From the NCBI GenBank assembly GCA_965661285.1, contig CBFIDD010000001.1, positions 192,001 to 256,000 on the forward strand: a stretch of DNA of 64,000 bases, read 5' to 3'. The translations under genes were made by a program, and so were the position numbers. Positions within the stretch are counted from its first letter, which is position 1. Each line of letters begins with the position of its first letter. A model generated the notes under the pieces. It had not been told where the DNA came from, did not search any database, and was given only the letters and a program-made list of their open reading frames with translations. Shown here piece by piece: positions 1-64,000 of the stretch. Source of the stretch: Poseidonia sp. (lineage in GTDB: Archaea > Thermoplasmatota > Poseidoniia > Poseidoniales > Poseidoniaceae).

Positions 1-154
1 CCTGGTCATCGTACTGAAGGTCGGCCCTGTCCCAAGGTTCGGGATAGGCATCATCGCCTTTGGGCAGTTCCTCAACGACCTCGGTCTCCCCAAAACAACC
101 GGCGAGCATGCTCGTTGAAAAGAGCAGCACGACCATGAGAGGTTTCAGGTCCAT
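1..154 (-). CDS. Lipoprotein, N-terminal part (truncated by window edge)
   Basis: Manual translation from ATG 154: MDLKPLMVVLLFSTSMLAGCFGETEVVEE... Hydrophobic stretch plus lipobox LAGC; frame open to the window edge; TTCAAG box 30 nt upstream. Confidence 0.75.
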   Translation of the reverse strand, partial: MDLKPLMVVLLFSTSMLAGCFGETEVVEELPKGDDAYPEPWDRADLQYDDQ

Positions 155-205
155 GATGCATCGGGCGCGTGGCATAAACTTGAACCAATCGGAGCGCTGT
201 TCCCA

Positions 206-586
206 TCACTCGTCCTTGTTTTCTACGACTTCTTTGGCGGTCATCTCTGCCCGAACCTCGTCCATGTCAAGGCCCTGGAGTTGCTGCACGAGGTCGCGCA
301 GTGCGGCTTCAGGAAGGGCGCCGGGTTGCATGAACACGCCGATGCCTTCCTTGAACGCAATGGTTGTGGGAATGGAACGGATGCCGAACATACCAGCGAG
401 TGCCTGTTGTTCCTCGGTGTCAATTTTCCCGAACACCACATCTGGGAATTCTTCGGAAACTCGTTCGTATACCGGACCGTAGGCTTTGCACGGACCACAC
501 CATTCCGCCCAAAAATCAAGGATGACAAGTGGGTTGTTTTCAATGGTCTCGGCGAAGGTGGGTTCGCTGATGTCGAGTGTGGCCAT
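206..586 (-). CDS. trxA: Thioredoxin
   Basis: LDFWAEWCGPC active site and IRSIPT cis-Pro loop. Start trimmed to MATLDISE (ATG 586). Confidence 0.93.
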   Translation of the reverse strand: MATLDISEPTFAETIENNPLVILDFWAEWCGPCKAYGPVYERVSEEFPDVVFGKIDTEEQQALAGMFGIRSIPTTIAFKEGIGVFMQPGALPEAALRDLVQQLQGLDMDEVRAEMTAKEVVENKDE

Positions 587-678
587 GCGTGCACCCTCAA
601 CTCCACCCTTCTTGAAGGCATGTGATGGGGTAGCGGCGTAACAGGCGCTCTTATGTGCTGTGATACCATCCATGGAAT

Positions 679-3216
679 ATGCGCCGACGACTCGCCCTCG
701 GTCTTCTCCTCGTGGTGCTGTTTCTGGGCCAGAGTGTTGGCCCTGTTCTCTCGGAAGCAAGCGAAAGCGCCAGCGCTGCAGGGGCCCGAGACGCCACGAA
801 TGTTCGTATCAGCGAAATTCTCGTTTCGGCGAGTTCCGAAGACTACAACGGCACGGATTGGAACAACGACGGCGACATCGGTTCAACCTCCGACCAATTT
901 ATCGAATTGTGGAACGCCGGTGACGAGCCTGTTGATGTCTCCGACTGGCTGCTTGACGACATCACCGAAGGTGGCTCTGGCCCCTGTCGTCTAGCGTGGA
1001 ACACCACCATCGAGCCCAACGCTTACATCGTCATCTTCAGAGAGAGTTCGAGAATTGAACTGGATTACTGGGACGGCGACACGGCGACCATTTCAGACAG
1101 TTCTGGCAACCTCATCGACTCGCTCTCCTATCCCGGAGAGGACTCGAGGTGGGACACCTCGTACGCCAAGGCCCTCGATGGTACAGTCTCCAAGGTCGAC
1201 CCGCCCACACCGGGCTGGGGCAACGGGGAAACCTACGCCGTGGCCCAAAACATGGTGCGCTGCTACGGACTGAACGACAACGTCCATGAAGGCGCCTACG
1301 TGCTGAAAGGCCGAATTGTGCCCATGACCGGCGAGGCTGACGTCATCAACGAAGGCCACATTCTGGTGAAGGACGGGATGATCGAGGCTGTCTGGGAAAA
1401 CGAAGTCCCGTCCGACATCCAACTGACCAACGTGCCCGTGTTGGAAACCAACGGCACGATTTACCCGGGCCTGCTCGACCTTCACAACCACCTGCACTAC
1501 AACCAGGCGCCACTGTGGGACATGACCCCTCACCTCCCTGAGAACAATCGAAACCAGTGGTCCGGCTACAACAACCGCTACGAATGGAAAAACCACCCGG
1601 ATTACAGCGAACAAGTTACCAAACCGAAGATGTTGGTTCACTCGGGGCCTTATTGGAACATGGAATCGCAAGCGATGAAGTACATCGAAATGAAATCCCT
1701 CGTGGGTGGAGCAACCGCTGCACAAGGCGGCCCCAGCAACCCCGAAGACAGCTACACCACCGTCCTGTCGAGGAACATCGAAGACTACAACTTCGGCAGG
1801 GATGAAATTCACACCAAGGTCACCGAACTGACGTCGGACTATGTGGGCAACCACATCAAGACAGGCAACGCCAGTGGCGAACTCGACGCGTGGTTCATCC
1901 ATATCGCAGAAGGCGTGGACGAGCGAAGCCGCGGTGAATTTGACATTCTTGTACAAAACAATCTCCTGGTGGGAGAATTGGTCTTGATACACGGGGTGGC
2001 GCTTGGCCAACAAGAATTCACCCAAATGGCGAACGTTGGTGCCACGCTCGTGTGGTCCCCGCTTTCCAACCTCCTGCTGTACGGTCAAACCGCCGATGTT
2101 GCGGCCGCCAAAGCCGCTGGCGTTCACATCACGCTGGCACCGGATTGGGCGCCCTCGGGCTCAAAATCACCGCTCCACGAACTGAAGGTGGCAGACCTGT
2201 GGGACGACGAGATGCTCGGAGATATTTTCACCGATTACGAGCTGGTCGAGATGGTCACATCAGGTGCGGCCATCGCCACCAACTGGGACAACGAGGTCGG
2301 GACGCTTGAAGCGGGCAAGGCTGCCGATTTGGTCGTGGTTGACAACATCGACGCCAACCCCTACCGCAACCTCATCAACGCCATCGACCCGGATGTCCGC
2401 CTCACGGTGGTTGGCGGACTGGCAGTATACGGAGATGAAGACCTGATGGCGGGACTGAAAGGCGACGACATTGAACCCGCAGGGAAGTTCGGAAAAGCCG
2501 TTGATGTGACCTATCTCGCCGCACCGGATGGCGCTCAAACCTGGAGCAGCATCGTTGAGAACCTCACCATGGCCATGCGATTTGACATGGAGGAAATGAG
2601 AGCGGCCTTCGGCGACGCAAGCGACTTTGACAGCGTTACCAGAGACATGGGCAACGTTGGCTTGGACCCGTGGTATACCTACGGTGATGAGCGCTACTTC
2701 AACGTCCTCAACAATTCAGGAACGGCCAACAATCAGTGGGACATGTCCTTGCTCTACGACCGATATTACGACCGAGCGGAGACGCTGGATGCGGTCACCG
2801 AATTCGAAGTGGTCGAAGCCTCTGAACCGGAACCGTGTGAAGATGGCTCGCAACCACCCTGCGAAACCGACAACACGGGCGACAACGGCAATGACAACAC
2901 AGGAAACACCGGGGCTGACAACACCGGAAACACCGGGACCGACAACACCGGAAATACGGGCGAAACCCTGAACCCGGTCGACACGACACAGGCTGAGGAA
3001 GAAAACGTCGAGCGACAAGCGCTCCTTCTCTTCGTTGGCATCATCGTCGTTCTCCTCGTCGCCTTGTATGTTGTCTCCCGTGGTGGCGAAGACGCGCTGG
3101 CCGCTGAGGTGCAAATAGAGAAGATGTGGGACGAGCAAGAAGCATCCGCTTCAAGCATGAACGCCTTTGTCCCTGCTCTTCCACCGATGTCGCCACCGGC
3201 CGATGAAGACGAATGA
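679..3216 (+). CDS. Secreted, membrane-anchored lamin-tail-domain plus amidohydrolase (deaminase-like) protein
   Basis: Signal peptide; LTD motifs (RISEI, FIELWN, VDVSDWLLDD, PTPG); amidohydrolase metal ligands DLHNH, HIAEG, LIHG, APD and GTLEAGKAADLVV; DNTG-rich linker, one TM helix, Pro-rich tail. Confidence 0.8.
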   Translation: MRRRLALGLLLVVLFLGQSVGPVLSEASESASAAGARDATNVRISEILVSASSEDYNGTDWNNDGDIGSTSDQFIELWNAGDEPVDVSDWLLDDITEGGSGPCRLAWNTTIEPNAYIVIFRESSRIELDYWDGDTATISDSSGNLIDSLSYPGEDSRWDTSYAKALDGTVSKVDPPTPGWGNGETYAVAQNMVRCYGLNDNVHEGAYVLKGRIVPMTGEADVINEGHILVKDGMIEAVWENEVPSDIQLTNVPVLETNGTIYPGLLDLHNHLHYNQAPLWDMTPHLPENNRNQWSGYNNRYEWKNHPDYSEQVTKPKMLVHSGPYWNMESQAMKYIEMKSLVGGATAAQGGPSNPEDSYTTVLSRNIEDYNFGRDEIHTKVTELTSDYVGNHIKTGNASGELDAWFIHIAEGVDERSRGEFDILVQNNLLVGELVLIHGVALGQQEFTQMANVGATLVWSPLSNLLLYGQTADVAAAKAAGVHITLAPDWAPSGSKSPLHELKVADLWDDEMLGDIFTDYELVEMVTSGAAIATNWDNEVGTLEAGKAADLVVVDNIDANPYRNLINAIDPDVRLTVVGGLAVYGDEDLMAGLKGDDIEPAGKFGKAVDVTYLAAPDGAQTWSSIVENLTMAMRFDMEEMRAAFGDASDFDSVTRDMGNVGLDPWYTYGDERYFNVLNNSGTANNQWDMSLLYDRYYDRAETLDAVTEFEVVEASEPEPCEDGSQPPCETDNTGDNGNDNTGNTGADNTGNTGTDNTGNTGETLNPVDTTQAEEENVERQALLLFVGIIVVLLVALYVVSRGGEDALAAEVQIEKMWDEQEASASSMNAFVPALPPMSPPADEDE
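2893..2961 (+). repeat. Three imperfect 24-bp coding tandem repeats (DNTGNTGx linker)
   Basis: gacaacacaggaaacaccggggct / gacaacaccggaaacaccgggacc / gacaacaccggaaatacgggc. Confidence 0.85.
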
Positions 3217-4713
3217 TCACACCAGGTCCCATTCGGGCCCGCTGGCCGTGTCGGTCACGACGACCCCCAAGTCGTTGAGTTGGTCTCGAATCGTGTCAGC
3301 AAGCCCCCAGTCTTTGTTGGCTCGTGCTTCGCTACGTTGGCGCAGCAGCGCCTCGACCTCGTCGGCGATTTCCGCTTTTCTCGGGTCCTCCTCCGGTTCT
3401 GCCAGGGCCACGTCTTGCACAGGCAACACACCCAACACGCGCCCGGCCGTTTCCTCCAAGAGGTCAACGGCATAGTGGGCGAAGGCGTTTCGGTCGGCCG
3501 CCTCCATGTAGGTGGCGAGAACTTTCGTGATTTCTCGAACCATTCCCAGGACCTTGGCTACGGCCTCTCGGGAATTGAAGTCATCATCCATCGCTTTGGC
3601 GAAGCCTTCGCCCATTTTCTCAAGCAGGCCAAGCGACGTTGCCAGCGGCATGGGTGAAGCGAGGTCGGGCGTTGGCAACGCCACGGGGGAGGGGTGCTCC
3701 ATCGCTTTGAGACAGGCGACATAACACGCCAAAAGGCGGTTGTAGTTTCGCTCGGCATCGTTGAGCAAGGCTTCGTTCATGTCGATCGGCGAACGGTAGT
3801 GAGCGTTGATGAGGGCGAATCGCAACACCATGGCGTCGACTTTGCTCAAAATGTCGCGAATGGTCCAAAAATTACCCAAGGACTTGCTCATCTTCTCTCC
3901 GTCGATGTTCACAAAGCCGTTGTGGAGCCAGTGATGAACGACGGGGGAATGTCCGGTGTGGCATTCGCCCTGACAGATTTCCGCTTCATGATGAGGGAAC
4001 CGCAGATCGTGGCCGCCACCGTGGATGTCAAACTCCTTGCCGAAGTAGTCCATTGACATGGCCGTGCACTCGATGTGCCAACCAGGTCTGCCCGGCCCCC
4101 ACGGGGAATCCCATGTGGGTTCGCCTGGCTTCGCCGCCTTCCAAAGGGCGAAATCTTTGTGATCTCGCTTTCCAGAGCCGGTATCGCCAACACGACCCCC
4201 TGCACCTGAACGCACGGCGTCGATGGACTGGCCGGTTAACTGACCGTATTTTTCGGGCGCCGATTCCACATCGAAGTACACGCCATCATCGGCTGCGTAA
4301 GCGTGCTCTTTGTCAATCAGGTCCTGTGTGATTCGTATCATCTCGTCCACATACTCGGTACAGCGGGGGTAATCATCAGCCCGAAGGATGTTTAACGCGT
4401 CCATGTCTTCGTAGTACGATTCGATGTTTTCGTCCACCAACGCTTTCCAATCGCCGCCGATTTCGTTGGCACGATGGATGATTTTGTCGTCGATGTCGGT
4501 GAAATTCTGCACATAGTGCACGTCGTAGCCGCTGGCCTCCAGCCACCGATGAATCAAATCAAAGGCCAAGTAGCAACGAGCGTGGCCCAAGTGGCAGCGG
4601 TCGTAGACCGTCACGCCGCACACGTACATCGACACCTTTCCGGGCTCAAGGGTGGTGAAGTTCACCTTTTCTCGGCGACGCGTGTCGTGCATGCGAATGG
4701 GCATGGGCTTCAC
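3217..4713 (-). CDS. cysS: Cysteine--tRNA ligase
   Basis: MYVCGVTVYD, HLGH, DFALWK, PGWHIEC, DIHGGG, FPHHE, KMSKS. Start may be ATG 4704. Confidence 0.97.
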   Translation of the reverse strand: MKPMPIRMHDTRRREKVNFTTLEPGKVSMYVCGVTVYDRCHLGHARCYLAFDLIHRWLEASGYDVHYVQNFTDIDDKIIHRANEIGGDWKALVDENIESYYEDMDALNILRADDYPRCTEYVDEMIRITQDLIDKEHAYAADDGVYFDVESAPEKYGQLTGQSIDAVRSGAGGRVGDTGSGKRDHKDFALWKAAKPGEPTWDSPWGPGRPGWHIECTAMSMDYFGKEFDIHGGGHDLRFPHHEAEICQGECHTGHSPVVHHWLHNGFVNIDGEKMSKSLGNFWTIRDILSKVDAMVLRFALINAHYRSPIDMNEALLNDAERNYNRLLACYVACLKAMEHPSPVALPTPDLASPMPLATSLGLLEKMGEGFAKAMDDDFNSREAVAKVLGMVREITKVLATYMEAADRNAFAHYAVDLLEETAGRVLGVLPVQDVALAEPEEDPRKAEIADEVEALLRQRSEARANKDWGLADTIRDQLNDLGVVVTDTASGPEWDLV

Positions 4714-4772
4714 TTTCGCCTGCGAGGGGTTGCACTTGAAGGTTCATACGGGTCGCGCCGTTCGGCATGCCT

Positions 4773-5792
4773 ATGGAGGCAAAGAACGACCAGCGAATCT
4801 TCGTCACCGGCGTCAACGGCCACATTGGCAACCACATCGTTCGCGATTTATTGGAAAACGGCTACCGTGTCCGAGGCTCGGTCCGCGACCTCAACGACGC
4901 CACAAAAACTGCGCACGTGCTAGCTCACGCTGCCGATTTGGGTCTTGAAGACCGCCTTGAGTTGGTGCAAGGTGATGTGTTGGAAGCCGACGGCTGGCGT
5001 GAGATGCTCAAGGATTGCGACGGATTGTTCCACACCGCCACGGTCTACTCAACACGCGGAACGGCCACGATGATTTTGGACACGGCCAACAAAGGCACGA
5101 TGCATTTGCTCCACGCTGCGGCACAAGCGGGTATCAAGCGCATCGTCTACACCTCGAGCACGGCCGCCGTGGGAACCTCACCAAAAGGGACGACCAAAGA
5201 CGAATCCGTCTGGAACACGGACACTTCACTTCCTTACACCACGGCCAAAACCCAATCGGAACGTCTCGCTTGGGAGTTGACAAAGGAACTCGACCTCGAC
5301 CTCAGGGTCATCAATCCCACCGCTGTGCTTGGTGGTGGCTTCGTCCGACCGACACCCAGCGTGGATTTCTTCCAGGACGCCATCGCCGGAAGTTATCCTG
5401 TGGTGCCCAAGTTCCCCATGTCGGTGGTCCATGTTCGGGACGTTGCGAAAGCCCACCGTCGAGCCTTCGAGGTTGACGAAGCAGAGGGACGCTTCATTTT
5501 GGCACCGCACGCCAACCTGACCCTCGCCACCATCTGCAAGCGCATCCGTACGCTGAACCCGACGACCAAGGCCCCTCGCTACAGTCTTCCAAATGTCCTC
5601 GTGCCACTCGCCGTGTTTCAGGACTGGTTGGGCGGGAAGTTGGGAAGGCAACGCTACCTCACCCGAGCCGTGGCCAAGAACATGATGGGCGGGGACACGG
5701 ATTACTCAAGTGCCAAAGCCGAGAAGGTCCTCGGCATGGACTGGGAGGACTTCGACACATGCATCCAAGATACGGTCGACGTCTTCCTTTGA
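4773..5792 (+). CDS. NAD-dependent epimerase/dehydratase (dihydroflavonol/cinnamoyl-CoA reductase-like extended SDR)
   Basis: VTGVNGHIG Rossmann motif, YTSSTAAV, YTTAK catalytic motif, VHVRDVAKAH. Confidence 0.88.
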   Translation: MEAKNDQRIFVTGVNGHIGNHIVRDLLENGYRVRGSVRDLNDATKTAHVLAHAADLGLEDRLELVQGDVLEADGWREMLKDCDGLFHTATVYSTRGTATMILDTANKGTMHLLHAAAQAGIKRIVYTSSTAAVGTSPKGTTKDESVWNTDTSLPYTTAKTQSERLAWELTKELDLDLRVINPTAVLGGGFVRPTPSVDFFQDAIAGSYPVVPKFPMSVVHVRDVAKAHRRAFEVDEAEGRFILAPHANLTLATICKRIRTLNPTTKAPRYSLPNVLVPLAVFQDWLGGKLGRQRYLTRAVAKNMMGGDTDYSSAKAEKVLGMDWEDFDTCIQDTVDVFL

Positions 5793-6463
5793 CCCACGAC
5801 CAAGGCTTGCTCGCAGCCCGAGGCAGCTACCTCGTGCCCACCGCCACCATCCTCGCCTCCATGCTGTTGCATCAACTCGCTGGACCTCGTGCGGTCCCGT
5901 TTTTCATTTCCGAAGCCGACGCCACCGGTGCGGACGGCGTCGTGTTTACCGTTGGTCTGACCCTCGGTGGTATGGCTCAAATGACCTATGCGTGGCATCT
6001 TTACCACACACTCGAGGCGGAACGTCCGCTTCTTTGGTTCGTGGCCACCCTGACCGGTCTGTTGGCGTCGTTGAATTCGATTCTGGTCAGCCATTACGAC
6101 ATGTATAACCACATCAACCCGCACATCCTCACGGCGATGCTTGCCTTTGGAGGCGGCGTTGTCTGGGCCTTGCTCGCCAGCATCGCCCTCGGGACGCATG
6201 CCAGTTCTGCGGGACAACGCATGCGGCGAATCGGTTTTGGCATGGCTGCCACGGGTTTTGTGGTCATGATCGTGGCCTTCCAAACGGCCGCCAACACCGT
6301 TGACCCCACCGGCCTGACAACGATTGAATTTCTCAACCAGGCGCAAGACGGTATCCGCATCGCTGCACCTGCAGAATACATCTTGGTCGCAGGTCTGATG
6401 CTTTGTTTGGCCTCCTTTCACCATGAACTCTCTGCAGCAAAGAAAACAGCACAAGAGATTTAA
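5789..6463 (+). CDS. Multi-pass membrane protein, probably Frag1/DRAM/Sfk1 (DUF998-like) family
   Basis: About 6 hydrophobic helices, PFFISE motif after TM1, His in HPHILTA and AEY near the last helix. TTG start overlapping the upstream stop is assumed. Confidence 0.55.
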   Translation: MTHDQGLLAARGSYLVPTATILASMLLHQLAGPRAVPFFISEADATGADGVVFTVGLTLGGMAQMTYAWHLYHTLEAERPLLWFVATLTGLLASLNSILVSHYDMYNHINPHILTAMLAFGGGVVWALLASIALGTHASSAGQRMRRIGFGMAATGFVVMIVAFQTAANTVDPTGLTTIEFLNQAQDGIRIAAPAEYILVAGLMLCLASFHHELSAAKKTAQEI

Positions 6464-6487
6464 TCCTCCGGAGAGCACCTTGTTCGT

Positions 6488-7057
6488 ATGAACAACCGGA
6501 CAACTGTTCTGTTTTGCCTGACCCTCATCCTTGCAGGTTGTGTCTCGGAAGAAACCGTTTCAGAGTTTCAGGAGGAACAGGCCCAAACTCCGGTTGCCGT
6601 GGTCTTTCCCGCTTGGGATGGTGTGGACCACACCAACACTTCCCATGCCGTGAATCAATTTGACAACACGTCCTACATGGCTTATTTCTCCGCCCCGTGG
6701 TGCGCTCATTGCGAATCGACCTTGGACGCTTACGACCTCGTCATTCCGGAGGACAAGTTGATGGTGTTCTCCCGAGAAGCCCGAGAAGAATACGCCAACA
6801 TGAGCGAATGGCACAACACCACCGAACAGAACCTCAACCGCACCATCAATCGCCCGTTCATCCTCCATCCGGTCCTGGCTATGGAGGTTGAAGCCAAATC
6901 AATTCCACACGCTGTCTTCGTCAACCAGCAAGGCTATGTCTACCATGTTGAGATTGGAAAAGAAACCAATCAAACCTACATCGCCGACCTTTGGAACACC
7001 GTTTCCACCGCCACCTTCTCTCCGGAAACGGGCTGGAACACGACCGCTGCAGTCTAG
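6488..7057 (+). CDS. Lipoprotein with thioredoxin-like (TlpA/ResA-type) domain
   Basis: Lipobox LAGC; YFSAPWCAHC CxxC motif; SIPHAVFVN cis-Pro region. Confidence 0.75.
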   Translation: MNNRTTVLFCLTLILAGCVSEETVSEFQEEQAQTPVAVVFPAWDGVDHTNTSHAVNQFDNTSYMAYFSAPWCAHCESTLDAYDLVIPEDKLMVFSREAREEYANMSEWHNTTEQNLNRTINRPFILHPVLAMEVEAKSIPHAVFVNQQGYVYHVEIGKETNQTYIADLWNTVSTATFSPETGWNTTAAV

Positions 7058-7377
7058 GATCGATCGCCCCGAAGGACGAGAACCTCCGAGGGTACGGTGT
7101 AGGTGTAGCGCGCCTGCGGACCCTCCAATCGAAGAAAGGTCAAGGCGTCGTCAAAAATCACGGTCGTGAAGGCCGACTCGATGGAGTGGAGGGGCATGTT
7201 AGCCAGGAGGTACCCGTTTCGGTCAAGACTGATGCCGGTGGGAACCGCTGGAGGAACCGAACGAAATTCCAACATGGTCTCAGTTGTCGACAGAATGCCC
7301 AAACCGTGGAACATTTCACCAAAGCGAGTGGAGATTACCGCCCAATCTCGCTCAATGCTCAATCCCATGACCACCAC
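7054..7377 (-). CDS. Hypothetical protein
   Basis: Fills the gap downstream of mutY on the same strand; no motif recognised. Confidence 0.55.
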   Translation of the reverse strand: MVVMGLSIERDWAVISTRFGEMFHGLGILSTTETMLEFRSVPPAVPTGISLDRNGYLLANMPLHSIESAFTTVIFDDALTFLRLEGPQARYTYTVPSEVLVLRGDRS

Positions 7378-7413
7378 TCCGTACGAAGCCGTTTAGCCAT
7401 TTGCTTCTAAGCG

Positions 7414-8406
7414 CTAGGAAGGTGCATTGGCGTTTGCATATTCCAAAGCGAGATTCAGAACTTTGTCATCGAGTGAGGAGAGCGCAACGCTACCCCGAGG
7501 AGTACCGTGGGACGCAAGGTCGTGCTGCTTGAGATGGACCCGGACCACGATTTTTCGATGAGACAACTGGTGATTGACCGTACCGCAGCTGACCACATCT
7601 TCGAGACTGCGTGGTGCCCCATCGAAGTAGACCGGGCCCCACAAACCCGCAAAGATGCCTTTCATCGGTCGTTGATGCAGAACAGGATGGCCGTCAAGAG
7701 CAAATTCAACCACCGCCGTCAAGTTGAGCATCGACACTCGCTGTTTCTTTGGAAGTGGGTAACCACTCGGGTCGCTTTTCCCTGCGCAGGAGGCTCGAAT
7801 CGGGCAGCCCCCGCACTTCCAGCGTTTGGGCGTGCACACGGTCGCTCCAAGTTCCATGAGGGCCTGATTCCAATCGCCTGGTCGTTGGGTTTCCAGCGAG
7901 CCATCAGCCCACGCTTGAACCTCCTTGGGCGTCGGACTCGGTTGGGCGGTTTGCCGTGCCATGACGCGTCGGATGTTGCCGTCCACGCAGGCAGCCGGTT
8001 CTCCAAAAGCAATGCTGGCCACGGCGGCAGCGGTGTAGGGGCCAATACCGGGAAGGGAAAGGAGGTCGTCGTATGTCGAGGGCAACTGGCCGTCGAAGCC
8101 ACCCTCGGCTTTGGGAAGGATCACCTTCTGACTGAGCGCATGAAGACGACGAGCACGACTGTAGTAGCCCGCACCTTCCCACGCCTTGAGCACCGCATCA
8201 AGCGGGGCTTGCGCCATGGTAGCGATGGTCGGAAAGGTCTCGACCATGCGTTTCCAGTACACCAACCCACGGCTGACTTGCGTCTGTTGCAGCAAAATTT
8301 CGCTCAACAGAATAGCCCAAGGGTCGTTGCTTTGCCGCCACGGTAACGCTCGTTGATGTTCATCGTACCACGCCAGCAAGGCCTGCTGGTCCTGTTGAGA
8401 GAGCAC
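7414..8406 (-). CDS. mutY: A/G-specific adenine DNA glycosylase
   Basis: LPWR, LSEILLQQTQV, GYYSRAR, HhH LPGIGPYTA, VDGN, NQALMELGA, Fe-S motif C-x6-C-x2-C-x5-C. Confidence 0.93.
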   Translation of the reverse strand: MLSQQDQQALLAWYDEHQRALPWRQSNDPWAILLSEILLQQTQVSRGLVYWKRMVETFPTIATMAQAPLDAVLKAWEGAGYYSRARRLHALSQKVILPKAEGGFDGQLPSTYDDLLSLPGIGPYTAAAVASIAFGEPAACVDGNIRRVMARQTAQPSPTPKEVQAWADGSLETQRPGDWNQALMELGATVCTPKRWKCGGCPIRASCAGKSDPSGYPLPKKQRVSMLNLTAVVEFALDGHPVLHQRPMKGIFAGLWGPVYFDGAPRSLEDVVSCGTVNHQLSHRKIVVRVHLKQHDLASHGTPRGSVALSSLDDKVLNLALEYANANAPS

Positions 8407-8415
8407 GCCTCAACC

Positions 8416-10482
8416 TCAGGCCTCGGCGGGTTCGGCAGCGGATTCAGCCGAGGCTTTGGCCGCTTCGATCTTGGCGTCGTTGGCCTTGATTTGCTCCCAG
8501 ACCAGTTCGGCCACGTCTTTGACTTCCATCTCAGCCCCGATGGCACTGAGGCCGTCGGTGACCATGGTCGAACAGAACGGACAGCCAACGGCCACGGTGT
8601 CGGCACCGGTGGCGGCGAGTTCCTTGGAGCGAATCACGTTCACGCGGTCATAGCCTTCGTCGACGTGCTCTTCCATCCACATCTGGGCGCCTCCAGCCCC
8701 GCAGCAGAAAGAATCGCGCCCGTGGCGCTCAGCCTCAACGTCCACGCCGCCGATGGCGTCGCGAGGCGCATCAAGTTCTCCACCGATACGGCCGAGGTAG
8801 CACGGGTCGTGGAAGGTGACCGAGCCGTCGTGCTTGGGCTCGGGGAGTTTTCCTTCCTGCTGAAGGTGACTGATGAGTTGGGAGTGGTGCATGACCTCAA
8901 TGTCTTCTCCACCGTAGTCTTTGTACTCCTTGCCGAGGGTGTGGAAACAGTGCGGACAGGAGGCAACGACCTTCTTGACGCCAATCTCCTCGAAGGTGGA
9001 CAGGTTGGTTTCTGCGAGCATCTGGAACAGGTACTCGTTTCCTGCACGGCGAGCGGCATCCCCGCTGCAGCCTTCCTGCATGCCCAAAATACCGACGTCA
9101 AGGCCGGCTTCTTTCATGATGCTGATGGTGTCTCGAGCGACCTTCTTGTTGCGCTCGTCAAACGAGGCAGCACAGCCTGCGAAGTAGATGTATTCCGCTG
9201 GCTCCGCCACCTTGACGTCCAGACCTTCCGCCCACTCGCCTCGCTCGTGAGCGGGCAGTCCGTAGGGGTTGGAGTCCGACTCGAGGTTTTCGATGGTGGC
9301 CATGAGCGGCATGACGGTGTCTTCGACGCTCTCGTCAAATTCCATACGCTCCATCATCAGGTGGCGACGAGCGTCGGTGAGTTTGGGAACGTGGTCGATG
9401 TAAATCGGACAGGCTTCGACGCAGGCGTGGCAGGTGGTGCAGGCCCAAATGGCGCCTTCGCCGAAACGAGCGATGATGTCTTCCTCGGGTGTTTCGTCCG
9501 CGAAGATGGTGGTGGCGTGGTCGTTGGCATAGTGGCGAACGTCGTGAATGATCTGCATGGGGTTGAGGTCCTTGCCGCTGGCGTAGGCCGGGCACACGTC
9601 TTGGCAGCGTGCGCATGAAGTGCACGCCCAACCGTCGATGAGGTCTCGCCAGGTGAAGTCGGTGTAGCTCACGGCACCAAAGGATTCGATATCGAGTTCG
9701 TCGAGCAGAACCGCCTTGCCGTCCTCGCCCCGAGCGAGCGGCTCCATGGTCGCCATGGGTCGCAGGTCGTGGAAGAACACGTTCGGGAACGCCATCACGA
9801 GGTGCATGTGCTTCGAAAGCGGGATGAGGAAGAGGAACACGCAGATGGCGAGCATGTGCGCCCAATAGGCAGCGATGATGAGACTGGTGGAAGGCACCAG
9901 CGTGCTGGCCACCCATGCACCGATGGGCTCCCAGGTGGAGGAGACCGTTGATTCACCGGCTTCAACCACGAAGGAGGTGGTGGTGATGGTCATGATGAGC
10001 AACAGAATGACGTTGCCCTCGAGCTGCGATTTGCCCTTGAGTTTCTCTGGCGTAAAGACCACACGACGAATCAGCGCCAGCACGCACCCCACAAAGGCGA
10101 TGGTGTAGCCGACTTCGACCATGAGGTTCCAAGGGCCCCGAACAAGTTCCGGGAGCACTTTTTGGGAGAATTGGTTGCCACTGGCGAGGTCAAACATGTC
10201 GGTGGAGAGCATGAGGAAGCCCCAGAACATGAGGACGTGAATGCCACCGGCGACGCGGTCCTTCAGCACCTTTTTTTGTCCCAACCATCCGCTGAGCACC
10301 TCGGAAATACGAGCGCCCCAGTTGTCGAATCGGTTCTCTGGCTTGCCTTTGAGCACCAAGCGAGAGGCCTTGACCACCTGATAGCCAAAGAAGCCCCCCG
10401 AGACGCCAAACAAAACCAAGAGAATCGCCCAACCGGGAATCGGGCCGTAATCCAAAAACAAGGGGTGTTCCATGTTCCTCAC
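8416..10482 (-). CDS. fadF: Membrane Fe-S oxidoreductase, FadF/HdrDE-like
   Basis: N-terminal NarI-like TM region (HVLMFWGF, SKHMH), two CxxCxxCxxxCP motifs, two CCG domains (CSGD, FHDPCYLGR, CCGAGG). Confidence 0.85.
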   Translation of the reverse strand: MRNMEHPLFLDYGPIPGWAILLVLFGVSGGFFGYQVVKASRLVLKGKPENRFDNWGARISEVLSGWLGQKKVLKDRVAGGIHVLMFWGFLMLSTDMFDLASGNQFSQKVLPELVRGPWNLMVEVGYTIAFVGCVLALIRRVVFTPEKLKGKSQLEGNVILLLIMTITTTSFVVEAGESTVSSTWEPIGAWVASTLVPSTSLIIAAYWAHMLAICVFLFLIPLSKHMHLVMAFPNVFFHDLRPMATMEPLARGEDGKAVLLDELDIESFGAVSYTDFTWRDLIDGWACTSCARCQDVCPAYASGKDLNPMQIIHDVRHYANDHATTIFADETPEEDIIARFGEGAIWACTTCHACVEACPIYIDHVPKLTDARRHLMMERMEFDESVEDTVMPLMATIENLESDSNPYGLPAHERGEWAEGLDVKVAEPAEYIYFAGCAASFDERNKKVARDTISIMKEAGLDVGILGMQEGCSGDAARRAGNEYLFQMLAETNLSTFEEIGVKKVVASCPHCFHTLGKEYKDYGGEDIEVMHHSQLISHLQQEGKLPEPKHDGSVTFHDPCYLGRIGGELDAPRDAIGGVDVEAERHGRDSFCCGAGGAQMWMEEHVDEGYDRVNVIRSKELAATGADTVAVGCPFCSTMVTDGLSAIGAEMEVKDVAELVWEQIKANDAKIEAAKASAESAAEPAEA

Positions 10483-10605
10483 CGTTAACGCTTGAACGCG
10501 CCTATCTGTCCCAGTTCAACACGCACTTTCAATGCACCGTCAAAAGAACAACGAAATCGTGCACTGCGCAACAAGGAATATGAAGCCGGACCTTGTGTCG
10601 GGAGC

Positions 10606-11595
10606 ATGGGTGAAGCAAGCGCATCAACGGTTGCGAGCGCCCCGGGAAAATGCATTCTCTTCGGCGAACATGCCGTGGTGTACGGCCAGCCCGCCGTTGC
10701 GGTGGCCATCGAACAACGGCTGACGGTTACCCTGTCCCCCGCAGCATCGTGGAGTGTTGACGGCAGCCCGCTCAACGAGAAAAAGCACCCGCACATCATC
10801 ATGCTGAGAAAGGCCTTGCTCGATGAATCCAGCCCCATGGCGATTCACGTTTCCGGCGATATCCCCAACGCATCGGGACTTGGTTCCAGTGCGGCGTTAA
10901 GCGCAGCGGTGGGCGCCGCCATGCATTGGGCTGCCGGCAAGGAGGCACCCCTTGACAAGGACCGTTTGAGTTCCCTCGCCCATTTGGCCGAGGCCCACGC
11001 GCAGAACGGCCGAGCGTCGCCGATGGATGCGTCCACCAGCGTTGAGGGCGGTCTTGTCATCCTCTCCAATGAACAAGAGGACAGAGGAGAGTGGCTCTAC
11101 ACCCGCCGCCTTGAGACGCCGGAAGGCGAGCGAAGATGGGAGGTGCACGCCTTGCCTACTCCGAAGGATGATATCTTCCTCGTTTTGGGCAATACCGGCG
11201 TTCACGCACCCACCTCACGGCAAGTGGCCATGGTGGCTCAGACCTTGGCAGCTGAACCCGAGCGGATGGTGGAGATCGAAGCCATCGGCACCGTTGCTCG
11301 CCGGGGCATTGCGGCGCTGATCAAAGGCGATTATCAAGCGGTTGGACACGCCATGAGCGAAAACCATCTCTTGCTGCGAAACCTCGGTGTTTCATCACCC
11401 GAACTGGAGCATCTGATTCAGGCGGCAGCCCCCACATCCTTGGGCGTCAAGTTGACCGGTGCGGGCGGTGGAGGGTGCATGGTGGCGCTGACCCGAGATC
11501 CAAAAACCACGGGCGAAGCGATTGAACTGGCCGGCGGCAGGGTGCTCATCTCAAGACTCGGTAACCCTGGCGTCCGCATCGACAGCCGGATGTGA
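10606..11595 (+). CDS. mvk: Mevalonate kinase
   Basis: SAPGKCILFGEHAVVYG, GHMP motif PNASGLGSSAA, KLTGAGGGG. Confidence 0.9.
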   Translation: MGEASASTVASAPGKCILFGEHAVVYGQPAVAVAIEQRLTVTLSPAASWSVDGSPLNEKKHPHIIMLRKALLDESSPMAIHVSGDIPNASGLGSSAALSAAVGAAMHWAAGKEAPLDKDRLSSLAHLAEAHAQNGRASPMDASTSVEGGLVILSNEQEDRGEWLYTRRLETPEGERRWEVHALPTPKDDIFLVLGNTGVHAPTSRQVAMVAQTLAAEPERMVEIEAIGTVARRGIAALIKGDYQAVGHAMSENHLLLRNLGVSSPELEHLIQAAAPTSLGVKLTGAGGGGCMVALTRDPKTTGEAIELAGGRVLISRLGNPGVRIDSRM

Positions 11596-11624
11596 CCAAT
11601 GCGCAGGTTCACCATGGCTTGGTG

Positions 11625-11643
11625 CCGAAATTCCTTTTATATA
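11625..11643 (+). promoter_or_regulatory. BRE-like element plus TATA box of tbp
   Basis: CCGAAA followed by TTTATATA starting at 11636, 30 nt before ATG 11666. Confidence 0.7.
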
Positions 11644-11665
11644 CTAAAGGTCATTGGGCCTTTAT

Positions 11666-12280
11666 ATGACCACTGATGAAGAACGCCTAACCGTTGTGAA
11701 CGTCGTCGCCAGCACACGTGTTGCCGAAGAACTCGACCTCCCCGATATCGCCATTCAATTGAACTGCGAATACGAGCCAGAACAGTTCCCCGGTGTGGTC
11801 TACCGCGTCACCGAACCCAAACTCGCCATCCTCATGTTCCGCTCCGGCCGTGCTGTCTGCACCGGCGGTAAGGACGAAGACAACATCCACACCGGTATCG
11901 ACCGCATGATCAAGGATTTGCGAGCCGCTGGAATCGAGACGTGGGACCTGAAGGACGTCACCATCGAAGTCCAGAACATGGTCGCCACCTACGCCCTCCA
12001 TTACCCCGAGGACTACGACGGCGTGGACAAGTTCACCGGTGAGCCCCAAGCCGGCGTCCCTCGCAAACTCAACCTCAACCACTTGACCTTCCACCTTCCC
12101 TTTGACAAAGTGGAATACGAGCCCGAGCAGTTCCCCGGTCTCATCTATCGACTTGATGACCCCAAGGTCGTCTGCCTAATCTTCGGCTCCGGAAAGATGG
12201 TCATCACCGGGGCTCGACACAAGGACGAGATTCTCGAAGCCGTTGAGATCATCAAGGACGAATTGGCCGACCTGCTCTGA
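11666..12280 (+). CDS. tbp: TATA-box binding protein
   Basis: Two TBP repeats: VNVVAS...YEPEQFPGVVYR...FRSGRAVCTG and QNMVAT...YEPEQFPGLIYR...FGSGKMVITGA. Confidence 0.97.
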   Translation: MTTDEERLTVVNVVASTRVAEELDLPDIAIQLNCEYEPEQFPGVVYRVTEPKLAILMFRSGRAVCTGGKDEDNIHTGIDRMIKDLRAAGIETWDLKDVTIEVQNMVATYALHYPEDYDGVDKFTGEPQAGVPRKLNLNHLTFHLPFDKVEYEPEQFPGLIYRLDDPKVVCLIFGSGKMVITGARHKDEILEAVEIIKDELADLL

Positions 12281-12345
12281 GCACACGATTCAGCCATGGT
12301 GCTGGAGGAGAAGTCTTGATGTCCTCCCGCGCCCGTGCTCCGGGC

Positions 12346-15300
12346 ATGGGGGAGGTTCGCTACAGCAGCACCGTCCCCGTGGCCTTGGTGTTGCTTCTGT
12401 TGTTGAGCATGGTGCCACAGGTTCACCATGAACACCTGACTGAGAACCATATTCAGCATTCCATCGCCGGCGACCCGGGCGTTTCCGATGTTCCCACATG
12501 GCGAATTGGCGACCGTTGGATTTACGCCGGTACCTTCGACCCCACGGTGCTCGTAACGGATACAGGTGTTGACGCCACCGTTGGTGAAATACAAGGCGAC
12601 ACCACCTCTGAGGTCACCGGCATCACGACCCAAAACGTGGACAACATGTCGGTCCTGGCCTACACGCTTCGGACATCGGCAAATTTCGACAAGTCCGGCG
12701 TTTCGCTCGAGGGATATTCGGGCAACGTCTACATCCAATTCACCCAAACAGAATACCTGCGCGTCAGCGACCTCGCGCCCATCCGAAGCGAACTTGACAT
12801 GTACATTCGCTTTGTCCCGAGCGGCATTTCCTTCCTCGAACAAATTCTTGGCGACATCACCATCACGACGACGTATTCACCCGTCAATGAAAACTACGAT
12901 TTCCCGCTTCGTGCGGACGAGCGATGGACCACCACGACCACGTCCTCTTCGCAGTGGTCGGGGCAAAGCGACTACATCACACCGTTCCCCGCACCTGAAA
13001 CCGATACCAACACCACCACATGGGTGGTGAGCGACGTCGGCAAGCCCACCAACGATCTCGGGCAAACCATCGACTACGGAGGGTGCAACGAATCCTACGA
13101 AATGACCTCATTCAACAGCGACGGTGTCTCGGAAGGTTACCGCTGGTACTGCCCTGAAGTTCGCAATTATGCTTGGCTCCACACCGCCGACGACATCGGT
13201 TTGGTCATCGATTTCAAACTCAAGCGCTACGACCCTGTCGGTGCGACGGGCGTGGAGTCCTACACGAATCCGGGTTCCCGTGCGGATTGCCTTGAGGTGG
13301 TGACCGAGCGGTCCATCACTGCACTCAACACCCCGATGCAGGTTTGGGTCAACGCCTCTTCGTCTTGCTTCAGCAACCCGGCGGGTGTGCAACTTGAACT
13401 GCACCACGAAGTGGAAGGGTTTGTGACCGCCCTCACCACGGCGGCCAACGGAAGTGCATGGGCGCTGGTTGACATCGGCGACGCCTTGGATTCCTCTGCC
13501 ACACAACTCGATTATGCGAGCAACGGATTGGTCGCAAAATCCGGTAACAAGGTCGGTGCAGCGACCGTCACCCTCGACCAATATCTCGTTGGTTTGGATG
13601 TTTTTGCAGATGAGGGCGCTGCGGTCATCTTGCGTGAGCGCTGTATCGGTAATGTTTGCACCATCACGCAGCTCAATGCCCTTTCCGGATTCAATGTCTT
13701 GCCCGGCGATAAACTCGACATCGAGGTGGCCTTCAACAACCGTGGCATCACCACCTCCACCGCCACAAGTGCTCAGTTGACCATGCCCGACGGCGTGGCC
13801 ATCACCGAAGAGCTCCCCGCTTTGCAAACCTATCAGGCGCACAAAATGTTCCAACTTTGGGAGGTCCCGCAGAATACGAGCATCGGTTCGCTCCAAATTG
13901 AGTGGGAGGCCGATATTGGGCGGCTCAACACGGCGGATGCCGACTTCCAAAACAACATCGGGACCGTCGAATTGTTCGTAGGGCGGCTGCCCACCCCCGT
14001 CGCTGTCGAACCGGTTGGATTGACCCAAGAGACCATCCTTATCGACGCCAGCGAAAGTTTCGATGAGGACGGCGGCAACGTATCGTGCGAATTTTATGTC
14101 CCCTTCGACGACGGCACCCGCACGTGGGACTTCCAACGAATCCCCTCGCCGTCGTGCATGCTGAACTACACGTGGATTGACGACGGTGTTTACCCGATTG
14201 AAATCACCGTCGAGGACGAGGAGCGTGATGAAACGGTCATGGTGCTCAACGTGACGGTTGAAAACCGCGACCCGAAGATCGAGGTGCGAAGTCAACGAAC
14301 CGAGGCCAAAGTCGAATACCCCATCACGCTCTACGCCTACGCCAACGATTCGGACTCTGAAAAGGTGTGGCCGGGCGTGGTCGACATTTACTGGCCCGGA
14401 GCCAACTGTGATGAGGGCTACTACACGCGTGTGTGCACGACCACCTCAACCACCGAAGGCTGGAAAACCTTCACAGCGGTTGGCACCGACGACGACGGGG
14501 CCGTCGCTTCAGCGACCTTTGATGTGAAATTCACCAACATTCGACCGCACAGTTTGAACGTCCAAATGGTGGGCGAGGAGGGGGCCATCGCCATGGACAC
14601 TCAGGACACTTGGCACGTGGATGAAGATCAGACGGTCACGGTGAAAGGCCAAGCCCAAGACTCCGTTGACGACATCGACGGATTGACCCACACGTGGTGG
14701 CCCGATGACGCCCAACCCTCCCTCGTTCGGGTTTTTGACGGACGCACCTCCGAGTACGAGATGGTTTGGCTTGAGGCCGGTCTGCACAAGATGCGCCTCG
14801 AAGTGACGGATTCCGAAGGCGCCTCGAGCGGGATTGAAGAACGCTGGGTCAGCGTTCAGAATGTAGCCCCAACCATCGAGGCCATCGCTCCCGTCCTCCC
14901 CGTTGCTGAAGGCCAAAGCATCAGCGTGTCCGGGTCGGCCTCCGATACGCCCTCCGACGTGGACGGTTTAGTCCGATGCTGGGATGTTGACCCGAGCATG
15001 GATTCCGATGATTTTGGCAGCGCTGATGATGACTGCGACGTCATCGGCGATAACTTGACCGTCTCGTGGAACCGGAGCGGCGTCCACAAACTCGTCTACC
15101 ACGTGACCGACGACGACGGTGCACACACAAGCGAAGTCTTGGAGGTGCTCGTGCTCAACACACCCCCCATCGTGCGTACCGCACCCTTTTCCTGCACCGC
15201 CTACCAAGCCTGTCTTCTCGATGCCAGCAGCACGCTTGATGCGCTCAACGACGTCAACGACCTCACGGTGGCGTGGGACATCGACATCACCGACGATAGC

Positions 15301-15849
15301 AACGAGGACGGTATACCCGACAACGATGCCGACCTCATCGGAAAAACGGTTACGTACACGTTCAAAAAAGACGGCCTCCAATCGGTGAAGGTCATGGCGT
15401 GGGACGAAGACCCCGAACGCCCGGGGACCAAGGTCGTCACCTTTGCCGTGCTCCCCGCCGACCGCACCCCGATTGAGAACCTCGGAGCCGCACTGGTGGG
15501 TGAAGAAGCCAACCCGGTGACACAACTCGGCCTTCTGGTGCTGATGTTGTTACTCGTGGTCCTGTTCGCTCGTCGACGCAACCGTGTCGAGCAGAACCAA
15601 CACGGTTGGGACGAGGTTTCCAACGCCTTGGCTGGCCATATGTTTGACGACCGCGACCAACGCTTGAGCCAAAAACGACCGGAGGGGCCTCCACCTGATT
15701 ATCTGTTCCAGCAGGCCATGCAAGCCGCCCCTCCCAGCGGTGCAGCCACCCAACGGGGACCGCCGCTCCCCGAGACCGGTCTTCCGGAGGGTTGGACCAT
15801 GGAACAATGGGAACACTATGGGCAACAATGGCTTGATTCACAAGGTTGA
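12346..15849 (+). CDS. Large cell-surface protein with CARDB and PKD/Ig-like repeats, TM anchor and GWTMEQW tail
   Basis: Signal-like N-terminus; DASESFDEDG and repeated TDDDG/NxPP motifs; TM helix followed by RRR; C-terminal GPPLPETGLPEGWTMEQWEHYGQQWL. Start at ATG 12346 is supported by a -30 box. Confidence 0.82.
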   Translation: MGEVRYSSTVPVALVLLLLLSMVPQVHHEHLTENHIQHSIAGDPGVSDVPTWRIGDRWIYAGTFDPTVLVTDTGVDATVGEIQGDTTSEVTGITTQNVDNMSVLAYTLRTSANFDKSGVSLEGYSGNVYIQFTQTEYLRVSDLAPIRSELDMYIRFVPSGISFLEQILGDITITTTYSPVNENYDFPLRADERWTTTTTSSSQWSGQSDYITPFPAPETDTNTTTWVVSDVGKPTNDLGQTIDYGGCNESYEMTSFNSDGVSEGYRWYCPEVRNYAWLHTADDIGLVIDFKLKRYDPVGATGVESYTNPGSRADCLEVVTERSITALNTPMQVWVNASSSCFSNPAGVQLELHHEVEGFVTALTTAANGSAWALVDIGDALDSSATQLDYASNGLVAKSGNKVGAATVTLDQYLVGLDVFADEGAAVILRERCIGNVCTITQLNALSGFNVLPGDKLDIEVAFNNRGITTSTATSAQLTMPDGVAITEELPALQTYQAHKMFQLWEVPQNTSIGSLQIEWEADIGRLNTADADFQNNIGTVELFVGRLPTPVAVEPVGLTQETILIDASESFDEDGGNVSCEFYVPFDDGTRTWDFQRIPSPSCMLNYTWIDDGVYPIEITVEDEERDETVMVLNVTVENRDPKIEVRSQRTEAKVEYPITLYAYANDSDSEKVWPGVVDIYWPGANCDEGYYTRVCTTTSTTEGWKTFTAVGTDDDGAVASATFDVKFTNIRPHSLNVQMVGEEGAIAMDTQDTWHVDEDQTVTVKGQAQDSVDDIDGLTHTWWPDDAQPSLVRVFDGRTSEYEMVWLEAGLHKMRLEVTDSEGASSGIEERWVSVQNVAPTIEAIAPVLPVAEGQSISVSGSASDTPSDVDGLVRCWDVDPSMDSDDFGSADDDCDVIGDNLTVSWNRSGVHKLVYHVTDDDGAHTSEVLEVLVLNTPPIVRTAPFSCTAYQACLLDASSTLDALNDVNDLTVAWDIDITDDSNEDGIPDNDADLIGKTVTYTFKKDGLQSVKVMAWDEDPERPGTKVVTFAVLPADRTPIENLGAALVGEEANPVTQLGLLVLMLLLVVLFARRRNRVEQNQHGWDEVSNALAGHMFDDRDQRLSQKRPEGPPPDYLFQQAMQAAPPSGAATQRGPPLPETGLPEGWTMEQWEHYGQQWLDSQG

Positions 15850-15901
15850 ATTCGTAGCAGAAAGGACATCCTCTTTTGTATCAGAACCGCAACCTGCATC
15901 C

Positions 15902-18900
15902 ATGTTGGGACGTGCTTGTCAAGCCGCTTTCCTCGTTGCCCTCTTCCTTCTTTCCACGGGCCTGGCCGTCGTGGAATCGTCCATACTACAGGACCGTTCA
16001 CTTGGACAACAGCACTCGCAAGGCACCAACAGCGTGGTTGATGTCCCAACCTATCGAGTCGGCGATGAATGGGTCTACGAGACCAAGTTCGATGTCGCCC
16101 AGTTGCTTGCACAAGCCAATGTCTCTGCATCGCTCAACACGCTGACCGGGGACACGGTCAACGAGGTCACGGACATCTTCTACGCCACCGACAACAACGG
16201 CGATACCGTTCTTGCCTACGAAGTGGAGATCAGTGGAAGTTTCACGTCGGGCATCAGCGGCGCCACCCTTGAAGGCGTCACCGGGCGACTGAACATTGAT
16301 TACGACGGCATTGACGTGCTTAGAGCCCGAGATTTGGCCACCATCACCAGCGATTTCACCCTCGACGTTCGCTTTCGTCCATTCAACCTCGGGTTCCTCG
16401 AGCAAACCCTCGGCATTGTGACCTTTGATAACACCTACACGCCGGCCAAAGAGCGCCATGACTTCCCGCTTCGAACCGGCGACCAATGGTACATGGAATT
16501 CGAAGCCGAAACGGCCGTCAGCGGGACCTCGGACTATTTTGACCCGAGTGAGTTTGATTCCCAAGAAGATGAAAACAATTCATGGCAAGTCGTCAAAAAC
16601 GAGGCCCCGAGCGAGGATGGGGTCTCCCCTCAATATACGGGATGCGATGATTCGTACAAGATTTCAGAATGGAACGCTACGGGCGTTAATCTGGGATTCA
16701 ACTGGTACTGTCCGGCGGTTCGTGGAAGCGTCTGGAACCGCATCGTTAACCCTGCAGGATTCACCATCGATTGGCTGTTGAAGACCTACACCCCCACCGA
16801 TTCAAACAGCGTCGTCCCTTCATCGTCGCCCGGTGGCCGCAACACCCAGATCCAGGTCAGCACCGCCACCACCGCCACACTTCCAGACGCCGTTGAGCAG
16901 ATTTCCATTGCCTACAGCGTCGCAGGGAATCCGAGTATTCCACTCAAAAACACCAATTTGCAACTGCGATACGAAATTGCAGACACCATCATCAATCCGA
17001 CCACCGACAACAACGGACAAGCACAGGTCTCGCTCAACGTTTCTGACGAGGTGGACGACACACCCGCAAGCGACGACTACACGAGCAACGGTGTCGTGGT
17101 GTACGACCCCGTTGGTGATGTGGTGGGTGCCACCACCGTGGTCCAGGATTTGAGCGTCGTTGGTATTGACCTCATCGCACAGGCCAGCTCTGTTATCGTG
17201 GAGCGCACCCGAAACGGCGACACCACAACGCTGAGCGCCTCCATTGGGTACAATGCTCTCCCGGGCGATGTCCTCAGTTTCTCCTTGCCCGCTCAAAACC
17301 GAGGTGTTCTTTCTGCACCCTCCACCTTTATGGAAATCGAGACACCTGACGGTCCGGTCTCACGAAGTGCCCTTCCGTCCATCGCACCGTACGCAGAAGA
17401 ACGCATCGAAGTGGACTGGGCCGTGCCCGCCGACATGCAAATTGGAACGGCCCAACTGATGTTCACGGTCGACCCGGATGAAAACGTCACGGCTGACGCC
17501 AACCGTAGCAATAACGATGCATCCATCTCCGTCTTTATCGGTCGAGCGCCCAATGCTTCGCTCGTGGTGGATGAAGGAAAATACACGTTCGAAAACATCA
17601 CACTCAACGCCACGCAGAGTTTTGATATTGACGGAGGCGATGTGGATTGTCGCTTCGAAATCGAGTCCAGAGCCGGCCTCATCGACGTCATTGAAGCGCC
17701 CGATTGTTGGACCCAGTGGAATTGGTCCAACAGCGGTTCGTGGAGCGTCAAGGTGCTCGTCATCGACGAAGAGTTGGATACCGATGAGATGGTTGTTGAC
17801 GTCGTGGTGTTGAACCGTGCGCCGAGTTTCAACCTCACCCACCCCGCATCTGTTGAGGTTGAAGCACAAATCTCTGTCCAAGCCATCGACATCGTGGACA
17901 TTGATACATCATCGCCATCCGGACAACAGGTGAGCATCTCATGGCCGGGCCTCGAATGTGACGAAGGACTCACGCAACCCACCTGCACGTTCACGCCAAT
18001 GTTTGAGGGCACGCTCAACATCACGGCCATCGCTACGGACGACGACGGAGAAACCACGACCCTCACCAGCCAAGTGATGGTGCTGAATGTCCCTCCGACC
18101 CTCTCCCCACCCACGCTGTTCAAGGGTGGCGAGGAAGTCTTGCCCGACGAGAACGGCACGTGGCATCTGAACGAGGATGAGGTGGCGCTGCTCAGGGCCA
18201 CAGCGAGCGACACCGCCAACGATGAAGGCACCGTCATTATCGAATGGCACCCCTCTCTGGAGGATGAAAACTGGACCGTTTCCAGCATCGGCGTCAGTTC
18301 CTCAGAAGCCGTTTCATGGAACACTTCGGGCATGCACACCGTTCAGGTTCGAGCGATTGACGCCGACGGTGCGTCCTCCGAAGTTCAACAGGCCAAGGTC
18401 ATGATCCACAACGTACCGCCAAGCGTCACGGGTCTGCCAGGAAACACGCCGGTGTTTGAAAACGACCTGCTCAACTTGACCGTCGTTGCTTCGGACACAG
18501 CCTCCGACATCGCAGACCTCGAGGTGTGTTGGGATTTGGATGCCAGCCTTGACCTCGATGGAGACGGCACGGGCGATAATGACTGTGAGCTCACGGGAAC
18601 GAACATCGAGCCGTCTTGGACCACGCGTGGCGTGCGGATGATCACGGTAACCGTCACCGACGACGACGGTGCAATGGCTCAGCAAACCATGAACGTGAGC
18701 GTGCTGAACCTCCCCCCAACGGCAGTCATATCCGAAATCACCGTACTTGACGACCTCATCGAAGGCGACAATCTCACCCTTTCAGGAGCCGACTCGGTGG
18801 AAACCGAGAGCGATAAGGAAAACCTGGTGTACGAGTGGGACGCCTCCTACCTCGACACGGACCTCGACGGCGAAAAGGTCGGCGATGTGGACTTCACAGG

Positions 18901-19492
18901 ACCAACATGGACGGTCGAAGATTTGCCTGCTGGAACATGGGTGTTCACGCTCACGGTGACCGATGACGACGGTGAATCAACACAGGCGGAGATCACCGTG
19001 CTCGTCGCTGAAGCGCCGCCCAACGGTTTGCTGGAAAGCATCACGAGCAGCATCGGCTCAACCACCACCGCCGTTATCGGGTTGTTGGGCATCATCATCG
19101 TGGGCCTGGTCGTCTTCCTCTTGTTCACCCGCCAACGTGGAGGCGCAGCAGAAGATTTCAGCATGTTTGAGCAAAGCCAATTCGCTGCGGCTCCCAAGGC
19201 TATGGCACCGTTGCCCGCATCCCAACCAGAAACGCCTGTTCAGGCCGCTCAAACCGCAGTGGCGCCTGTTGCTGCGCCCATGGAGACGGCCCAACCGGTC
19301 AACACCGGTCCACCGCTCCCTGCCACAGGCCTTCCCCAAGGGTGGACCATGGAACAGTGGAATTACTACGGAGAACAGTGGTTGGCGGCAAATCAACCCG
19401 CACCGGCCCCTGTTCAACCCATAGTTTCACAAACTCCACCAACCCCTGCCTCCAATGAGTTGCAGTCGTTGCTTGACGACTTGGACTTCTGA
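15902..19492 (+). CDS. Paralogous large CARDB/PKD cell-surface protein with TM anchor and GWTMEQW tail
   Basis: Colinear with the upstream gene (DVPTYRVGDEWVY, DFPLR, WYCPAVR, GYNALPGD, CWDLD); TM helix; GPPLPATGLPQGWTMEQWNYYGEQWL. Confidence 0.82.
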   Translation: MLGRACQAAFLVALFLLSTGLAVVESSILQDRSLGQQHSQGTNSVVDVPTYRVGDEWVYETKFDVAQLLAQANVSASLNTLTGDTVNEVTDIFYATDNNGDTVLAYEVEISGSFTSGISGATLEGVTGRLNIDYDGIDVLRARDLATITSDFTLDVRFRPFNLGFLEQTLGIVTFDNTYTPAKERHDFPLRTGDQWYMEFEAETAVSGTSDYFDPSEFDSQEDENNSWQVVKNEAPSEDGVSPQYTGCDDSYKISEWNATGVNLGFNWYCPAVRGSVWNRIVNPAGFTIDWLLKTYTPTDSNSVVPSSSPGGRNTQIQVSTATTATLPDAVEQISIAYSVAGNPSIPLKNTNLQLRYEIADTIINPTTDNNGQAQVSLNVSDEVDDTPASDDYTSNGVVVYDPVGDVVGATTVVQDLSVVGIDLIAQASSVIVERTRNGDTTTLSASIGYNALPGDVLSFSLPAQNRGVLSAPSTFMEIETPDGPVSRSALPSIAPYAEERIEVDWAVPADMQIGTAQLMFTVDPDENVTADANRSNNDASISVFIGRAPNASLVVDEGKYTFENITLNATQSFDIDGGDVDCRFEIESRAGLIDVIEAPDCWTQWNWSNSGSWSVKVLVIDEELDTDEMVVDVVVLNRAPSFNLTHPASVEVEAQISVQAIDIVDIDTSSPSGQQVSISWPGLECDEGLTQPTCTFTPMFEGTLNITAIATDDDGETTTLTSQVMVLNVPPTLSPPTLFKGGEEVLPDENGTWHLNEDEVALLRATASDTANDEGTVIIEWHPSLEDENWTVSSIGVSSSEAVSWNTSGMHTVQVRAIDADGASSEVQQAKVMIHNVPPSVTGLPGNTPVFENDLLNLTVVASDTASDIADLEVCWDLDASLDLDGDGTGDNDCELTGTNIEPSWTTRGVRMITVTVTDDDGAMAQQTMNVSVLNLPPTAVISEITVLDDLIEGDNLTLSGADSVETESDKENLVYEWDASYLDTDLDGEKVGDVDFTGPTWTVEDLPAGTWVFTLTVTDDDGESTQAEITVLVAEAPPNGLLESITSSIGSTTTAVIGLLGIIIVGLVVFLLFTRQRGGAAEDFSMFEQSQFAAAPKAMAPLPASQPETPVQAAQTAVAPVAAPMETAQPVNTGPPLPATGLPQGWTMEQWNYYGEQWLAANQPAPAPVQPIVSQTPPTPASNELQSLLDDLDF

Positions 19493-19503
19493 GGCAGAGA
19501 AGC

Positions 19504-20073
19504 ATGGGAAGCTTGTGGAATTTTTTCGGTTTGCCCGACCCCGAAGGCACCCCGCCTGCCCAACAGGCACCAGCTCAGGAACCTGCACCTGCGCAGCCCG
19601 TATCATTGACCGGCATCCCCTCTGAGCCGACCCCCTCGTCCGCAGTTGAAGCCAGGCCGATATCGAGCGAAGCGCCAGACCTCAGTGGATTGCGAGCGCC
19701 GCCATTGGGTTGGAACGGACCCGTGACCCCGGATGGAGAAGCCTTTCACGACCTCGGCGTGGAGCGAAAACATCGCCAGCAGTTGCCGAAGAAAGCACTG
19801 CGATACATCGCACCGGATGTGATGAAGCGAATTCCTACCTCTGCCATGCTCGAGCGCGTCCTGCAAGGGGATACGGCCATCGTTGACCTGCGCTCCCTGG
19901 TCCATATGGAAAGCCATCAAATGGCCTGTCGAAGGGAAATCAAACACATGGCCGACCAAGCCCGAGTGAGCGTATTTTCACTGGATGCCGAGGATAAATT
20001 GTTGATGATTCCCGGCCTGAACGTCGTGGTCGATATGGAAAAGCATCAACTTGGATTGACGCCTCTGCTTTGA
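19504..20073 (+). CDS. sepF: Cell division protein SepF-like
   Basis: N-terminal amphipathic MGSLWNFFGL, disordered Pro-rich linker, C-terminal core with SepF pattern (VLQGDTAIVDL...IKHMA...LLMIP). Confidence 0.65.
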   Translation: MGSLWNFFGLPDPEGTPPAQQAPAQEPAPAQPVSLTGIPSEPTPSSAVEARPISSEAPDLSGLRAPPLGWNGPVTPDGEAFHDLGVERKHRQQLPKKALRYIAPDVMKRIPTSAMLERVLQGDTAIVDLRSLVHMESHQMACRREIKHMADQARVSVFSLDAEDKLLMIPGLNVVVDMEKHQLGLTPLL

Positions 20074-20076
20074 ATT

Positions 20077-20643
20077 TCAGAGGGTTGAAGCCAGCACTTC
20101 GAGGAAGGCCATCGCCTCGCCCGCAATGCCAAGCACGGTGCTTTCTGCCCCCTCAATTAGGCGAGCATGTTCACCCATGGGCCCGTGAAGGTCGTAACCA
20201 CCTGCTTTTCCTTTCCAGGAGTCTGATGAGAGAAGTGCATGCAGTTGGTCATCGGTAAATTCAGGAAAGGAGACGATAGAAGCCTCACACCAATACTGCC
20301 ATGTGCCGTTCCATCGAACACCGGTGGCCGACCACACCTGGTGAAGCCGTCCGCTCAGGCGATGAAGCATGAGCGCAGCCTGCGTCCGGTCGTGTGGTTT
20401 CCCGATGCTCAAGGAGTGGTCGTCGGGATCGCTGAGCATGGTGTCCGCCACCACGACCACATCGTGATGCGATGGGGGGACCGCGAGTGCTTTTCGTTTA
20501 CAGATCGCCAAGACCTGCTGCTCAACCGTACCGGAAGGTGGCGTCTCGTCAACACCCTCCATCCCTTCGTATTGAAGTTGGGAGAAAAGTGGACAGAGCA
20601 AGGCAGAACGACGCGCTGAATTCGAGGCGAGCCACACGTCCAT
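20077..20643 (-). CDS. maf: Maf family nucleoside triphosphate pyrophosphatase
   Basis: LASNSARR, VDET, VADT, GKP, LSGRLHQVWS, GKAGGY. Confidence 0.9.
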   Translation of the reverse strand: MDVWLASNSARRSALLCPLFSQLQYEGMEGVDETPPSGTVEQQVLAICKRKALAVPPSHHDVVVVADTMLSDPDDHSLSIGKPHDRTQAALMLHRLSGRLHQVWSATGVRWNGTWQYWCEASIVSFPEFTDDQLHALLSSDSWKGKAGGYDLHGPMGEHARLIEGAESTVLGIAGEAMAFLEVLASTL

Positions 20644-20738
20644 ACCAGCAACTGCACACGAGGGGCTTTTGAGATTCCCATCCAATGCGTGGGTGATATT
20701 GAAGAATCCGAAGGTCTAGCGAAGACCGAGTGAGCCCA

Positions 20739-21458
20739 ATGAGCGAGATGGAACGAATCCCCACCCACATCGAAGGCCTTGACGAGAAGATGCAAGGCGG
20801 CATCCCTCAAGGACACATTTGCATTGTTGCAGGCGCTTCCGGAGCCATGAAGTCCAGCCTGACGTTTTCCATGCTGTACAACGCCGTCCTCTACGGCGAA
20901 ACCAGCGGCATCTATGTCACGCTCGAGCAGGGCAAGGATTCACTTCGCTCGCACATGGCCAACATGGGCATGAACGTCGACGACCCCCGCGTCCGCAACC
21001 GCATCGCCATCATCGACCTCGCCGACCTTCGTGTTCAACTGGACGAACAAGGCATGGGCAACCGTGTTGACTGGATGGGGCAACTCATCAAGCAACTGAC
21101 CTCCTACCGACAATCCATCGGTTTCGAGCTGTTGGTGTTCGACTCGCTTGGCGCGTTTTTCACCCTGACAAAGATGGAGAACCCCCGCGACGAAATTTTC
21201 CGTCTATTTGAGGCCGTTCGCCGATTGGAGTTGACCTCGTTCTTCATCTGTGAGATGACGGGCGAAGACCACAAGCAGTTTGGCGAATACGGCGTAGAGG
21301 ACTATCTTTCCGACGGTGTCATGCACCTCGTCATGGAACGAGAAGGCGATGATGTCTTCCGTAAACTCGGCATCGTGAAGATGCGCCACACCAACCACTT
21401 GCTGGGCTACAAGCCGTTCAACTGGAAAGAAGGTGAACAGCGGTTCACCATCGTCTGA
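20739..21458 (+). CDS. Single-domain KaiC/RAD55-like RecA-superfamily ATPase
   Basis: RIPTHIEGLDEKMQGGIP, variant Walker A GASGAMKS, YVTLEQ, LVFDS, DGVMHL, IVKMR. Confidence 0.88.
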   Translation: MSEMERIPTHIEGLDEKMQGGIPQGHICIVAGASGAMKSSLTFSMLYNAVLYGETSGIYVTLEQGKDSLRSHMANMGMNVDDPRVRNRIAIIDLADLRVQLDEQGMGNRVDWMGQLIKQLTSYRQSIGFELLVFDSLGAFFTLTKMENPRDEIFRLFEAVRRLELTSFFICEMTGEDHKQFGEYGVEDYLSDGVMHLVMEREGDDVFRKLGIVKMRHTNHLLGYKPFNWKEGEQRFTIV

Positions 21459-21460
21459 CC

Positions 21461-23284
21461 TTACTCAACCGTGACAGATTTTGCCAAGTTGCGTGGACGA
21501 TCCACGTCTTTCCCGAGTTTCACCGCCGTTTGGTAGGCCATCAACTGCAACGGAAGCACGGTCAGCAGGGGCGTTAACCACGGATGGATGCTGGGAACGG
21601 CGATGGAGACATCACCCTCCGAAGCGATGGCATCGCCTTTTTCGTGAATCAGGATGATCTTGGCACCTCTCGCTTTACACTCGTGCAGCGCCGACATCGT
21701 CTTTTCCTTGAGGTGGTCGTTCGGGGCGATGATGACCACGGGGCTGCCCTCTTCGAGCAAGGCGATTGGCCCGTGCTTCATCTCGCCAGCAGGATAGGCC
21801 AGACAGGGAATGTAAGCCAGTTCCATGAGTTTGAGAGCACCTTCTTTGGCCACCGGCGCCGAAAGACCTCGGCCGAGGAAGAGCACCGAAGAGGCATCGC
21901 AGAGAAGTTCCACCGCTTCGGCAACAGGACCGATATCTTCGAAGTAGGTCTCCATCAAGTGCGGGGCCTGTTGCAGATGCTGAATCAACTCACGCCCTTC
22001 GGCTTTCGAAAGGTGGCGAGTCCGGCCGAGTTGCGTTGCAAAAATCGTCAGCGCCCCCACCATGTTTGTGAACGCCTTGGTTGAGGCCACAGACTGTTCA
22101 GGGCCCGAGTGGATGTAGACCCCTTTGCCGCACAGTCGGGCGATGGTTGAACCGACGACGTTAATCACACCGTAGACTTGGCCGCCTTTCAGTTTGATTT
22201 CTTTGATCGCAGCGATGGTGTCAGCCGTCTCTCCGGATTGTGAAACAGCGAAATAGAGCGACTTTGGATTGATGACGGGGTCGTTGTTTCGGAATTCACT
22301 CGAGATGTGGGTCGCTGCGGGAATCCGTCCCATTTTTTCAACCAGCATTTGTCCTATTTCCGCAGCATAAGCCGCCGTACCGCATCCGAGCAGGTGAACA
22401 TGCGGTGCCTGAACGAGGGCGTTGTGGTCAAGACCCATGCCGCCCAGACGCCCATTGCCCATCTCCCGTTCCAGTCGCCCTGCGATGCAATGGCGCAACG
22501 CATCGGGTTGCTCGTAGATTTCTTTGTACATGTAGTGGGGTGCATCACCGAGCTCGGCTTCGCCCCAAGCGTCCTCAAGGACGGTAATACTGGGCTCAAC
22601 GGCCTTTCCTTTGGTGGTTGTCAGTTTGAATCCGTCCCGACGGATGACGGCGATGTCCCCGTCCTCGAGATAGACCACGCGCTGTGTGTGGGCGGTGAGG
22701 GGATGAGGGTCGCTGGAAACGAAGGTTTCGTCTTGGCCCTGACCGATGATGAGCGGGGAGCCGTTTCGTGCGCAGATGAGGAGGTCATGGTCTCGAAAGA
22801 GGATGCACAACCCCCAAGTGCCGCGTAAGTGCTGGAGGGTGTTTTGTACGGCTTCAAGAGGGCTGGCACCGCCCTTGAGTTCGAGCGCCATCATCTGAAC
22901 GAGCACCTCGGAATCGGTTTCACTCACGCACGAAACGCCTCGAGCTGCCAGACCTTTTCTCAGGTGGAGGTAATTCTCGATGATGCCGTTGTGGACCAGG
23001 TGAATGGCACCATCCTCCGAAGCGTGAGGGTGGGTGTTGGCTTGGGTCACGCCGCCGTGCGTGGCCCAGCGCGTGTGAGCGATGCCCCGAGTCCCACTGA
23101 CCGTTCCGGGGAGGATTCGCTTCAGATCGGCCACTTTACCAACCGTCTTGTGGGTTTGAATGTCAGTTCCATCATCCACGGCAACGCCGGTAGAATCGTA
23201 GCCTCGGTATTCCAGACGTCGAAGCCCCTCAACCAAAATAGGGAGGGCTTGTTGGTGTCCGAGATAACCAAAAATACCGCACAT
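21461..23284 (-). CDS. glmS: Glutamine--fructose-6-phosphate aminotransferase
   Basis: MCGIFGY, RLEYRGYDS, HTRWATHG, SQSGETADT, RNLAKSVTVE. Confidence 0.97.
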   Translation of the reverse strand: MCGIFGYLGHQQALPILVEGLRRLEYRGYDSTGVAVDDGTDIQTHKTVGKVADLKRILPGTVSGTRGIAHTRWATHGGVTQANTHPHASEDGAIHLVHNGIIENYLHLRKGLAARGVSCVSETDSEVLVQMMALELKGGASPLEAVQNTLQHLRGTWGLCILFRDHDLLICARNGSPLIIGQGQDETFVSSDPHPLTAHTQRVVYLEDGDIAVIRRDGFKLTTTKGKAVEPSITVLEDAWGEAELGDAPHYMYKEIYEQPDALRHCIAGRLEREMGNGRLGGMGLDHNALVQAPHVHLLGCGTAAYAAEIGQMLVEKMGRIPAATHISSEFRNNDPVINPKSLYFAVSQSGETADTIAAIKEIKLKGGQVYGVINVVGSTIARLCGKGVYIHSGPEQSVASTKAFTNMVGALTIFATQLGRTRHLSKAEGRELIQHLQQAPHLMETYFEDIGPVAEAVELLCDASSVLFLGRGLSAPVAKEGALKLMELAYIPCLAYPAGEMKHGPIALLEEGSPVVIIAPNDHLKEKTMSALHECKARGAKIILIHEKGDAIASEGDVSIAVPSIHPWLTPLLTVLPLQLMAYQTAVKLGKDVDRPRNLAKSVTVE

Positions 23285-23295
23285 GAGATCACGCT

Positions 23296-26200
23296 TCAAA
23301 AGTCAAAGGTGTTGGAGCACACAGGGCAAGTGATACGCTTCAGCATCAAGTCCTTGACGCCAAAACTGGCTTGACAGGACGGGCATGTCGCCTCACGTTT
23401 CAATTCGGGCAGCGGCAAAGCCGGTGCAGGAAGCGGAAGATGGCCGTCGAGTGGAGGCAAGGCACCCGGCACCGGTAGCGCATCCGGCATCGGAACTGCG
23501 TCCGGCATTGGAAGACCCGGGGCAGGGAGGGGAGGCAATCCTTTTTGCAGGATATCCGCCATCTCACGCTGCTGTTTTCGCTTCATTCTGCGTTCAAGTC
23601 GCGCATTCCCCTCGCCTTCCTCGAGCTTCCGCTCAAGTTCAGCCGCAAGGGTTTCATCCTCTTCCTCGACCATCACCGCAAGTTGGCTTTCTTGAACCGT
23701 GAGTACTTCAGCGTCTTCCTCGATGGAAACCAAGGGGCCTTGGTCCTGTTCGGGCGTGATCATCAATTCGACGCCGTCGTCCTCTGCTCCCAATTCCTCA
23801 AGCAATTCCTCCACTTCGGCGTGGGAACGGCGTACCATAACAACCACAACGCCCAAGAAGAGAACGAGGAGCCCCAACGTTCCTGCAAGAATGCGGTATT
23901 TGACCTCGTTTGATTCACCGGGGAGATAATCGAGCAGCGTCTCGAGGAGGCCGGGCACCTCGACCGGCTCGTTTGAACCACCAAACGAGGCCACTTTGCT
24001 GAGACTGAGGGACCCACTGGGTGTCATGGAGCAGATGATGGTGTCTTCTTCCATGACGCCGACGCCGAACAGATAGCCATCGTCAATCATGTTTGACATG
24101 CCGTGCACGGGAGCGCCTTCTCCATCGGCGACGAGACCCATTCGATGCACCGGCCCGTAGATGTTGATCTCGTCGTGGTAGAGGTACACACCGTCATTCC
24201 GCTGAGCAAATCCAAGGGTTGAGACACCGGGTGCGAGGGTGCGCTGGATGTTGTCACCTGACCACAGCGCATCGGTGTTCGCCATGACGACATTCGAGAC
24301 CTTGCCTTGGCCTTCAATCCATGCAGCGAGAAGACGGTCTTCATCGTCATCCACGAGCACCTCCATGGCCGGATACTTGGCGCTGTCACCAACGGAATAC
24401 TGGAAACTCCACGATGAGGAGGTGTAGGAGCCGTGGGTGTACATCAGGCCGACCCGTTCAACGCCGGTGACATCATCTCGGTACTCCTGATAGAGAAGGT
24501 GGAGGTATTCCTCGCCCAAGCCAACCGCCACCGGCTGTGCATCACCTGGACGAATGTCAATATCGGAAAGCACCGTGAGTGGGTTGGTCCATGAATTTCC
24601 CTTGTCGGGGGAAGGGGATGAGATGACGAAGAGCGAGGTGATGTCTTGCCATGAACCGCTCGTGGAAAGGTCGCGGTGGTAGCCCGCCAGCACCATGGTG
24701 CCGTCGTATTGGTCAAAGGTGAACCCGTAATAGGAGCCCTCTGAGAGTTTGAGGGCCGGCATGTGATAGTGTTTGGGCGTGGTTTTCCCTGCCGCAGAAA
24801 TCGAGGTCATGGCAATGTCGGTGAGGATGTAGCCTTCAACGCTGAGCGAACGGCGGGTCCATGCCACCTGCACGAGACCATCGTCTCGCTGATACATCGC
24901 CAACTCACCACCCCAGTTCTCTTCAAGCACCGTACCACCAACCATAGCAAGGGTGGACGTGATGGTGCGGACATGAAGTTCGCCATCGAGGGTGGTGAAG
25001 AGGAGCCCGCCGTTGTTCAGACCAACAAAATCAACGGCAACTTCGCCTGTGGCCAGCGACAGTCCCACTTTGGAACCGGGGCGAACGTCAGCCACCGTGA
25101 TGTTAAACCGGAACTCACTGTGTTCAATCTCCACGCCCGAGCCGCTCAGTACCGCCCGGTAAGAGACGGCGCCGGCTGTATCGTGAACGTCTGCAAACCG
25201 TGCAAAGGCGTAGCCCGACGTGGTGCTTGAACCGGGAACGAGCGCTACGGGCTGATCGTCAAGGCGTTGCCATCCAACCTCTTCGATCCATCGCTCAAGA
25301 CCCAAACTCAGGCTGCTGGCATCGGTTTGTCCGAGGTTATCAACTCGGACGCGAAGGTCGTAAGGTGTTCCTGGCACCGGTACATCAGGTGTGGTTCGGG
25401 CAGCTCCGGGGAGGAAGCGAAGCATCGGTTCAATCGGCCGTTCATCGATGACGAAACTGAAGGTGTAGGCGTTGTTGCTGCGGTCGGGGTCTTCGTACTG
25501 GTTGGTCGGGTCGAGCGAAAGCGTGACGTCATGCGTCCCTGCTTCTGTTGCCCACCAGTACAGGGTCACCTGTACGCTATCGCCTTGTTCAAGCGAGGTC
25601 ACCTTGCCTTCCGAAGGGTAGGTTGTTGAATCGCTTCCCGGACCGTCCAGCGTGAGGTAGACTTCGTCAGCGTCCAGGTCGCCGATGTTGCGCAAGCCAA
25701 ATCGGACCTCGAGGACGGTCCCTGCAACCGCGCTGTTGACCGGCAGACCGCCGTCGTAAACACCAACGGTTCCCGTAAACGCAAAGTTTGGCGCTGCGGG
25801 CAGATTGTCCACTTCGTAGGTCCGTTTCAGAACGTCGCTGGTGACACCCGAAGCGTTGACCAATCGGACACTGACTCGGTGAGAGCCATCACCAACTTGA
25901 CTTGAATCCCACGAAAACGACCAGTCTTGAACAGCATCGCCCTCGGGGTCGAGCGTCTGGCCAACTTGCCAGTCGAGGCTGTCAATCTTGTATTCGATGC
26001 GGTCGTGTTCGATGCCTTCAGCCGTCCCGGAGAACTCGGTCAGGCCGACCAAGGCCTCACCCAACGGTGGTTCAGAAATGGAGACGGTCATTCGAGCGAA
26101 ACGTACGATGCGAACATCGACCACGGAGGCTTCACCGTTTTCGTTGAGCGCTCTGGCGTAAACCAGCGAGTACGATTCGTCGGCGTCGACCCAATCATCG

Positions 26201-28200
26201 TCCACCGTGATGTCAAAATACCAATCTTCGACCGTTCCGTCGGCATTGAGCCAGTTGGTGAGCTCGTTGCTCTCTCCATCGTCGTAGAATTGCTCAAACT
26301 TCACTTGAACCTCGATGTAATCGTTCTCGCTCACATCGGTCGTTCCCTCGACCGACAAGGTGTTGCCTGCGAGGTGGAGCGTTTGGTTCACCGGGGCGGT
26401 CATCGCGACATCTTCACCAAGTCCGTCGCCACCGGGAGGCGGTGTGACCACGATGCCCCCGTTGTCTTCCAACGGCGTGCATGCACGGTCCAAAACGTGG
26501 TCGAGCGCGCAAGAAGCGTCGACCAAACCAAAGCCCCATTTGTCGTTCCAACGGTCGGAAATGTCCGACGCCGAGGCTGAACCACGTGATTCTGAGGAGT
26601 TTCGGAGGATGTTGCGGATGTCCTCAGGAGAAAGGGTGTCATCGGCTTGAAGCAGACTGGCGACGATGCCGGAAACCAACGGGGTGGCCATGCTCGTCCC
26701 GTCTTTTGCATCGTAATCGTTGTCGGCGAGGGGCCGTTCTGGTTGACCGGGGAAGGACGGTCCGGTAGCGGCGGTCGCCGAGGTAATGCCGCTTCCGTAG
26801 GCGGTCACGTCGGGTTTTAATTCGTCCCACTCGTCGTCGTCTCCGTCGTCCAAGCGAGGCCCCCAGTTGGAATAGGATGCCATCACGTCATCGGTTCGGT
26901 TGACGCTGTTGCGGTCGTTGACAGCCCCGATGGAAATGGCGCCATCAGCGCTGGCTGGGGAGGGAACGCGCTTCGACCCGTCGTTGCCCATGGCGACGAT
27001 ACAGACAATGCCTGCGTCTCGAGCATCGTTGACCAAACGCGCTTCGGCACCCGAACCGTTGTCGCCTTCGTCATCGGGGTTGAGCGGACTGCTCAACGAG
27101 CCAAAGGACATCGAACCGACGTCAATGCCCCGGCTCGACTCGTTGTTGCCCCAGTCGGTATCTTTGTTGTTGATCATCCACTGAATCCCATTCAGGGACG
27201 CTTGAGAGTTTGTGCCGCCTGAATCGGTCAGCACCTTAATGTCGACGAGATAGGCGCCCATACCGCTTCCTGTATGAACTCGTTGAGCGCCCCCTGTTCC
27301 CAAGGCCGTTGCCGCAACGTGCGTTCCGTGCCCCTGGCCGTCATCCGGGTCAACCGTCCCGTCCGGGTTCGAAGCGGATGAGGTGGCGTCAAAACCGGCC
27401 ACCCACTTCTGGTCGTTGTAGCTGGTGGCATCGCTGTCGGGTTCGTCATCCACGTCATCAAAGTCGTTGAGGGCTCGGTGTTCGTTGTCCACACCGGTAT
27501 CAAGGACGGCAATGACGACGCCCTCGCCGTAATAACCACGCTCGTAGGTGCTCGCAGAATACACCTCGGAGGGCATCGCTCGAGCGGCTTCGGAAGCCAC
27601 GCCGTTGAACGGAACCATCACGTTTTGCATTTCAATCACGACCACACCCTCGAGTGCGTATATGTCCATGAGGGCGCTGACGGGCACTTTGTCGACGACA
27701 ACCGAGTCGATGGCGTTCATGACCTGGAACCAAGCCCCGCCGGATTCGGAAACCCAACCGTGCATGTTGAGGACCGAACGAAGTTGTTGAACTTCATGGT
27801 GATTCGGTGCCCACGCGTAGTCCACGACGATGGCCACGGTTTTGCGACCGTCGGGACCGACGATGGCGGTTGGCGAAATTGACTCGTGACCTGCGAGCAC
27901 TCGCTGAAGTCGGTCATCCATACCGTTCCAGTCGAGGTCCGGACCGTAGCCAAGCCACCACTGGTCTGGCTCGGAGGAGGCTCGATCACCTCGCTCGATA
28001 AGGCGAGTCGGACGTTCGCAAAGGTCATCGCCGCACATCAACGGCGGCAGGCCATCGACGAGAATTGGCTCGTCGTAGCCCTTTGGTTCGGCGGTCATGG
28101 TGGAGGTTGCAAGGACGCCGCCGCTGACATCTGCGAGGAGCACCAGCAAGGCAAAGAGAACGGCACCCATAGGTAGCGAACGTTGTGACTGACGAAGCAT
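23296..28200 (-). CDS. Membrane-anchored S8 (subtilisin-like) serine protease with Ig/CARDB domains and cytoplasmic Pro-rich, Zn-ribbon tail
   Basis: Catalytic triad VLDTG / GHGTHVA / GTSMATP; CARDB-like repeats; TM helix; tail with CPSC...CPVC. SD-like GAGGTGA upstream of ATG 28200. Confidence 0.88.
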   Translation of the reverse strand: MLRQSQRSLPMGAVLFALLVLLADVSGGVLATSTMTAEPKGYDEPILVDGLPPLMCGDDLCERPTRLIERGDRASSEPDQWWLGYGPDLDWNGMDDRLQRVLAGHESISPTAIVGPDGRKTVAIVVDYAWAPNHHEVQQLRSVLNMHGWVSESGGAWFQVMNAIDSVVVDKVPVSALMDIYALEGVVVIEMQNVMVPFNGVASEAARAMPSEVYSASTYERGYYGEGVVIAVLDTGVDNEHRALNDFDDVDDEPDSDATSYNDQKWVAGFDATSSASNPDGTVDPDDGQGHGTHVAATALGTGGAQRVHTGSGMGAYLVDIKVLTDSGGTNSQASLNGIQWMINNKDTDWGNNESSRGIDVGSMSFGSLSSPLNPDDEGDNGSGAEARLVNDARDAGIVCIVAMGNDGSKRVPSPASADGAISIGAVNDRNSVNRTDDVMASYSNWGPRLDDGDDDEWDELKPDVTAYGSGITSATAATGPSFPGQPERPLADNDYDAKDGTSMATPLVSGIVASLLQADDTLSPEDIRNILRNSSESRGSASASDISDRWNDKWGFGLVDASCALDHVLDRACTPLEDNGGIVVTPPPGGDGLGEDVAMTAPVNQTLHLAGNTLSVEGTTDVSENDYIEVQVKFEQFYDDGESNELTNWLNADGTVEDWYFDITVDDDWVDADESYSLVYARALNENGEASVVDVRIVRFARMTVSISEPPLGEALVGLTEFSGTAEGIEHDRIEYKIDSLDWQVGQTLDPEGDAVQDWSFSWDSSQVGDGSHRVSVRLVNASGVTSDVLKRTYEVDNLPAAPNFAFTGTVGVYDGGLPVNSAVAGTVLEVRFGLRNIGDLDADEVYLTLDGPGSDSTTYPSEGKVTSLEQGDSVQVTLYWWATEAGTHDVTLSLDPTNQYEDPDRSNNAYTFSFVIDERPIEPMLRFLPGAARTTPDVPVPGTPYDLRVRVDNLGQTDASSLSLGLERWIEEVGWQRLDDQPVALVPGSSTTSGYAFARFADVHDTAGAVSYRAVLSGSGVEIEHSEFRFNITVADVRPGSKVGLSLATGEVAVDFVGLNNGGLLFTTLDGELHVRTITSTLAMVGGTVLEENWGGELAMYQRDDGLVQVAWTRRSLSVEGYILTDIAMTSISAAGKTTPKHYHMPALKLSEGSYYGFTFDQYDGTMVLAGYHRDLSTSGSWQDITSLFVISSPSPDKGNSWTNPLTVLSDIDIRPGDAQPVAVGLGEEYLHLLYQEYRDDVTGVERVGLMYTHGSYTSSSWSFQYSVGDSAKYPAMEVLVDDDEDRLLAAWIEGQGKVSNVVMANTDALWSGDNIQRTLAPGVSTLGFAQRNDGVYLYHDEINIYGPVHRMGLVADGEGAPVHGMSNMIDDGYLFGVGVMEEDTIICSMTPSGSLSLSKVASFGGSNEPVEVPGLLETLLDYLPGESNEVKYRILAGTLGLLVLFLGVVVVMVRRSHAEVEELLEELGAEDDGVELMITPEQDQGPLVSIEEDAEVLTVQESQLAVMVEEEDETLAAELERKLEEGEGNARLERRMKRKQQREMADILQKGLPPLPAPGLPMPDAVPMPDALPVPGALPPLDGHLPLPAPALPLPELKREATCPSCQASFGVKDLMLKRITCPVCSNTFDF

Positions 28201-28287
28201 CTCTTCACCTCTCGTTCTGCTGGAAGGCTTGCCCACCTTTGATTCTATCCTCAGATGTATCATCACACGACCCGATGATGAAAGGAA

Positions 28288-29334
28288 TTAACGGGGTGGC
28301 CATTCAAGGTGGCCGGGTTCGACGGAGCATTGCACGTGGGGGCCCGAAGTGCGCTCGACCAGGCCCAACGGCGCATCGCAGGTCGGGCAGCGGCCTGTGT
28401 CAGCCACATGTTCCATCCATGCTGCTCTCGTCTCGGGCTCATCGCTGGCCTGCACGAGGTTTTTCAGCGGTTCACGCAAATGTTTGGGAACCTCGAGGCC
28501 ACGGGCTGTCCACGGGTCTTGGACCGTGGTCAAGTCCACCATGTTGGCCTTCATGCGCCGCCGCTTCGCTGCATGAGCGTCGCCCTGACTTGGCCCTCCG
28601 TCAACAACACCCAACGCAACCGGACCCCCCTTGGCCACCAACGGCAGGAGAGCGTAGGCCGCAACGAAGCCACCGATGTGAGCCATGTGCGCAATGCCGC
28701 TTGACACCCCAGCGTCCATTGTGGCGAGCGCCCGGGCCAATTCCAAACCGAAATACAGAAGCGCGATGAAGACCACGGGCCAAGGGCGAATGAGCAACAG
28801 GGGAAACGGAATCTCGTCCCTTGGCCAGCCGGCAAGGTAGGCCCCGAGCAGGCCAAAAGCGGCCCCTGACGCACCAAGCGCGGGCGTGTAGGAGTCGGCG
28901 TTGAAGGCCACCCAGCCCAACGAACCACCGAAGAGACCGATGACGTAAACAACAGCGAATCGCTTGGCACCAAGACGTTGTTCCAACGGCACGCCAACCA
29001 AAGCCAGAATGACGACGTTGCCCAACACGTGCATCATATCGCCTTGGCTGTGAAGAAAACCAGCCGTAGCCAACGTGTGCACAAAGGCAGGCTCAAAGGC
29101 GCGAACCGGAACGAGGACGAAATCACTCCACACCCAGTAGTTCACCAACCCCCAATTGTACAACAGGGCCCAAAGCACCTGAACCACCGCGCCCAGCAGA
29201 ACCGAGACCGTGATGCCCATTGCCACCGAGGTCCGTGTTCGAACGGCGTAGAAAAGGGGTGCAACGATGGCCACAAACCAAAGCAGCAGCACCGCCCACT
29301 CCATCGTGTTGAACAGCGACATGGCGAAGGCCAT
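28288..29334 (-). CDS. Rhomboid intramembrane serine protease with C-terminal Cys/His extension
   Basis: FLH...HVLGN, GASG catalytic Ser, AHIGG catalytic His; soluble C-terminus with CPTC...C...H. Confidence 0.9.
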   Translation of the reverse strand: MAFAMSLFNTMEWAVLLLWFVAIVAPLFYAVRTRTSVAMGITVSVLLGAVVQVLWALLYNWGLVNYWVWSDFVLVPVRAFEPAFVHTLATAGFLHSQGDMMHVLGNVVILALVGVPLEQRLGAKRFAVVYVIGLFGGSLGWVAFNADSYTPALGASGAAFGLLGAYLAGWPRDEIPFPLLLIRPWPVVFIALLYFGLELARALATMDAGVSSGIAHMAHIGGFVAAYALLPLVAKGGPVALGVVDGGPSQGDAHAAKRRRMKANMVDLTTVQDPWTARGLEVPKHLREPLKNLVQASDEPETRAAWMEHVADTGRCPTCDAPLGLVERTSGPHVQCSVEPGHLEWPPR

Positions 29335-29423
29335 AGGAGGCGCTCTGCTTCCCTCTCTTTTGAGTTGATGTCTCAACGGGCGAAAACAGGAGGGTTCTTC
29401 CTTGGCGAACCTTTCCCCGCAAC

Positions 29424-30638
29424 ATGGCCAAGGCCTTGCTCAACCTCGACGGCGTGCAGGTTCGCCGAGGCATGAGGACCGTGTTGGACGGGTGTTCCCT
29501 CGCCGTCAACAGCGGGCAAACCGTGGTGTTGACCGGAGCCAACGGTGCGGGCAAGTCAACACTGCTTGAAACAGCCGTTGGCCTGCTTCCCATGGAAGCG
29601 GGTCGCGTTCACCACGGTGGCATGTTGGTCGCCGACGGCGAAGGGCGCCGACGCAACGCCCCGCAGACACTGGGCATGGTGCTCCAGCGAAACGGTATGC
29701 TGGGGAGTGAACTTCTCGGTGAACACCTGTCCACCGCCATGTCGATGAGCGGCCAAAGCGTTGACGTGGAGCCTTTTCTCGAGGCCTTCAACCTGACCCA
29801 CCGAGCCAACGACCTCGTCGCCCATCTCTCTCAAGGCCAGGCACGCAAGGTCGCTGTCCTTGCAGGATTGCTTCCCGCCTTCGCCAGCACCGAACCGGCC
29901 TTGGTGATCTTGGATGAACCCGATGCAGGTTTGGACGACGCTTCGATAGAAACGCTCGTGAGCTGGATCAACGAATTGCGGAGTATGGGCCACGGGTTGC
30001 TGATCGCCACCCACGACGAGCGAATCGTGGAGCAGGCCAGCCATTTGTTCAATGTGGACGAGGGCGAGGTTCGCACCGCATCAGCGCCAGAAGACGTCCA
30101 CCCAGCCACCCGCAGCGCAACCAAGGTGAAACCCGTTTCTCGAGCGGCCTTCGGGGTGCAAATCCATCTGCGAACCATGATGTGGCTCAACACCAACGCG
30201 ATGGCCGGACTCCTCACGCTCGGCATCTTACTCGCTCTGGGTGATTTCATGGATGGGTTGGACGCGTTGCAACGGATGGGTTTCATTCTCGCCCCCACGC
30301 TGGCCGTCGGCCTGTGCGGTGAGCCGCTCGTCGCTGCTCTTCGCGAGGAGCGAGCCGGCGTGTGGTGGCGTGCGGTCGGTGGCGGCGAGCCCCATGCAGG
30401 CTGGATGCCGTTGGCCATCGGTGCCGCATTCACGTTCCTTTCGACCAACGGTCTGGGCGAAGCACGCGAAGCCTCCACCGTCCTCGTCGGGGCTGCCCTG
30501 TGCTTCGTGGTGTGGCACAGCGTGGGGTGGATGCAACGGTCAACGCAACGTCTTGCGCGCCCTCACGCCGTGTTTGTGGGGTTGCTCACACCCGTGCTGA
30601 TTTTACCCTACTCGCTCCTCATTTCCGTGCTCGCATGA
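29424..30638 (+). CDS. ABC ATPase fused to a multi-TM domain; probable CcmA-CcmB fusion
   Basis: GANGAGKST, LSQGQ, ILDEP, ATHD, then about 160 aa with 5-6 hydrophobic helices; immediately upstream of ccmC. CcmB identity of the TM part is inferred from context. Confidence 0.65.
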   Translation: MAKALLNLDGVQVRRGMRTVLDGCSLAVNSGQTVVLTGANGAGKSTLLETAVGLLPMEAGRVHHGGMLVADGEGRRRNAPQTLGMVLQRNGMLGSELLGEHLSTAMSMSGQSVDVEPFLEAFNLTHRANDLVAHLSQGQARKVAVLAGLLPAFASTEPALVILDEPDAGLDDASIETLVSWINELRSMGHGLLIATHDERIVEQASHLFNVDEGEVRTASAPEDVHPATRSATKVKPVSRAAFGVQIHLRTMMWLNTNAMAGLLTLGILLALGDFMDGLDALQRMGFILAPTLAVGLCGEPLVAALREERAGVWWRAVGGGEPHAGWMPLAIGAAFTFLSTNGLGEAREASTVLVGAALCFVVWHSVGWMQRSTQRLARPHAVFVGLLTPVLILPYSLLISVLA

Positions 30639-30680
30639 GACAAACACCAAGTTCAAGGAGGACAATTCAGCCCGTCGGCC

Positions 30681-31376
30681 ATGAGGTTGGGAGAAGCCGT
30701 GTTGTTGACCGGTTTCTTGGGCATTGGTGCAACCCTCCTTCTCGCCCTTCTTTGGGCGCCAAGCGTCTCCCTCGATGCGTTTGAATCGCCGGCGGCCCAG
30801 CGTATTTTCTACTGGCATGTTCCAGCCGCATGGGCCGCGTTCATCGCCTTTGGAGCACTCTTCGTCGGTTCGGCAGGCTGGCTGTTCAAGCGGTCCGAAT
30901 GGATGTGGCGTCTGCATGTGGCCGGTTCGGAGGCCGGCCTCGCCACCGGACTCATGACCGTGTGGTCGGGTTGCGTTTGGGGCGCTGCCGAGTGGGGGAC
31001 ACCGTGGGATTGGACCGATGTTCGATTGAACACCTTCGGACTGCTGACCCTGCTCGCCATCTATGTCGTCCTCGGACGAAACAGCCAGCCAGACGGTGTT
31101 GAAACGAGAGACACCTTCGCCGCCTTCGGACTCTACGGCTTTGTTTTGGTTCCGCTCACCTACATCGCCACGCGCATTTGGACCATCCGTCATCCCGGGC
31201 CCGTGGTCGCCACCGGCGATGAGGGTTCCATCAACGGCGACATGGGCCTCGTGCTCCTGATAGGGGCGGTCTCATTTACCGTCTTCATCATCGGTCACAT
31301 GATGGCCTCCATGCGGTTGACGTCGATGGAACAGCGATTGGAACGAATGCAGCAAGGCCTTGACGGTGGTGTTTGA
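30681..31376 (+). CDS. ccmC: Heme-handling protein CcmC (cytochrome c biogenesis system I)
   Basis: RIFYWHVPAAW, WWD motif WGAAEWGTPWDWTDVR, second His in IRHPGP. Confidence 0.9.
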   Translation: MRLGEAVLLTGFLGIGATLLLALLWAPSVSLDAFESPAAQRIFYWHVPAAWAAFIAFGALFVGSAGWLFKRSEWMWRLHVAGSEAGLATGLMTVWSGCVWGAAEWGTPWDWTDVRLNTFGLLTLLAIYVVLGRNSQPDGVETRDTFAAFGLYGFVLVPLTYIATRIWTIRHPGPVVATGDEGSINGDMGLVLLIGAVSFTVFIIGHMMASMRLTSMEQRLERMQQGLDGGV

Positions 31377-31377
31377 A

Positions 31378-31542
31378 ATGGAAGGCATGACCTATCTCGC
31401 CATCGCCTATTTTGGCATGCTCGTGGCCATCGGCTTGTGGACATGGACGGTGGTGCAACGAAGTCGGCGGCTCGACCAGCGCCTCCTCGCCATGGAGGCG
31501 GCCAGCGCCAAAACCGATGAGGACGCTCCTTCCGAGGCGTAG
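31378..31542 (+). CDS. CcmD-like small single-TM protein
   Basis: 54 aa starting 1 nt after the ccmC stop; YLAIAY plus TM helix plus RSRRLDQRL charged helix. Confidence 0.65.
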   Translation: MEGMTYLAIAYFGMLVAIGLWTWTVVQRSRRLDQRLLAMEAASAKTDEDAPSEA

Positions 31543-31584
31543 TCTTTCAAAGGCTGTGCCGCGACAGGGGGGGCAGGGAGACGC

Positions 31585-32661
31585 ATGTCAGCGCAACTCG
31601 GCGGAGAGTTTTGTTTGGTCTGCGGTGCAGACCCTCCCCTCTTTGGCGACCGTATGTGCGAACCGTGCCTCCGGGCCCGAACCGTCCTTGCCAAAGTTCC
31701 CGAAAATGTACCGTGGGTGCGTTGTGCGCGATGCGGCATTGTTGAGATCGAAGGGAAGTGGGAAAACACCACTGAAAACGAAGTGTGGGACGAATTGCTC
31801 CATCGAAATTTGGTGGTTCACGAACGGGCCGAAGACATCCAACTGGCGATGGAACCGGTCAAGGTATCCGACCGACACACGCTGCTCCACATCCAACTTG
31901 AAGGCGTCATCGACAACCTCCTGTTTCAGGAAGAACACACGATGCGAGCACGGATGGCCAACGGCGTGTGCCTCACCTGCACCCGCAGGGCAGGGAATTA
32001 CTTCGAAGCAACAGTGCAACTCCGCTCGAGTGCACGCCGCTTGAGCGAAGATGAATTCAAGCGCCTGCGAGCCACCCTCGAAGACGTTCTGGACAAATTG
32101 TCCGACGACCCCATGTTCTTCATCACCTCTGAAGGCCCTGTGACCGGCGGCTACGATGTCGTGTTGGGCAGCAAAGGCCTCGCCAGGGCATGGGGGCGAC
32201 ATCTCACCGCCGAGTACGGCGGCATGGTGGTTGAAACGAACTCCACCGTGGGGCGAAAAGACGGGGTGGATGTCACTCGACTGACGCTGCTCTATCGCAA
32301 ACCTGGCTACGAGATTGGCGACGTCGTGCAGTGGAGAAATCATTTCTGGCGACCCTCATCGTGGACGAAGGAAGGGGCCATCATGGAACGTGTTGACCGC
32401 CGTGAGCGGACGGGTGCTTCGTGGCGCGATTTGGAGCAGGCGAAGGTGTTGGCGCAACGCAAGGAATTCATCGAAGTCGATTTCATCAACGAAGATGCAT
32501 CTGCGGGCGAATTCCTCGATCCCACCACATGGAAGATGAGCCTTGTTCGACTCCCCTACGACCACGACCCGGGACGAAAGGGGTTGTTGATGCGACACGA
32601 CGAGGACTGGATCGCGCTGCCCTACATGGCCATCGACACCCCCGAACTGCAGGAGGATTGA
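31585..32661 (+). CDS. nmd3: NMD3 family ribosome biogenesis protein
   Basis: Four CxxC pairs (CLVC, CEPC, CARC, CLTC), YFEATVQLR, VGRKDG. Confidence 0.9.
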   Translation: MSAQLGGEFCLVCGADPPLFGDRMCEPCLRARTVLAKVPENVPWVRCARCGIVEIEGKWENTTENEVWDELLHRNLVVHERAEDIQLAMEPVKVSDRHTLLHIQLEGVIDNLLFQEEHTMRARMANGVCLTCTRRAGNYFEATVQLRSSARRLSEDEFKRLRATLEDVLDKLSDDPMFFITSEGPVTGGYDVVLGSKGLARAWGRHLTAEYGGMVVETNSTVGRKDGVDVTRLTLLYRKPGYEIGDVVQWRNHFWRPSSWTKEGAIMERVDRRERTGASWRDLEQAKVLAQRKEFIEVDFINEDASAGEFLDPTTWKMSLVRLPYDHDPGRKGLLMRHDEDWIALPYMAIDTPELQED

Positions 32662-32663
32662 GC

Positions 32664-33767
32664 ATGCAAACCGATGAGACAGCACCCGTACCAACCCTGG
32701 CCGACCTCGCAGCGCGGTATGACAACGAGGGCATGGTGGGGTTCACGCAACGGTTCCATGATGACCTGAGAAGAGGTTTTGAGGCCGTCAACGAGACCCG
32801 TTTTCCCTGGCTGAGCGAACTCAAACAGGCCCCTTGGAGCGGTGTGCTGTGTCTGGGCATGGGCGGCAGCGCAGCGGGAGGCGATTTCCTCGCAGCGTTA
32901 ACGGCGAATTCCGGAGGATGTCCTGTAATGGTGCATCGAGACTACTCGCTCCCGGCGTGGTTCGACGCCACGTGGCTGGTGCTCGCAACAAGCCACAGTG
33001 GAAACACCGAAGAGACGGTGGCTGCGGCCGAAGCGGCTTTGCAACACGGCGCAACCGTCATCGTCATCGCAACGGGCGGTGTGTTGGCGGGTTTGCCCGA
33101 ACTCTCACCCCGCTGCCACCTTCTTCCCACGATCGGAGGGCAACCCCCTCGCACCGCGTTTGGTCATATTTTCAGCCGCCAAGTGGCGTGTTTGGAACAC
33201 CTCGGCCTGCTGACATCGCAGACCGCCGAAGATCGAGAAGCCATGCTCAAGCGGTTGGAAGCGAGCAACGAGCACTTCGATGTCCTGGCGCAACCCGAGG
33301 GCGACATTGCCCTGCTGGCTGCGGCTCTGCTCAACCAACCGCTCGCCGTGGTCGGACCGAGTGAATTGGCTCCTGCGCTCAACCGCTTCAAGAACCAGAT
33401 GAATGAAAACGCTGCACGCTTTGTTCGAGTTGGCGTCCTGCCCGAGATGAACCACAACGAAAGCGTGGCGTGGGGCGGTGTTGGACCGGATGGCGATGAG
33501 CGCGCCTCCGAACAAGCCTTGCTGTTGTTGACGTGGCCGGGCATGCACGGGCGAGTTCAACAGCGATTGGACTGGATGGTGGCGCACTCACCGACCGAAA
33601 CCGCTTGGAATTTAGCCGGCGAAGGCGAGTCGCTGTTGGAATGCATGCTCTATCACTGCCTCGTGATGGATTGGCTCTCCATCACGCTGGCCTTTTTGCA
33701 CGGCAAAGACCCGGCCGCCATCGCTCCCATCAACGCCCTCAAGGCTCATCTCAACAGCGTTCAGTAG
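32664..33767 (+). CDS. Bifunctional phosphoglucose/phosphomannose isomerase (SIS)
   Basis: GMGGSAAGG, SHSGNTEET, ATGG, QPPR, KNQMNENA, PEMNHNE. Confidence 0.88.
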   Translation: MQTDETAPVPTLADLAARYDNEGMVGFTQRFHDDLRRGFEAVNETRFPWLSELKQAPWSGVLCLGMGGSAAGGDFLAALTANSGGCPVMVHRDYSLPAWFDATWLVLATSHSGNTEETVAAAEAALQHGATVIVIATGGVLAGLPELSPRCHLLPTIGGQPPRTAFGHIFSRQVACLEHLGLLTSQTAEDREAMLKRLEASNEHFDVLAQPEGDIALLAAALLNQPLAVVGPSELAPALNRFKNQMNENAARFVRVGVLPEMNHNESVAWGGVGPDGDERASEQALLLLTWPGMHGRVQQRLDWMVAHSPTETAWNLAGEGESLLECMLYHCLVMDWLSITLAFLHGKDPAAIAPINALKAHLNSVQ

Positions 33768-34384
33768 AGCGGTCCGCAGATCAGCCGAGGGTCAGGGTAC
33801 CGATTGAGGGCCTCTGAGCGGTCATCTTGACGAACCACGCCGGGCAAATCGCCGTTCTCCGGCGCTTCCCACGACATCTGAACGTGAACATGGGGGGGCC
33901 AACCGCCGTTTTCCTCCTCGTGCCCCATCAAGGCAAGGACATCGCCCTGTGCAAACGCATCGCCGCTCTTCCAGTGGGCAATGCTGTCCCAACTGAGGTG
34001 CCCGTAAAGGACCCAAAAGGTGCTTTCCTCGTCGCTGAGGGGACCGCCTACCTCAGTTGGTAGCGGAAGGGTGTGCTTCGTGATGAGGGTTGGGCCGTAG
34101 GATCCGTCCTCGTCGTTGACGGTCACGTGGACGATTTCGCCCGCACCAAAAGCATGGACCGGCGTCTGGACCGGCCCGCCCAAATCCAAACCCACGTGAT
34201 GGTCCCGTTCACCGGCGAACAATTCGGTGGTGTACATCGACGGCCGGTGTTCGTCGTACCTGCCGACCGAATAGGGATAGGGTGCCTGCCAAGCCACTGG
34301 GCTTGGTTTGGTGAAATCATGAACCCAGTACGGACCGTCAAACACCACGGTTGGGTGATAATGGAAGGTCGTGATGGAGGTCAT
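33761..34384 (-). CDS. M23 family metallopeptidase, no signal peptide
   Basis: HVGLD (HxxxD), YG, LYGHL, GGWPPHVH (HxH), terminal DP. Confidence 0.85.
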   Translation of the reverse strand: MTSITTFHYHPTVVFDGPYWVHDFTKPSPVAWQAPYPYSVGRYDEHRPSMYTTELFAGERDHHVGLDLGGPVQTPVHAFGAGEIVHVTVNDEDGSYGPTLITKHTLPLPTEVGGPLSDEESTFWVLYGHLSWDSIAHWKSGDAFAQGDVLALMGHEEENGGWPPHVHVQMSWEAPENGDLPGVVRQDDRSEALNRYPDPRLICGPLY

Positions 34385-34457
34385 CGGTCCGGCGAGGGCG
34401 TGTTTCTACTTGAGTTTTCGGCGAATCATCAAAACATGGCTTGGGCGTGGTGGGTCC

Positions 34458-36758
34458 ATGCTCGGTAGTGCCGTGGTCGTGTTGACCCCGAGTATGCTGC
34501 CCGGTTGGGCCCTCAGCACGGTCCTGGATGGAAGCAGTGACCGTTTTCGCAAGGTACTGCTTGCTCCGGCGTTGGGTCTGCTCTTGCTGTACGGCCTTTC
34601 GGGCACGCTGGTGCTGCTTGACCTGTGGTCGCCGTTGTTGCTGGGCCTGGGTCTCCTCGCCGCCAATGCCGTGGCGTATCGGCTGATTCATCAGCGGCAC
34701 GAGGTGTTGGCCAAACGAACGCGGTGGCAACAGCTTGAAGCCGCCATGCACGGGGAGATTTCCGAAGAAACCGATGCGCCATCGTTGAGCAAGGAAGCCG
34801 AAATTCAACTCGAATTCCAACGCCACCGGTCAACGCCGTTGATGGCGCTGAGCGTGGTCATCGCCGCCACAGCCATGCTCTCACCGTTGATTCAACGCCT
34901 GCCCTTTGGCGTGGATTGGATTGGATTTGCCATGCTCACACAACAGTTGGTGTTGGAGGGCAATCTCAGCCTGCCGGGCACCAACGAAGGCTTCTGGACC
35001 TACCCACCTGCCTTTCCCTCGGTCGCTGCATGGGTGGCGACACTCACCGGCCAAGACGCCGGCACGGCGGTGTTTCATCTCGGGCATTACACCCTGTTTG
35101 TCCTGCTGGTGGGACTCATGGGCTCGCTTGACCGCCACGGGGCGGGAGCCCACGCCATGTTGGCGATGGGCTTGGGGCTCGGATTGTTTGCCAAGACCTT
35201 TGATTCGGGTTTTCCGAGCGTGGCCAGTCAACTGGGTTTGGTCGTGGGGATATTGGTGCTCTTCCGCCATGCCGACCAGCGACAAAAACACCACACCATC
35301 GGCATGTGCGTCGCCTTGTTTTCCGTCGCGCTGATTCATCCCACCGGCGCCATTTACCTCGCCCTTCTGTTGTTCAGCCACGTCATGCACGGCCTGGCGC
35401 TGGAAAACGAAGAACATCGGGACCTCGTTCGACGGCTGGCGTACATCGCATCGGCGTTCATCACCGTGGGCTTTGCTGTGGCCCTTCTCGTCATCGCCCC
35501 GCGACTGTTCGACGAAGCGGTCTTTTCCGAATACGGCTGGCAGGGCGGACGGCCGCTGCTGGTGTACAACGGCGTGCTGCTGGCGTTTGGAGGGGTGGCC
35601 GCCGTGGCGCTTCGAACAACACTCGAAGGACGCATCGCCATCACATGGTTTGCACTTCTTTGGTTGCTAAGCATCGTCCATCTCGTGGAAGGGTTACGCT
35701 ACATCCCCGTCCTCTCGTTGTTGTCCTACACGTTGTATTCCATGGCGCTGCACGCCTTCCATGTCCCCCTGGCCGTTTTGGTGGCGCTGTGGTGGTCGCC
35801 CCACACCAACCTCACCCCGCATCTGGAAACCTCCTCCACGCCCACGGCCATGCCCCGCGCCCTCTCCGTCACCCTAGTGGTTGCAGTGCTTGCGGGCACC
35901 CTGATGGCGCAGTCCGTGGCCTTCTCCCTCGCACAGCATGAAGAACTCATGGCGGTCTCTCCTGGCGATCTGGAACTGCGCCGTTCACTTGACACCATCA
36001 GCGGGGCGGTCTACACCGAAAACATGCATTGGGGCTACATTTGGGACGCCCCTTCGAGCATCCAAACCACCTCGATTCCGACGCTGGGGTTGGTCCACCT
36101 GACGGCCAGCGAACACGCCAACGCCACCCAAGCCATGTTCCTCAACAACATCTCGTACTTTGAAGATCACAACATGCGACATGCGCTGACCTCACCGCTG
36201 GGCACCATGCAGTGGACGCTGGCCGGTTCCCCCTACTGGAACGTCGGCCTTCGCACCGACGGCGCCACCCTGTGGGTGCTGCAACCAGACGGTGATGCGC
36301 CGGTGGATGTGCTGACCGGTATCGATGAGGAGGATTGCTCAGCGTGTGAGGCTCGCCTTGACCCGTGGAGAAACCACAAGTTCCGCGACCCACTCGAGTT
36401 GGGCGAAGACCGGCCCTTCCTGCACGAAGGTACGGTGGGCGACCTTGCCATTGAAGCGCCTGAGGACGCCCAAAGCATGTGCCTTATCTACGAGGTCATC
36501 GGGCAAACCGGAGGCCTCTATCTTCAGTCCTCCGCTGGCCTAGAGCGACCGTTTCACGCACTGCGTTCGGACGCCGGCTACCACCAAGCGTGCTTTGATG
36601 TTGAAAACGCCAGTGAACTGACGACCGTACGCTTGGAATGGGACGAGACAAAAGCATCGAGGTGGCTCAATCCACTCGGGCTATCGGGACGGGATACGGT
36701 GTTGTTTGACCGGACCGGCGTCAAACTTCAGTGGTTGAGCTGGTCCACCGGCACATGA
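34458..36758 (+). CDS. Large multi-pass membrane protein, possibly GT-C fold (DUF6541-like)
   Basis: More than 12 hydrophobic helices, loop motifs PFGVDW and YPPAF, HPTG, soluble C-terminal domain; adjacent to a GT2 gene. Confidence 0.6.
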   Translation: MLGSAVVVLTPSMLPGWALSTVLDGSSDRFRKVLLAPALGLLLLYGLSGTLVLLDLWSPLLLGLGLLAANAVAYRLIHQRHEVLAKRTRWQQLEAAMHGEISEETDAPSLSKEAEIQLEFQRHRSTPLMALSVVIAATAMLSPLIQRLPFGVDWIGFAMLTQQLVLEGNLSLPGTNEGFWTYPPAFPSVAAWVATLTGQDAGTAVFHLGHYTLFVLLVGLMGSLDRHGAGAHAMLAMGLGLGLFAKTFDSGFPSVASQLGLVVGILVLFRHADQRQKHHTIGMCVALFSVALIHPTGAIYLALLLFSHVMHGLALENEEHRDLVRRLAYIASAFITVGFAVALLVIAPRLFDEAVFSEYGWQGGRPLLVYNGVLLAFGGVAAVALRTTLEGRIAITWFALLWLLSIVHLVEGLRYIPVLSLLSYTLYSMALHAFHVPLAVLVALWWSPHTNLTPHLETSSTPTAMPRALSVTLVVAVLAGTLMAQSVAFSLAQHEELMAVSPGDLELRRSLDTISGAVYTENMHWGYIWDAPSSIQTTSIPTLGLVHLTASEHANATQAMFLNNISYFEDHNMRHALTSPLGTMQWTLAGSPYWNVGLRTDGATLWVLQPDGDAPVDVLTGIDEEDCSACEARLDPWRNHKFRDPLELGEDRPFLHEGTVGDLAIEAPEDAQSMCLIYEVIGQTGGLYLQSSAGLERPFHALRSDAGYHQACFDVENASELTTVRLEWDETKASRWLNPLGLSGRDTVLFDRTGVKLQWLSWSTGT

Positions 36759-36771
36759 ACGGCAAATACAT

Positions 36772-37497
36772 GTGGAAGAAGCCCGAGGCGTAACCATGCA
36801 ACACCTCGTTGTTATGCTCCCCGTCCTCAACGAGGCGTTGGGGTTGGCGTGGGTGTTGGAGCGCCTGCCTTACAGGCGTTTGAAGGCCATGGGGTACACG
36901 ACAACAGTGCTGGTCATGGACGGCCACAGCACCGACGGAACCGTTGAGGTGGCGCGTGAATACGATGCGGTGCTGGTCGACCAGGACGACATCGGCAAAG
37001 GAAGCGCCATACGCCATGGATTTCGCGAAGCACTCCGTCTTGAGGCGGATGCTGTGGTCATGCTGGATGCTGACGGCACCTATGCGCCCAGTGAAATGAC
37101 CCGATTGCTGAACCGTCTTGATGAGGGAGGTGTCGTCATTGGAGACCGATTGAACGGAAGGATGGCCCCTGATGCGATGACCCGCTTGAATTTCATCGGA
37201 AACCACATGCTGACCTGGTTCGCGACGGCCCTCTTTGGAGTGACCACCTCCGACGTGTGCTCGGGGTATTGGGCGTTCAGCAGCGAGGCGATGCACACCC
37301 TCCGACTCAACAGCAGCTCGTTCGAAATTGAGGCCGAGATGTTTGCAAGCATGGTCCACCTTGGCGTCCCGTTTTCGTTTGAACCCATCAGTTATGGCCC
37401 TCGAATTGGCGAGGCAAAACTCGGCTCCACCGCCGACGGTTGGCAAATTCTGCGGAAGTTGATCACCCGTCGCATCTTCCCTGAACCGCTGCCATAA
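36772..37497 (+). CDS. GT2 glycosyltransferase, DPM1-like (polyprenol-phosphate glycosyltransferase)
   Basis: PVLNE, DGHSTDGT, GKGSA, LDADGTY, DVCSGY, FEIEAEM, RIGEAKL. Start may be ATG 36796. Confidence 0.9.
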   Translation: MEEARGVTMQHLVVMLPVLNEALGLAWVLERLPYRRLKAMGYTTTVLVMDGHSTDGTVEVAREYDAVLVDQDDIGKGSAIRHGFREALRLEADAVVMLDADGTYAPSEMTRLLNRLDEGGVVIGDRLNGRMAPDAMTRLNFIGNHMLTWFATALFGVTTSDVCSGYWAFSSEAMHTLRLNSSSFEIEAEMFASMVHLGVPFSFEPISYGPRIGEAKLGSTADGWQILRKLITRRIFPEPLP

Positions 37498-37537
37498 CCT
37501 TGGAAGCCCTCAAATCCCAAGCGAGGCTCCGAGGACC

Positions 37538-38611
37538 ATGGAACGCCTCAAGGTCGCTGTCCTCGGTGCTGGCGGCCTTGTGGCTCAACGCCTGCAGCAG
37601 CGCCTCGCAAACCACCCGTGGTTTGAACTGGCGGCGGTGGCCGGCTCGCCACGGTTCTGCAACCTCGCCCTAAACGAGGTCCCGTGGGTGCTCGATGAGC
37701 CACGACCCCCACTTCCCGACCTGAAGGTGCTCGATGTCGCTCACCCCAGCACCGTCTCGCAACTCGCCGACGAAGGCATCGCCGTGGCGTTCTCTTCGCT
37801 TCCCCGTGAACAAGCGACCACCCTTGAGCCACTTTGGGCCAACGGCGGCGTGGCGGTGTTTTCCAACGCCAGTGCGTTTCGGGGCAAAGAAGGCGTGCCG
37901 CTGGTGATTCCCGAAGTGAATCCAGCAGCGCTGGAGGCAGCCGAAGGACGCCTGGCTCATGTGTGCGCCACCAATTGCACGCTGCTCCCGCTCATTCTCC
38001 CGTTGGCGGCGCTTCACGACGCCTACGGACTGCAACACTACACCATGCGCAGCGAACAAGGGTTGTCTGGAGGAGGGTTCGACCACCTGCAGTCGGCGCT
38101 CAACGCCGGGCGGGTGTCGCCGGACATTCCTGGTGAGGCGGCAAAAACCGAAGCCGAATTCAGACACATTTTGGGATGGAAAGGCGAGGCTTCGTTGACG
38201 TGTCAGCGCGTGATGCGGGCCGATGGCCATCACGTCTTCGTGGACGCCGCCTTTGACCGCCCCGTCGACGTGCACGCCGTTGCAGAAACGCTCAGAACAT
38301 GGTCGCAGCAACACGCCATGAACGACCTTCCCAGTGCACCTGCCCAACCCCTCATGCTGGTGGAAACCATCGACCCGATGGGCCATCTGTTCGCTGACGG
38401 TAACGGATTTCCGACCGACGTCAATCCAGCCGATGACCTCGGTGCTGGCATGGCTGTCGTGGTCGGTGCGCTCTCCTGCCCAACCTCGACCTCCGTGCGG
38501 TTTGAGGCCTTCAGTCACAACACGATTCGAGGGGCGGCTGGTGGTGTCATCTATCTGGCAGAATTGGCGTACTGGAAGGGATTGCTTCCAAGCAAAACGG
38601 TCAACCCGTAG
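37538..38611 (+). CDS. asd: Aspartate-semialdehyde dehydrogenase
   Basis: VAVLGAGGLVAQ, SNASAFR, VPLVIPEVN, TNC catalytic Cys, HNTIRGAAG. Confidence 0.88.
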   Translation: MERLKVAVLGAGGLVAQRLQQRLANHPWFELAAVAGSPRFCNLALNEVPWVLDEPRPPLPDLKVLDVAHPSTVSQLADEGIAVAFSSLPREQATTLEPLWANGGVAVFSNASAFRGKEGVPLVIPEVNPAALEAAEGRLAHVCATNCTLLPLILPLAALHDAYGLQHYTMRSEQGLSGGGFDHLQSALNAGRVSPDIPGEAAKTEAEFRHILGWKGEASLTCQRVMRADGHHVFVDAAFDRPVDVHAVAETLRTWSQQHAMNDLPSAPAQPLMLVETIDPMGHLFADGNGFPTDVNPADDLGAGMAVVVGALSCPTSTSVRFEAFSHNTIRGAAGGVIYLAELAYWKGLLPSKTVNP

Positions 38612-38651
38612 GGTAAAAGGTCGGGACCGCCTCCTCCCCATCGGTGCTGAG

Positions 38652-39734
38652 ATGGGAATAACCGCCATGATTCCGGACATGACCATCGGTCAACTCACCA
38701 CAGAAGCCACCGCACGCTGGGGAGAGATATGGGACGCCCGCGCCACCCGAATGACCATTCTGCTGCTTTGCCCGCGCAAAGAGCGCAAAATGATGGAACT
38801 GCACGGCGACATGATCGAACACGGCCAACCGGTCATGGCGGTCTTCCACCGACCACGCGCTGAGGCGGACCTCCTGAAAGAGCAGGGCTTTGACACCCGA
38901 GCGGCATCGTTCCAATTCGTGAACCTCGCCACGGCCGATCTCGGCCCGTGGATGCAACAACTCGTCAATAACGAGGGATGGTTGAGAAGTTCCATCGCCC
39001 TCACCTCGACACCGTTCTCTGTTGGCTTGCCCTCGCAACGCCCGTTTGAGGCCGTTCAAACCCTGTGTTTCCGTCACCCGTCGCTGCCCGCTTTGGAACG
39101 CTACTACCTGCCCTATCCCGTTGAATCGCTTCCCGGAAAATGCTTCGTGAGCCTCCCTCGAAGGGGCGCCGCAGAGATGGCTCGCCAGCAGGCAGAAGTG
39201 TTGGGTGTTGGCCGACTTGAGAAACCAAAACCCGAACCCGTACCGGAACCCACACCAGCACCGGAACCTCAACCCGCACCGGTTGCAGAAGCACCGGCCG
39301 AACCAGCCCCGCAGCCCGCACCAGAAGAAACCGTGGAAGCGCCTGCCGAGGCCTCCGAGCCAGAACAAGCCGCCGTCCCACTGCCTCCTGCCACTACGAA
39401 ACCCACGGATGAGTCACCGGCCGAGGAGGTGGCCGTGCCGTTGCCCCCAGCCGCCGACGACGCAGCGGAACAGCAGAAGAACGCGGCCGAACCCTCCGAG
39501 GAGACCACCACGGAGCAGGCGAATTTGGAACTGCCCGAGGTTGAGGACGAAGAGAAACCCGAGATTTCGGAGATCGAAACCGAACTGCGGGCTTTCTTCC
39601 AGGAACTCATTGAAGCTGGCGTTGAACCTTCGGCCTTCATGGACGATCCCCGCTGGGAAGACATCAGTGAACGGGCGATTGCAGAGGGCTTGGAAACGTG
39701 GCCCATTCTTTTGCAAATGACCGCCATGAACTGA
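38652..39734 (+). CDS. Hypothetical protein: globular N-terminal domain, Pro/Glu/Ala linker, helical C-terminal domain
   Basis: Long ORF with host-like codon usage; start trimmed to ATG 38652, after the asd stop. Confidence 0.7.
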   Translation: MGITAMIPDMTIGQLTTEATARWGEIWDARATRMTILLLCPRKERKMMELHGDMIEHGQPVMAVFHRPRAEADLLKEQGFDTRAASFQFVNLATADLGPWMQQLVNNEGWLRSSIALTSTPFSVGLPSQRPFEAVQTLCFRHPSLPALERYYLPYPVESLPGKCFVSLPRRGAAEMARQQAEVLGVGRLEKPKPEPVPEPTPAPEPQPAPVAEAPAEPAPQPAPEETVEAPAEASEPEQAAVPLPPATTKPTDESPAEEVAVPLPPAADDAAEQQKNAAEPSEETTTEQANLELPEVEDEEKPEISEIETELRAFFQELIEAGVEPSAFMDDPRWEDISERAIAEGLETWPILLQMTAMN

Positions 39735-39780
39735 GAAGGTCTAAATCCAACGACGAACCGACACAAACCGAGGGCGTGCC

Positions 39781-39975
39781 ATGGGATTCTGCATCAACTG
39801 CGGCCAACAACATCCTGACGGCACCCGCTTTTGCCGTTTCTGCGGCAACCAGCAACCCGGCGAGCAACTGCTTCAGCGTCTGCGCATTGAGGCGCAACAA
39901 ATCCACAGCATGCGTTTGCAAATGCAGTCCCAACAACCCCAACAGGGCAACCCCTACCAACAACGTCGCTGGTGA
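39781..39975 (+). CDS. Small zinc-ribbon protein with Gln-rich tail
   Basis: FCINCG...FCRFCG motif. Confidence 0.8.
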   Translation: MGFCINCGQQHPDGTRFCRFCGNQQPGEQLLQRLRIEAQQIHSMRLQMQSQQPQQGNPYQQRRW

Positions 39976-40634
39976 GGCGAATGCGCCCAAAGCACCTGGC
40001 GATGACGCTGTCCAAACTGAAACCCCACCCGTGCTCCGAGGTCGGTCTTGAGCAATACGCCACGGAGGGCGACCTCGCCGCCTATTGGATGCTCGCCGTC
40101 GACCAACTCGACGGTTTGGAAGGGCGCCATGTGGTTGACCTCGGCGCAGGCAACGGCATTCTGGGCATCGCTGCGCTCATGTTGGGGGCACAAAGCGTGG
40201 TGTTTGTTGAGGCCCACGAGGCGACCGCTGCCGTCCTCCAGCAGAACATCGACGAACTGGATGATGAACTGAAGGGACGCGCTCAAATCATCACCGCCCA
40301 CATTGGAGCCGATGAGGTCGACCTCGGCCACGCCGAACTGATCGTCATGAATCCGCCCTGGGGCGTTCAGCGAGCCAAGGCCGACCGCCCTTTTTTGGAA
40401 CTCGGGTTCGCATCGAGCGCCACCGCTGTTCACGTGCTCCACAGCGACCATGCTGCCCATCTCGAAGCCATGGCAAACGAAGCCGGGTGGGAAGGCGAGG
40501 TGGTGCTTCGCACGACGTTTCGACTCCCACCAACCTACGCGCACCACGGCCAGCGGAAAGGCGCAACCGACGTCAAATGCTGGCGGTTTCATCGCCCAGG
40601 CGACGCCCGATTGCCCCCTGAAAGCGATGATTGA
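39972..40634 (+). CDS. METTL5-family (putative rRNA m6A) methyltransferase
   Basis: LEQYAT, VDLGAGNGILG, MNPPWG, ADRPFL; lies directly upstream of csl4, the usual archaeal neighbourhood. Confidence 0.87.
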   Translation: MRRMRPKHLAMTLSKLKPHPCSEVGLEQYATEGDLAAYWMLAVDQLDGLEGRHVVDLGAGNGILGIAALMLGAQSVVFVEAHEATAAVLQQNIDELDDELKGRAQIITAHIGADEVDLGHAELIVMNPPWGVQRAKADRPFLELGFASSATAVHVLHSDHAAHLEAMANEAGWEGEVVLRTTFRLPPTYAHHGQRKGATDVKCWRFHRPGDARLPPESDD

Positions 40635-40723
40635 CCCATATGGGGGGTTCAAAAGGAAGAAACCCTCGCCTCAATTCAGCGAACGGTGTGCGACCCATCT
40701 CGGGCCATGCCTGCGAAAAAGGA

Positions 40724-42187
40724 ATGAGCATCATGACGGCGAGCCTCGTCACCCCCGGAAGCATCATCGCCAAAGAGGGCGACCACGAACACGGCGAAGG
40801 AACCGCCCTCGCTGACGGCAACATCGTCTCCACCGTAATCGGTTATGTCCACGTCGACAACGGCTCCATTTCCGTCTCCGCCTCAAAGCCCATCGTGGAA
40901 CCCGTCGTGGGCGACACCGTGCTTTGCGAAGTGGTGAAGCTCAACGAAAAGCACGGTGAAGCGATGATCCTCGCCGTTGAAGGCAAGCCCGGCTCCATTC
41001 AGCCTCAGCACCTCTACGGCCAGTTCTTCGTGACCGGTCTGGTTGACCGTTTCATGCACCAAACCTCGGACGCCATGCGCCGACGGGATGTTTGCCGTGC
41101 CGTGGTGAAAGAGGTTGAACCGGTCGTCCGCCTCGACTTCCGAGAGCGGGACGACTGCGGTGTGCTCCACGCCATCTGCCCGCCTTGTGGCGACACCCTG
41201 CAAGCCGAACTCGACGGCGATTGGAACGTCATGTGCCCCACCTGTGGCTACCAAGGCTACCGAGCCCTGGCCGACAACTTTGGTGCAGGTTGGGCGGAAC
41301 TCGACCAAGGGGCGAGTGCGCTGAACAACGCCGGCAAGCGCTGGGGCGCTGCTGCCGAAGCCATGTTCGCCAAAGGTCCAGCCGGCCGAGCCACCTTCAT
41401 CGCAGCCGATGTTCGTGAAGACGGACGAGAGCGCACCTACTTCCGCTTCGAAGGCCAAGACGGCGGACGCGGCGGTGGTCGCGGCGGGCGTCAGCGAGCC
41501 GCACCCGGCACCCGACTCTTTGTTGGCGGCCTGCCTCGAGATGTTGGCACCGATGAGCTCAGTGAACTCTTCAAGTCCCACGGGGACATGACCGATTGCG
41601 TCGTGTTGACCGATGATGCCGGCGTCAACCGAGGCTTTGGCTTCGTCACCTACGCCGAGAAATCCATGGCCGAAGCCGCCATCAAGGCCCTTGATGGCCA
41701 CCGCATCAATGGACGCCGCATCGGTGTTCGCGATGCTGATGACGACAAGAAGAAAGGCGGGAGAACGGAACGAAAGGAGCCAGAAGGTCTCAAGCTTTAC
41801 ATCGGAAACTTGCCGTTCTCCGCAACGCAAGACCAACTCAAGGCGATGGTCGCCGCTCACGCCACGGTGAACGAAGTTATTCTCGCCACCGGCCCCGGTG
41901 GGAAGGCCAAGGGCTTTGGCTTCGTCTTCATCGCAGAGAAGGACAAGGGCGAAGATGTCGTCAAGGCGCTCAACAACAGTGAAGTTGAGGGCCGCAAGAT
42001 CAAGGTCGACATCGCCAAATCCAAGGGCGGCAAAGGTGGAAACCGACGCGGTGGCCGTGATGGCAACCGACGCAGCGGCCGTGATGGCGATGGTGGAGGA
42101 AAATCCTCTCGCGAACTCCAAGCGCTCCGAGAAGAAGGCGAAGGCGGGAAGAAGCGCAAGCGACGCCCTCGCCCGAAGAAGGATTGA
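40724..42187 (+). CDS. csl4: Exosome RNA-binding subunit Csl4 fused to two RRM domains
   Basis: VTPG...GEGT N-terminal domain, S1 domain, GVLHAICPPCG...CPTCG Zn ribbon; RNP2/RNP1 pairs LFVGGL/RGFGFVTY and LYIGNL/KGFGFVFI. Confidence 0.85.
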   Translation: MSIMTASLVTPGSIIAKEGDHEHGEGTALADGNIVSTVIGYVHVDNGSISVSASKPIVEPVVGDTVLCEVVKLNEKHGEAMILAVEGKPGSIQPQHLYGQFFVTGLVDRFMHQTSDAMRRRDVCRAVVKEVEPVVRLDFRERDDCGVLHAICPPCGDTLQAELDGDWNVMCPTCGYQGYRALADNFGAGWAELDQGASALNNAGKRWGAAAEAMFAKGPAGRATFIAADVREDGRERTYFRFEGQDGGRGGGRGGRQRAAPGTRLFVGGLPRDVGTDELSELFKSHGDMTDCVVLTDDAGVNRGFGFVTYAEKSMAEAAIKALDGHRINGRRIGVRDADDDKKKGGRTERKEPEGLKLYIGNLPFSATQDQLKAMVAAHATVNEVILATGPGGKAKGFGFVFIAEKDKGEDVVKALNNSEVEGRKIKVDIAKSKGGKGGNRRGGRDGNRRSGRDGDGGGKSSRELQALREEGEGGKKRKRRPRPKKD

Positions 42188-42212
42188 AGGCGGCACCCCC
42201 GCCCCTTGAGCC

Positions 42213-43976
42213 ATGGTTGAATCGTCCGAGCCACGCTGGTTGGTCTTGGACGGCTACGAAGACGAACCCGCTGCCTTCGGTGTTCCCCCCTACGTTGGCT
42301 TCCATGTCCGCTATGTTTGTGGGGTGCTGGAATCCGCCGGCCTTGACTACGAATACCTGACCGTGGACCGTTATCGCCAAGCCCTGAAGTCCGACCCCGA
42401 GTCGATCGCCAAGCGCCTGAAGGATTGCCTCGGCGTGGTGTGCCTTGCCGGTGCGGTGGTCCCTGGAAAATACCTGCGGGGCACCCCCATTTCACTCAAA
42501 GAAACGCAGACGCTGATACGAAGTCTACCCCATGGCACGCCGGCCCTGTTTGGCGGATGGGCCATTCGTGGCTGGAAGCAGCAGGGCTGGACACCGCTTC
42601 GACCCAACCTTTTCCTCGCCGTTCAGGACACGGATGCCACTCTTGCACACTTCCTCGAAAAGGGGGAGTGGAAACACCAGCGCAGGACGGCCGAGCAATG
42701 GACGGCGTGGGCCCAAGCCGGTGCTGCAAGCAAAGCAGTGAGCGACCATCCCGACCTCGGAAGCGAATCGCAGGCCGGTCCGCTGACCTACGAAGTGGAG
42801 GTCTACCAGGGCTGTGTTCGCTACAAGCGAGGGTGCAAATTCTGCATTGAGCCGAAAAAAGGCGTCCCGATTTGGCGGACGCCAGAGGACATCATCCAGG
42901 AGGTTCGCATCGCCCACAACGCCGGCGTGCACCATGTCCGCCTCGGCGGCATGACCGACACCTACACATACATGGCCGATGGCGTGCGCGAGTTGGAATA
43001 CCCCGTGCCAAATCCTGAACCGATTGCGAAGTTGCTTCACGGGCTTCGTGAGGACGAGCGGCTCGGTATCCTCCACACCGATAACGGCAACCCGTCCATC
43101 ATCGCAGAGAACATGGAGCCATCTGAGGAAATCACGAAGACGCTCGTTGAAACGTTGTCCGACGGCGCCGTCCTCTCCTTCGGTTTGGAATCAGCCGACC
43201 CGAGCGTTCACGAGGCCAACTGGCTCAACTGCGACCCCACCCAACTCAAGACGGCGATTCGCCTCATCAACAAATACGGTAGCGTGCGTGGCGAGCGAGG
43301 CCTGCCCAAACTGCTGCCCGGACTCAACTTCATCGCCGGCCTGTACGGCGAAACCGAAGCGACCTACGGCATGAACATGGACTTGCTTCGAGACATCCGC
43401 AGCGAAGGCTTGCTGCTTCGCCGCATCAACATCCGCCAAGTAGAGGGCGAAGGCTTCCAAGAGGTCCCGTCAAACGCCTTTGCTTCGTTCAAGACCGCTT
43501 GCAGGGACGAGATCGACAAGCCGCTTCTCGAAGAATTGTTCCCGCTGGGCCAGGTGATTCATGACGTCCACTGGGAGTCCCACGACGGGCGAACCCGCTT
43601 GCCGGTTCATGAAACGGACCTCCATCGCGCCCCGGAGGTTCACGGGAAGGCCGGCATCACCTTTGGACGGCAAATCGGGGCCTACCCCATTCTGGTGGGC
43701 GTGGAATACAAGATTCCGCTCGAGACCCAGTCCAGCGTGATGATCACCGGCCATGGCGCCCGTTCCATCACCGGCGTGGAGGTGGGGCTGAGCATGGACA
43801 CCATCACCCAAAAACAACTTGAGGCCATTCCCGGAATCGGGAAAAAAACGGCATGGAATCTGATCAGTTCTCGGGCAAAGGCGAAATCGAAAGGACGAAA
43901 TCTGTCGCTGGAGGCATGGCTGGGAGGGGAATGTTCCGCCCATAACGAGGAATGGATACGGCGGATTATCAGTTGA
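42213..43976 (+). CDS. Radical SAM protein with C-terminal HhH (archaeal family)
   Basis: LDGYEDEPAAFGVPPY, GCVRYKRGCKFC, FGLESAD, RRINIRQV, RQIGAYP, IPGIGKK. Confidence 0.85.
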   Translation: MVESSEPRWLVLDGYEDEPAAFGVPPYVGFHVRYVCGVLESAGLDYEYLTVDRYRQALKSDPESIAKRLKDCLGVVCLAGAVVPGKYLRGTPISLKETQTLIRSLPHGTPALFGGWAIRGWKQQGWTPLRPNLFLAVQDTDATLAHFLEKGEWKHQRRTAEQWTAWAQAGAASKAVSDHPDLGSESQAGPLTYEVEVYQGCVRYKRGCKFCIEPKKGVPIWRTPEDIIQEVRIAHNAGVHHVRLGGMTDTYTYMADGVRELEYPVPNPEPIAKLLHGLREDERLGILHTDNGNPSIIAENMEPSEEITKTLVETLSDGAVLSFGLESADPSVHEANWLNCDPTQLKTAIRLINKYGSVRGERGLPKLLPGLNFIAGLYGETEATYGMNMDLLRDIRSEGLLLRRINIRQVEGEGFQEVPSNAFASFKTACRDEIDKPLLEELFPLGQVIHDVHWESHDGRTRLPVHETDLHRAPEVHGKAGITFGRQIGAYPILVGVEYKIPLETQSSVMITGHGARSITGVEVGLSMDTITQKQLEAIPGIGKKTAWNLISSRAKAKSKGRNLSLEAWLGGECSAHNEEWIRRIIS

Positions 43977-43977
43977 G

Positions 43978-43987
43978 TTTAAAAAAA
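43978..43987 (+). promoter_or_regulatory. TATA box of the large surface glycoprotein gene
   Basis: TTTAAAAAAA starting 30 nt before ATG 44008 in a GC-rich background. Confidence 0.65.
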
Positions 43988-44007
43988 CAACATTCTCCCC
44001 CTCAAAC

Positions 44008-47000
44008 ATGAGAACCAGAGTTTTTGCCTTGGTGGCCTTGTTGTTGCTCACGTCACTGTCAGCCGTTCTTGACCAGCGTTCACCGTTCGTCCTTGACCAA
44101 GATAAGGTGTCAATGGAGTCCGGAAACAACAGCACGGGATGTGGGTACAACACCACCTACTTTTCGGTCTATGGCTCCTATGCCCCCTTCCCAGTCTACG
44201 ATGGTGATACCCTCAACACAACCGTTTCAACCAGCTGCAACATGCTGAACCAAACCATGACGGCCTCCTACGGTCTCTCGAACTCGACCACCTACCTTGC
44301 CAGTGGTAACTGGAGTTGGACAGCGACGACTCTCAGTGATAACCTCTCGTTTGAGGTGGCCAACATCCCTGCGGGGACCTATGTTCTCACGGTAGACGTT
44401 TACTACGGTTCGAATTATACCTCCCTGACGAGTTACAACACCACCATCACCGTGTTGACAAGTAACAACAGCGGGGGGGGCACCGGTTGTGGGTATGATG
44501 TGAACAACACCATGCTGATGGCGTACGCTGGGATGTACATGTACGACAACGACCCGTTCACCTCCTGGATCAGCACCTCTTGCGATCTCATCGGCACCCC
44601 GATGCTTATCACGGTGAACATCACGAACACATCGGGCACCATGGCCTCGACCAACTTCACCTACAATGGTTCAACCACCGGCTTCAGCGGCAACTTCAAC
44701 CTGTCCGCTGGCACCTTGAGTGCGGGTAACTACTCCTTCGCAGCCTCGCTATACTATTACCACAACACATCTGGATGGACTCATGTTGAAACGGACAGCA
44801 CCACCATCACGGTGTTGGCGTACACCTCTACCTCCTGCGGATTCCAAGCCTCCTCGGCCAGCGTCTTCGCCTACTCCACTTACGGCGGCTACGATGTCGG
44901 TGAAGACTTCGAAGGTGTCATCGCAACCTACTGTGCCATCTACAACGCCACCATGATGCTCGACTGGACGCTTCATGACGATGATAACAACCAGTCCGTT
45001 GACTCAGGCACCTACAATTGGACAGCACAGCAAACTCAGGAAGTGCACTATGTCAACTCAACTGCGCTCTCGACTGCTACAGTTGGCAACTATTCCTTCC
45101 ACGTTGAGTATTCCTGGTATAACAACTCCTCGATGAGCGTTGAGGTATTGGACACAGACAGCGACAGCTTCTGGGTCTACAACTACACCAGCGGTGGCGG
45201 CAACCAATCCAGCGGTTGTGGCAGCGACCCCGTGCATGCAACAGTCTATGCGTACTCCGACTTCTACGCCTACGACCTCGGCGAGGATTTCGACGGAACC
45301 ATCTCCACGTACTGTGCCATGACCAACGAAAGCATGATGCTTGATTGGGTGCTTTACGACGATGACAACAACCAATCCATCGATTCGGGTTCCTTTAACT
45401 GGACGGCCCAGCTAACCAGTGAGCAGCACAATGTTACGTCCACTTCGCTTGCCACGGCTGCAGAAGGAAACTACTCCTTCACCGTTGAATTTTCCTGGTA
45501 CAACACCTCGTCAATGGCCTGGGAGGTGCTCGATAGCGACACTGACGGCTTCTTTGTGATGAACATGAGCAGCGGTGGCGGCAACCACAGCAGCGGTCCT
45601 TCCTGCTCCGTTTACGCATGGTCCGACTATTACTGGTTCTCCGTTGGAGACAATTTTACCGGTGAAGTGGACTCGTATTGTTCCTTGACCAACGAGACGC
45701 TGATGATCGAGTGGGCCATCCTCAACACCGTCACCAACATGACGGTGGATGCAGGAAACATAAGCTGGACCACCACCATGTTCTCCGAGACGCAAAACGT
45801 CTCCTCCACGGCTCTCGCCAACCAAAACGCTGGCAACTACTCCTTCGCAGTCATGCTCTCGTGGTACAACACCTCGTCAATGGCATGGGAACTTCTTGAC
45901 AGCGACAGTGATCCGTTCTCCATCTACAGCGGGAGCACCGGCGGTGGCGGCAACCACAGCACAGGATGTGGAAGCGACCTTGCCTACACCATGGTGATGG
46001 CCTACGCGTCCTCCTCCTACAACGTCGGCGACACCCTCTATGGCGCCATCGACACCTACTGCCCGGTCAGCGGTGAAGCCTTCATGGTGGACTGGTCGGT
46101 TTATTCGTGGGACGCCGGTTACAACCTGACCCAAAGTACCTTTTTGTGGACGGCCAACAACAGCACCCACTACCACAATGTCGAAGTCACCAACCTGTCA
46201 GAAGGCAACTGGTCCCTCATTGCAACCCTGTACCACTACAACACCTCGAGCATGAGCTATGACGGAATTGACCAATCCATGGCAAACTTCTCGGTGTTCA
46301 ACACAACGCAACCCTCCATCGACGGGGTTGTGGCGGCTAGCATGACAGAATCGAATTACGCCAGCGGCGACACCGTTTCGTGGTTCATCGAAAGTTCCGA
46401 ACTTGTCATGGGCGAGGACTACCACCTCGAGTGGGCCGTCGTTGAAATCATGAGCAACACCACCGTTGCTACTGGCAACGCTTCGTGGACTGCCTACAAC
46501 AACATGAGTGGCGAACAAGGCAACCTTTCCGGTCTTTCCGATGGCATGTACTGCCTCGATGCTTCCCTGTACCAGCAGGTGGACACATACGCCTACTGGG
46601 TGGACTACGACTACGCTTGCTTCAACGTGGGCAGCAGCACCTCCGGTAATCACAGCGACGCCTTCATGAACATCGACTTCGACTACCAGATCACTCAAAT
46701 TGATGACGACACCATCGGTCTCACTTACACCGTCAACAACTCAGGTGACTGGGCGGGCAACTTCTACTACCAAGCCTATCTGAACCCTGGCGATATCATC
46801 GTTGACCACGTTTATGGCAACGTGAGCATCAATGGCATGGGCGTCCACACCGACAGCGTGACCTACGACATCGACGAACTTACGGACGGTGCAGAGGTTT
46901 GCATTGAAATGGCCTTTGTGAACATCAACGGCACCACGGAAGCAGAAGGCAACGAGTGCCTCACCATCGACATCGATAATGGCTCCAATACAGGCAATGA

Positions 47001-47664
47001 AACCGGCAACAACACCGGCGGAAACACCACCATCGACACCGACGGCGACGGCGTGTTCGACCAAGACGACCTCTGCCCCAACACCGCTGCTGGCGTGATG
47101 GTCGACGAGGACGGTTGCGAGGTCATTACGGCCCCAACCGATAATGACGGCGACGGCGTTATGGACGCTGATGATCTCTGTCCCAACACCCCTGCCGGCA
47201 CCACGGTGGACGCCACGGGGTGCGAGGTCGTTGACCCTGTGGACAACAACACGGACAACAACACCGGCAACACCAACGTTGCACCGAGCATCACCAACGT
47301 ATCGATCACCCCCCTCCTGCCGGAGATGGGCGACACCCTGACCTGCGCCTTCACGGCCAGCGACGACAACGGCGATACGCTCGCTGGCACCTATGTGTGG
47401 ACCGTGAACGGTACCATTGTAGCCGAACTTTCCAACACACTAAGCGATGGCTTCGATGTTGGCGACACTGTCACCTGCACGGTCTTGGTCACCGACGGAA
47501 CGAATTCCACCGAAGGAACGGCGACCACCGTCATCTTGCCCGCAGGCACCAACGATATTGTTGATGACCTCGAAGAGGGCGGCCTGCTGCCCTCGGTAGG
47601 CACCATCGGTACGCTCGTGGCCATCGCCTTCGGTGTTGGTCTGACCCGCCGCCAGGACGACTGA
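44008..47664 (+). CDS. Large Ser/Thr/Asn-rich cell-surface glycoprotein with tandem beta-rich repeats, TSP3-like repeats and C-terminal anchor
   Basis: Signal peptide; six Cys-pair modules; DxDGDGV..D.CPNT twice; very many N-x-S/T sequons; C-terminal LPSVG, hydrophobic helix, RR. Confidence 0.82.
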   Translation: MRTRVFALVALLLLTSLSAVLDQRSPFVLDQDKVSMESGNNSTGCGYNTTYFSVYGSYAPFPVYDGDTLNTTVSTSCNMLNQTMTASYGLSNSTTYLASGNWSWTATTLSDNLSFEVANIPAGTYVLTVDVYYGSNYTSLTSYNTTITVLTSNNSGGGTGCGYDVNNTMLMAYAGMYMYDNDPFTSWISTSCDLIGTPMLITVNITNTSGTMASTNFTYNGSTTGFSGNFNLSAGTLSAGNYSFAASLYYYHNTSGWTHVETDSTTITVLAYTSTSCGFQASSASVFAYSTYGGYDVGEDFEGVIATYCAIYNATMMLDWTLHDDDNNQSVDSGTYNWTAQQTQEVHYVNSTALSTATVGNYSFHVEYSWYNNSSMSVEVLDTDSDSFWVYNYTSGGGNQSSGCGSDPVHATVYAYSDFYAYDLGEDFDGTISTYCAMTNESMMLDWVLYDDDNNQSIDSGSFNWTAQLTSEQHNVTSTSLATAAEGNYSFTVEFSWYNTSSMAWEVLDSDTDGFFVMNMSSGGGNHSSGPSCSVYAWSDYYWFSVGDNFTGEVDSYCSLTNETLMIEWAILNTVTNMTVDAGNISWTTTMFSETQNVSSTALANQNAGNYSFAVMLSWYNTSSMAWELLDSDSDPFSIYSGSTGGGGNHSTGCGSDLAYTMVMAYASSSYNVGDTLYGAIDTYCPVSGEAFMVDWSVYSWDAGYNLTQSTFLWTANNSTHYHNVEVTNLSEGNWSLIATLYHYNTSSMSYDGIDQSMANFSVFNTTQPSIDGVVAASMTESNYASGDTVSWFIESSELVMGEDYHLEWAVVEIMSNTTVATGNASWTAYNNMSGEQGNLSGLSDGMYCLDASLYQQVDTYAYWVDYDYACFNVGSSTSGNHSDAFMNIDFDYQITQIDDDTIGLTYTVNNSGDWAGNFYYQAYLNPGDIIVDHVYGNVSINGMGVHTDSVTYDIDELTDGAEVCIEMAFVNINGTTEAEGNECLTIDIDNGSNTGNETGNNTGGNTTIDTDGDGVFDQDDLCPNTAAGVMVDEDGCEVITAPTDNDGDGVMDADDLCPNTPAGTTVDATGCEVVDPVDNNTDNNTGNTNVAPSITNVSITPLLPEMGDTLTCAFTASDDNGDTLAGTYVWTVNGTIVAELSNTLSDGFDVGDTVTCTVLVTDGTNSTEGTATTVILPAGTNDIVDDLEEGGLLPSVGTIGTLVAIAFGVGLTRRQDD

Positions 47665-47699
47665 GCAAGCACTATCAGGCCCCTCCGCAAGGAACGGGC

Positions 47700-48467
47700 G
47701 TGAACACGGTGGACCAACTCAAGCAGGCGGCACGCCGCTTGTCGGCAGCGTGCGACAAAGCCATCGCTGGGCTCGAAGCTTCAGGTGCGGTCGCTCACGC
47801 CACCAACCCGCTCAACTATGCGTGGGCGCACCACGAACAATACCTCGAACAGTGGGGCGGACGGGGTGCCACCACCCTGCTGCTGGGCATGAATCCCGGG
47901 CCGTGGGGCATGGCACAGACGGGCGTGCCCTTTGGGGCGACACAGGTGGCGAAAGATTTCCTTCGCATCGAAGGGCGGCAACTCAGCACGCCGGCGAACG
48001 CCCATCCCAAGCGACCCATCGTTGGCTTGGGCCTTGAACGTCAGGAAGTCTCAGGAACACGACTGTGGAACCTCATGGAGGAATTGTACGGTAGCCCAGA
48101 GGCGACCTTTGCCAACCTGTTTGTCGTCAACCACTGCCCGCTCTTGTTGCTGGGTGACCGCGGCCAGAACATCACGCCGGACAACCTTCCCAAAGGGCTG
48201 ATTGAACCGGTGCTGGAAGCCTGCGACGACCACCTTCGAGAGGTCGTTGAGGTGATGGGCATCACCCGCATTGTCGGGGTTGGCAAGTACGCCGAAAAGC
48301 GTGCTCGGATGGCCTTCAACGCCGGAAAAAAAGGGCCAGGAACGACCAGCAGCGGGCGGGAGATCGAGATCACCACCTGCTGGCATCCAAGTCCGGCCAG
48401 CCCGCTGGCGAACCGAAACGACGGGGCCGACTGGCGCGAAAATGTTCGAAACGTCCTCATCGGCTAA
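47700..48467 (+). CDS. smug1: SMUG1-type (family 3) uracil-DNA glycosylase
   Basis: NPLNYAW, GMNPGPWGMAQTGVPFG, EVSGTR, NHCPL, HPSPASP. Confidence 0.9.
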   Translation: MNTVDQLKQAARRLSAACDKAIAGLEASGAVAHATNPLNYAWAHHEQYLEQWGGRGATTLLLGMNPGPWGMAQTGVPFGATQVAKDFLRIEGRQLSTPANAHPKRPIVGLGLERQEVSGTRLWNLMEELYGSPEATFANLFVVNHCPLLLLGDRGQNITPDNLPKGLIEPVLEACDDHLREVVEVMGITRIVGVGKYAEKRARMAFNAGKKGPGTTSSGREIEITTCWHPSPASPLANRNDGADWRENVRNVLIG

Positions 48468-48507
48468 CGGGGTGATGTTCAAATGCTCAACCCGACACTC
48501 AAGGCGC

Positions 48508-50415
48508 ATGGAACCCTTTGAACTTGCATGGGAACGCCAGCCCGACGACCGACAGTGGGAAAAGCCCGAAGGCGACGACCCCCGAACACTCTACCAGATG
48601 TTGATGACCAGCGTGGACCGCTTTGGCGACCTCAACTGCTTTGGCTATATCCCCGAAGCTGGCATGCCCCGAACCCACATGTCCTACACCGAATTTGGCG
48701 GCCTCGCCACCGCCGTGGGCAAGCAACTCGCTGCTGTTGGCATCAAGACCGGCGACCGCGTGGCCCTGATTCTCAACAATTCCGTGGAATGGGCTGCGCT
48801 CTCCTACGGTGCCAACGGCATCGGTGCTGCTTACACCGCCATGTACACCCACCAGCACGGCAGCGAATGGGCCTACATCCTTAACGATTCAACCCCTGCA
48901 CTGCTCGCTGTGGCTGACACCGGTGTGCTCGACAAACTGGTTGAGCACATGCCAAAGGAAGCGAGTGGATGGCCAGCGTGCGGCGTGCTGCTGCTCGGCA
49001 GCGAACCTGCCAACGAACTTCCCCCCGAAGGTGTCACCGTTCATGCGTGGACCGAATTTGTTGCCGCCGGTCGAGAAGCCGAGATGTTTGAAATCGCTGA
49101 CGACCCGTTTGCGCTCAACACGCTGATTTACACCTCCGGTACGACGGGCAACCCCAAGGGTGTCATGCTCTCCAACTGGAACACGTTGTCCAACATCCTG
49201 TGCGTGCAGTCAGCCTTCACCATCTATGTGGGCGACAAGAACGCCGCGTTCCTGCCCTGGGCACACTCCTTTGGGTCCACCTTTGACCTGCACTGGATGA
49301 TTCGCTGTGGTGTGCACATCAACCTGATCTCTGACTTGACCAAGATCGCCGACGAGTGTATCGAGATCAAGCCCGCCGTCTTGCTGGCCGTCCCCCGTGT
49401 TTGGAACAAGTTCTACGACCGTGTGAACGCTCAGTTTGAATCTGCGACCGGCCTCAAGAAGGTCTTCATCAAGAATGCTCAGAAGTCCGCCGCCAAGCGC
49501 ATCGCCAAGGCCGGTGTGGAATGCGACAAAGTGCCACCCAGTGGTTTCTTCGACAAGCTGTGGGACAAGCTGGTGTGGTCCAAGGTCCGTGCTCGATTCG
49601 GTGGCAACATCCGCTTCTGCATGTCCGGTGCTGCCGCCCTTTCCCCCGATGTGGCTGCCTTCATCCAGATGGTCGGCTTCAACTGCTACGAAGGCTACGG
49701 TTTGACCGAAACCTCCCCGCTCGTGTCCGCCAACGGCTGGTCTGGACCCGGAACCAGCCGCCTGAACACCGTCGGCAAGGTTGCCAACGGCGTGAAGGTC
49801 ACCATCGACACGGATGCTTGGGACGACCCTGAGCGCCCCGACGAGGGTGAAATCGTGGTCACGGGCCCCAACGTCATGATGGGCTACTGGAACAACGAGG
49901 AAGCCACCAAGGAAGTCATCATCGAACCTGGCACCTTCCGTACCGGTGACCTTGGCAAGTTGACCAACGGCTACCTCTCCATCACCGGTCGCGTGAAGTC
50001 GCAGTTCAAGTTGGAGAACGGCAAGTACGTCGCGCCCTCCGGCCTTGAAGAGACCATCACCCTCAACCCGCTGGTGGAGCAGTGCGTCCTCGACGGCCGA
50101 AACATGCTGAACACCTTCCTCATCGCCCACCCGAACATGGAAGCCCTCCGTGCCGCCCTCAAAGGCGCTGGCAAGGACGCCTCGGGCGACGATGCCGCAC
50201 TCTGTGCCAGCTCTGAAGTACGAACCTTCGTACTTGAGGACCTCAAGAAGAACAACATGGTTGCTCCCGACTGGAAGGGCTACGAGGTCGCCAAGACCCT
50301 CATCCTCGACCCCGAGGAGTGGACCACCGACAACGAGATGCTTACGCCCTCGTTCAAGGTCAAGTTGCGCAACCTGCTCGCCAAGCACGAAGACGAAATC
50401 AAGGCTATCGCTTGA
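48508..50415 (+). CDS. Long-chain fatty acid--CoA ligase (AMP-binding)
   Basis: IYTSGTTGNPKGVML, FLPWAH, GYGLTE, RTGDLG, GRVK, NGKYVAP. Confidence 0.92.
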   Translation: MEPFELAWERQPDDRQWEKPEGDDPRTLYQMLMTSVDRFGDLNCFGYIPEAGMPRTHMSYTEFGGLATAVGKQLAAVGIKTGDRVALILNNSVEWAALSYGANGIGAAYTAMYTHQHGSEWAYILNDSTPALLAVADTGVLDKLVEHMPKEASGWPACGVLLLGSEPANELPPEGVTVHAWTEFVAAGREAEMFEIADDPFALNTLIYTSGTTGNPKGVMLSNWNTLSNILCVQSAFTIYVGDKNAAFLPWAHSFGSTFDLHWMIRCGVHINLISDLTKIADECIEIKPAVLLAVPRVWNKFYDRVNAQFESATGLKKVFIKNAQKSAAKRIAKAGVECDKVPPSGFFDKLWDKLVWSKVRARFGGNIRFCMSGAAALSPDVAAFIQMVGFNCYEGYGLTETSPLVSANGWSGPGTSRLNTVGKVANGVKVTIDTDAWDDPERPDEGEIVVTGPNVMMGYWNNEEATKEVIIEPGTFRTGDLGKLTNGYLSITGRVKSQFKLENGKYVAPSGLEETITLNPLVEQCVLDGRNMLNTFLIAHPNMEALRAALKGAGKDASGDDAALCASSEVRTFVLEDLKKNNMVAPDWKGYEVAKTLILDPEEWTTDNEMLTPSFKVKLRNLLAKHEDEIKAIA

Positions 50416-50448
50416 GGCGTTTATATCCCCTCGAACGCTCATAATTTC

Positions 50449-50754
50449 ATGAGCAACAACAGCGATGGAGGCAGGACGCCCGAAGCCCTTCGGGCACGCT
50501 TTGAACCCCACCTCATGGAAACCTTTCACGAGCAGCGCGTGCTGTTTGAGGAAGGCCGCATACGCCTTCATGCCACCGCCAGATTGGAATGCGATGCGTG
50601 GGGCGTGAGTGTGCGCCTTGAGCCCGAAACCGATCGAGATCCGTTCACCGTCTCGGGCGCTTGGGAAATCCTCTCGGTGTGGAAGAACCGGCTGGGTGCG
50701 GCTTACGTGAGTTGGGGTATTTCGTTGCCTGAGGACGAAGAAACAGACCCTTGA
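50449..50754 (+). CDS. Hypothetical protein
   Basis: Fills an intergenic gap; TTTATA box 29 nt upstream of the ATG. Confidence 0.6.
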   Translation: MSNNSDGGRTPEALRARFEPHLMETFHEQRVLFEEGRIRLHATARLECDAWGVSVRLEPETDRDPFTVSGAWEILSVWKNRLGAAYVSWGISLPEDEETDP

Positions 50755-50770
50755 ACAGGGTGCTCAGGCA

Positions 50771-53509
50771 TCAACGGTTGTTGAGGTAGTCTTCACCGTA
50801 CCACGCCCACTGCTCCATCGTCCAGCCGGGCGGCAGGCCTTCGGGCGGAAGCGGCGGTCCGGTCTGTGTTGGCGGCGCTACAGCGGGAAGCCCCGGTACC
50901 GCTGGAAGTGCAGGAAGGGTTGGCAGAACCTCGCTCGGTCCACGTCGACGACCCACCATGAACAACAACAGGACGACGACCACGATGAGCGGCACGCCCA
51001 CGGTCAACAGGTTGCCCGAAAGCAGACCCGCCTCGTGCTTGGTGGCGTCTTCAGGGTAGGCGTCAGCGGAGTTCGACCAGCCATCGCTGTCCGTGTCGGG
51101 GCAGCCAAGGGCGTCCTCGGTCGACGTACCGTAGACCTCGGGACAATCATCGGAGAGGGCCGTGCCTTGCTCGTCGGCGTAGCCGTCATCATCGGTATCG
51201 GACCACAAAAGCACGTCATCGGGGAAGGCATCGAAAGCGTCGGCCCAACCGTCTCCGTCGCCGTCAAGGCATCCGAATGCGCCCAAGGTCGACGTTCCCG
51301 CAACATCGGGGCAAGCGTCGGGCTGAACGCCCTCGGCGTTGTCGCCATAACCGTCGCCGTCGGTGTCGAGATGCTGGGTTGGCTCCTCGGGCAGGCCGTC
51401 GTTCGCATCGGACCAGCCGTCGCCATCACCGTCCACACAACCGAAGCGGTCTTGCGTTGAGGTCCCCGCTGTCTGAGGACAAGCATCGGGCTGGAAGCCG
51501 GCGTCGTTATCGCCGTAGCCGTCGCTGTCCGCATCGAGATGCTGGGAGGCGACGGTCGGGAAGGCGTCGTTCGCGTTGGACCAACCGTCGCTGTCGGTGT
51601 CGGCGCAGCCGAACCGGTCGTAGGTGGAGGTCCCCGGACGCCCCGGACAGGCGTCGCCTTGGAAGCCGTCGGGGTTGTCCCCGTAGCCGTCTTCGTCCAC
51701 GTCGGCCCACTGGGTGCCGTCGACCGGAAAGGCGTCGATGTTGTCGCTGTAGCCGTCGTCGTCGCCGTCAGCACATCCAAGCACACCGCCCATGGAACTC
51801 GTACCCGCCACTTGCGGGCAGTTGTCTTCGGCGTCCTGAACACCGTCGTTATCGTCGTCGAGGTCTTCGTTCGAATCTTCACACCCGTCTCGGTCAGCAT
51901 CGTTGCTGTTGGAGGAGGTGAAGCCGAGGGTGCTGTTCGGACAGAGGTCTTCCTCCACGGACGAAACGGTGCAGGCCCACGCAACATCGGTCGTGGTGCC
52001 GTCGCAGATGCCGTCGTTGTCGTCGTCGAGGTCTTCACCTGCGTCCTGGCATCCGTCGCCGTCGTAATCCGTCGCAGTGGACGAGGTCCAGCCGAGTTGC
52101 CCTGCAGCGCAGGCGTCGGCGAAGTCAAACACGCCGTCGTTATCGTCGTCGTTGTCCTCAACGCTGTCTCGACAACCGTCGCCGTCGTGGTCGGTCGCAA
52201 CGCTGGAGGTCCAGCCGAGTTCACCTCGGTCGCAGGTGTCATTAACATCAAGCACGCCGTCGTTGTCGTCGTCATCGTCGCACGCATCTCCCAGTCCATC
52301 CCCGTCGGTGTTGAGCTGGGAAGCGTTGGGCACAAACGGGCAATTGTCGGCCTCATCGCCCACGCCATCGCCGTCCTCATCGGTGAACGGGTCGATGCGA
52401 ACGACCTCGTCCTGACCGTTATCGACGTAGTAGAGATGGCCGTTGGGTCCGAATTCGAGCCCCATGATGGCGGTGGCCGACGTTTGGATTTCGTCAGCGT
52501 AGGTGCCGCCTTTGCCGTCGGAAGGCAAGTCGTAGGCGACGATGTTGCCGTTGCTGTACTCCGAAACAAAGAGGTGGCCGTCGTGGAGGGCGATGCCGGT
52601 TGGACGGTCAAGACCGGTGGCGAGCACACCCCATTCGATGCCGTTGAATCGTTTGTACTCGGCGAGCGGTTCAAGCCGTGAAGGGTCGTTCATGAGGTCG
52701 GTGGAGGTGTAGGTGGCATCGTCGGTGTTGACCCATAGCACGCGGTTCGCGGCGGGGTCGGCAATGTAGAGAATCCCCGTATCGTGGTCGAGTTCCATGT
52801 GGCCGGGGACACCGAGCACGTGGCCGAGTTGGATGTCGGAGTAGCGGTGAACGATGGCGTCGGAGTGGTCGTCGTAGCCCGTGTCGTGGTCTTCAGCGAA
52901 GTCGTAGCGAACCAGTTCACCGTAGTGGCCGTCGTTGTACCAGTACACGTTATCGTAGTCGTGAGCGATGCCCGTGCCGTAAGGGGATTCGTGGTTCATG
53001 TCGATGTGGCTGCCCAGCAAGTTGTTGTTTTGGTTTTCAACGGAGTAGTGGTCAAGTGAGGACGGCCAGAGCGTGGGCCCCATGAAGTTGTTCGCTTCTG
53101 CCTGACCGCAGTAGGTGTTGGCCGTTTCTTGGGCGGAGCCCCACTGCCAGTCAAACTCGGGGTGGTAGGCACCAAAGGCGATGGCGCTGACCTCCTCAAG
53201 GAAGTGGTTGCTGTAGGCATCCTCGCGGTTCTCCGACGTTTGGTTCTCAAGGCCGGTGTTGTGCACAATCGTGATGCTGTCCGTGGCCCGGTTGGCGACC
53301 CACAACTCGCCCGTGCGGCCGGGATGGAATTCCAAATCCCGAGGGTCGTCAAGGTCGTCGAGGTAATCGGCGATGACCGTCTCGACAAATCCGTCGCCAA
53401 ACGCATCCACCGTCTCCGTGTCCTCGGCTTGGGCGGTGTAAATTGGGACAGAAGGGAGAGCGAAGAGGAGAAGGAAGACAAGGGAGAAGGCAAGTTTTCG
53501 CTCCATCAT
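50771..53509 (-). CDS. Cell-surface protein: beta-propeller-like domain, many thrombospondin type 3 repeats, TM anchor and GWTMEQW tail
   Basis: Signal peptide; PRDLEFHP/PTGIAL/GLEFGP NHL-like blades; repeated DxDxDG and DAFP/DACP units; TM helix followed by RRR; GPPLPPEGLPPGWTMEQWAWYGEDYL. Confidence 0.85.
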   Translation of the reverse strand: MMERKLAFSLVFLLLFALPSVPIYTAQAEDTETVDAFGDGFVETVIADYLDDLDDPRDLEFHPGRTGELWVANRATDSITIVHNTGLENQTSENREDAYSNHFLEEVSAIAFGAYHPEFDWQWGSAQETANTYCGQAEANNFMGPTLWPSSLDHYSVENQNNNLLGSHIDMNHESPYGTGIAHDYDNVYWYNDGHYGELVRYDFAEDHDTGYDDHSDAIVHRYSDIQLGHVLGVPGHMELDHDTGILYIADPAANRVLWVNTDDATYTSTDLMNDPSRLEPLAEYKRFNGIEWGVLATGLDRPTGIALHDGHLFVSEYSNGNIVAYDLPSDGKGGTYADEIQTSATAIMGLEFGPNGHLYYVDNGQDEVVRIDPFTDEDGDGVGDEADNCPFVPNASQLNTDGDGLGDACDDDDDNDGVLDVNDTCDRGELGWTSSVATDHDGDGCRDSVEDNDDDNDGVFDFADACAAGQLGWTSSTATDYDGDGCQDAGEDLDDDNDGICDGTTTDVAWACTVSSVEEDLCPNSTLGFTSSNSNDADRDGCEDSNEDLDDDNDGVQDAEDNCPQVAGTSSMGGVLGCADGDDDGYSDNIDAFPVDGTQWADVDEDGYGDNPDGFQGDACPGRPGTSTYDRFGCADTDSDGWSNANDAFPTVASQHLDADSDGYGDNDAGFQPDACPQTAGTSTQDRFGCVDGDGDGWSDANDGLPEEPTQHLDTDGDGYGDNAEGVQPDACPDVAGTSTLGAFGCLDGDGDGWADAFDAFPDDVLLWSDTDDDGYADEQGTALSDDCPEVYGTSTEDALGCPDTDSDGWSNSADAYPEDATKHEAGLLSGNLLTVGVPLIVVVVLLLFMVGRRRGPSEVLPTLPALPAVPGLPAVAPPTQTGPPLPPEGLPPGWTMEQWAWYGEDYLNNR
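51040..52390 (-). repeat. Thrombospondin type 3-like Ca-binding coding repeats
   Basis: Recurring D-x-D-x-D-G units with CP and GC dipeptides (approximate boundaries). Confidence 0.8.
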
Positions 53510-53593
53510 GAATCGTATGTGTGGCGCTTCGCATTTGATACCTTGCTTTTCCTGCGCTCAAACGTAGCTGCTGTGTGCGGATTGGCCCGGTGT

Positions 53594-55270
53594 TCACACT
53601 TCGGAGACTTCACCTTCAGCCAAGGGCGGCAGGCCCTTCTTGGCTCGGACATAATCGGTGTAGTTGCCGTAATACACGGAGACCACGCCGTCTTGAAGTT
53701 CCCAAATGCGGTTGACGACCTGGTCGAGGAACCAGCGGTCGTGGGAGACGGTGATCAGCGAACCCGTGTAGTTGATGAGCGCCTCTTCAAGGGTGGCTTT
53801 GGAATCCATGTCCAGGTGATTGGTCGGCTCGTCCATCAGCAGGAGGTTGTTTTCCTCGAGCAGGAGTTTGAGCAGGGCCACACGCGCCCGCTCGCCACCG
53901 GAGAGTTGGGAGAGTTTGGTCGAGACCTGTTCGCTGGAAAATTGGAAGCGACCCAAGGCTGCACGGATGTCGCCGTACTGGAAGTCGGGACGGAGTTTCT
54001 GAATTTGCTCGACCGGATTGAGGTTGAAGTCAAGGGTCGCGTGGTCCTGATGGAAGTAGCCAATTTCACAGCCCGGGGCCAAATCCATCTTGCCGCTGGT
54101 CAATTTCTCGTCGCCGTTGATGAGTTTCAACAACGTGGTTTTCCCTTGCCCGTTGCCGCCCACGATGCCGATGCGGTCGCCCTTGCGGACTTCCAGCGAT
54201 TGGTTGTCGAGGATCTTGCGGTCCAGTCCTTCAAACGCCTTCGTTCCGCCGTCAATGGTGAGCACATCCATGCTGGCCTTGTCCGTCGCTTCGAGGGAAA
54301 GGATGAGAGGTTTGCGCTTCTTGGGCACGCGGGCTTTGAGCGCCTTCAATTCCTGCTGCATGCGCTCGATCATCTTGTGCTTGGCCGAGATGGACTTGTC
54401 GTACTTGTTCGCCCGCTTCATCTGCGCCATGGCGCCCATGGTGGATTGGATTTTCTTCTCAATGTTGGCGATGGCTTCGCCAAGTGCTGCCTCGCTGGCG
54501 GTCTTCTGCACGAGGAACTGGCTGTAGTTGCCCTTCCACGGCCACGCCCGAAGGTTGTCGATTTCCACGATGCGGTTGCAGACTTGGTCGAGGAAGTAGC
54601 GGTCGTGGGAGACGATGAGTTGGGCGCCTTTGAATTCGGTCAGGAAGGTTTCGAGCCACTCGGTCGTGTGGATGTCGAGGTGGTTGGTCGGCTCGTCAAG
54701 GAAGATGACGTCGATGCCGTTGAGGCCGACGAGTTGGCGAGCGAGCGCCAGTTTGGCCTGCTCGCCGCCCGAGAGTTTGTTGACGGGCATGTCCATGGGG
54801 TGCTGGTCGAGGCCGAGGCGCTCGAGAATGCCCTTGGCGATGCCTGCGACGTTGCCCCCACCGCTGGAGGCGAGGGTTTGCTGGAGTTCGCTGTAGCGTT
54901 CCATCACCGGTTCCCAATCGCCCTCGTAGAAGGCGGGGTCAACCATTTGGGCTTCGATGGCGGCGATCTCGTCCTCGAGTTCTTGGAATTGACGACCTTT
55001 GCGACCGAGTTCCTCTTCGATGGTTGAATCCGATTCAAGGTCTCGAATCTGTGTCAAGTAGGCGAGACGGATGCCAGGGGCGAATTCAACGTCGCCCGTG
55101 TCTTGCTTTTGCTCGCTGATGGTGTTGAGCAAGGTCGTCTTTCCCGCACCGTTGTGACCGACGATACCGATGCGGTCGCCGTCGTTGACTTTGAGGTTGA
55201 TGTCCTGAAGCACATCGACTGCACCAAAGGAGCGGTCAACCGCTTCGACGTTGATGAGTTCGCGTGCCAT
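53594..55270 (-). CDS. ABC-F family ribosome-associated ATPase
   Basis: Two NBDs (GHNGAGKTT and GGNGQGKTT; LSGGE, DEPTNHLD and SHDR each twice), no TM segments. Confidence 0.92.
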   Translation of the reverse strand: MARELINVEAVDRSFGAVDVLQDINLKVNDGDRIGIVGHNGAGKTTLLNTISEQKQDTGDVEFAPGIRLAYLTQIRDLESDSTIEEELGRKGRQFQELEDEIAAIEAQMVDPAFYEGDWEPVMERYSELQQTLASSGGGNVAGIAKGILERLGLDQHPMDMPVNKLSGGEQAKLALARQLVGLNGIDVIFLDEPTNHLDIHTTEWLETFLTEFKGAQLIVSHDRYFLDQVCNRIVEIDNLRAWPWKGNYSQFLVQKTASEAALGEAIANIEKKIQSTMGAMAQMKRANKYDKSISAKHKMIERMQQELKALKARVPKKRKPLILSLEATDKASMDVLTIDGGTKAFEGLDRKILDNQSLEVRKGDRIGIVGGNGQGKTTLLKLINGDEKLTSGKMDLAPGCEIGYFHQDHATLDFNLNPVEQIQKLRPDFQYGDIRAALGRFQFSSEQVSTKLSQLSGGERARVALLKLLLEENNLLLMDEPTNHLDMDSKATLEEALINYTGSLITVSHDRWFLDQVVNRIWELQDGVVSVYYGNYTDYVRAKKGLPPLAEGEVSEV

Positions 55271-55413
55271 GGTGGGTCCCTCACTTCGACGGCCGCCGTT
55301 GACCGTTGATAAATCACCCTCATCGCGCCAAGCGACCGGGCGCATTGCATCGGCGACCAGCATGAGGGAAGGGCCACCCTTGAATTGATGAACCAAAGGC
55401 TGCTGGAAGGAGC

Positions 55414-58400
55414 ATGGCCGAAGACGAAGAGGTCGTGTTCACGACGAGCACCGGTCCCGTCCGTGTCATCACGGCAGCGTCTCTGTTTGACGGCCACGAC
55501 GCCGCCATCAACGTCATGCGACGGCTCATCCAGTCCTCGGGGGCTGAAGTCATCCACCTCGGCCATGACCAGTCGGCCAAAGCGGTCGTTGACTGTGCCA
55601 TTCAGGAAGACGCCCACGCCGTGGCCCTGACCTCGTACCAGGGCGGCCACGTTGAGTACTTCACCTACATTCGCCAGCTGCTCGATGAAGCCGGTTGCCA
55701 GCACGTCCGCATCTTTGGCGGTGGCGGCGGCACCATCACGCCGCCCGAAATTCGCACCCTCCACCAGTCGGGCATCTCCAAGATTTACTCGCCCGACGAC
55801 GGCCGAACGATGGGCTTGATGGGCATGATTCACCACCTGATGGGAATGGCGAGCGACGTCGATTTGGTCGGGAAGGCGCGCATGGACAGCCTGAACGGGC
55901 CGGTAACGCCTGAGGATATGGCGAAGGTCGGCTTGTTGTTGACGCTCTCAGAATCGGCCGATGAGAAGACCTTCAAGGCCGCTGTGGAAGCGTGCCGCTC
56001 CTCGGACAAGGACGTCCCCGTTATCGGGTTCACCGGAACGGGCGGGGCAGGAAAATCCAGCCTGCTCGACGAATTGATGCTGCGCATTCAACGGGATAAC
56101 CCCGGCAAGAAGGTCTGCCTGCTGTGCGTTGACCCTACACGAAAGCGAACCGGTGGCGCCCTTCTTGGGGACCGCATCCGCATGAACTCGCTTTCCAACA
56201 ACGACCTCTACATGCGCAGCCTCGCCAGCCGTGGCAGCGGCTCGGAGATCAGCGCAAACCTCGACCGAGCCATCGAGGTCGCCAAAGCGGTCGGCTTCGA
56301 CCTCATTTTCTGCGAGACCAGCGGCATCGGCCAGGGCAGCGACGCCATCACGACGGTGGCCGACCATTCCCTCTATGTCATGACCGCCGAGTTCGGTGCT
56401 CACACCCAACTCGAGAAGATCGAGATGCTCGATGTCGCCGATGTTGTCGTTCTTAATAAGTATGAGAAGCGGGGCAGTGAAGACGCCTTGCGAGCCATTC
56501 GCAAGCAGGTGCGTCGCAACCGCAACATGTTCGACGTGGCCGATGAGGAACTCCCCGTTGTCGCCACCATCGCCAGCCAGTTCGCTGACGGTGGCGTTGA
56601 CCGCCTGTGGCAGAAAGTCGCCGGACTTGTGGGCTTTGAGGCCAGCCAGCCCGTCGACGCCATGGGCGAGCGCAAAGGCGTGATTCCGCCCGAGCGCATT
56701 CACTACCTGTCGGAAATCGCCGCCACGGTGCGCGACTACCACGCCGCCAACACCGAAGTCGCCGAGAAGTTGCGCCTGTGCCAGCATTTGGAGACGGCTG
56801 CCGCCAATGCTGAAGAGCGCGGTGTGAAGGCGACGGCGAAGGATGTGCGGGCCCAGATTGGCGAGATCATGGAAGGGCTCGATGAGGCGAAGGAGGCCTT
56901 GGAAAACTTCCGGGCGTTGGCCGAGGAATACGCTTCAGGCCAGTACACCTACCACGTGCGTGGCAAGCCGTTCAAGGTTCAGACCACGACCGAATCGCTG
57001 GCGCACTCGAACATTCCTCGTGTCGCTTTGCCCAAGACCCGGGATGACGGCGAGTTGTACCAGTTCATCACCAAGGAAAACGCTCCCGGCCATTTCCCCT
57101 ACACCGCCGGCGTCTTCCCGTTCAAGCGAACCGACGAGTTGTCGGCCCGCATGTTCGCCGGTGAAGGCGAGCCCGAGCGCACCAACCGTCGCTTCCACTA
57201 CCTGAGCCAAGGCCAGGACTACGTCCGCCTCTCGACCGCCTTTGACTCGGTCACGCTCTACGGGCGGGACCCCGCTCGCCGCCCTGACATCTGGGGCAAA
57301 GTGGGCAACTCCGGCGTCTCCATCGCCACCACCGACGACGCCAAGCGCCTTTACTCCGGCTTTGACTTGTGCAACGCCAACACCTCGGTCTCGATGACCA
57401 TCAACGGGCCGGCGCCCATCATCTTGGCCTTCTTCCTCAACGCTGCTATTGACCAGCAGGTGGAAGCGTATCTTGCCGAACAGGGCAAGCCGGCGAAGTT
57501 GTTGGATTCCGCCTACCGGGGAGAACTCCCGGAAGGGCACAACGGGTTTGGACTGGCGACCGTGGGACGACGGGGCGACGAAATGGTGGACCCCAAGACC
57601 TACGCTGAGATCAAGGCACGAACCCTGCAGACGGTGCGTGGAACGGTCCAAGCCGACATCCTCAAGGAAGACCAGGCGCAAAACACCTGCATCTTCTCCA
57701 CGCCCTTTGCGCTCAAACTCATGGGCGACGTGCAGCAGTACTACATCGACCACGGCGTTCGCAACCACTACTCCGTGTCCATCTCGGGCTACCACATCGC
57801 TGAGGCTGGAGCGAACCCCATCACGCAACTTGCCTTGACGCTCGCCAACGGATTCACCTACGTGGAGTACTACCGCAGTCGGGGCATGGACATCAACAAG
57901 TTCGCACCGAACCTTTCCTTCTTCTTCTCCAACGGTCTTGACCCCGAATACACGGTCATCGGCCGGGTCGCACGCCGCATTTGGGCGGTCACCATGCGCG
58001 ACATGTACGGGGCCGACGAGCGCAGTCAGAAACTCAAGTACCACATTCAGACGAGTGGACGCAGCCTTCACGCCCAGGAGATCGACTTCAATGACATCCG
58101 AACGACCCTACAGGCTCTGCTTGCGATTCAAGACAACGCCAACTCCCTCCACACCAACGCCTATGACGAGGCCATCACCACCCCCACCGAAGAATCGGTG
58201 CGACGCGCCCTGGCAATTCAGCTCATCGTCAACAAGGAGAGCGGCTGGACCAAGACGGAGAACCCGATGCAGGGCGCCTACATCGTGGACGAACTGACCG
58301 ACCTCGTCGAGGATGCCGTGCTTCAGGAATTCGAAGCGATTTCCCGTCGTGGCGGCGTGCTCGGGGCCATGGAGACCATGTACCAGCGAGGCAAGATTCA

Positions 58401-58755
58401 GGACGAATCGATGTACTACGAGCACCTCAAGCACGACGGGACGCTGCCCATCATCGGCGTGAACACCTTCCAGAACCCCAACGCCGCCGCCTTTGACGAA
58501 TCAGCGGCGGACGACTTCGAGATGGAACTCGCTCGTGCGACGCCCGAGGAGAAGGAAGCCTGTTTGGAGCGGGTGGTCCACCGACAAACGGTGGACGGTG
58601 AGGCCACGCAGGCGGCCCTTGCGCAGCTGCAAGAAGTCGCACGCCAAGGCGGGAACGTGTTCGAGGAACTGATGGAGACCGTCAAGGTGGCGAGCTTGGG
58701 TCAAATCACGGATGCGCTGTTCAACGTGGGTGGGCAGTATCGGCGAAACATGTGA
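55414..58755 (+). CDS. icmF: Fused isobutyryl-CoA mutase (B12-binding, MeaI GTPase and mutase domains)
   Basis: ASLFDGHDA, GTGGAGKSS, GDRIRM, ARMFAG (Phe at the specificity position), RLSTAFDSVTLYG, GTVQADILKEDQ, GQYRRNM. Confidence 0.95.
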   Translation: MAEDEEVVFTTSTGPVRVITAASLFDGHDAAINVMRRLIQSSGAEVIHLGHDQSAKAVVDCAIQEDAHAVALTSYQGGHVEYFTYIRQLLDEAGCQHVRIFGGGGGTITPPEIRTLHQSGISKIYSPDDGRTMGLMGMIHHLMGMASDVDLVGKARMDSLNGPVTPEDMAKVGLLLTLSESADEKTFKAAVEACRSSDKDVPVIGFTGTGGAGKSSLLDELMLRIQRDNPGKKVCLLCVDPTRKRTGGALLGDRIRMNSLSNNDLYMRSLASRGSGSEISANLDRAIEVAKAVGFDLIFCETSGIGQGSDAITTVADHSLYVMTAEFGAHTQLEKIEMLDVADVVVLNKYEKRGSEDALRAIRKQVRRNRNMFDVADEELPVVATIASQFADGGVDRLWQKVAGLVGFEASQPVDAMGERKGVIPPERIHYLSEIAATVRDYHAANTEVAEKLRLCQHLETAAANAEERGVKATAKDVRAQIGEIMEGLDEAKEALENFRALAEEYASGQYTYHVRGKPFKVQTTTESLAHSNIPRVALPKTRDDGELYQFITKENAPGHFPYTAGVFPFKRTDELSARMFAGEGEPERTNRRFHYLSQGQDYVRLSTAFDSVTLYGRDPARRPDIWGKVGNSGVSIATTDDAKRLYSGFDLCNANTSVSMTINGPAPIILAFFLNAAIDQQVEAYLAEQGKPAKLLDSAYRGELPEGHNGFGLATVGRRGDEMVDPKTYAEIKARTLQTVRGTVQADILKEDQAQNTCIFSTPFALKLMGDVQQYYIDHGVRNHYSVSISGYHIAEAGANPITQLALTLANGFTYVEYYRSRGMDINKFAPNLSFFFSNGLDPEYTVIGRVARRIWAVTMRDMYGADERSQKLKYHIQTSGRSLHAQEIDFNDIRTTLQALLAIQDNANSLHTNAYDEAITTPTEESVRRALAIQLIVNKESGWTKTENPMQGAYIVDELTDLVEDAVLQEFEAISRRGGVLGAMETMYQRGKIQDESMYYEHLKHDGTLPIIGVNTFQNPNAAAFDESAADDFEMELARATPEEKEACLERVVHRQTVDGEATQAALAQLQEVARQGGNVFEELMETVKVASLGQITDALFNVGGQYRRNM
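58684..58755 (+). repeat. Direct repeat copy 1: icmF 3' end
   Basis: Aligns without gaps to 59528-59599; 62/72 identical by hand count. Confidence 0.92.
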
Positions 58756-58813
58756 AGCTTCAACCCTCAGCATGCCGGAGAATTCTTTATCTGTCTCACA
58801 TTGAACCAATCAC

Positions 58814-59491
58814 ATGGAGACCCCACCTCCATCCTCTGATTCCAAGCCAAAGGCGATCACCATTGGAAATGTGAATATCTCGCCAATGGCCCTCGAAGAG
58901 CAGACGCAGGACACTCCCCCATCCATCGAACCCACCGTGAATCGTTTTGATGGGAACGAACATTCTGATCTTCACGGCCTCGTACGAACCAGAACCGATT
59001 CAACGATCAAAACCAGCACTTCTCCCGGCCTCTTCGTGATGTTCCTGTATTACCTTCCTTCTCTTTACCTCTGCATGGCTATTTTTGTTGTCCCTGACAG
59101 GATCAATGTAGAGGCTTTCATCGTGGGGATCATGGCACCCATTATTGGATTCATTGTTGGCCTTTTTCACCTGAGATGGGAATTTTTCAGAGGCTTTCTT
59201 TTGCAGATTGGTCTCTCTTTTCCCGTTGCTGTTCTTTGGTGCGTCGCAGGTGCTGCCGGTCTGTTTGGGAATTCCAGTGCTGCCGATCTGTTGGGGGAAA
59301 ACTATCTGCATGAGAAATTCACCATGGCCTTGCTGGCCACCCTTCTTGCAACCCTCATTCTCCCCTTCAACTACCACACGAAGTCTTTGCATGGCCGAGC
59401 GCTGGGCGCCTTATACGGTGCTCCTTTCGGGGTTTGTCTCTTGTTGATCGGCCTCTTGATTGGTGTCATCAGTCGGTTTGGCATTGTCTGA
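58814..59491 (+). CDS. Hypothetical membrane protein (about 5 TM) between the direct repeats
   Basis: Disordered N-terminus then hydrophobic helices; TTTATC box at -28; AT-richer codons than core genes. Confidence 0.7.
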   Translation: METPPPSSDSKPKAITIGNVNISPMALEEQTQDTPPSIEPTVNRFDGNEHSDLHGLVRTRTDSTIKTSTSPGLFVMFLYYLPSLYLCMAIFVVPDRINVEAFIVGIMAPIIGFIVGLFHLRWEFFRGFLLQIGLSFPVAVLWCVAGAAGLFGNSSAADLLGENYLHEKFTMALLATLLATLILPFNYHTKSLHGRALGALYGAPFGVCLLLIGLLIGVISRFGIV

Positions 59492-59527
59492 TGAATACGG
59501 GCACTCAAACGATGGGTGAGGGCCGCG

Positions 59528-59599
59528 AAAATGGCGAGCCACGGTCAGATCACCGATGCGCTGTTCAACGTGGGTGGGCAGTACCGGCGCAATATGTGA
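59528..59599 (+). repeat. Direct repeat copy 2: orphan icmF 3' fragment
   Basis: Translates as KMASHGQITDALFNVGGQYRRNM* versus IcmF KVASLGQITDALFNVGGQYRRNM*. Confidence 0.92.
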
Positions 59600-59669
59600 T
59601 TGATTTTCCTCCTATAGTTTGCCGCCTGCGCGTGTGCTTCGTTATTTTATGAAGTTTTCAACCGAAGCC

Positions 59670-59677
59670 TTTATAAA
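59670..59677 (+). promoter_or_regulatory. Canonical TATA box of the island operon
   Basis: TTTATAAA preceded by CCGAAG (BRE-like); SD-like AGGAGG before ATG 59747. Confidence 0.65.
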
Positions 59678-59698
59678 GGTGGTAGTCCCGACACCATA

Positions 59699-59965
59699 AT
59701 GCCCGCACCAACAAATAGGACCCATATACAAAAGGAGGCGAACACCATGCAAACGAATACAATAACCGAAAACCTAGCACTGACCGAGCTGATGAACCAC
59801 GACGGAGGCGTTGACGCTGACATGGTGGACATTTACTTCCACTCTCCAGACTTAATCAAGGCTCTTACCATGGCCGTGAAGCAAAACCTTGTGATTTGGG
59901 ACAATGACAGAATCCACATTGAACCCAAGCTGTTCTTCGCCATGGTTCAGGGGGTGGCGTTCTGA
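59699..59965 (+). CDS. Small hypothetical protein, possibly winged-helix
   Basis: Helix-helix-hairpin pattern LIKALTMAVKQNLVIWDNDRIHI. An alternative start at ATG 59747 follows AGGAGG. Confidence 0.6.
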   Translation: MPAPTNRTHIQKEANTMQTNTITENLALTELMNHDGGVDADMVDIYFHSPDLIKALTMAVKQNLVIWDNDRIHIEPKLFFAMVQGVAF

Positions 59966-61095
59966 TTACGCTCACGCTCTCATGTTCCAATCCACAATGC
60001 GGAAGCGCCATGCGACTGCCGTTCACAACCCACTCGGTTTTTCCGAACATCGAAAACCGTTGCGCAGTGTGTAATCAAGGCGTCCTCATCATTTCACAGA
60101 TTGAAAATGAGGACCCTCCTCTTGCAACCACGGCAGCCATCCATGCAGAAGCACCCGCCAGCGATGTCTCATTGAACGAGAGTCTTGGAGGAAACCGCAT
60201 TTTCACAGCATTCCAAAACCGATTGGCGCCTCTTGTCGTCATCCTTCAACTCATTGATGAACTGAGTGAGGAAACCGGAGACGTTGAGATTTCAGCCCTG
60301 GTTGAAGCCTTCAAAGAGCGCTCGGGATTCTTGCGAAAGCACCTCTCCGACCGTCTCGAGCACCCGCTTGGCGTCAAGCGAGGCCAGAAACTGTCGGACG
60401 GCTTTCCGGCCGTTGACCGCCCTGGCCCATTGAACATCACCCTTCGAAACTACATCGGTTGCGATGAAAAACGATTGTTGGTAGGCCGTGGGCTCATCCA
60501 GGAGTTTGACCTGGTGACCATTGTTGACGATACCAAACTCAAGCTGACAGAGAAAGCAAAGCCGTTCCTCAAACTTCCTCACCTCGCTGACAAAATTGAG
60601 ACCACACAGGAGTTGGTAGCGTTCTACTCCAATCCAGTTCTACCGAAGTACTACGAAGAAGCGTTTGCGTTCGAACTCGCTCATGCAGTTGGAACGTTAG
60701 CTCCCGATCAGCACGATTGGATGATGCACATTCTCGGAAAAATCATCGCTTGCGAACACAAGAACGGTTGGGATTCCAACGCCTATGCTGCCGATGAAAC
60801 GCAACTCGCCAGTGTTGGGAAGGCTCATGCGCGGTGGAGGCTCATCGACCACACGTTCGGAACCTTGTATGAGAAATTCGAAGCCCAGGCGGTGCGAAAG
60901 GCTCACCATGACCCTGAGGGACAAGCCAGGAGTCGTCATGAGAGCCACGTCAATGGGAAGCTTGGCAGCGTTTTGAGTCATCTCAAGGAACTCGGGTTCA
61001 TTGTACCCGTGGCTGTGGGGAACACGAAGAATTTCGCAGCAACGGAGCGTGGGCACAGATACCAAGATTCAATGTCCAAAGGAGTTGAAAAGTGA
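59962..61095 (+). CDS. Hypothetical protein with probable N-terminal Zn ribbon and winged-helix-like segments
   Basis: ORF track start is 60010, but the frame extends to CTG 59962, giving CSNPQC...CAVC. wHTH-like LSHLKELGFI...FAATERG at the C-terminus. Confidence 0.65.
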   Translation: MITLTLSCSNPQCGSAMRLPFTTHSVFPNIENRCAVCNQGVLIISQIENEDPPLATTAAIHAEAPASDVSLNESLGGNRIFTAFQNRLAPLVVILQLIDELSEETGDVEISALVEAFKERSGFLRKHLSDRLEHPLGVKRGQKLSDGFPAVDRPGPLNITLRNYIGCDEKRLLVGRGLIQEFDLVTIVDDTKLKLTEKAKPFLKLPHLADKIETTQELVAFYSNPVLPKYYEEAFAFELAHAVGTLAPDQHDWMMHILGKIIACEHKNGWDSNAYAADETQLASVGKAHARWRLIDHTFGTLYEKFEAQAVRKAHHDPEGQARSRHESHVNGKLGSVLSHLKELGFIVPVAVGNTKNFAATERGHRYQDSMSKGVEK

Positions 61096-61147
61096 TGATT
61101 TTTAGAACCCAAGGTAGATATACCTGTTTTGAAAGTTAGGTGGATGC

Positions 61148-63280
61148 ATGACGATTGAGTGGGTTTTTGATAAAGCGGGAGCGAACATGACCAAGCACCG
61201 TGACATGGAGGAAGGAATCGTCCAAGCCACAAGCACGATGACTCGCCTCGAGATTCTAGCTCGGGAAAACGAACAAAATCTTGTGGACCATCCTGCAGAC
61301 AACACAAAGCCCACACGATGCACCTATGAGGTGAAAAAACTCTCAGGGTCTGTCAAAGATGATTTTTATGCCACACTATGTATGAGTGATTATGGACCTC
61401 ACATAGATGGGGCAATAAAACCGCCCATTGCTGATTTCCCTGTTGCAACGAACCTTGTTTCAGATACCAGTGAAGACCTAAATCTTTTGATAATCCGCCA
61501 CGACAATGGAATTGGTTTACTCGGTGGTGAATTCATTGATGAGGGGACGGTCGACAAAAATTTTCGGGCGCTCGTGAAATCTTACGGACTTAATGAGAAG
61601 GGCGCAGATGGCGGCGGAGGTTCTCACGGTGTTGGGAAAAACGTTTACTGGCAGTGGTCCAAACACGGAATTGTCCTTTTTTATTCAAGCCTGTCAAAAG
61701 ATTACAAGGGCCACACTCGCAGATTCATTGGTACAGGCCGAGTGAAGGTGGCTCACATGGAGAAGGTAGGAGGGCCAACTTACCACCCCTATGGCCTCCT
61801 TGGAACAAAAACTACTCATGGAGGCGTTGATGCCTGTGTTTCGTTGTATGATGATGACGCAGATACCCTTGCGAAAAAACTCGGGCTAAATGTAAGGTCT
61901 CCAACTGAACCAGGTACAACCATCGTCATTGTAGGATTCAGGGACCCATTGGATCCAACAAAAGATTGGGTTGATGAAGCAATCAATGGAGAAACAACCT
62001 TGCGATTTTCGTCTGAGAAGAGTTGGTTTCCCGCAAAACTATCTAATGCACTCGAGGTATCTTATGTTGACGCATCAGGACCAGAAAACTGGGACCCAAC
62101 CGTAGGTAAAAGTTTTCGATTGTTGAAATGGTTGGAAAAGGGCCTTGATGAGGAGAAAGGGGCGGATGAATTAGTCCCCGGTCGCCCAAAACGTTGTCCT
62201 ACAACTTTGAAGAGAATTGAACTCGACTTGTCCATCCCAAGAGATTACCCAGGAAACAGCACAACTGGAGTCTTACGGTCAAAGGCCGTGCTGGCACTGA
62301 TGATTGTTGATGATGAAGAATTCGACCAACCGAACCCAGAACTTGGAGATGACAAATGGGGGACTACGGCGTGTATCAGACACACGGGCATGGTGGTCAC
62401 ATACAAACCATTCATTCAAAAACCTACAAAGTTTTATCGAGGCGTCCTGTTAGTTGGTAAGAGCGTTGATACTTTTGACAAAAAACTCCGGGGCACGCTC
62501 AATGCTGATGCACAGAAATTGGCAGAAGAAATGATGAAGTTCAGTGAGCCCGCAGTGCATGATGACTGGCAACCCAAAAATTTCAGCGCATACGTCGCAG
62601 GAAACGGTTCACTAGAATCTGGGTACAGAGCAGTCGCATCCGTTGGTGAAAGAAGAATTTCAACCTTCCTCAAAGATGTTGAGAAAGCAACAAGAGAAGC
62701 ACTTGGCCTTCTCGCACCACCGAAGGCCAAGAAATCTGCTGACTGGGCAGATTTGTCAAAAGAACTCGATTTTGGCTCAAGCAACTCTGATTCTGGAGGC
62801 AGGATCATCAGCATTACATCTTCAAAGGTGGTCAAAACTGATGGAAATAAAGCTAAACTTTCATTCAATGTTGATGTGCCTAGATTGGGGCCTGCAAACG
62901 GATGGAATTCGAAGACCACACATTGGTGGCTCAAAATCGTACCCAAACTGTTGTGGCCAAACGGGAAAAAGCAGACACCTCCCACAGAGATTGTCTGTAT
63001 TGACTTTGCTAATTTGCTGGATGATGCAAACAACTCAACATGGAAGAACCTAGCAAAGGTGAATTATGCTACTCGCAAAGCGGAGTGGAAGAAGAAAGCC
63101 AGCCGTCAAGCAAAAGCCATGAAAATTGATGAATGGGTTGGCAAGGTGAACCACTTGGAAAAGGCAGAAGTATTGACAAAAAACATCTCGTTGTCTTTCA
63201 AGAACATTGAAATTGACTTAACAGGATATGAGAATGCTATGTTGGTATTGTCTATCGAAGCTGGAGAGGTGAGACCATGA
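61148..63280 (+). CDS. GHKL (HATPase_c/MORC/MutL-like) ATPase-domain protein
   Basis: N-box RENEQNLVD, G1 HDNGIGL, G2 GGSHGVGK, G3 PGTTIVI in the expected order. Confidence 0.72.
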   Translation: MTIEWVFDKAGANMTKHRDMEEGIVQATSTMTRLEILARENEQNLVDHPADNTKPTRCTYEVKKLSGSVKDDFYATLCMSDYGPHIDGAIKPPIADFPVATNLVSDTSEDLNLLIIRHDNGIGLLGGEFIDEGTVDKNFRALVKSYGLNEKGADGGGGSHGVGKNVYWQWSKHGIVLFYSSLSKDYKGHTRRFIGTGRVKVAHMEKVGGPTYHPYGLLGTKTTHGGVDACVSLYDDDADTLAKKLGLNVRSPTEPGTTIVIVGFRDPLDPTKDWVDEAINGETTLRFSSEKSWFPAKLSNALEVSYVDASGPENWDPTVGKSFRLLKWLEKGLDEEKGADELVPGRPKRCPTTLKRIELDLSIPRDYPGNSTTGVLRSKAVLALMIVDDEEFDQPNPELGDDKWGTTACIRHTGMVVTYKPFIQKPTKFYRGVLLVGKSVDTFDKKLRGTLNADAQKLAEEMMKFSEPAVHDDWQPKNFSAYVAGNGSLESGYRAVASVGERRISTFLKDVEKATREALGLLAPPKAKKSADWADLSKELDFGSSNSDSGGRIISITSSKVVKTDGNKAKLSFNVDVPRLGPANGWNSKTTHWWLKIVPKLLWPNGKKQTPPTEIVCIDFANLLDDANNSTWKNLAKVNYATRKAEWKKKASRQAKAMKIDEWVGKVNHLEKAEVLTKNISLSFKNIEIDLTGYENAMLVLSIEAGEVRP

Positions 63281-64000
63281 GCAACACATCAAAAACACCT
63301 GCAATTATGCTGCCACACGAAACCGGAGAAATTACACTTACAAAGGCAATTGTTGAATTCAAAGATACATCCGGGAATCCTTGTTGGGACAAATATGAGT
63401 GGGTTAATTCTGATGATGATTCTCCCCGAGTGGATGCTCGCGAGTCGTATCCAAACTATTCAGAAGATCAACTCTATTCACCCGTTGATACCTGCGAGGT
63501 TTCCTTGACATTTTCTGCTGATACGGAGGATTGTCTCATGGATGTTGACGATGAATTCCAATATTGGGTCAAAATTATTAGCAGTGCATCAAAGTACCAG
63601 ATTGTGAGGCCTGGAGTAGAATCCAAGCGAGGGAAATATAATACCACGATGTCCGTCACCCTACTCCGAGATGAGTTTCTGAACCTCAAAGGACTTGTAG
63701 AGTGTGAGATTATCCTAATTAAATCAGGAGACGGCACGTCCGTCGGTACGAATCCTGTCAAGACTACCAGCGGAGTTTTTGCGACCTCTGACGGAGCAAT
63801 TCTTGCTACTTCCGATTCAGATTCAACGTTACAAATTGTGTTGGACGACCCATCCGCCCCGACATCAAAGGGAATGGAACTTGAATGGATTGACATGAGC
63901 GATACTCCAAACGCACAATATGTCTTGAATTATTTGAATTGTGAAAATCCCAATGAAACGAACTTCAAAATCACACTCCAATTGAATGACAAGTCTCACC
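63277..64000 (+). CDS. Hypothetical protein (partial), translationally coupled to the GHKL gene
   Basis: ATGA overlap at 63277-63280 with SD-like GGAGAGGTGA; frame MSNTSKTPAIMLPHE... open to the window end by manual translation. Confidence 0.8.
   Translation, partial: MSNTSKTPAIMLPHETGEITLTKAIVEFKDTSGNPCWDKYEWVNSDDDSPRVDARESYPNYSEDQLYSPVDTCEVSLTFSADTEDCLMDVDDEFQYWVKIISSASKYQIVRPGVESKRGKYNTTMSVTLLRDEFLNLKGLVECEIILIKSGDGTSVGTNPVKTTSGVFATSDGAILATSDSDSTLQIVLDDPSAPTSKGMELEWIDMSDTPNAQYVLNYLNCENPNETNFKITLQLNDKSH

Follow-up and report, generated by a model that had tools for sequence, protein, structure and literature searches.

A short conserved module at the predicted cytoplasmic end of large surface proteins of Poseidoniales archaea, a candidate docking handle

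Module copies and their carriers in the window

The window, a stretch of 64,000 nucleotides from a genome of the order Poseidoniales (Marine Group II), encodes three large surface proteins that end in copies of the same module of about 26 residues. The host order comprises abundant ocean archaea; PMC6461757 ranks Marine Group II first in abundance among the planktonic archaea of surface waters and notes that the group has no cultured representatives. Carrier 1 (ORF 12316–15849, + strand; the true start is probably a Met slightly inside the ORF) is a type I membrane protein with a PKD/Ig-like ectodomain, a TM helix at 15514–15570 (+) followed by RRRNR, and module copy 1 at 15757–15834 (+), identified by translation, HMM and AlphaFold model, with the stop four residues further on. 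Its tandem paralogue carrier 2 (ORF 15740–19492, +), a PKD/CARDB protein according to Pfam and sequence comparison, overlaps carrier 1 in the ORF as given, the true start probably lying near 15902; it has a TM helix at 19070–19126 (+) and, in its tail, module copy 2 at 19307–19384 (+; translation). Carrier 3 (ORF 50771–53509, – strand) combines a ScyD/ScyE-like region, a match below the cut-off and a probable propeller, with thrombospondin-3 repeats and one TM helix at 50954–51010 (–), with GRRR after it; module copy 3 occupies 50783–50860 (–; translation), three residues from the stop. The three helices were placed by hydropathy scans with subsequent conversion of coordinates. In Pfam, carrier 1 matched PKD, carrier 2 PKD and, sub-threshold, CARDB, and carrier 3 TSP_3.

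The three module peptides listed in an earlier, sequence-only reading agree with these translations, whereas its count of 16 invariant positions has to be corrected to 18 of 26 positions identical across the three copies. The layout it described was also recovered, namely an N-terminal hydrophobic segment or signal peptide, a long ectodomain, one TM helix, basic residues, and a low-complexity linker (flexible, acidic/Pro-rich) leading to the module. Its statement that the ectodomains are unrelated applies to the carrier of copy 3, but not to carriers 1 and 2, which share 33% identity over 89% coverage (449 bits).

An HMM trained on the three window copies was run against the 28,154 six-frame ORFs of the genome. 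Six further copies scored 35–59 bits, giving a genome total of nine, while the next match reached 11 bits; with the same HMM, reversed control ORFs scored ≤10.6 bits and locally shuffled ones ≤9.5 bits. A degenerate GW[S]xE tandem repeat in G000:C1:526306–531621 scored 11–12 bits and was not counted as a module; the 36 bits otherwise obtained for this repeat are circular, because it sat in the training set. The carriers include a subtilase, adhesin-like PKD/CARDB proteins, and propeller and TSP3 proteins. With nine ectodomain families, all old and some unrelated to each other, bearing the module, the term "portable" used for it earlier is apt.

Position relative to the membrane

The module was seen only at the end of single-pass tails in the genome of the window (9/9 carriers, tail lengths of 60–153 residues), and it also lies behind the TM helix in all 40 carriers taken from ten other genomes. 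The distance from the helix was 19–161 residues in 46/46 carriers; in one carrier, a SAP domain (52.7 bits) is inserted between the two. Over 46 carriers, N-glycosylation sequons occur at 9.1 per 1000 residues before the TM helix versus 2.0 after it, and K/R shows the opposite trend (0.4 before, 2.7 after; after exceeds before in 42 of 46). Together, these asymmetries strongly suggest a cytoplasmic location of the module, consistent with the intracellular placement proposed earlier.

A sortase-type processing signal resembling PGF-CTERM or GlyGly-CTERM would account for the many-to-one pattern, in which one genome can have as many as 11 carriers that are otherwise unrelated, and a rhomboid gene is present in the window. 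Like the tripartite C-terminal signals (LPXTG, PEP-CTERM, PGF-CTERM/archaeosortase A, GlyGly-CTERM/rhombosortase), the module is a short, lineage-restricted region found on many otherwise unrelated secreted proteins of a genome. However, PMC3237569 describes the known signals as a C-terminal series of motif, TM helix and basic cluster in which the motif is extracellular and the protein ends soon after the helix. The sequence-only reading placed described anchors at or before the helix; its own suggestion of a sorting signal is weakened, as the module is distal and predicted to be cytoplasmic. Moreover, a search of the genome for PF09721 (exosortase/archaeosortase) was negative, albeit with a weak control that was positive in only 1 of 14 genomes. 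We consider a processing signal highly improbable.

Sequence conservation and predicted fold

Ten columns are invariant in the 151 top-scoring sequences, a score-selected set that includes two window copies, and 13 columns are invariant in 29 tails picked by synteny with a sepF-like gene and not by motif. Column identity is 0.83 in the module as compared to 0.51 in the spacer after it. Four-fold sites are saturated between the window copies (identical at 4/13, 4/12 and 2/12); therefore, selection acts on the protein sequence.

In the AlphaFold model (82 sequences), a turn connects a proline-rich arm to a helix at residues 19–33, and there are no strands; the pLDDT is 85, with a pTM of only 0.50 and contacts that are not visible. 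In sequence terms, the arm corresponds to PPLPxxGLP and is followed by a GW turn and the N-capped helix T-M-E-Q-W-x-x-Y-G-x-x-W/Y-L. The invariant residues sit on one helix face; the arm presumably packs on the face formed by W18, Y21, G22 and W25, and the invariant residues could be purely structural. On the reading preferred here, the module would be a compact cytoplasmic domain with a predicted coil-plus-helix fold.

The sequence-only reading named no characterized function for the module, and neither Pfam nor NCBIfam contained a family matching it (82 copies, Pfam E≤1). Foldseek returned one match with the module model (E 8.7), which is uninformative for so short a model; VIA-align gave none at Z≥2 in a fold search that is insensitive on 34 residues; and the ESM Atlas yielded only unnamed clusters (0.86–0.91) and no usable named match. 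The resemblance to WW domains (PF00397) noted previously holds insofar as the module is small, Trp-rich and opens with LPxGW, but it is limited to this string, and the modelled helix contrasts with the three-stranded antiparallel β-sheet of WW domains. The best PDB sequence matches were WW domains of Salvador, at non-significant E values of 0.35–0.63; PF00397 matched 0/82 module copies at E≤1 and nothing in the genome at E≤0.1.

The PP-fold miniproteins, such as pancreatic polypeptide and NPY, are secreted animal hormones in which a proline-rich extended arm, a turn and an amphipathic aromatic helix follow each other in the same order as in the module. This is at most an analogy: secondary structure and helix face are compatible with the PP-fold, the contacts are not visible and fold searches insensitive at this length, and a PDB sequence search found no similarity. 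The SHOCT domain is likewise a short, mostly C-terminal domain found in many architectures; in PMC3581485 it is described as widespread in bacteria and of unresolved function, with oligomerization proposed but not supported by the authors' first experiments. SHOCT was not among the Pfam matches of the 82 module copies at E≤1.

Aromatic residues on one helix face and a mean hydrophobic moment of 0.37 would also suit a second membrane anchor, i.e., a Trp/Tyr-rich amphipathic helix that enters the inner leaflet on its own, without a protein partner. However, the mean net charge of the module is –2.5 and positive in 0/82 copies, the invariant Pro, Gly and Gln positions go beyond what lipid insertion needs, and the carriers already possess a TM helix, making such an anchor very unlikely.

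Distribution, inheritance and loss

The module occurs in 95/95 genomes of the order Poseidoniales and in 0/306 others of the phylum, with a single carrier in some genomes and up to 11 in others. Among viral contigs, 27 pattern matches were obtained, of which 0 were confirmed as the module. Sequence comparison indicates that the module is old and vertically inherited: it resembles copies of its own carrier family across genomes (0.72) more than those of other families (0.66–0.68; p 0.0002). That the module is a relic without function, left by a recent duplication or gene conversion, as the paralogy of two of the three window carriers might suggest, is contradicted by this family-wise likeness, by the synonymous saturation and by the order-wide occurrence, and can practically be dismissed. 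In the three respects in which the sequence-only reading had declared itself vulnerable, we thus found no family match, a cytoplasmic topology, and nine old families instead of recent paralogues.

Of the 15 loci of the sepF-adjacent carrier family that could be assessed outside the family of the window, 12 have lost the module, which is also missing from single orthologues of other carriers; it is therefore dispensable on the individual carrier. Five orthologues of one carrier (43–46% identity) bear a different cap in the same place. Loss or replacement on orthologous carriers thus marks the module as a swappable part.

Self-association, in which modules bind each other, e.g., through an exchange in which the proline arm of one module settles on the aromatic helix face of its neighbour, would cluster carriers without a separate partner. 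A ligand-like arm and an aromatic face indeed coexist within one unit, some linkers repeat GLPP or LP units similar to the arm, and modules of different families are slightly more alike within a genome (0.675) than between genomes (0.657; permutation p 0.03), an effect that is small and comes from kin that are not independent. On the other hand, single-copy genomes keep the module conserved, no tandem full copies were seen, and LP repeats are also present on one tail without the module. We regard self-association as rather unlikely.

Neighbouring genes and partner candidates

A divergent sepF-like gene (19504–20073, +) lies directly behind carrier 2. The best PDB match of its product is archaeal SepF 3zie (E 0.016 over 79 positions), besides 3zig (E 0.11); Pfam SepF was matched by 6/32 members of the family (best E 0.029), and a genome profile search with PF04472 gave no match. 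Carrier 2 possesses a second conserved tail element, the acidic-hydrophobic C-terminal tip LLDDLDF (19469–19489, +), with a column identity of 0.78 versus 0.51 in the spacer. The sepF-like gene goes with the carrier family and not with the module; as a module partner by linkage it was rejected, because the gene stays linked to carriers that have lost the module. Complex prediction with two SepF-like cores and two carrier-2 tails (module and tip) scored 0.00, which counts neither way. In one RNA run (share 0.07), five short contigs all fell inside carrier 2, which is no evidence of expression.

In the loci examined, lonB and a thermosome gene follow immediately, in the same orientation, after the two most persistent carrier families, and the sole copy in one reduced genome belongs to the family that precedes lonB elsewhere. 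The module might accordingly serve as a biogenesis or turnover tag, by which membrane LonB or the thermosome, as quality-control machinery, would recognize these very large proteins in order to fold, hold or remove them. However, other carriers adjoin genes for TBP, adenylate kinase/GAPDH or a ParA-family protein, so that housekeeping neighbours are the rule, and one thermosome-adjacent orthologue kept its position but lost the module. Degrons, moreover, seldom retain ten invariant residues, and we deem a turnover tag unlikely.

No partner of the module was found among the genes compared. Since the module is present in every genome of the order, any order-specific gene shares its pattern, and the phylogenetic profiling suggested earlier, while establishing order-wide occurrence, cannot isolate a partner. 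Actin/MreB-like genes were rejected as obligate partners: with the query used, 12 of the 16 f3-family genomes yielded none, and 1–4 modules are retained there. A PqqD-like neighbour was rejected on its distribution (present in 34/40 genomes outside the order, absent from 4/40 inside). Band_7/SPFH proteins occur both inside and outside the order and do not discriminate. Still in play are a helical protein specific to the order, with about 145 residues (G000:C6:36698–37216; confident model, pLDDT 90; no fold match above Z 6.5), an SPFH protein of flotillin length (G000:C1:110283), LonB, and the other tail caps.

A proposed docking handle

We judge it about evenly poised whether the module is a docking handle for one conserved intracellular partner. 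Suspended on a flexible linker where single-pass surface proteins end inside the cell, it would bind one conserved cytoplasmic or membrane-associated protein, and this binding would position or cluster a specific subset of the large proteins on the cell surface; we infer both the binding to a protein and its purpose. The interpretation given in the sequence-only reading is partly supported: the docking at its centre, whether to a shared partner or between modules, fits the evidence.

More tentatively, and by analogy with the tails of animal adhesion receptors, the module might be part of a "tail code", an idea we think rather doubtful. Interchangeable cytoplasmic caps (the module, Trp-rich hairpins, other GW[ST]xxQ helical units, zinc ribbons, EF-hand-like units, acidic tips) would link giant enzymes and adhesins of the surface, dozens of them, to scaffolds inside the cell, and the module would be the address of a single assembly at the surface, connected to the division site via the SepF-linked carrier.

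Searches for motif strings and for Marine Group II surface motifs returned nothing relevant in a literature mostly without subscription papers or supplements, and no description of inside-out surface organization in Marine Group II was found there. The module is a sharp marker for the order and merits a Pfam/NCBIfam model. With 26 residues it is also a ready bait, accessible to peptide synthesis and to screening of a single proteome in silico or of an environmental lysate, so that the question is testable without a culture. A conserved inner handle on large surface proteins would imply that the surface of these archaea is organized from inside the cell.

Module copies and their carriers

Translation of the window agreed exactly with the three peptides named in the sequence-only reading as copies of a C-terminal module of about 26 residues, and each copy lies at or near the end of its open reading frame (ORF): carrier 1 (12316–15849, + strand; module at 15757–15834), carrier 2 (15740–19492, +; 19307–19384) and carrier 3 (50771–53509, – strand; 50783–50860). 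The proposed conservation holds, with 18 of 26 positions identical rather than the 16 originally counted. From a six-frame translation of the 1.98-Mb source genome (28,154 ORFs), a hidden Markov model trained on these copies alone retrieved six further copies (35–59 bits); the next match scored 11 bits, and reversed or shuffled ORFs reached at most 10.6 bits. The module is a real feature, with nine copies in the source genome.

The nine carriers comprise 835–1856 codons and share one layout: a hydrophobic segment at the N-terminus, then a long ectodomain, a single transmembrane (TM) helix and a tail of 60–153 residues with the module at or near its C-terminus; no soluble protein of the source genome bears it. 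Three concordant signs suggest that the module is cytoplasmic, as predicted initially. Among 46 carriers from nine genomes (linker length 19–161 residues), N-x-S/T sequons number 391 per 43,168 ectodomain residues versus 10 per 5,099 tail residues; the mean K/R count is 0.4 before the TM helix versus 2.7 after it (after > before in 42 of 46); and one carrier orthologue (L043:6850–7440, +) has a SAP nucleic-acid-binding domain (52.7 bits) inserted between TM helix and module, directly ahead of the latter. In a survey of 152 proteins (150 library matches and two window translations), a TM helix was found upstream of the module in 74 and downstream in none, the remainder being 77 short fragments and one longer fragment without TM helix.

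The carriers had been regarded as unrelated, which applies to carrier 3 as compared to carriers 1 and 2, whereas the latter two are paralogues (449 bits, 33% identity, 89% coverage). Carrier 3 shows only short similarity (27% coverage) to one other carrier, and the remaining pairs among 11 own proteins gave no match at E ≤1e-3. By ectodomain, the nine carriers fall into eight families, among which are a subtilase, CARDB/NPCBM proteins and a WD40-like propeller; a ninth family is module-bearing in other genomes, not in the source genome. Ten other genomes contributed 40 carriers, each of which maps to one of these nine families; this sample took only one of seven matches from genome G295 and one of 11 from G241. 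Module identity is 0.72 within a family across genomes, 0.675 across families within a genome and 0.657 otherwise, and four-fold sites between copies are saturated. The module spread early and has since been passed on vertically; its occurrence on several carriers is not the result of recent paralogy.

Distribution and predicted fold

All 31 relatives, which span three families, have the module, and a draw across the phylum recovered it from each of 95 genomes in the order Poseidoniales and from 0 of 306 others, among them 0 of 10 genomes of the sister family within the class. Genomes contain 5–11 copies in the window's family and 1–8 in family f3 of the same order, and at E ≤0.001 the module matches 639 representative proteins. 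Scanning named genomes for the pattern gave at least 120 matches; 76 of the 80 titles listed were archaeal (Poseidoniales, Poseidonia, Thalassarchaeum or unspecific labels) and four were bacterial MAGs. Three of the latter fit specific carrier families, two with the same downstream gene as in the source genome, and the fourth has the same tail layout with no clear carrier family; these occurrences are likely due to mis-binning. For two of the carrier ectodomains, the few sister-order genomes searched yielded no full-length match (0/2; one partial match in 5).

At most 3 of 82 module copies match any one Pfam or NCBIfam family (best E 0.016), and literature searches by motif strings and topic retrieved no description. 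Thrombospondin and flotillin genes have been named as adhesion traits (PMC6461757); the accessible portion of that paper does not mention protein tails. The top PDB sequence matches are Salvador WW domains (E 0.35–0.63), essentially via the LPxGW opening, to which the likeness is essentially restricted; the AlphaFold model (pLDDT 85, pTM 0.50) instead consists of coil (1–18) and helix (19–33), with W18, Y21, G22 and W/Y25 on a single helix face. We read T-M-E-Q as a helix capping box; arm, turn and helix follow one another in an order reminiscent of the PP-fold. Net charge is positive in none of the 82 copies; insertion of the module into lipid is improbable. The cap is real, cytoplasmic, order-specific and uncatalogued, and behaves like other short portable tail domains while belonging to none of those tested.

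Loss and exchange of the module

The 189-aa product of the gene directly behind carrier 2 (19504–20073, +) is weakly SepF-like and has a match in 60 of 61 genomes, nearly always single-copy. In all 45 genomes examined, this gene directly follows a member of the carrier-1/2 family. Within the window's family these carriers have the module in 29 of 29 genomes, and beyond it in only 3 of 15 assessable loci (one extra locus is broken by Ns). Since the linkage survives module loss, the sepF-like gene belongs to the carrier and its linkage does not explain the module. The C-terminus of carrier 2 is a conserved acidic tip, LLDDLD[FL] (19469–19489, +), similar to the SepF-binding FtsZ segments LDDFI and DLDV in the accessible text of PMC8178401, a resemblance only. 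Through this tip and the sepF-like gene, carrier 2, itself a giant surface protein, may be connected to the division site.

The 1856-aa carrier has the module in 10 of 10 orthologues of the window's family; all five f3 orthologues (43–46% identity, same gene order) end in a different cap, a helical [FW/Y][TS]DxQLxxxGW[ST]xxQ unit plus an EF-hand-like domain (L272:2942–3301, L273, L277, L278 and L280, in five genomes). The carrier gene is absent from 11 loci, and one thermosome-adjacent carrier orthologue terminates just ahead of the module position. The module is a swappable part of its carriers. Of the 56 type I tails that a heuristic defined in the source genome, it occupies 9; other ends among the matches listed are Trp-rich hairpin-like units, other GW[TS]xE helices, zinc ribbons and acidic tips. 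That the module serves as a quality-control tag is doubtful.

Several other tails were recorded. The families next to lonB and next to the thermosome gene have a second short motif in common, ANSMYGG followed by E[IL]F (L002:5035–5300, –, and orthologues); it occurs in 15 of the 152 surveyed proteins and is retained where the module is lost. An S8 peptidase/CARDB type I protein (23296–28266, –), with a rhomboid gene (28288–29376) directly upstream, has 13 LP-type repeats in its tail, whose end is formed by an MJ0042-like zinc ribbon (weak match, E 0.2) in place of the module. A PA14/LamG surface protein (L007:10050–10322, +; G000:C1:526306–531621) ends in two tandem degenerate P-x-G-W-S-x-E units. 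The tail of a 1218-aa Thr/Ser/Asn-rich secreted protein without Pfam match (44008–47664, +) has a classical tripartite look (short motif, TM helix, RRQDD), yet no archaeosortase was found in the source genome; for the module itself, a sortase-type signal is very improbable. Elsewhere in the window, a long frame (40631–42187, +) matching the Rrp4 N-terminal region and two RNA recognition motif stretches is possibly two genes in one, and a 710-aa protein near the window end (61148–63280, +), of different-looking composition and without Pfam match, is possibly part of an island.

Candidate partners and function

No WW domain was found in the source genome. Its two actin/MreB-like genes (G000:C4:178415–179422 and G000:C2:139863–140912) are 47% identical, and the former is followed by a gene for a 461-aa probable coiled-coil protein. 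All 24 genomes searched in the window's family have such genes, as do 4 of 16 in f3; they were rejected as an explanation of the module since the 12 f3 genomes in which none was found keep 1–4 modules. A soluble helical protein of about 145 aa, encoded next to the 1856-aa carrier (L006:4599–5036, –; G000:C6:36698–37216), matches the module exactly in range: each of 41 genomes in the order has one copy, and none of 40 others from the class has any. It has 19 invariant columns in 26 sequences, a confident model and no known family; where the 1856-aa carrier is absent, its gene follows the upstream giant gene. The conserved neighbourhood of carriers also includes the lonB, thermosome, adenylate kinase, GAPDH and TBP genes and a ParA-family gene.

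The module is a strongly conserved folded unit, acidic and non-catalytic, on a flexible tether in the cytoplasm; it recurs on unrelated ectodomains and can be exchanged for other caps, and we therefore infer that its function is best explained by binding. Association of the modules with one another is rather unlikely. New here are the evidence for module loss and cap exchange and the finding that neither actin-like genes nor sepF linkage explains the module. Docking on a common partner is the leading reading, which we consider evenly poised; the module would then hold a subset of the surface proteins of these archaea to one putative cytoplasmic partner.

Follow-up and report, generated by a model that had tools for sequence, protein, structure and literature searches.

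Poseidoniales archaea carry a Csl4 exosome cap subunit fused to RNA-binding modules, a candidate built-in RNA-recruiting arm

In a 64,000-nucleotide stretch of a Poseidonia sp. genome (the window), a single gene joins the exosome cap subunit Csl4 to two RRMs, which raises the questions of whether the fusion is real, where its RRMs come from and what the added part may do on the exosome. The whole gene lies at 40724..42187 on the plus strand, as do all features described below, and its translation from ATG 40724 gives one stop-free frame of 487 aa plus stop, the frame being open already from TTG 40631 in the ORF listing (40631..42187); one uninterrupted ORF is also what the first-pass annotation had described. 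The true start may be 40733 instead of 40724, as suggested by an AGGA at 40720–40723, ahead of ATG 40733, and by the Met conserved among congeners, which is residue 4 and is encoded by that ATG.

Judged from its sequence, the N-terminal part is a complete Csl4, comprising the N-terminal domain (residues 8–45, 40745..40858), an S1-like beta-barrel (about residues 56–145, 40889..41158) and a four-Cys Zn ribbon (residues 146–186, 41159..41281). Pfam ECR1_N (PF14382) matches residues 8–45 at 31.6 bits (cut-off 27), within a match of the NCBIfam Csl4 equivalog NF034126 that covers residues 8–186 (positions 2–178 of the 180 in the profile) at 92.5 bits (cut-off 90), and a six-frame genome search with this profile gave 95.3 bits for the same frame. 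Csl4 of A. fulgidus (PDB 2ba1_A) was the top PDB match both by sequence, with residues 8–189 aligning to 3–177 (E 5e-11), and by fold, with Foldseek placing it first for the AF2 model (E 9.4e-16, target TM 0.65, 186 columns) and listing tandem-RRM structures after Csl4. The S1 assignment is based on the full-length NF034126 match, the 2ba1_A alignment and the fold match rather than on Pfam, whose S1 and EXOSC1 models gave no match at E 0.01 on this protein (EXOSC1 matches its relatives weakly). The beta strands of the core have pLDDT above 90 in the AF2 models. Within the Zn ribbon, C152 and C171 are invariant and C155 and C174 at least 90% conserved (alignments A1, 25 rows, and A3, 46 rows); row L027 is without the Zn-ribbon cysteines. 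With the family profile above its cut-off and 2ba1_A leading by both sequence and fold, the initial identification of this part as Csl4 holds. N-terminal domain, S1 and Zn ribbon are shared with canonical archaeal Csl4 (A. fulgidus PDB 2BA1/3M7N/3M85; NF034126), but the canonical protein is about 180–215 aa long and ends just past the Zn ribbon, whereas the Poseidonia protein adds 300 residues, consisting of a helical module, a conserved flexible segment, an RGG tract, two RRMs, a further RGG tract, a helix and a basic tail.

The Csl4-RRM fusion is order-wide in, and specific to, Poseidoniales. Homologues numbered 533, of which the 120 listed were 449–528 aa long, all except one of these 120 carrying both RRM_1 and ECR1_N in precomputed annotation. 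A match was present in 198 of 201 Poseidoniales genomes, and 25 of 26 fetched loci held one ORF with Csl4 and at least one RRM (L068, from genome G005, had no ORF past the motif filter; L064, from genome G100, and L101, in which N/X occur, did not enter the alignments), so that relatives, too, carry one fused gene and not two separate ones. In three Poseidoniales genomes (completeness 82, 93 and 93%) no Csl4 match of any kind rose above the Rrp4-like background, probably because of assembly gaps. An artefact, in which a sequencing or assembly error or a chimeric metagenome contig brought two adjoining genes together, can be practically dismissed, since the same stop-free frame recurs across the order on hundreds of independent contigs, contigs from three studies bridge the Csl4–RRM junction without indels (four of six contig sets, kind unrecorded), and codon-level purifying selection extends across the junction. 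When residues 1–255 were searched against 1.84 billion representative proteins, ten forms of 387–487 aa with the middle segment were among the best 15, and four of the five that were read carry an RRM; among the long outliers of this search, none of the ten tested had an RRM. Literature searches, with supplementary tables of MGII pangenomes outside their scope, did not find a published description of a Csl4-RRM fusion.

The make-up of the extension differs between lineages. The MGIIa version has two RRMs. The MGIIb version (family f3) has Csl4, the LNxxGxRW-bearing helical module, an RGG box and the C-terminal RRM in common with it, but where MGIIa has RRM1 it carries a treble-clef Zn finger (zf_Tbcl_2, above cut-off in both f3 proteins scanned). 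Its RRM is single, its RGG tail is long, and the SSREL helix motif is missing. In one representative, P0252, the extension carries two Zn fingers and RGG repeats but no RRM. Since the modules vary by family and P0252 is without an RRM, the RRM is not indispensable to the extension. Open frames of 1000–1100 aa in some f3 genomes were considered as a larger fusion and rejected on the one locus checked (L024), where the Csl4 frame stops at a TGA and a radical-SAM gene follows in-frame.

In this 93%-complete genome, Csl4-RRM is the sole Csl4 found, the only other genome-wide match of NF034126 being the Rrp4 ORF, below cut-off. The exosome core whose presence was to be confirmed is encoded as well: contig C2 has the classical gene order psmA-SBDS-rrp4-rrp41-rrp42, with Rrp41 above cut-off (326 bits) and Rrp42 (238 bits) and Rrp4 (156 bits) as best matches below their equivalog cut-offs, and DnaG is present at full length (356 bits, cut-off 300). 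The three points on which the first-pass annotation was to stand or fall came out as a single gene, an N-terminal Csl4 and an exosome core that is present. DnaG is a known poly(A)-binding partner of the exosome cap, to which Csl4 recruits it in S. solfataricus, and its gene turned up in 40 of 41 Poseidoniales genomes. The RRMs as a replacement for DnaG were therefore rejected: with DnaG retained at full length, the arm does not simply take its place. Complex prediction for Csl4 residues 1–262 (A1) with DnaG (A2) returned scores of 0.18 and 0.00 (mark 0.32), which speak neither for nor against binding.

Between the Zn ribbon and the first RGG box lies a stretch that had been taken for a linker of about 60 aa. 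The segment exists, but it is no plain linker: residues 187–222 (41282..41389) are predicted to be folded and helical, and the strongest constraint anywhere in the protein falls on 187–246, which is itself a conserved element. The helical module, which carries the order-specific motif LNxxGxRW, is modelled with pLDDT 80–90 (46-row alignment) and helices at 197–201, 209–216 and 218–222; W207 is invariant, N201, G204, R206 and W207 are conserved across families, and the module was not found in the stand-alone Csl4 proteins of other lineages examined. It is followed by residues 223–246 (…ATFIAADVREDGRERTYFRFEG; 41390..41461), in which D229 and R231 are conserved order-wide and D229 is invariant in A1. 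Model confidence is low here (pLDDT below 50 at residues 225–232 and 238–255), and 223–258 are predicted to be disordered in isolation. A search of the ESM Atlas with residues 187–262 gave no usable match.

RGG box 1 (residues 247–262, 41462..41509) begins with GGRGGGRGGR (247–256) and leads into RRM1 (residues 263–338, 41510..41737), with RNP2 LFVGGL at 265–270 and RNP1 RGFGFVTY at 303–310; RRM2 (residues 356–432, 41789..42019) has RNP2 LYIGNL at 358–363 and RNP1 KGFGFVFI at 396–403, ending in Ile. The RNP motifs are thus canonical, as first described, and the limits originally put at about 41513–41730 and 41790–42015 are close to those obtained here. Pfam RRM_1 (PF00076) matches twice, at 73.8 and 47.7 bits (cut-off 20.7; whole protein E 4.4e-33), the RRM1 match spanning 265–333, and both RRMs have the beta-alpha-beta-beta-alpha-beta element order with pLDDT above 90 in the AF2 models. 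Downstream lie a basic Gly/Arg-rich stretch, RGG box 2 (residues 433–460, 42020..42103), which contains RRGGRDGNRRSGRDG at 441–455 and is predicted to be disordered in the AF2 models, the helix motif SSRELQALREE (residues 461–471, 42104..42136), modelled as a helix over 462–472 with pLDDT of about 70, and the Lys/Arg tail KKRKRRPRPKK (residues 476–486, 42149..42181), so that every motif named on first reading was located. Families f1 and f2 have the helix motif, as does P0252, the variant without an RRM; f3 lacks it. When all ORFs of the genome were scanned with this motif and the two middle-segment motifs, Csl4-RRM alone was returned, the rest being short chance matches in unrelated frames.

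Selection was gauged as dN/dS among 12 congeners, computed per module. Purifying selection acts on every module of Csl4-RRM, with values of 0.072 for the Csl4 core vs 0.060 for the extension as a whole, 0.022 for the helical module 187–222, 0.034 for 223–246, 0.038 for RGG box 1, 0.043 for RRM1, 0.088 for RRM2, 0.032 for the C-terminal helix and 0.08 for the Lys/Arg tail; RGG box 2 is the least constrained (0.18). Since the most constrained pieces, 187–246 and 461–471, contain no recognisable RNA-binding module, a substantial share of the function may lie in protein docking and not in RNA capture.

The RRMs had been called eukaryote-style, and RRMs as such uncommon in archaea; neither description survived comparison. 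RRM_1 matched in 141 of 401 Thermoplasmatota genomes sampled, so rarity fails for this phylum. Csl4-RRM reaches the cut-off of the prokaryotic NCBIfam model Rbp_regulator (NF058537; 100.8 bits, cut-off 100) over two stretches, and one matched fragment bears the JGI label 'cold-inducible RNA-binding protein'. In a comparison with 20 RRM segments taken from 18 small proteins (80–210 aa, most of them single-RRM proteins of 80–106 aa), RRM1 scored 42.8–60.6 bits and RRM2 31.9–66.7 bits, and the fused RRMs scored up to 57 bits against the free-standing RRMs of class mates. The best single-domain PDB scores were 42.8 bits for RRM1 (hnRNP A2/B1) and 42.7 bits for RRM2 (chloroplast cS22), so that small prokaryotic and sister-lineage RRMs score at least as well as the best eukaryotic PDB RRMs, in a comparison that is biased because the prokaryotic set was chosen as best matches from a far larger database. 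On these sequence scores, a eukaryotic origin of the fused RRMs is not supported.

Small prokaryotic RRM proteins (NF058537; MGIII-like class mates and other Thermoplasmatota) belong to the same domain family and have canonical RNP1 and RNP2, but are single-domain proteins of roughly 80–160 aa, whereas the Poseidonia RRMs sit inside a 487-aa Csl4 fusion. In a tree whose 78 rows, without eukaryotic RRMs among them, were reduced by three duplicates, the fused RRMs split from the free-standing ones with support 91/88, and their RNP1 types differ (GFGFVT[YF] in fused vs GFGFVEM in free-standing RRMs). Free RRMs in ORFs of 81–158 aa were found in five of five genomes of class mates (family f4) and in one genome each of five other Thermoplasmatota families; seven of these ten genomes also had a Csl4 match in a separate ORF of 185–214 aa on another contig. 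An origin of the fusion from neighbouring genes was considered and has no support, because wherever both matches were found, which was in seven of ten genomes, the contig with csl4 was not the one with the free RRM gene. Within the order, RRM_1 matched in 56 of 57 genomes of family f1 and 36 of 37 of f3, with all matches listed lying in frames of 301–598 aa, and an RRM_1 search of the Poseidonia genome found no RRM ORF besides Csl4-RRM.

Upstream of csl4, at 39972..40634, lies a gene for a METTL5-like RNA methyltransferase with an NPPWG motif, matching PDB 1wy7 (PH1948; E 1.3e-26) and human METTL5 (6h2u; E 4.8e-16). This pairing is common to Poseidonia and other Thermoplasmatota with canonical Csl4, an NPPxG methyltransferase ORF being found directly upstream of stand-alone csl4 in seven of seven non-MGII Thermoplasmatota loci examined. 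Methylation of the RGG arginines by the upstream enzyme was rejected as the reason for the pairing, since the enzyme is METTL5/PH1948-like and the pair persists where Csl4 has no RGG (the same seven loci). Elsewhere in the genome, DnaG (in family f1 only), a DUF655 protein and a RanBP2-Zn-finger protein also bear RGG/RG-rich tracts.

On balance, the extension probably serves the exosome cap as a built-in arm that recruits RNA. As in other archaea, the Csl4 part, with its N-terminal domain, S1 and Zn ribbon, would be seated on the Rrp41/Rrp42 ring, and from its Zn ribbon a short helical module, the conserved flexible segment and an RGG box would lead out to the two RRMs, followed by the second RGG tract, the helix and the Lys/Arg tail. 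The tethered RRMs and Gly/Arg tracts would catch single-stranded RNA and keep its local concentration above the S1 pore high, which could raise affinity and bias the choice of RNAs that are degraded or, in the reverse reaction, A-tailed; a complex could have up to three arms, depending on the numbers of Csl4 and Rrp4 in the cap. The RRM adaptors of eukaryotic exosomes (RBM7 of NEXT; Nrd1-Nab3) are separate polypeptides recruited via helicase complexes. In both cases RRMs would deliver RNA substrates to the exosome, but the likeness is one of functional analogy only, the Poseidonia RRMs lying in cis in the ORF of a core cap subunit. An engineered precedent exists: full-length S. solfataricus Csl4 was fused to the N-terminal RNA-binding domain of DnaG, and the reconstituted exosome degraded A-rich RNA better (Hou et al. 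2014, PMC4227792). That construct likewise places an RNA-binding domain in cis at the Csl4 C-terminus, but it is artificial, uses another RNA-binding fold and has no RGG tracts, whereas the Poseidonia fusion is natural and stands alongside a full-length DnaG. The point of attachment of the arm is a known interaction surface, since the Csl4 C-terminal domain docks aRNase J in P. abyssi (PMC7144898).

The same stretches admit other readings. An autoinhibitory or gating arm, whose basic tails and RRMs bend back across the S1 pore and limit entry to it until they are freed by a signal or a partner, would be permitted by the long flexible tethers and has an analogy in the regulatory tails of other nucleases, but is very improbable: the AF2 models (pTM 0.41–0.44, tethers at low pLDDT) have no confident contact between arm and core, and the engineered fusion of Csl4 to an RNA-binding domain stimulated degradation and did not inhibit it (PMC4227792). 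Nor is the RRM arm likely to act as a general RNA chaperone, comparable to the small bacterial RRM proteins of the cold-inducible Rbp type, that is tethered by chance and largely independent of exosome targeting. Such a role fits the Rbp_regulator match at its cut-off, the good scores against small RRM proteins, the JGI label and the free-standing RRM proteins of sister lineages, and any Rbp-type function must come from Csl4-RRM, since the genome is without another RRM; yet the fusion is fixed across the whole order with no accompanying free RRM gene among the f1 and f3 matches listed, the fused RRMs stand apart from the free-standing ones in the tree, and it is difficult to see why the RRMs should be tied for good to a cap subunit if location is unimportant.

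The extension could mainly be a docking or assembly scaffold rather than a substrate selector, with 223–246 and the helix 461–471 recruiting lineage-specific partners and, together with the RGG tracts, organising a larger RNA-decay assembly or condensate. For it speak the lowest dN/dS values, at 187–246 and 461–471, neither of which is an RNA-binding fold, the predicted disorder of 223–258 alone, as is often the case with binding-coupled motifs, the use of the Csl4 C-terminal domain as a partner-docking site in other archaea (PMC7144898, PMC4227792), and the RGG/RG-rich tracts on DnaG, the DUF655 protein and the RanBP2-Zn-finger protein. We nevertheless consider it improbable as the main function, since the RNP aromatic residues are kept in both RRMs and both are under purifying selection, the helix motif is missing from family f3, and the motifs of 187–246 and 461–471 were found in Csl4-RRM alone among the ORFs of the genome. 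A wider form, also unlikely, would make the MGII exosome cap a hub on which 223–246 and the SSRELxAxxEE helix dock partners, while the RGG/RRM arms form an RNA-decay body (condensate) with the Gly/Arg-rich extensions of DnaG, the DUF655 protein and the FUS-like RanBP2-Zn-finger/RG protein. Such an archaeal body would have analogues in the RNase E bodies of bacteria and the RNP granules of eukaryotes.

In the surface ocean, Poseidoniales are one of the most abundant groups of archaea, and their only Csl4 differs from that of every studied archaeal exosome in that RNA-binding modules are built into the cap. Two assumptions are corrected, namely the rarity of RRMs in archaea and the reading of such an architecture as a sign of eukaryotic origin. 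With one Csl4 position filled differently, by two RRMs, by a Zn finger and an RRM, or, in one representative, by two Zn fingers without an RRM, the order offers a natural experiment on the rise of exosome substrate adaptors. The fusion also provides a directly testable system for how tethered RNA-binding domains relate to exosome specificity, for which the published engineered fusion is a benchmark.

The Csl4-RRM gene (window 40724-42187, +) lies in a single stop-free ORF (40631..42187, +) of G000, the genome under study (Marine Group IIa, Poseidoniaceae; 1.98 Mb, 8 contigs, 93% complete; window at C1:192001-256000), and translation from ATG 40724 gives a product, P0001, of 487 residues. Because the N-terminus MTASLVTPG is common to all 12 congeners compared and begins at Met4 (ATG 40733), 2 of the 12 have no Met upstream of it, and AGGA stands at 40720-40723, the start was assigned to 40724 or, more likely on these sequence features, to 40733. 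Database labels of homologues vary (Csl4, hypothetical, nucleolin, polyadenylate-binding, cold-inducible RNA-binding protein), one being named 'exosome complex RNA-binding protein Csl4 [Candidatus Poseidonia sp.]' at NCBI. No description of the fusion was found in full-text literature searches, and MGII pangenome supplementary tables may include the gene.

A search of 5.8 billion proteins returned 533 homologues, of which the 120 listed were 449-528 aa long, with precomputed RRM_1 and ECR1_N both present in 119. Matches were found in 198 of 201 Poseidoniales genomes including G000 (97/99 in the MGIIa family, f1, to which G000 belongs, 2/2 in a further family, f2, and 98/99 in the MGIIb family, f3). 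Printed f1 matches carry both parts in one stop-free frame (e.g., residues 1-487 at 70% identity in G003, and 2-443 at 43% in G144), the exceptions being contig-end fragments in G140, G170, and G076, and a TAA within the frame in G198; in f3, the Csl4 part and a single RRM share one frame (e.g., on contig C4 of G002). A single ORF with Csl4 and at least one RRM was present in 25 of 26 fetched loci, the remaining one, L068, having no ORF past the motif filter. The three unmatched genomes (completeness 82, 93, and 93%) yielded no Csl4 of any kind, only Rrp4-like sub-threshold matches, and these absences were read as assembly gaps. Sequencing-run contigs from three studies span the Csl4-RRM junction without indels (40753-42230, 40815-42257, and 40785-41892), and these contigs, with the single frames of relatives, argue for one fused gene over two separate ones.

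The N-terminal part was confirmed as Csl4. The NCBIfam equivalog model NF034126 aligned residues 8-186 to profile positions 2-178 of 180 (92.5 bits, cut-off 90; 95.3 bits in a six-frame search of G000), residues 8-189 aligned to 3-177 of A. fulgidus Csl4 (2ba1_A, E 5e-11), and Foldseek with an AF2 model returned 2ba1_A as first match (E 9.4e-16, target TM 0.65, 26% identity). Pfam ECR1_N covers residues 8-45, and the Zn-ribbon cysteines C152, C155, C171, and C174 are invariant or near-invariant in 25- and 46-row alignments. Since the Pfam S1 and EXOSC1 models gave no match on P0001 at E 0.01, the S1 assignment was based on the PDB alignment, the fold match, and the full-length profile. G000 has no Csl4 copy besides the fused gene, the one other NF034126 match being the Rrp4 ORF, below cut-off.

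The exosome core and DnaG are likewise all encoded in G000. Contig C2 carries, in order, proteasome alpha, SBDS, Rrp4, Rrp41, and Rrp42; Rrp41 scored 326 bits (cut-off 318.7), and Rrp42 (238 bits) and Rrp4 (156 bits) were best matches, yet under their respective equivalog cut-offs. DnaG (C4:203229-204491; L022:946-2208) scored 356 bits (cut-off 300). The first-pass annotation had named two genes, a non-Csl4 N-terminus, or a missing exosome core as grounds for abandoning its reading; one gene, a Csl4 N-terminus, and an encoded core were found instead. Separately, among the DnaG loci (L022 and L083-L111), 17 of 20 printed f1 ORFs have a basic Gly/Asn-rich N-terminal extension of 10-24 residues before the conserved KYxI start, with RGG in only some of them, and f3 DnaG is without it. 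A third RNase_PH-domain ORF is found away from rrp41-rrp42, on contig C3 (203810-204199, L004/L008; 79.9 bits, 286-aa frame).

P0001 contains two RRM_1 matches (73.8 and 47.7 bits, cut-off 20.7), RRM1 with RNP2 LFVGGL and RNP1 RGFGFVTY, and RRM2 with RNP2 LYIGNL and RNP1 KGFGFVFI, both modelled by AF2 in beta-alpha-beta-beta-alpha-beta order at pLDDT >90; a profile search of G000 gave no other RRM_1. The NCBIfam Rbp_regulator model also matched P0001 (100.8 bits, cut-off 100). These RRMs had been described as eukaryote-style, a label that was not supported. The best single-domain PDB scores were 42.8 bits for RRM1 (hnRNP A2/B1) and 42.7 bits for RRM2 (chloroplast cS22); 20 RRM segments of 18 small proteins (80-210 aa) scored 42.8-60.6 bits against RRM1 and 31.9-66.7 bits against RRM2, and RRMs of class mates (f4) up to 57.1 and 56.4 bits, so that small proteins and class mates reach scores at least as high as the best PDB RRMs, in a comparison biased by drawing the small proteins as best matches from a much larger database. 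In an RRM tree (75 segments), all 38 free-standing RRMs fell on one side of a branch with 91/88 support, f1 RRM1 and the f2 RRMs formed a clade (99/96), and 8 of 11 f1 RRM2 formed another (99/99), which joins the f3 RRM weakly. With 84 columns and eukaryotic rows absent, the tree names no donor; it shows that a eukaryotic origin need not be invoked, and that RRM capture is older than the split of the Poseidoniales families. RRMs had also been called uncommon in archaea; in this phylum they are not, RRM_1 being found in 141 of 401 Thermoplasmatota genomes sampled.

Outside Poseidoniales, printed RRM_1 matches sit in ORFs of 80-158 aa. RRM_1 was matched in 10/10 f4 and 20/24 f19 genomes, and the RRM occupied a small separate ORF in 5/5 f4 genomes plus one genome from each of five further families; in 7 of these 10, Csl4 matched a 185-214-aa ORF on a contig other than that of the RRM. 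Using residues 1-255 against 1.84 billion representative proteins (214 matches, best 150 listed), ten 387-487-aa forms reaching into the middle segment (187-246) were all among the 15 best matches, and 4 of 5 long forms read carry an RRM. The remaining listed matches were 180-200-aa Csl4 and a few long outliers, with an RRM in 0 of 10 outliers scanned. In a 25-row alignment of the order's fusion proteins, the f1 plan is Csl4, middle segment, RGG, RRM1, RRM2, basic RGG, and an SSRELxAxxEE helix, with a Lys/Arg tail in 7 of 11 rows; f2 has the same layout, keeping the helix motif and carrying either one RRM or two. All 12 aligned f3 proteins lack SSRELxAxxEE and have Csl4, middle segment, RGG, CxxC-x17-CxxC, a helical linker, a single RRM, and then a long RGG tail; Pfam scans of two of them matched the CxxC motif to zf_Tbcl_2, a treble-clef Zn finger, at 50.1 and 28.2 bits (cut-off 27). 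The database representative P0252, the long form without an RRM, combines RGG repeats and a helix motif/REEG tail with two treble-clef-like Zn fingers, and the representatives P0316 and P0386 are Csl4 proteins with plain RG-rich C-terminal tails but without the Poseidoniales middle segment. Across these architectures, the Csl4 C-terminus recurs as an attachment site for RNA-binding modules.

Selection was estimated by the Nei-Gojobori method on the 12 congeners (dS ~0.9, pairs not independent), giving dN/dS of 0.072 for the Csl4 core (8-186) and 0.060 for the whole extension (187-487). Within the extension, values were 0.022 for the helical module (187-222), 0.034 for residues 223-246, 0.038 for RGG box 1, 0.043 for RRM1, 0.088 for RRM2, 0.18 for the basic stretch (433-458), 0.032 for the helix (459-472), and 0.08 for the Lys/Arg tail. 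What had been taken for a ~60-aa linker is therefore the best conserved part of the protein, and residues 187-222 are predicted to be folded: AF2 with a deeper alignment gave three short helices past the Zn ribbon (pLDDT 80-90), and pLDDT <50 for residues 225-232 and 238-255. A segment predicted to be disordered yet strongly constrained suggests folding upon binding. An ESM Atlas search with residues 187-262 gave no look-alike of the middle segment, and scanning the G000 ORFs turned up its motifs in this gene alone.

Directly upstream of csl4 lies a METTL5/PH1948-like methyltransferase gene with an NPPWG motif (39972-40634, +). Because an NPPxG methyltransferase precedes stand-alone csl4 in 7/7 non-MGII Thermoplasmatota loci examined, the pairing is an old operon, one that predates the fusion and has no link to the RGG boxes. 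Downstream is a radical-SAM/HhH gene (42213-43976, +; 587 aa, weak C-terminal helix-hairpin-helix match), whose position is kept in f1, f2, and f3 loci; in L024 it shares the csl4 frame past a single TGA, which accounts for apparent open frames of ~1000-1100 aa. Further upstream, an acidic Pro/Glu-rich ORF of ~350 aa (38679-39734, +) had no Pfam or NCBIfam match; L027 and L028 carry similar ORFs at the equivalent position. Further downstream, 44008-47664 (+) encodes a probable glycosylated surface protein of 1218 aa, which is repetitive and very rich in N-x-S/T sequons, with a signal-like N-terminus and a hydrophobic anchor at the C-terminus. G+C falls from ~0.60 through 0.50 to 0.44 over 60001-64000, at the window end. 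Elsewhere in G000, a 340-aa protein (C1:412058-413077; L080:1059-2078, +) combines, after ~80 unassigned N-terminal residues, two RanBP2-type Zn fingers (PF00641 E 1.6e-16; best PDB match, the FUS zinc finger) with long RG/RGG-type repeats, a FUS-like set of modules in an archaeal protein. On contig C5 (L081:1044-1892, -), a DUF655/HhH protein extended at its N-terminus by a basic QGG/RGG-rich stretch is encoded directly upstream of a 291-aa ORF that looks KsgA/Dim1-like by eye.

In published work, DnaG binds the Csl4-exosome and gives poly(A) preference (PMC3672285), and aRNase J binding requires the Csl4 C-terminal domain (PMC7144898), the same domain at which the Poseidoniales arm (187-487) begins. 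About 40 flexible residues precede RRM1, a tether that by our own estimate would be long enough for RRM1 to reach the cap centre, and the conserved residues 187-246 and 461-471 may make docking contacts with an adjacent subunit or a partner. Because the arm starts at that domain and the tether would reach the cap centre, the reading we favour, and throughout infer, is tethered RNA capture, by which the arm would raise the local substrate concentration and bias substrate choice.

Follow-up and report, generated by a model that had tools for sequence, protein, structure and literature searches.

How genes enter defence islands and flexible islands, both of them well known, without an integrase or transposase is a question that is sharpest for uncultured, streamlined marine microbes. 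This question is raised by a 64,000-nucleotide stretch of Poseidonia sp. DNA (the window; its contig is C1 and its genome, of 1.98 Mb, is G000), in which the 3' end of icmF stands on both sides of a one-gene cassette, directly before a low-GC island.

The duplicated icmF 3' end

The docking gene, icmF (55414–58755, plus strand), is intact and encodes a fused isobutyryl-CoA mutase of 1113 aa, 96.8% identical in amino acids to its counterpart in G011. Its Pfam domains (B12-binding, MeaB and MM_CoA_mutase) are those of the mutase and rule out the IcmF of type VI secretion. The final 57 nt of the gene are found again 844 nt downstream, at 59543–59599, with 52 of 57 positions identical (91.2%; E = 7.5e-15, blastn-short against the whole 1.98-Mb genome). 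All five differences within these last 19 codons (caa/cag, acg/acc, tat/tac, cga/cgc, aac/aat) are synonymous third-position changes, exactly as originally predicted. A repeat search extended the pair to 77 nt at 84% identity, giving copy 1 (58679–58755, plus strand) and copy 2 (59523–59599, plus strand); over the 68 nt of homology five codons differ synonymously and one non-synonymously (L/H). TGA terminates both copies. The right limit of similarity is the stop codon, and to the left similarity fades 10–20 nt before the 57-mer, which agrees with the decay predicted just upstream. From the repeat search, blastn-short and codon comparison, copy 1 is the working icmF end and probably arrived with the cassette. 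Copy 2 reads ...KMASHGQITDALFNVGGQYRRNM up to its stop, without a long open frame upstream.

Among 1420 G000 ORFs submitted to the same test, icmF was the only one with a downstream stub of its own 3' end; the remaining matches were internal repeats or paralogues. Its last ~50–150 nt form a terminal block conserved at the nucleotide level (ending GGQYRRNM and stop), preceded by a poorly conserved stretch. No third copy of the icmF end was found across the whole G000 genome by blastn-short, tblastn of the last 30 residues or self-blastn. The predicted accumulation of further copies downstream is therefore not seen in G000, but arrays do exist elsewhere, of three copies (all stubs) and of nine (the real gene end and eight stubs).

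The inserted cassette comprises the 767 nt between the copies (58756–59522, plus strand; GC ~0.48–0.55). Its sole ORF (58814–59491, plus strand) is the one membrane-protein gene expected between the copies, and encodes 225 aa with no function assigned and no match to a Pfam, PHROG or PADLOC family; the best score in an Atlas look-up was 0.84, under the tool's meaningful level. Hydrophobic 19-residue windows (Kyte-Doolittle ≥ 1.6) form seven overlapping stretches over residues 72–225, judged by eye to be about five hydrophobic regions. Homologues of ~400 aa each occur in 11 of 401 Poseidoniales genomes (G000 counted) and adjoin icmF in G000 and G011 only, while 188 pattern matches in metagenome contigs yielded no confirmed relative. 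GC falls from ~0.60 in icmF to 0.41–0.54 from 58800 to the window end, in keeping with the prediction of AT-richer DNA after the repeat. The low-GC variable island starts at 59600, fills the window to 64000 without an assigned strand, and continues to ~C1:261,170 (given as 7 kb beyond the window). Its ORFs lie at 59699–59965, 60010–61095, 61148–63280 (weak PDC-M33A match) and from 63277 onwards, and past the window end it encodes a C5 DNA methylase and an Exo_endo_phos protein. No tRNA gene that could provide a tRNA-type attachment site was found in 45000–64000. Two tRNA-Arg genes (C1:264,502–264,663) were rejected as attachment sites: they lie within a block common to G011, and the islands contain no partial copies of them.

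Insert-free sites, foreign ends and arrays

We found that copy 2 and the DNA following it match the junction of icmF end and flank in three metagenome contigs (L241, L222 and L224). These carry a true icmF body, 86–93% identical to that of G000, with the island directly after it and no cassette; the island matches that of G000 at 80–84% over ~1550 nt in L241 and L222, and at 84.5% over 950 nt in L224, where the contig ends. Copy 2 is the displaced old icmF end, joined without a gap to the sequence found immediately behind icmF in these insert-free contigs. Likewise, the stub of G077 is followed by a 208-aa gene whose counterpart in G286:C52 (91% identical) directly adjoins the icmF stop, and that of G212 by a homologue of the gene abutting icmF in G026 and G034. 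In G009 the icmF gene is a mosaic, G006/G012-like until ~65 nt before the stop, with its last 60 nt 95% identical to G011, and the displaced stub, 4981 nt downstream, is of the G006/G012 type. The working icmF end of G009 is foreign and its stub is native. The empty sites and the G009 mosaic support the original prediction that an incoming icmF end from another strain replaced the resident end and displaced the old one.

Differences between copies are mostly synonymous, at ratios of synonymous to non-synonymous of 5:1 in G000, 2:0 in G077 (85/88 nt identical, the first 58 nt without a difference) and 29:9 in L123 (45/490 nt different). Nine copy pairs together gave 58 synonymous and 25 non-synonymous codon differences. 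This bias indicates that the divergence arose in working genes of different lineages, as anticipated by the claim that both copies had evolved under coding selection. The gene content downstream of icmF also differs among strains, with no unrelated DNA in G006/G012, 6.3 kb in G009, ~10 kb in G000 and ~24 kb in G011, consistent with the proposed integration hotspot.

icmF is hit in archaea as well as in five phyla of bacteria. Stubs of icmF occur in four other Poseidoniales genomes (24–88 nt), in 21 cases on marine metagenome contigs (47–319 nt, several grouping at 144–146 nt), and at seven bacterial loci that include the isolate Limnohabitans sp. Bal53 (L123, 490-nt stub) and a Flavobacteriales contig with eight consecutive stubs. 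In 9/9 pairs examined the right edge coincides with the stop codon or falls 0–8 nt past it, and the left edges give lengths of 24 (G212, the shortest), 38, 52, 54, 65, 68, 86, 88 and 490 nt. Stubs accompany 7/59 icmF genes vs 2/471 other ORFs of the same loci (Fisher p = 4.6e-6), in a set drawn through the icmF motif, where multi-copy loci had more chances of being picked. As a control, the end of a methylmalonyl-CoA mutase paralogue (27-letter pattern) matched 31 of 401 genomes, all in single copies, a comparison underpowered against 5/123 for icmF. Two genomes with two matches each, G065 and G286, were rejected as tandem repeats, each having two icmF-bearing contigs. Among CC-licensed PMC and bioRxiv papers we found none that treats icmF (mutase) as a place of insertion or that deals with the defence islands of Poseidoniales.

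Where cargo could be named, most of it consists of defence or addiction genes, namely restriction-modification, GmrSD, PARIS and toxin-antitoxin. Restriction and modification genes occur in the inserts of L119, L247 and L270; the G000 cassette has neither, and other inserts hold PARIS parts, GmrSD, toxin-antitoxin pairs, membrane proteins or unknowns. Most cargo proteins belong to no known family, so a new kind of recombinase may be among them. A blastp comparison of nine bacterial loci with all archaeal loci found no common cargo; the only matches were icmF and, upstream of it, a single distant pair of ABC type.

Cassettes are also permuted between arrays. Their order is R-A-R-B-R in L231 and B-R-A-R in L274, and the 88% alignments between the two stop at stub stop codons; the same 481-aa cargo stands behind the real icmF in L258/L262 and behind a stub in L276. 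In L087, a frame-breaking 2-nt deletion is common to six of eight stubs and a 17-nt insertion to three, indicating that stubs were copied from one another.

A model of insertion and its rivals

With moderate confidence, we favour recombinase-independent, homology-anchored additive insertion at the conserved terminal block of icmF, followed by reshuffling between stubs. The block would act like a tRNA gene end, as a homology anchor common to many strains and placed exactly at the border of the variable region. DNA of another strain would arrive with the donor's icmF end in front and the donor's cargo behind it, and recombine with the resident icmF inside the block; the second joint would be illegitimate, slightly upstream of the resident stop, or else a circle would enter by a single crossover. 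icmF would thereby be rebuilt with the donor end, the cargo behind it and the resident old end left as a non-coding stub behind the cargo, and repeated insertion would produce arrays. The stubs would stay recombination sites, at which ordinary homologous recombination could exchange, rearrange and excise cassettes, and an element-encoded recombinase would not be required. RadA/RecA together with end joining presumably makes the joints, and the route by which DNA passes between cells is likewise presumed.

Several observations sit less easily with this homology-anchored model. The contigs contained no recombination intermediate, and the 24-nt repeat of G212 is short for homologous recombination. 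The nearly uniform ~95-nt left edges in L087 and the cluster at 144–146 nt are also expected from a defined site, and the targeting of icmF in six phyla would be explained by the conserved end alone.

Integrative elements that restore the 3' end of their target use integrases specific for tRNA, tmRNA or protein genes, and the tycheposons of Prochlorococcus reportedly also target and restore a gene 3' end. The icmF inserts resemble such elements in the direct repeats of the target 3' end that flank them, the intact target, tandem accretion and a site bordering a flexible island in marine plankton. Unlike them, they carry no integrase, are as small as one gene (0.5–5 kb), have repeats of no fixed length (24–490 nt), target a metabolic protein gene and have no free virus or small plasmid found with the icmF end.

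The main rival, which we consider unlikely, is a recombinase acting in trans. The enzyme would be encoded elsewhere and recognise a core within the final ~24 nt of icmF; each cassette would be a satellite without an integrase that brings its own copy of the site, as in integrons or cargo-only elements targeting tRNA genes. The right edge that is always at the stop codon, the minimal common core of 24 nt in G212, the nearly uniform left edge (~95 nt) of the L087 repeat unit, the permuted cassette order and the same target in archaea and five bacterial phyla would all follow from such an enzyme. However, no recombinase lies in or beside any array. Pfam searches of 36+22+23+33+40 insert ORFs found no integrase, recombinase or transposase family except for a single IS transposase next to the L110 orphan stub, PHROGs likewise found no integrase, and no integrase was found within 8 kb in L119, L122, L123, L126, L133, L141 or the archaeal loci. 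The recombinase proposed for the far island end was found neither there nor anywhere in the inserts, and the sole tyrosine recombinase match in G000 (PF00589, C1:532959–533468) is 280 kb away. Repeat lengths spanning 24–490 nt and the lack of common archaeal and bacterial cargo also argue against this rival. No dyad symmetry was seen by eye in the repeat core, and DNA folding of both G000 copies on both strands was no better than that of shuffles (z = +1.0, +1.6, -0.6 and +0.5), on which basis an attC-like imperfect palindrome was rejected for G000. Finally, the site is on no virus or small plasmid. Viral contigs gave 0 matches to the icmF end and phage records 0 with two queries, so the suggestion that marine archaeal viruses might carry the 57-mer was not borne out. 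Six plasmid records of 0.38–11.9 Mb matched, none of them small, three at an annotated full-length mutase gene and three without a feature under the match. The arrays do resemble integrons in having small cassettes parted by a recurring 60–150-nt element, in an order that differs among strains and with the newest cassette probably adjacent to the fixed end. Unlike integrons, they have icmF itself upstream and no intI there, no attC-type hairpin, cargo on either strand, and a repeat that is a copy of coding sequence.

A strict long target duplication, in which staggered breaks in the recipient, tens to hundreds of bases apart, are filled in so that both repeats are the recipient's own, is improbable here. 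The concept is documented in bacteria, where restriction-modification units insert with long target duplications (Furuta, Abe, Kobayashi 2010, PMC2853133); that screen reported no archaeal case surviving its selection. Such inserts are <20 kb without mobility genes and bring cargo of an addictive or defensive kind; their direct repeats exceed 30 bp, are single-copy in insert-free sequence and often touch a gene 3' end. This anatomy is that of G000 against L241/L222/L224 and of G077 against G286:C52. Inserts without mobility genes, often holding restriction-modification or other addiction genes, the long repeats of variable length and the nearly identical G077 copies would fit. However, the working end and stub of G009 come from different lineages, and the differences in L123 (45/490 nt, 29:9) and G000 (5:1) are unexpected had one copy been neutral since an in-place duplication. 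The icmF loci further depart from such duplications in that their copies come from different lineages, and in that the same end has been struck repeatedly across two domains, archaea included, with arrays of up to nine copies.

Homology-anchored insertion has a parallel in the displacement of Rhs/CDI toxin C-termini and in type VI effector-immunity orphan arrays, attributed to homology-facilitated illegitimate recombination (Kirchberger et al. 2017, PMC5361080). There, a conserved upstream anchor likewise has non-homologous modules added behind it, old 3' parts are shifted into arrays, and a dedicated recombinase is not known. The icmF anchor is instead an enzyme with an invariant end of its own, its displaced part is a dead stub and not a usable toxin tip or immunity gene, and its cargo is unrelated to the anchor.

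It is very improbable that copy 2 is retained for a function, whether to encode a small peptide (MASHGQITDALFNVGGQYRRNM) or to serve in regulation or as a terminator: an ATG does open a 22-codon frame in the G000 copy, whose last 19 codons are intact, but the stubs of G011, L122, L133 and L087 carry stops, frameshifts and insertions, the repeat shows no fold signal, and left edges vary among cases.

A wider reading, which we offer tentatively and regard as rather doubtful, is that genes most conserved at their last codons may serve as recombinase-free, tRNA-like docking sites, and that icmF may be the first recognised integron-like cassette platform run on host homologous recombination alone, gathering defence and addiction genes in Archaea and Bacteria. 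If true, it would explain how plankton with few integrases, Marine Group II archaea among them, build and reshuffle defence islands.

The stubs are fossil records of single insertions, preserving the place of crossover, the foreign end and the order of cassette arrival, and with them the question of island entry can be tested on sequence data only. Should the rule be general, scans for 3'-end stubs would find the insertion hotspots of any genome or metagenome and measure gene flow between strains. Stubs would also delimit single cassettes, a route to new defence genes among cargo ORFs without known family, and the ideas of long target duplication and displacement arrays would extend to Archaea and to a housekeeping-type enzyme gene.

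Population variation at the stop codons

That icmF ends of two strains were stitched in tandem by the assembly is barely credible, even though MAGs and metagenome contigs supply most of the examples and the repeat is a place where assemblies break, because contigs from three other studies run unbroken from the copy-1 end through the cassette into the start of copy 2 (99–100% identity), one contig of run X1 runs through copy 2 into the island, and the same architecture occurs in the Limnohabitans isolate and inside a 630-kb contig (G077). The chimeric assembly that might have refuted the original prediction fails on the same spanning contigs.

The population is polymorphic at the stop codons. 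Contigs of runs X15, X4 and X3 join 58716–58755 to the cassette; contigs of run X3 depart from the G000 sequence right after 59599 and one X15 contig right after 58755, each as a loose end. Contig cover of 59644–61500 (none in X4 and X15, low-depth only in X3) was not counted as variation. The contigs searched, all assembled rather than raw reads, contained no junction of copy 1 to copy 2 (excision) and no circle junction. Three skips considered as excision products, with sides of 24–34 letters and in single contigs, were set aside. By a hand count of our tables, 16/77 minus-strand icmF ends lie <700 nt from a contig end vs 0/19 control gene ends. In MAG G065, two contigs carry icmF genes that are 99.7% identical and are followed by different islands.

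The icmF end and its displaced copy in Poseidonia

At 55414–58755, an open reading frame of 1113 aa joins B12-binding, MeaB GTPase and methylmalonyl-CoA-mutase-type domains. IcmF here denotes the fused isobutyryl-CoA mutase and should not be confused with the secretion protein that bears this name too. The host is most likely a Marine Group II archaeon; the closest named matches of its icmF, in Candidatus Poseidoniaceae and Thermoplasmatota MAGs, share 74–78% identity across the full gene. The final 77 nt are repeated at 59523–59599 with 84% identity (52/57 over the final 57 nt); both copies terminate in TGA, the similarity ends at the stop codon, and the five differences within the final 19 codons are, as the original prediction had it, all synonymous. 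Further copies, considered possible downstream, did not appear, as no third copy was found in the whole 1.98-Mb, 8-contig genome (G000). Among 1420 ORFs tested in this genome, icmF alone was followed by a stub of its own last 30 residues; the remaining hits were repeat proteins or paralogues.

Between the working end (copy 1) and the stub (copy 2) lies a cassette with a sole ORF (58814–59491), whose 225-aa product shows seven overlapping stretches of hydrophobic 19-residue windows (residues 72–225) and matched no known family in our search. GC content is ~0.60 in icmF and 0.41–0.54 from 58800 on. The cassette ORF and copy 2 share one reading frame, 2 TGA codons and 10 sense codons apart (59480–59599), and an ATG within copy 2 opens a 22-codon frame. 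Upstream of icmF, on the minus strand, are an ABC-F type ATPase gene (53594–55396) and, past it, an ORF of 912 aa whose product carries thrombospondin type 3 repeats (50771–53509).

Logan contigs from four runs of four studies were aligned to 57500–61500. Runs X15, X4 and X3 each yielded one contig leading from within copy 1 across the cassette into copy 2 (866 nt, 857 nt and 763+135 nt, respectively; 0–6 differences), and a contig of run X1, possibly the source sample itself, led from the cassette across copy 2 up to 59778. Two X3 contigs diverged exactly past 59599 and one X15 contig exactly past 58755; no contig of the four runs joined copy 1 straight to copy 2. A further X15 contig agreed with the cassette gene from 59045 on, with 255 unlike letters ahead; the gene may have another 5′ part in other strains, and homologues of its protein elsewhere are ~400 aa, versus 225 aa in G000.

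A true icmF body lies upstream of the repeat in three contigs from metagenomes, L241, L222 and L224 (137/160 and 131/141 identical to G000), and the DNA that lies behind copy 2 in G000 directly follows their icmF stop. The match to this variable low-GC island is 80–84% over ~1550 nt in L241 and L222 and 84.5% over 950 nt, to the contig end, in L224. Since all three share the copy-2 flank and lack the cassette, G000 corresponds to an empty site enlarged by 844 nt, which comprise a new gene end and a single gene, and the predicted displacement of the resident end is borne out, copy 2 being the old one. At the same place, contig L247 has another cassette (a DNA methylase and a 388-aa ORF), behind which a 131-nt stub leads into this island too.

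Recurrence in Poseidoniales and marine metagenomes

The gene end was sought in 401 genomes of the order with a 27-letter pattern, one mismatch permitted, which matched in 123 (reversed-pattern control, 0). Seven genomes gave two matches, five of them true downstream repeats (G000, G009, G011, G077 and G212); G065 and G286 are each a pair of icmF-bearing contigs, the two G065 genes being 99.7% identical with different defence genes behind each. The G077 insert (3.2 kb, low GC) contains AriA/AriB (PARIS) fragments and precedes an 88-nt stub (85/88 identical); the gene after the stub is 91% identical to that abutting the icmF stop in G286 (contig C52). G212 belongs to another family of the order; there, a single 481-aa ORF precedes a 24-nt stub, behind which lies a homologue of the gene abutting icmF in G026 and G034.

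The backbone gene that comes next (~900 aa, CD36-family match) begins ~140 nt past icmF in G006 and G012. G009 has, in order, icmF, a 1599-aa ORF, a 54-nt stub 4981 nt past the stop, a T5orf172 gene and the CD36-type gene. Up to ~65 nt before the stop, G009 icmF resembles that of G006 and G012 (82–90%, versus 42–70% for the G000 clade); over its final 60 nt it matches G011 at 95%, and the G009 stub, QITTAFFQVGGQYRRNM, is of G006/G012 type. The proposal that incoming DNA carried the icmF end of another strain therefore holds in G009. The CD36-match gene lies behind the hotspot at L040:9998–12691 (G000, beyond the window), L033:8670–11453 (G009) and L039:13083–15737 (G011), with E-values of 8e-12 to 4e-15; the CD36 family is mostly known as eukaryotic scavenger receptors.

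The cassettes of G000 and G011 encode homologues (43–49% identity), and their stubs share AAT and the following TTGA; the islands behind differ (10 kb vs 24 kb). Between the G000 island and the CD36-domain gene sits a minus-strand tRNA-Arg pair (GCG, TCG; L040:9502–9576 and 9589–9663, G000 C1:264,502–264,663), with 3′ ends pointing to the island. G011 has the same pair, and the block from ~C1:261,170 is common to both genomes (76%); neither island contains partial copies of the tRNA-Arg genes.

A protein query found icmF in 4 of 24 genus relatives searched, and by the end pattern it occurs in 10 of 51 of genus g1; the methylmalonyl-CoA mutase paralogue (~37% identity) was present in all. The occurrence of icmF is patchy, and this docking gene could belong to the accessory genome.

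A 42-letter pattern specific to the icmF end of the G000 clade retrieved 71 distinct marine contigs, 13 of which carry two or three copies. The 82 copies reaching the last residue comprise 16 real genes, 45 running off the contig start and 21 stubs (homology 47–319 nt). The repeat is a place where assemblies break: 42 of the 71 contigs have their start no more than ~130 codons ahead of the stop of a copy (hand count), and in the genomes of the order minus-strand icmF ends lie <700 nt from a contig end in 16/77 cases, versus 0/19 for a control gene (hand counts). Most cargo ORFs have no family and none is a recombinase; named cargo includes GmrSD as a one-gene cassette, an AAA_15/21 ATPase, a Dam methylase fusion with an AIPR protein, an N6/N4 methylase and DndE. 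Contigs L231 (stub-A-stub-B-stub) and L274 (B-stub-A-stub) give 88% alignments that end at stub stop codons, and the same 481-aa cargo follows a real icmF in L258 and L262 and a stub in L276.

Bacterial arrays

An exact 27-letter pattern, applied to one genome per species, matched at least 123 stretches. Among the matches listed (77 distinct loci), stubs followed 7 of the 59 icmF genes having ≥1 kb downstream, compared with 2 of 471 other ORFs of the same loci (Fisher p 4.6e-6), a comparison biased toward multi-copy loci by selection via the icmF motif. Stub-bearing icmF genes occur in Ca. Kapaibacterium (L119), Ca. Leptovillus (L122) and Chitinophagales (L126), Calditrichia (L133) and Bacteroidetes (L141) MAGs. 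The isolate Limnohabitans sp. Bal53 (L123) has a 490-nt stub with 45 differences (29 synonymous vs 9 non-synonymous codons), and a Flavobacteriales contig (L087) holds the real end and 8 stubs within 5.7 kb. Several of these 8 stubs have frame-breaking changes in common, six of them a 2-nt deletion, so L087 stubs were copied from one another. Three (4930–4989, 6200–6258 and 7465–7523) have the same 17-nt insertion, a GC-rich inverted repeat (CCCGGC..GCCGGG) inside former coding sequence. Paired cargo comprises Phd/PIN, DUF433/DUF5615, DUF4160/DUF2442, HepT, DUF4258/DUF2283 and DUF3368/UPF0175; other cargo includes a methylase with partner, an M48 peptidase with DUF898, and small membrane proteins. 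No cargo common to archaeal and bacterial arrays was found.

One of the two other ORFs with a stub is an M50 peptidase/CBS gene in a Chryseobacterium MAG locus (L110). Its end recurs as a 28-residue stub 690 nt downstream, with an MNT-type nucleotidyltransferase gene inserted between, which argues that the process is not confined to icmF. The same locus contains an icmF-end stub of 32 residues that is an orphan, icmF being absent within 8 kb, and that adjoins a Mutator-family transposase gene (these features lie at oriented 7929–8027 and 12028–13107). Downstream of icmF in a Rhodoferax MAG locus (L104), the end of a minus-strand 251-aa ORF (4745–5500) is copied 4.6 kb further on (27 residues, 100% identical).

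Mechanism of insertion

We favour homology-anchored additive insertion at the icmF end because no integrase, recombinase or transposase family lies inside any insert, the sole tyrosine recombinase gene of G000 is 280 kb distant, the G000 repeat folds no better than shuffled sequence, and the viral carriers considered did not materialize, no virus or small plasmid with the repeat being found. The main rival, a recombinase acting in trans, would suit the uniform ~95-nt unit of L087 and a 144–146-nt group among the metagenome stubs. Homology-anchored insertion is further favoured because repeat lengths vary, copy 1 of G009 is foreign, differences between copies are mostly synonymous and the L087 stubs are inter-copied. 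The identity profile of icmF also fits it, the terminal 90 nt being 80–90% identical between genera and the stretch 120–270 nt upstream only 40–70%. Entry could combine homologous exchange inside the conserved block at the gene end with an illegitimate joint, or take the form of a single crossover with a circular piece of end and cargo; homologous recombination among stubs would follow.

Literature outside subscription journals yielded nothing on icmF as an insertion site or on Poseidoniales defence islands. The nearest described events are restriction-modification units inserted with long target duplication, found in a screen that reported no surviving case from archaea (PMC2853133). Likewise close are Rhs and type VI displacement arrays, attributed to homology-facilitated illegitimate recombination (PMC5361080).

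Most local direct repeats in G000 stem from repeat-rich surface proteins. Contig C2 has a perfect 71-nt direct repeat (228696–228766 and 231261–231331; spacing 2.6 kb) and, near it, a 128-nt repeat (230354–230480 and 231311–231438; 84%), where a 260-aa ORF has a 29-residue match 863 nt downstream (52% identical).
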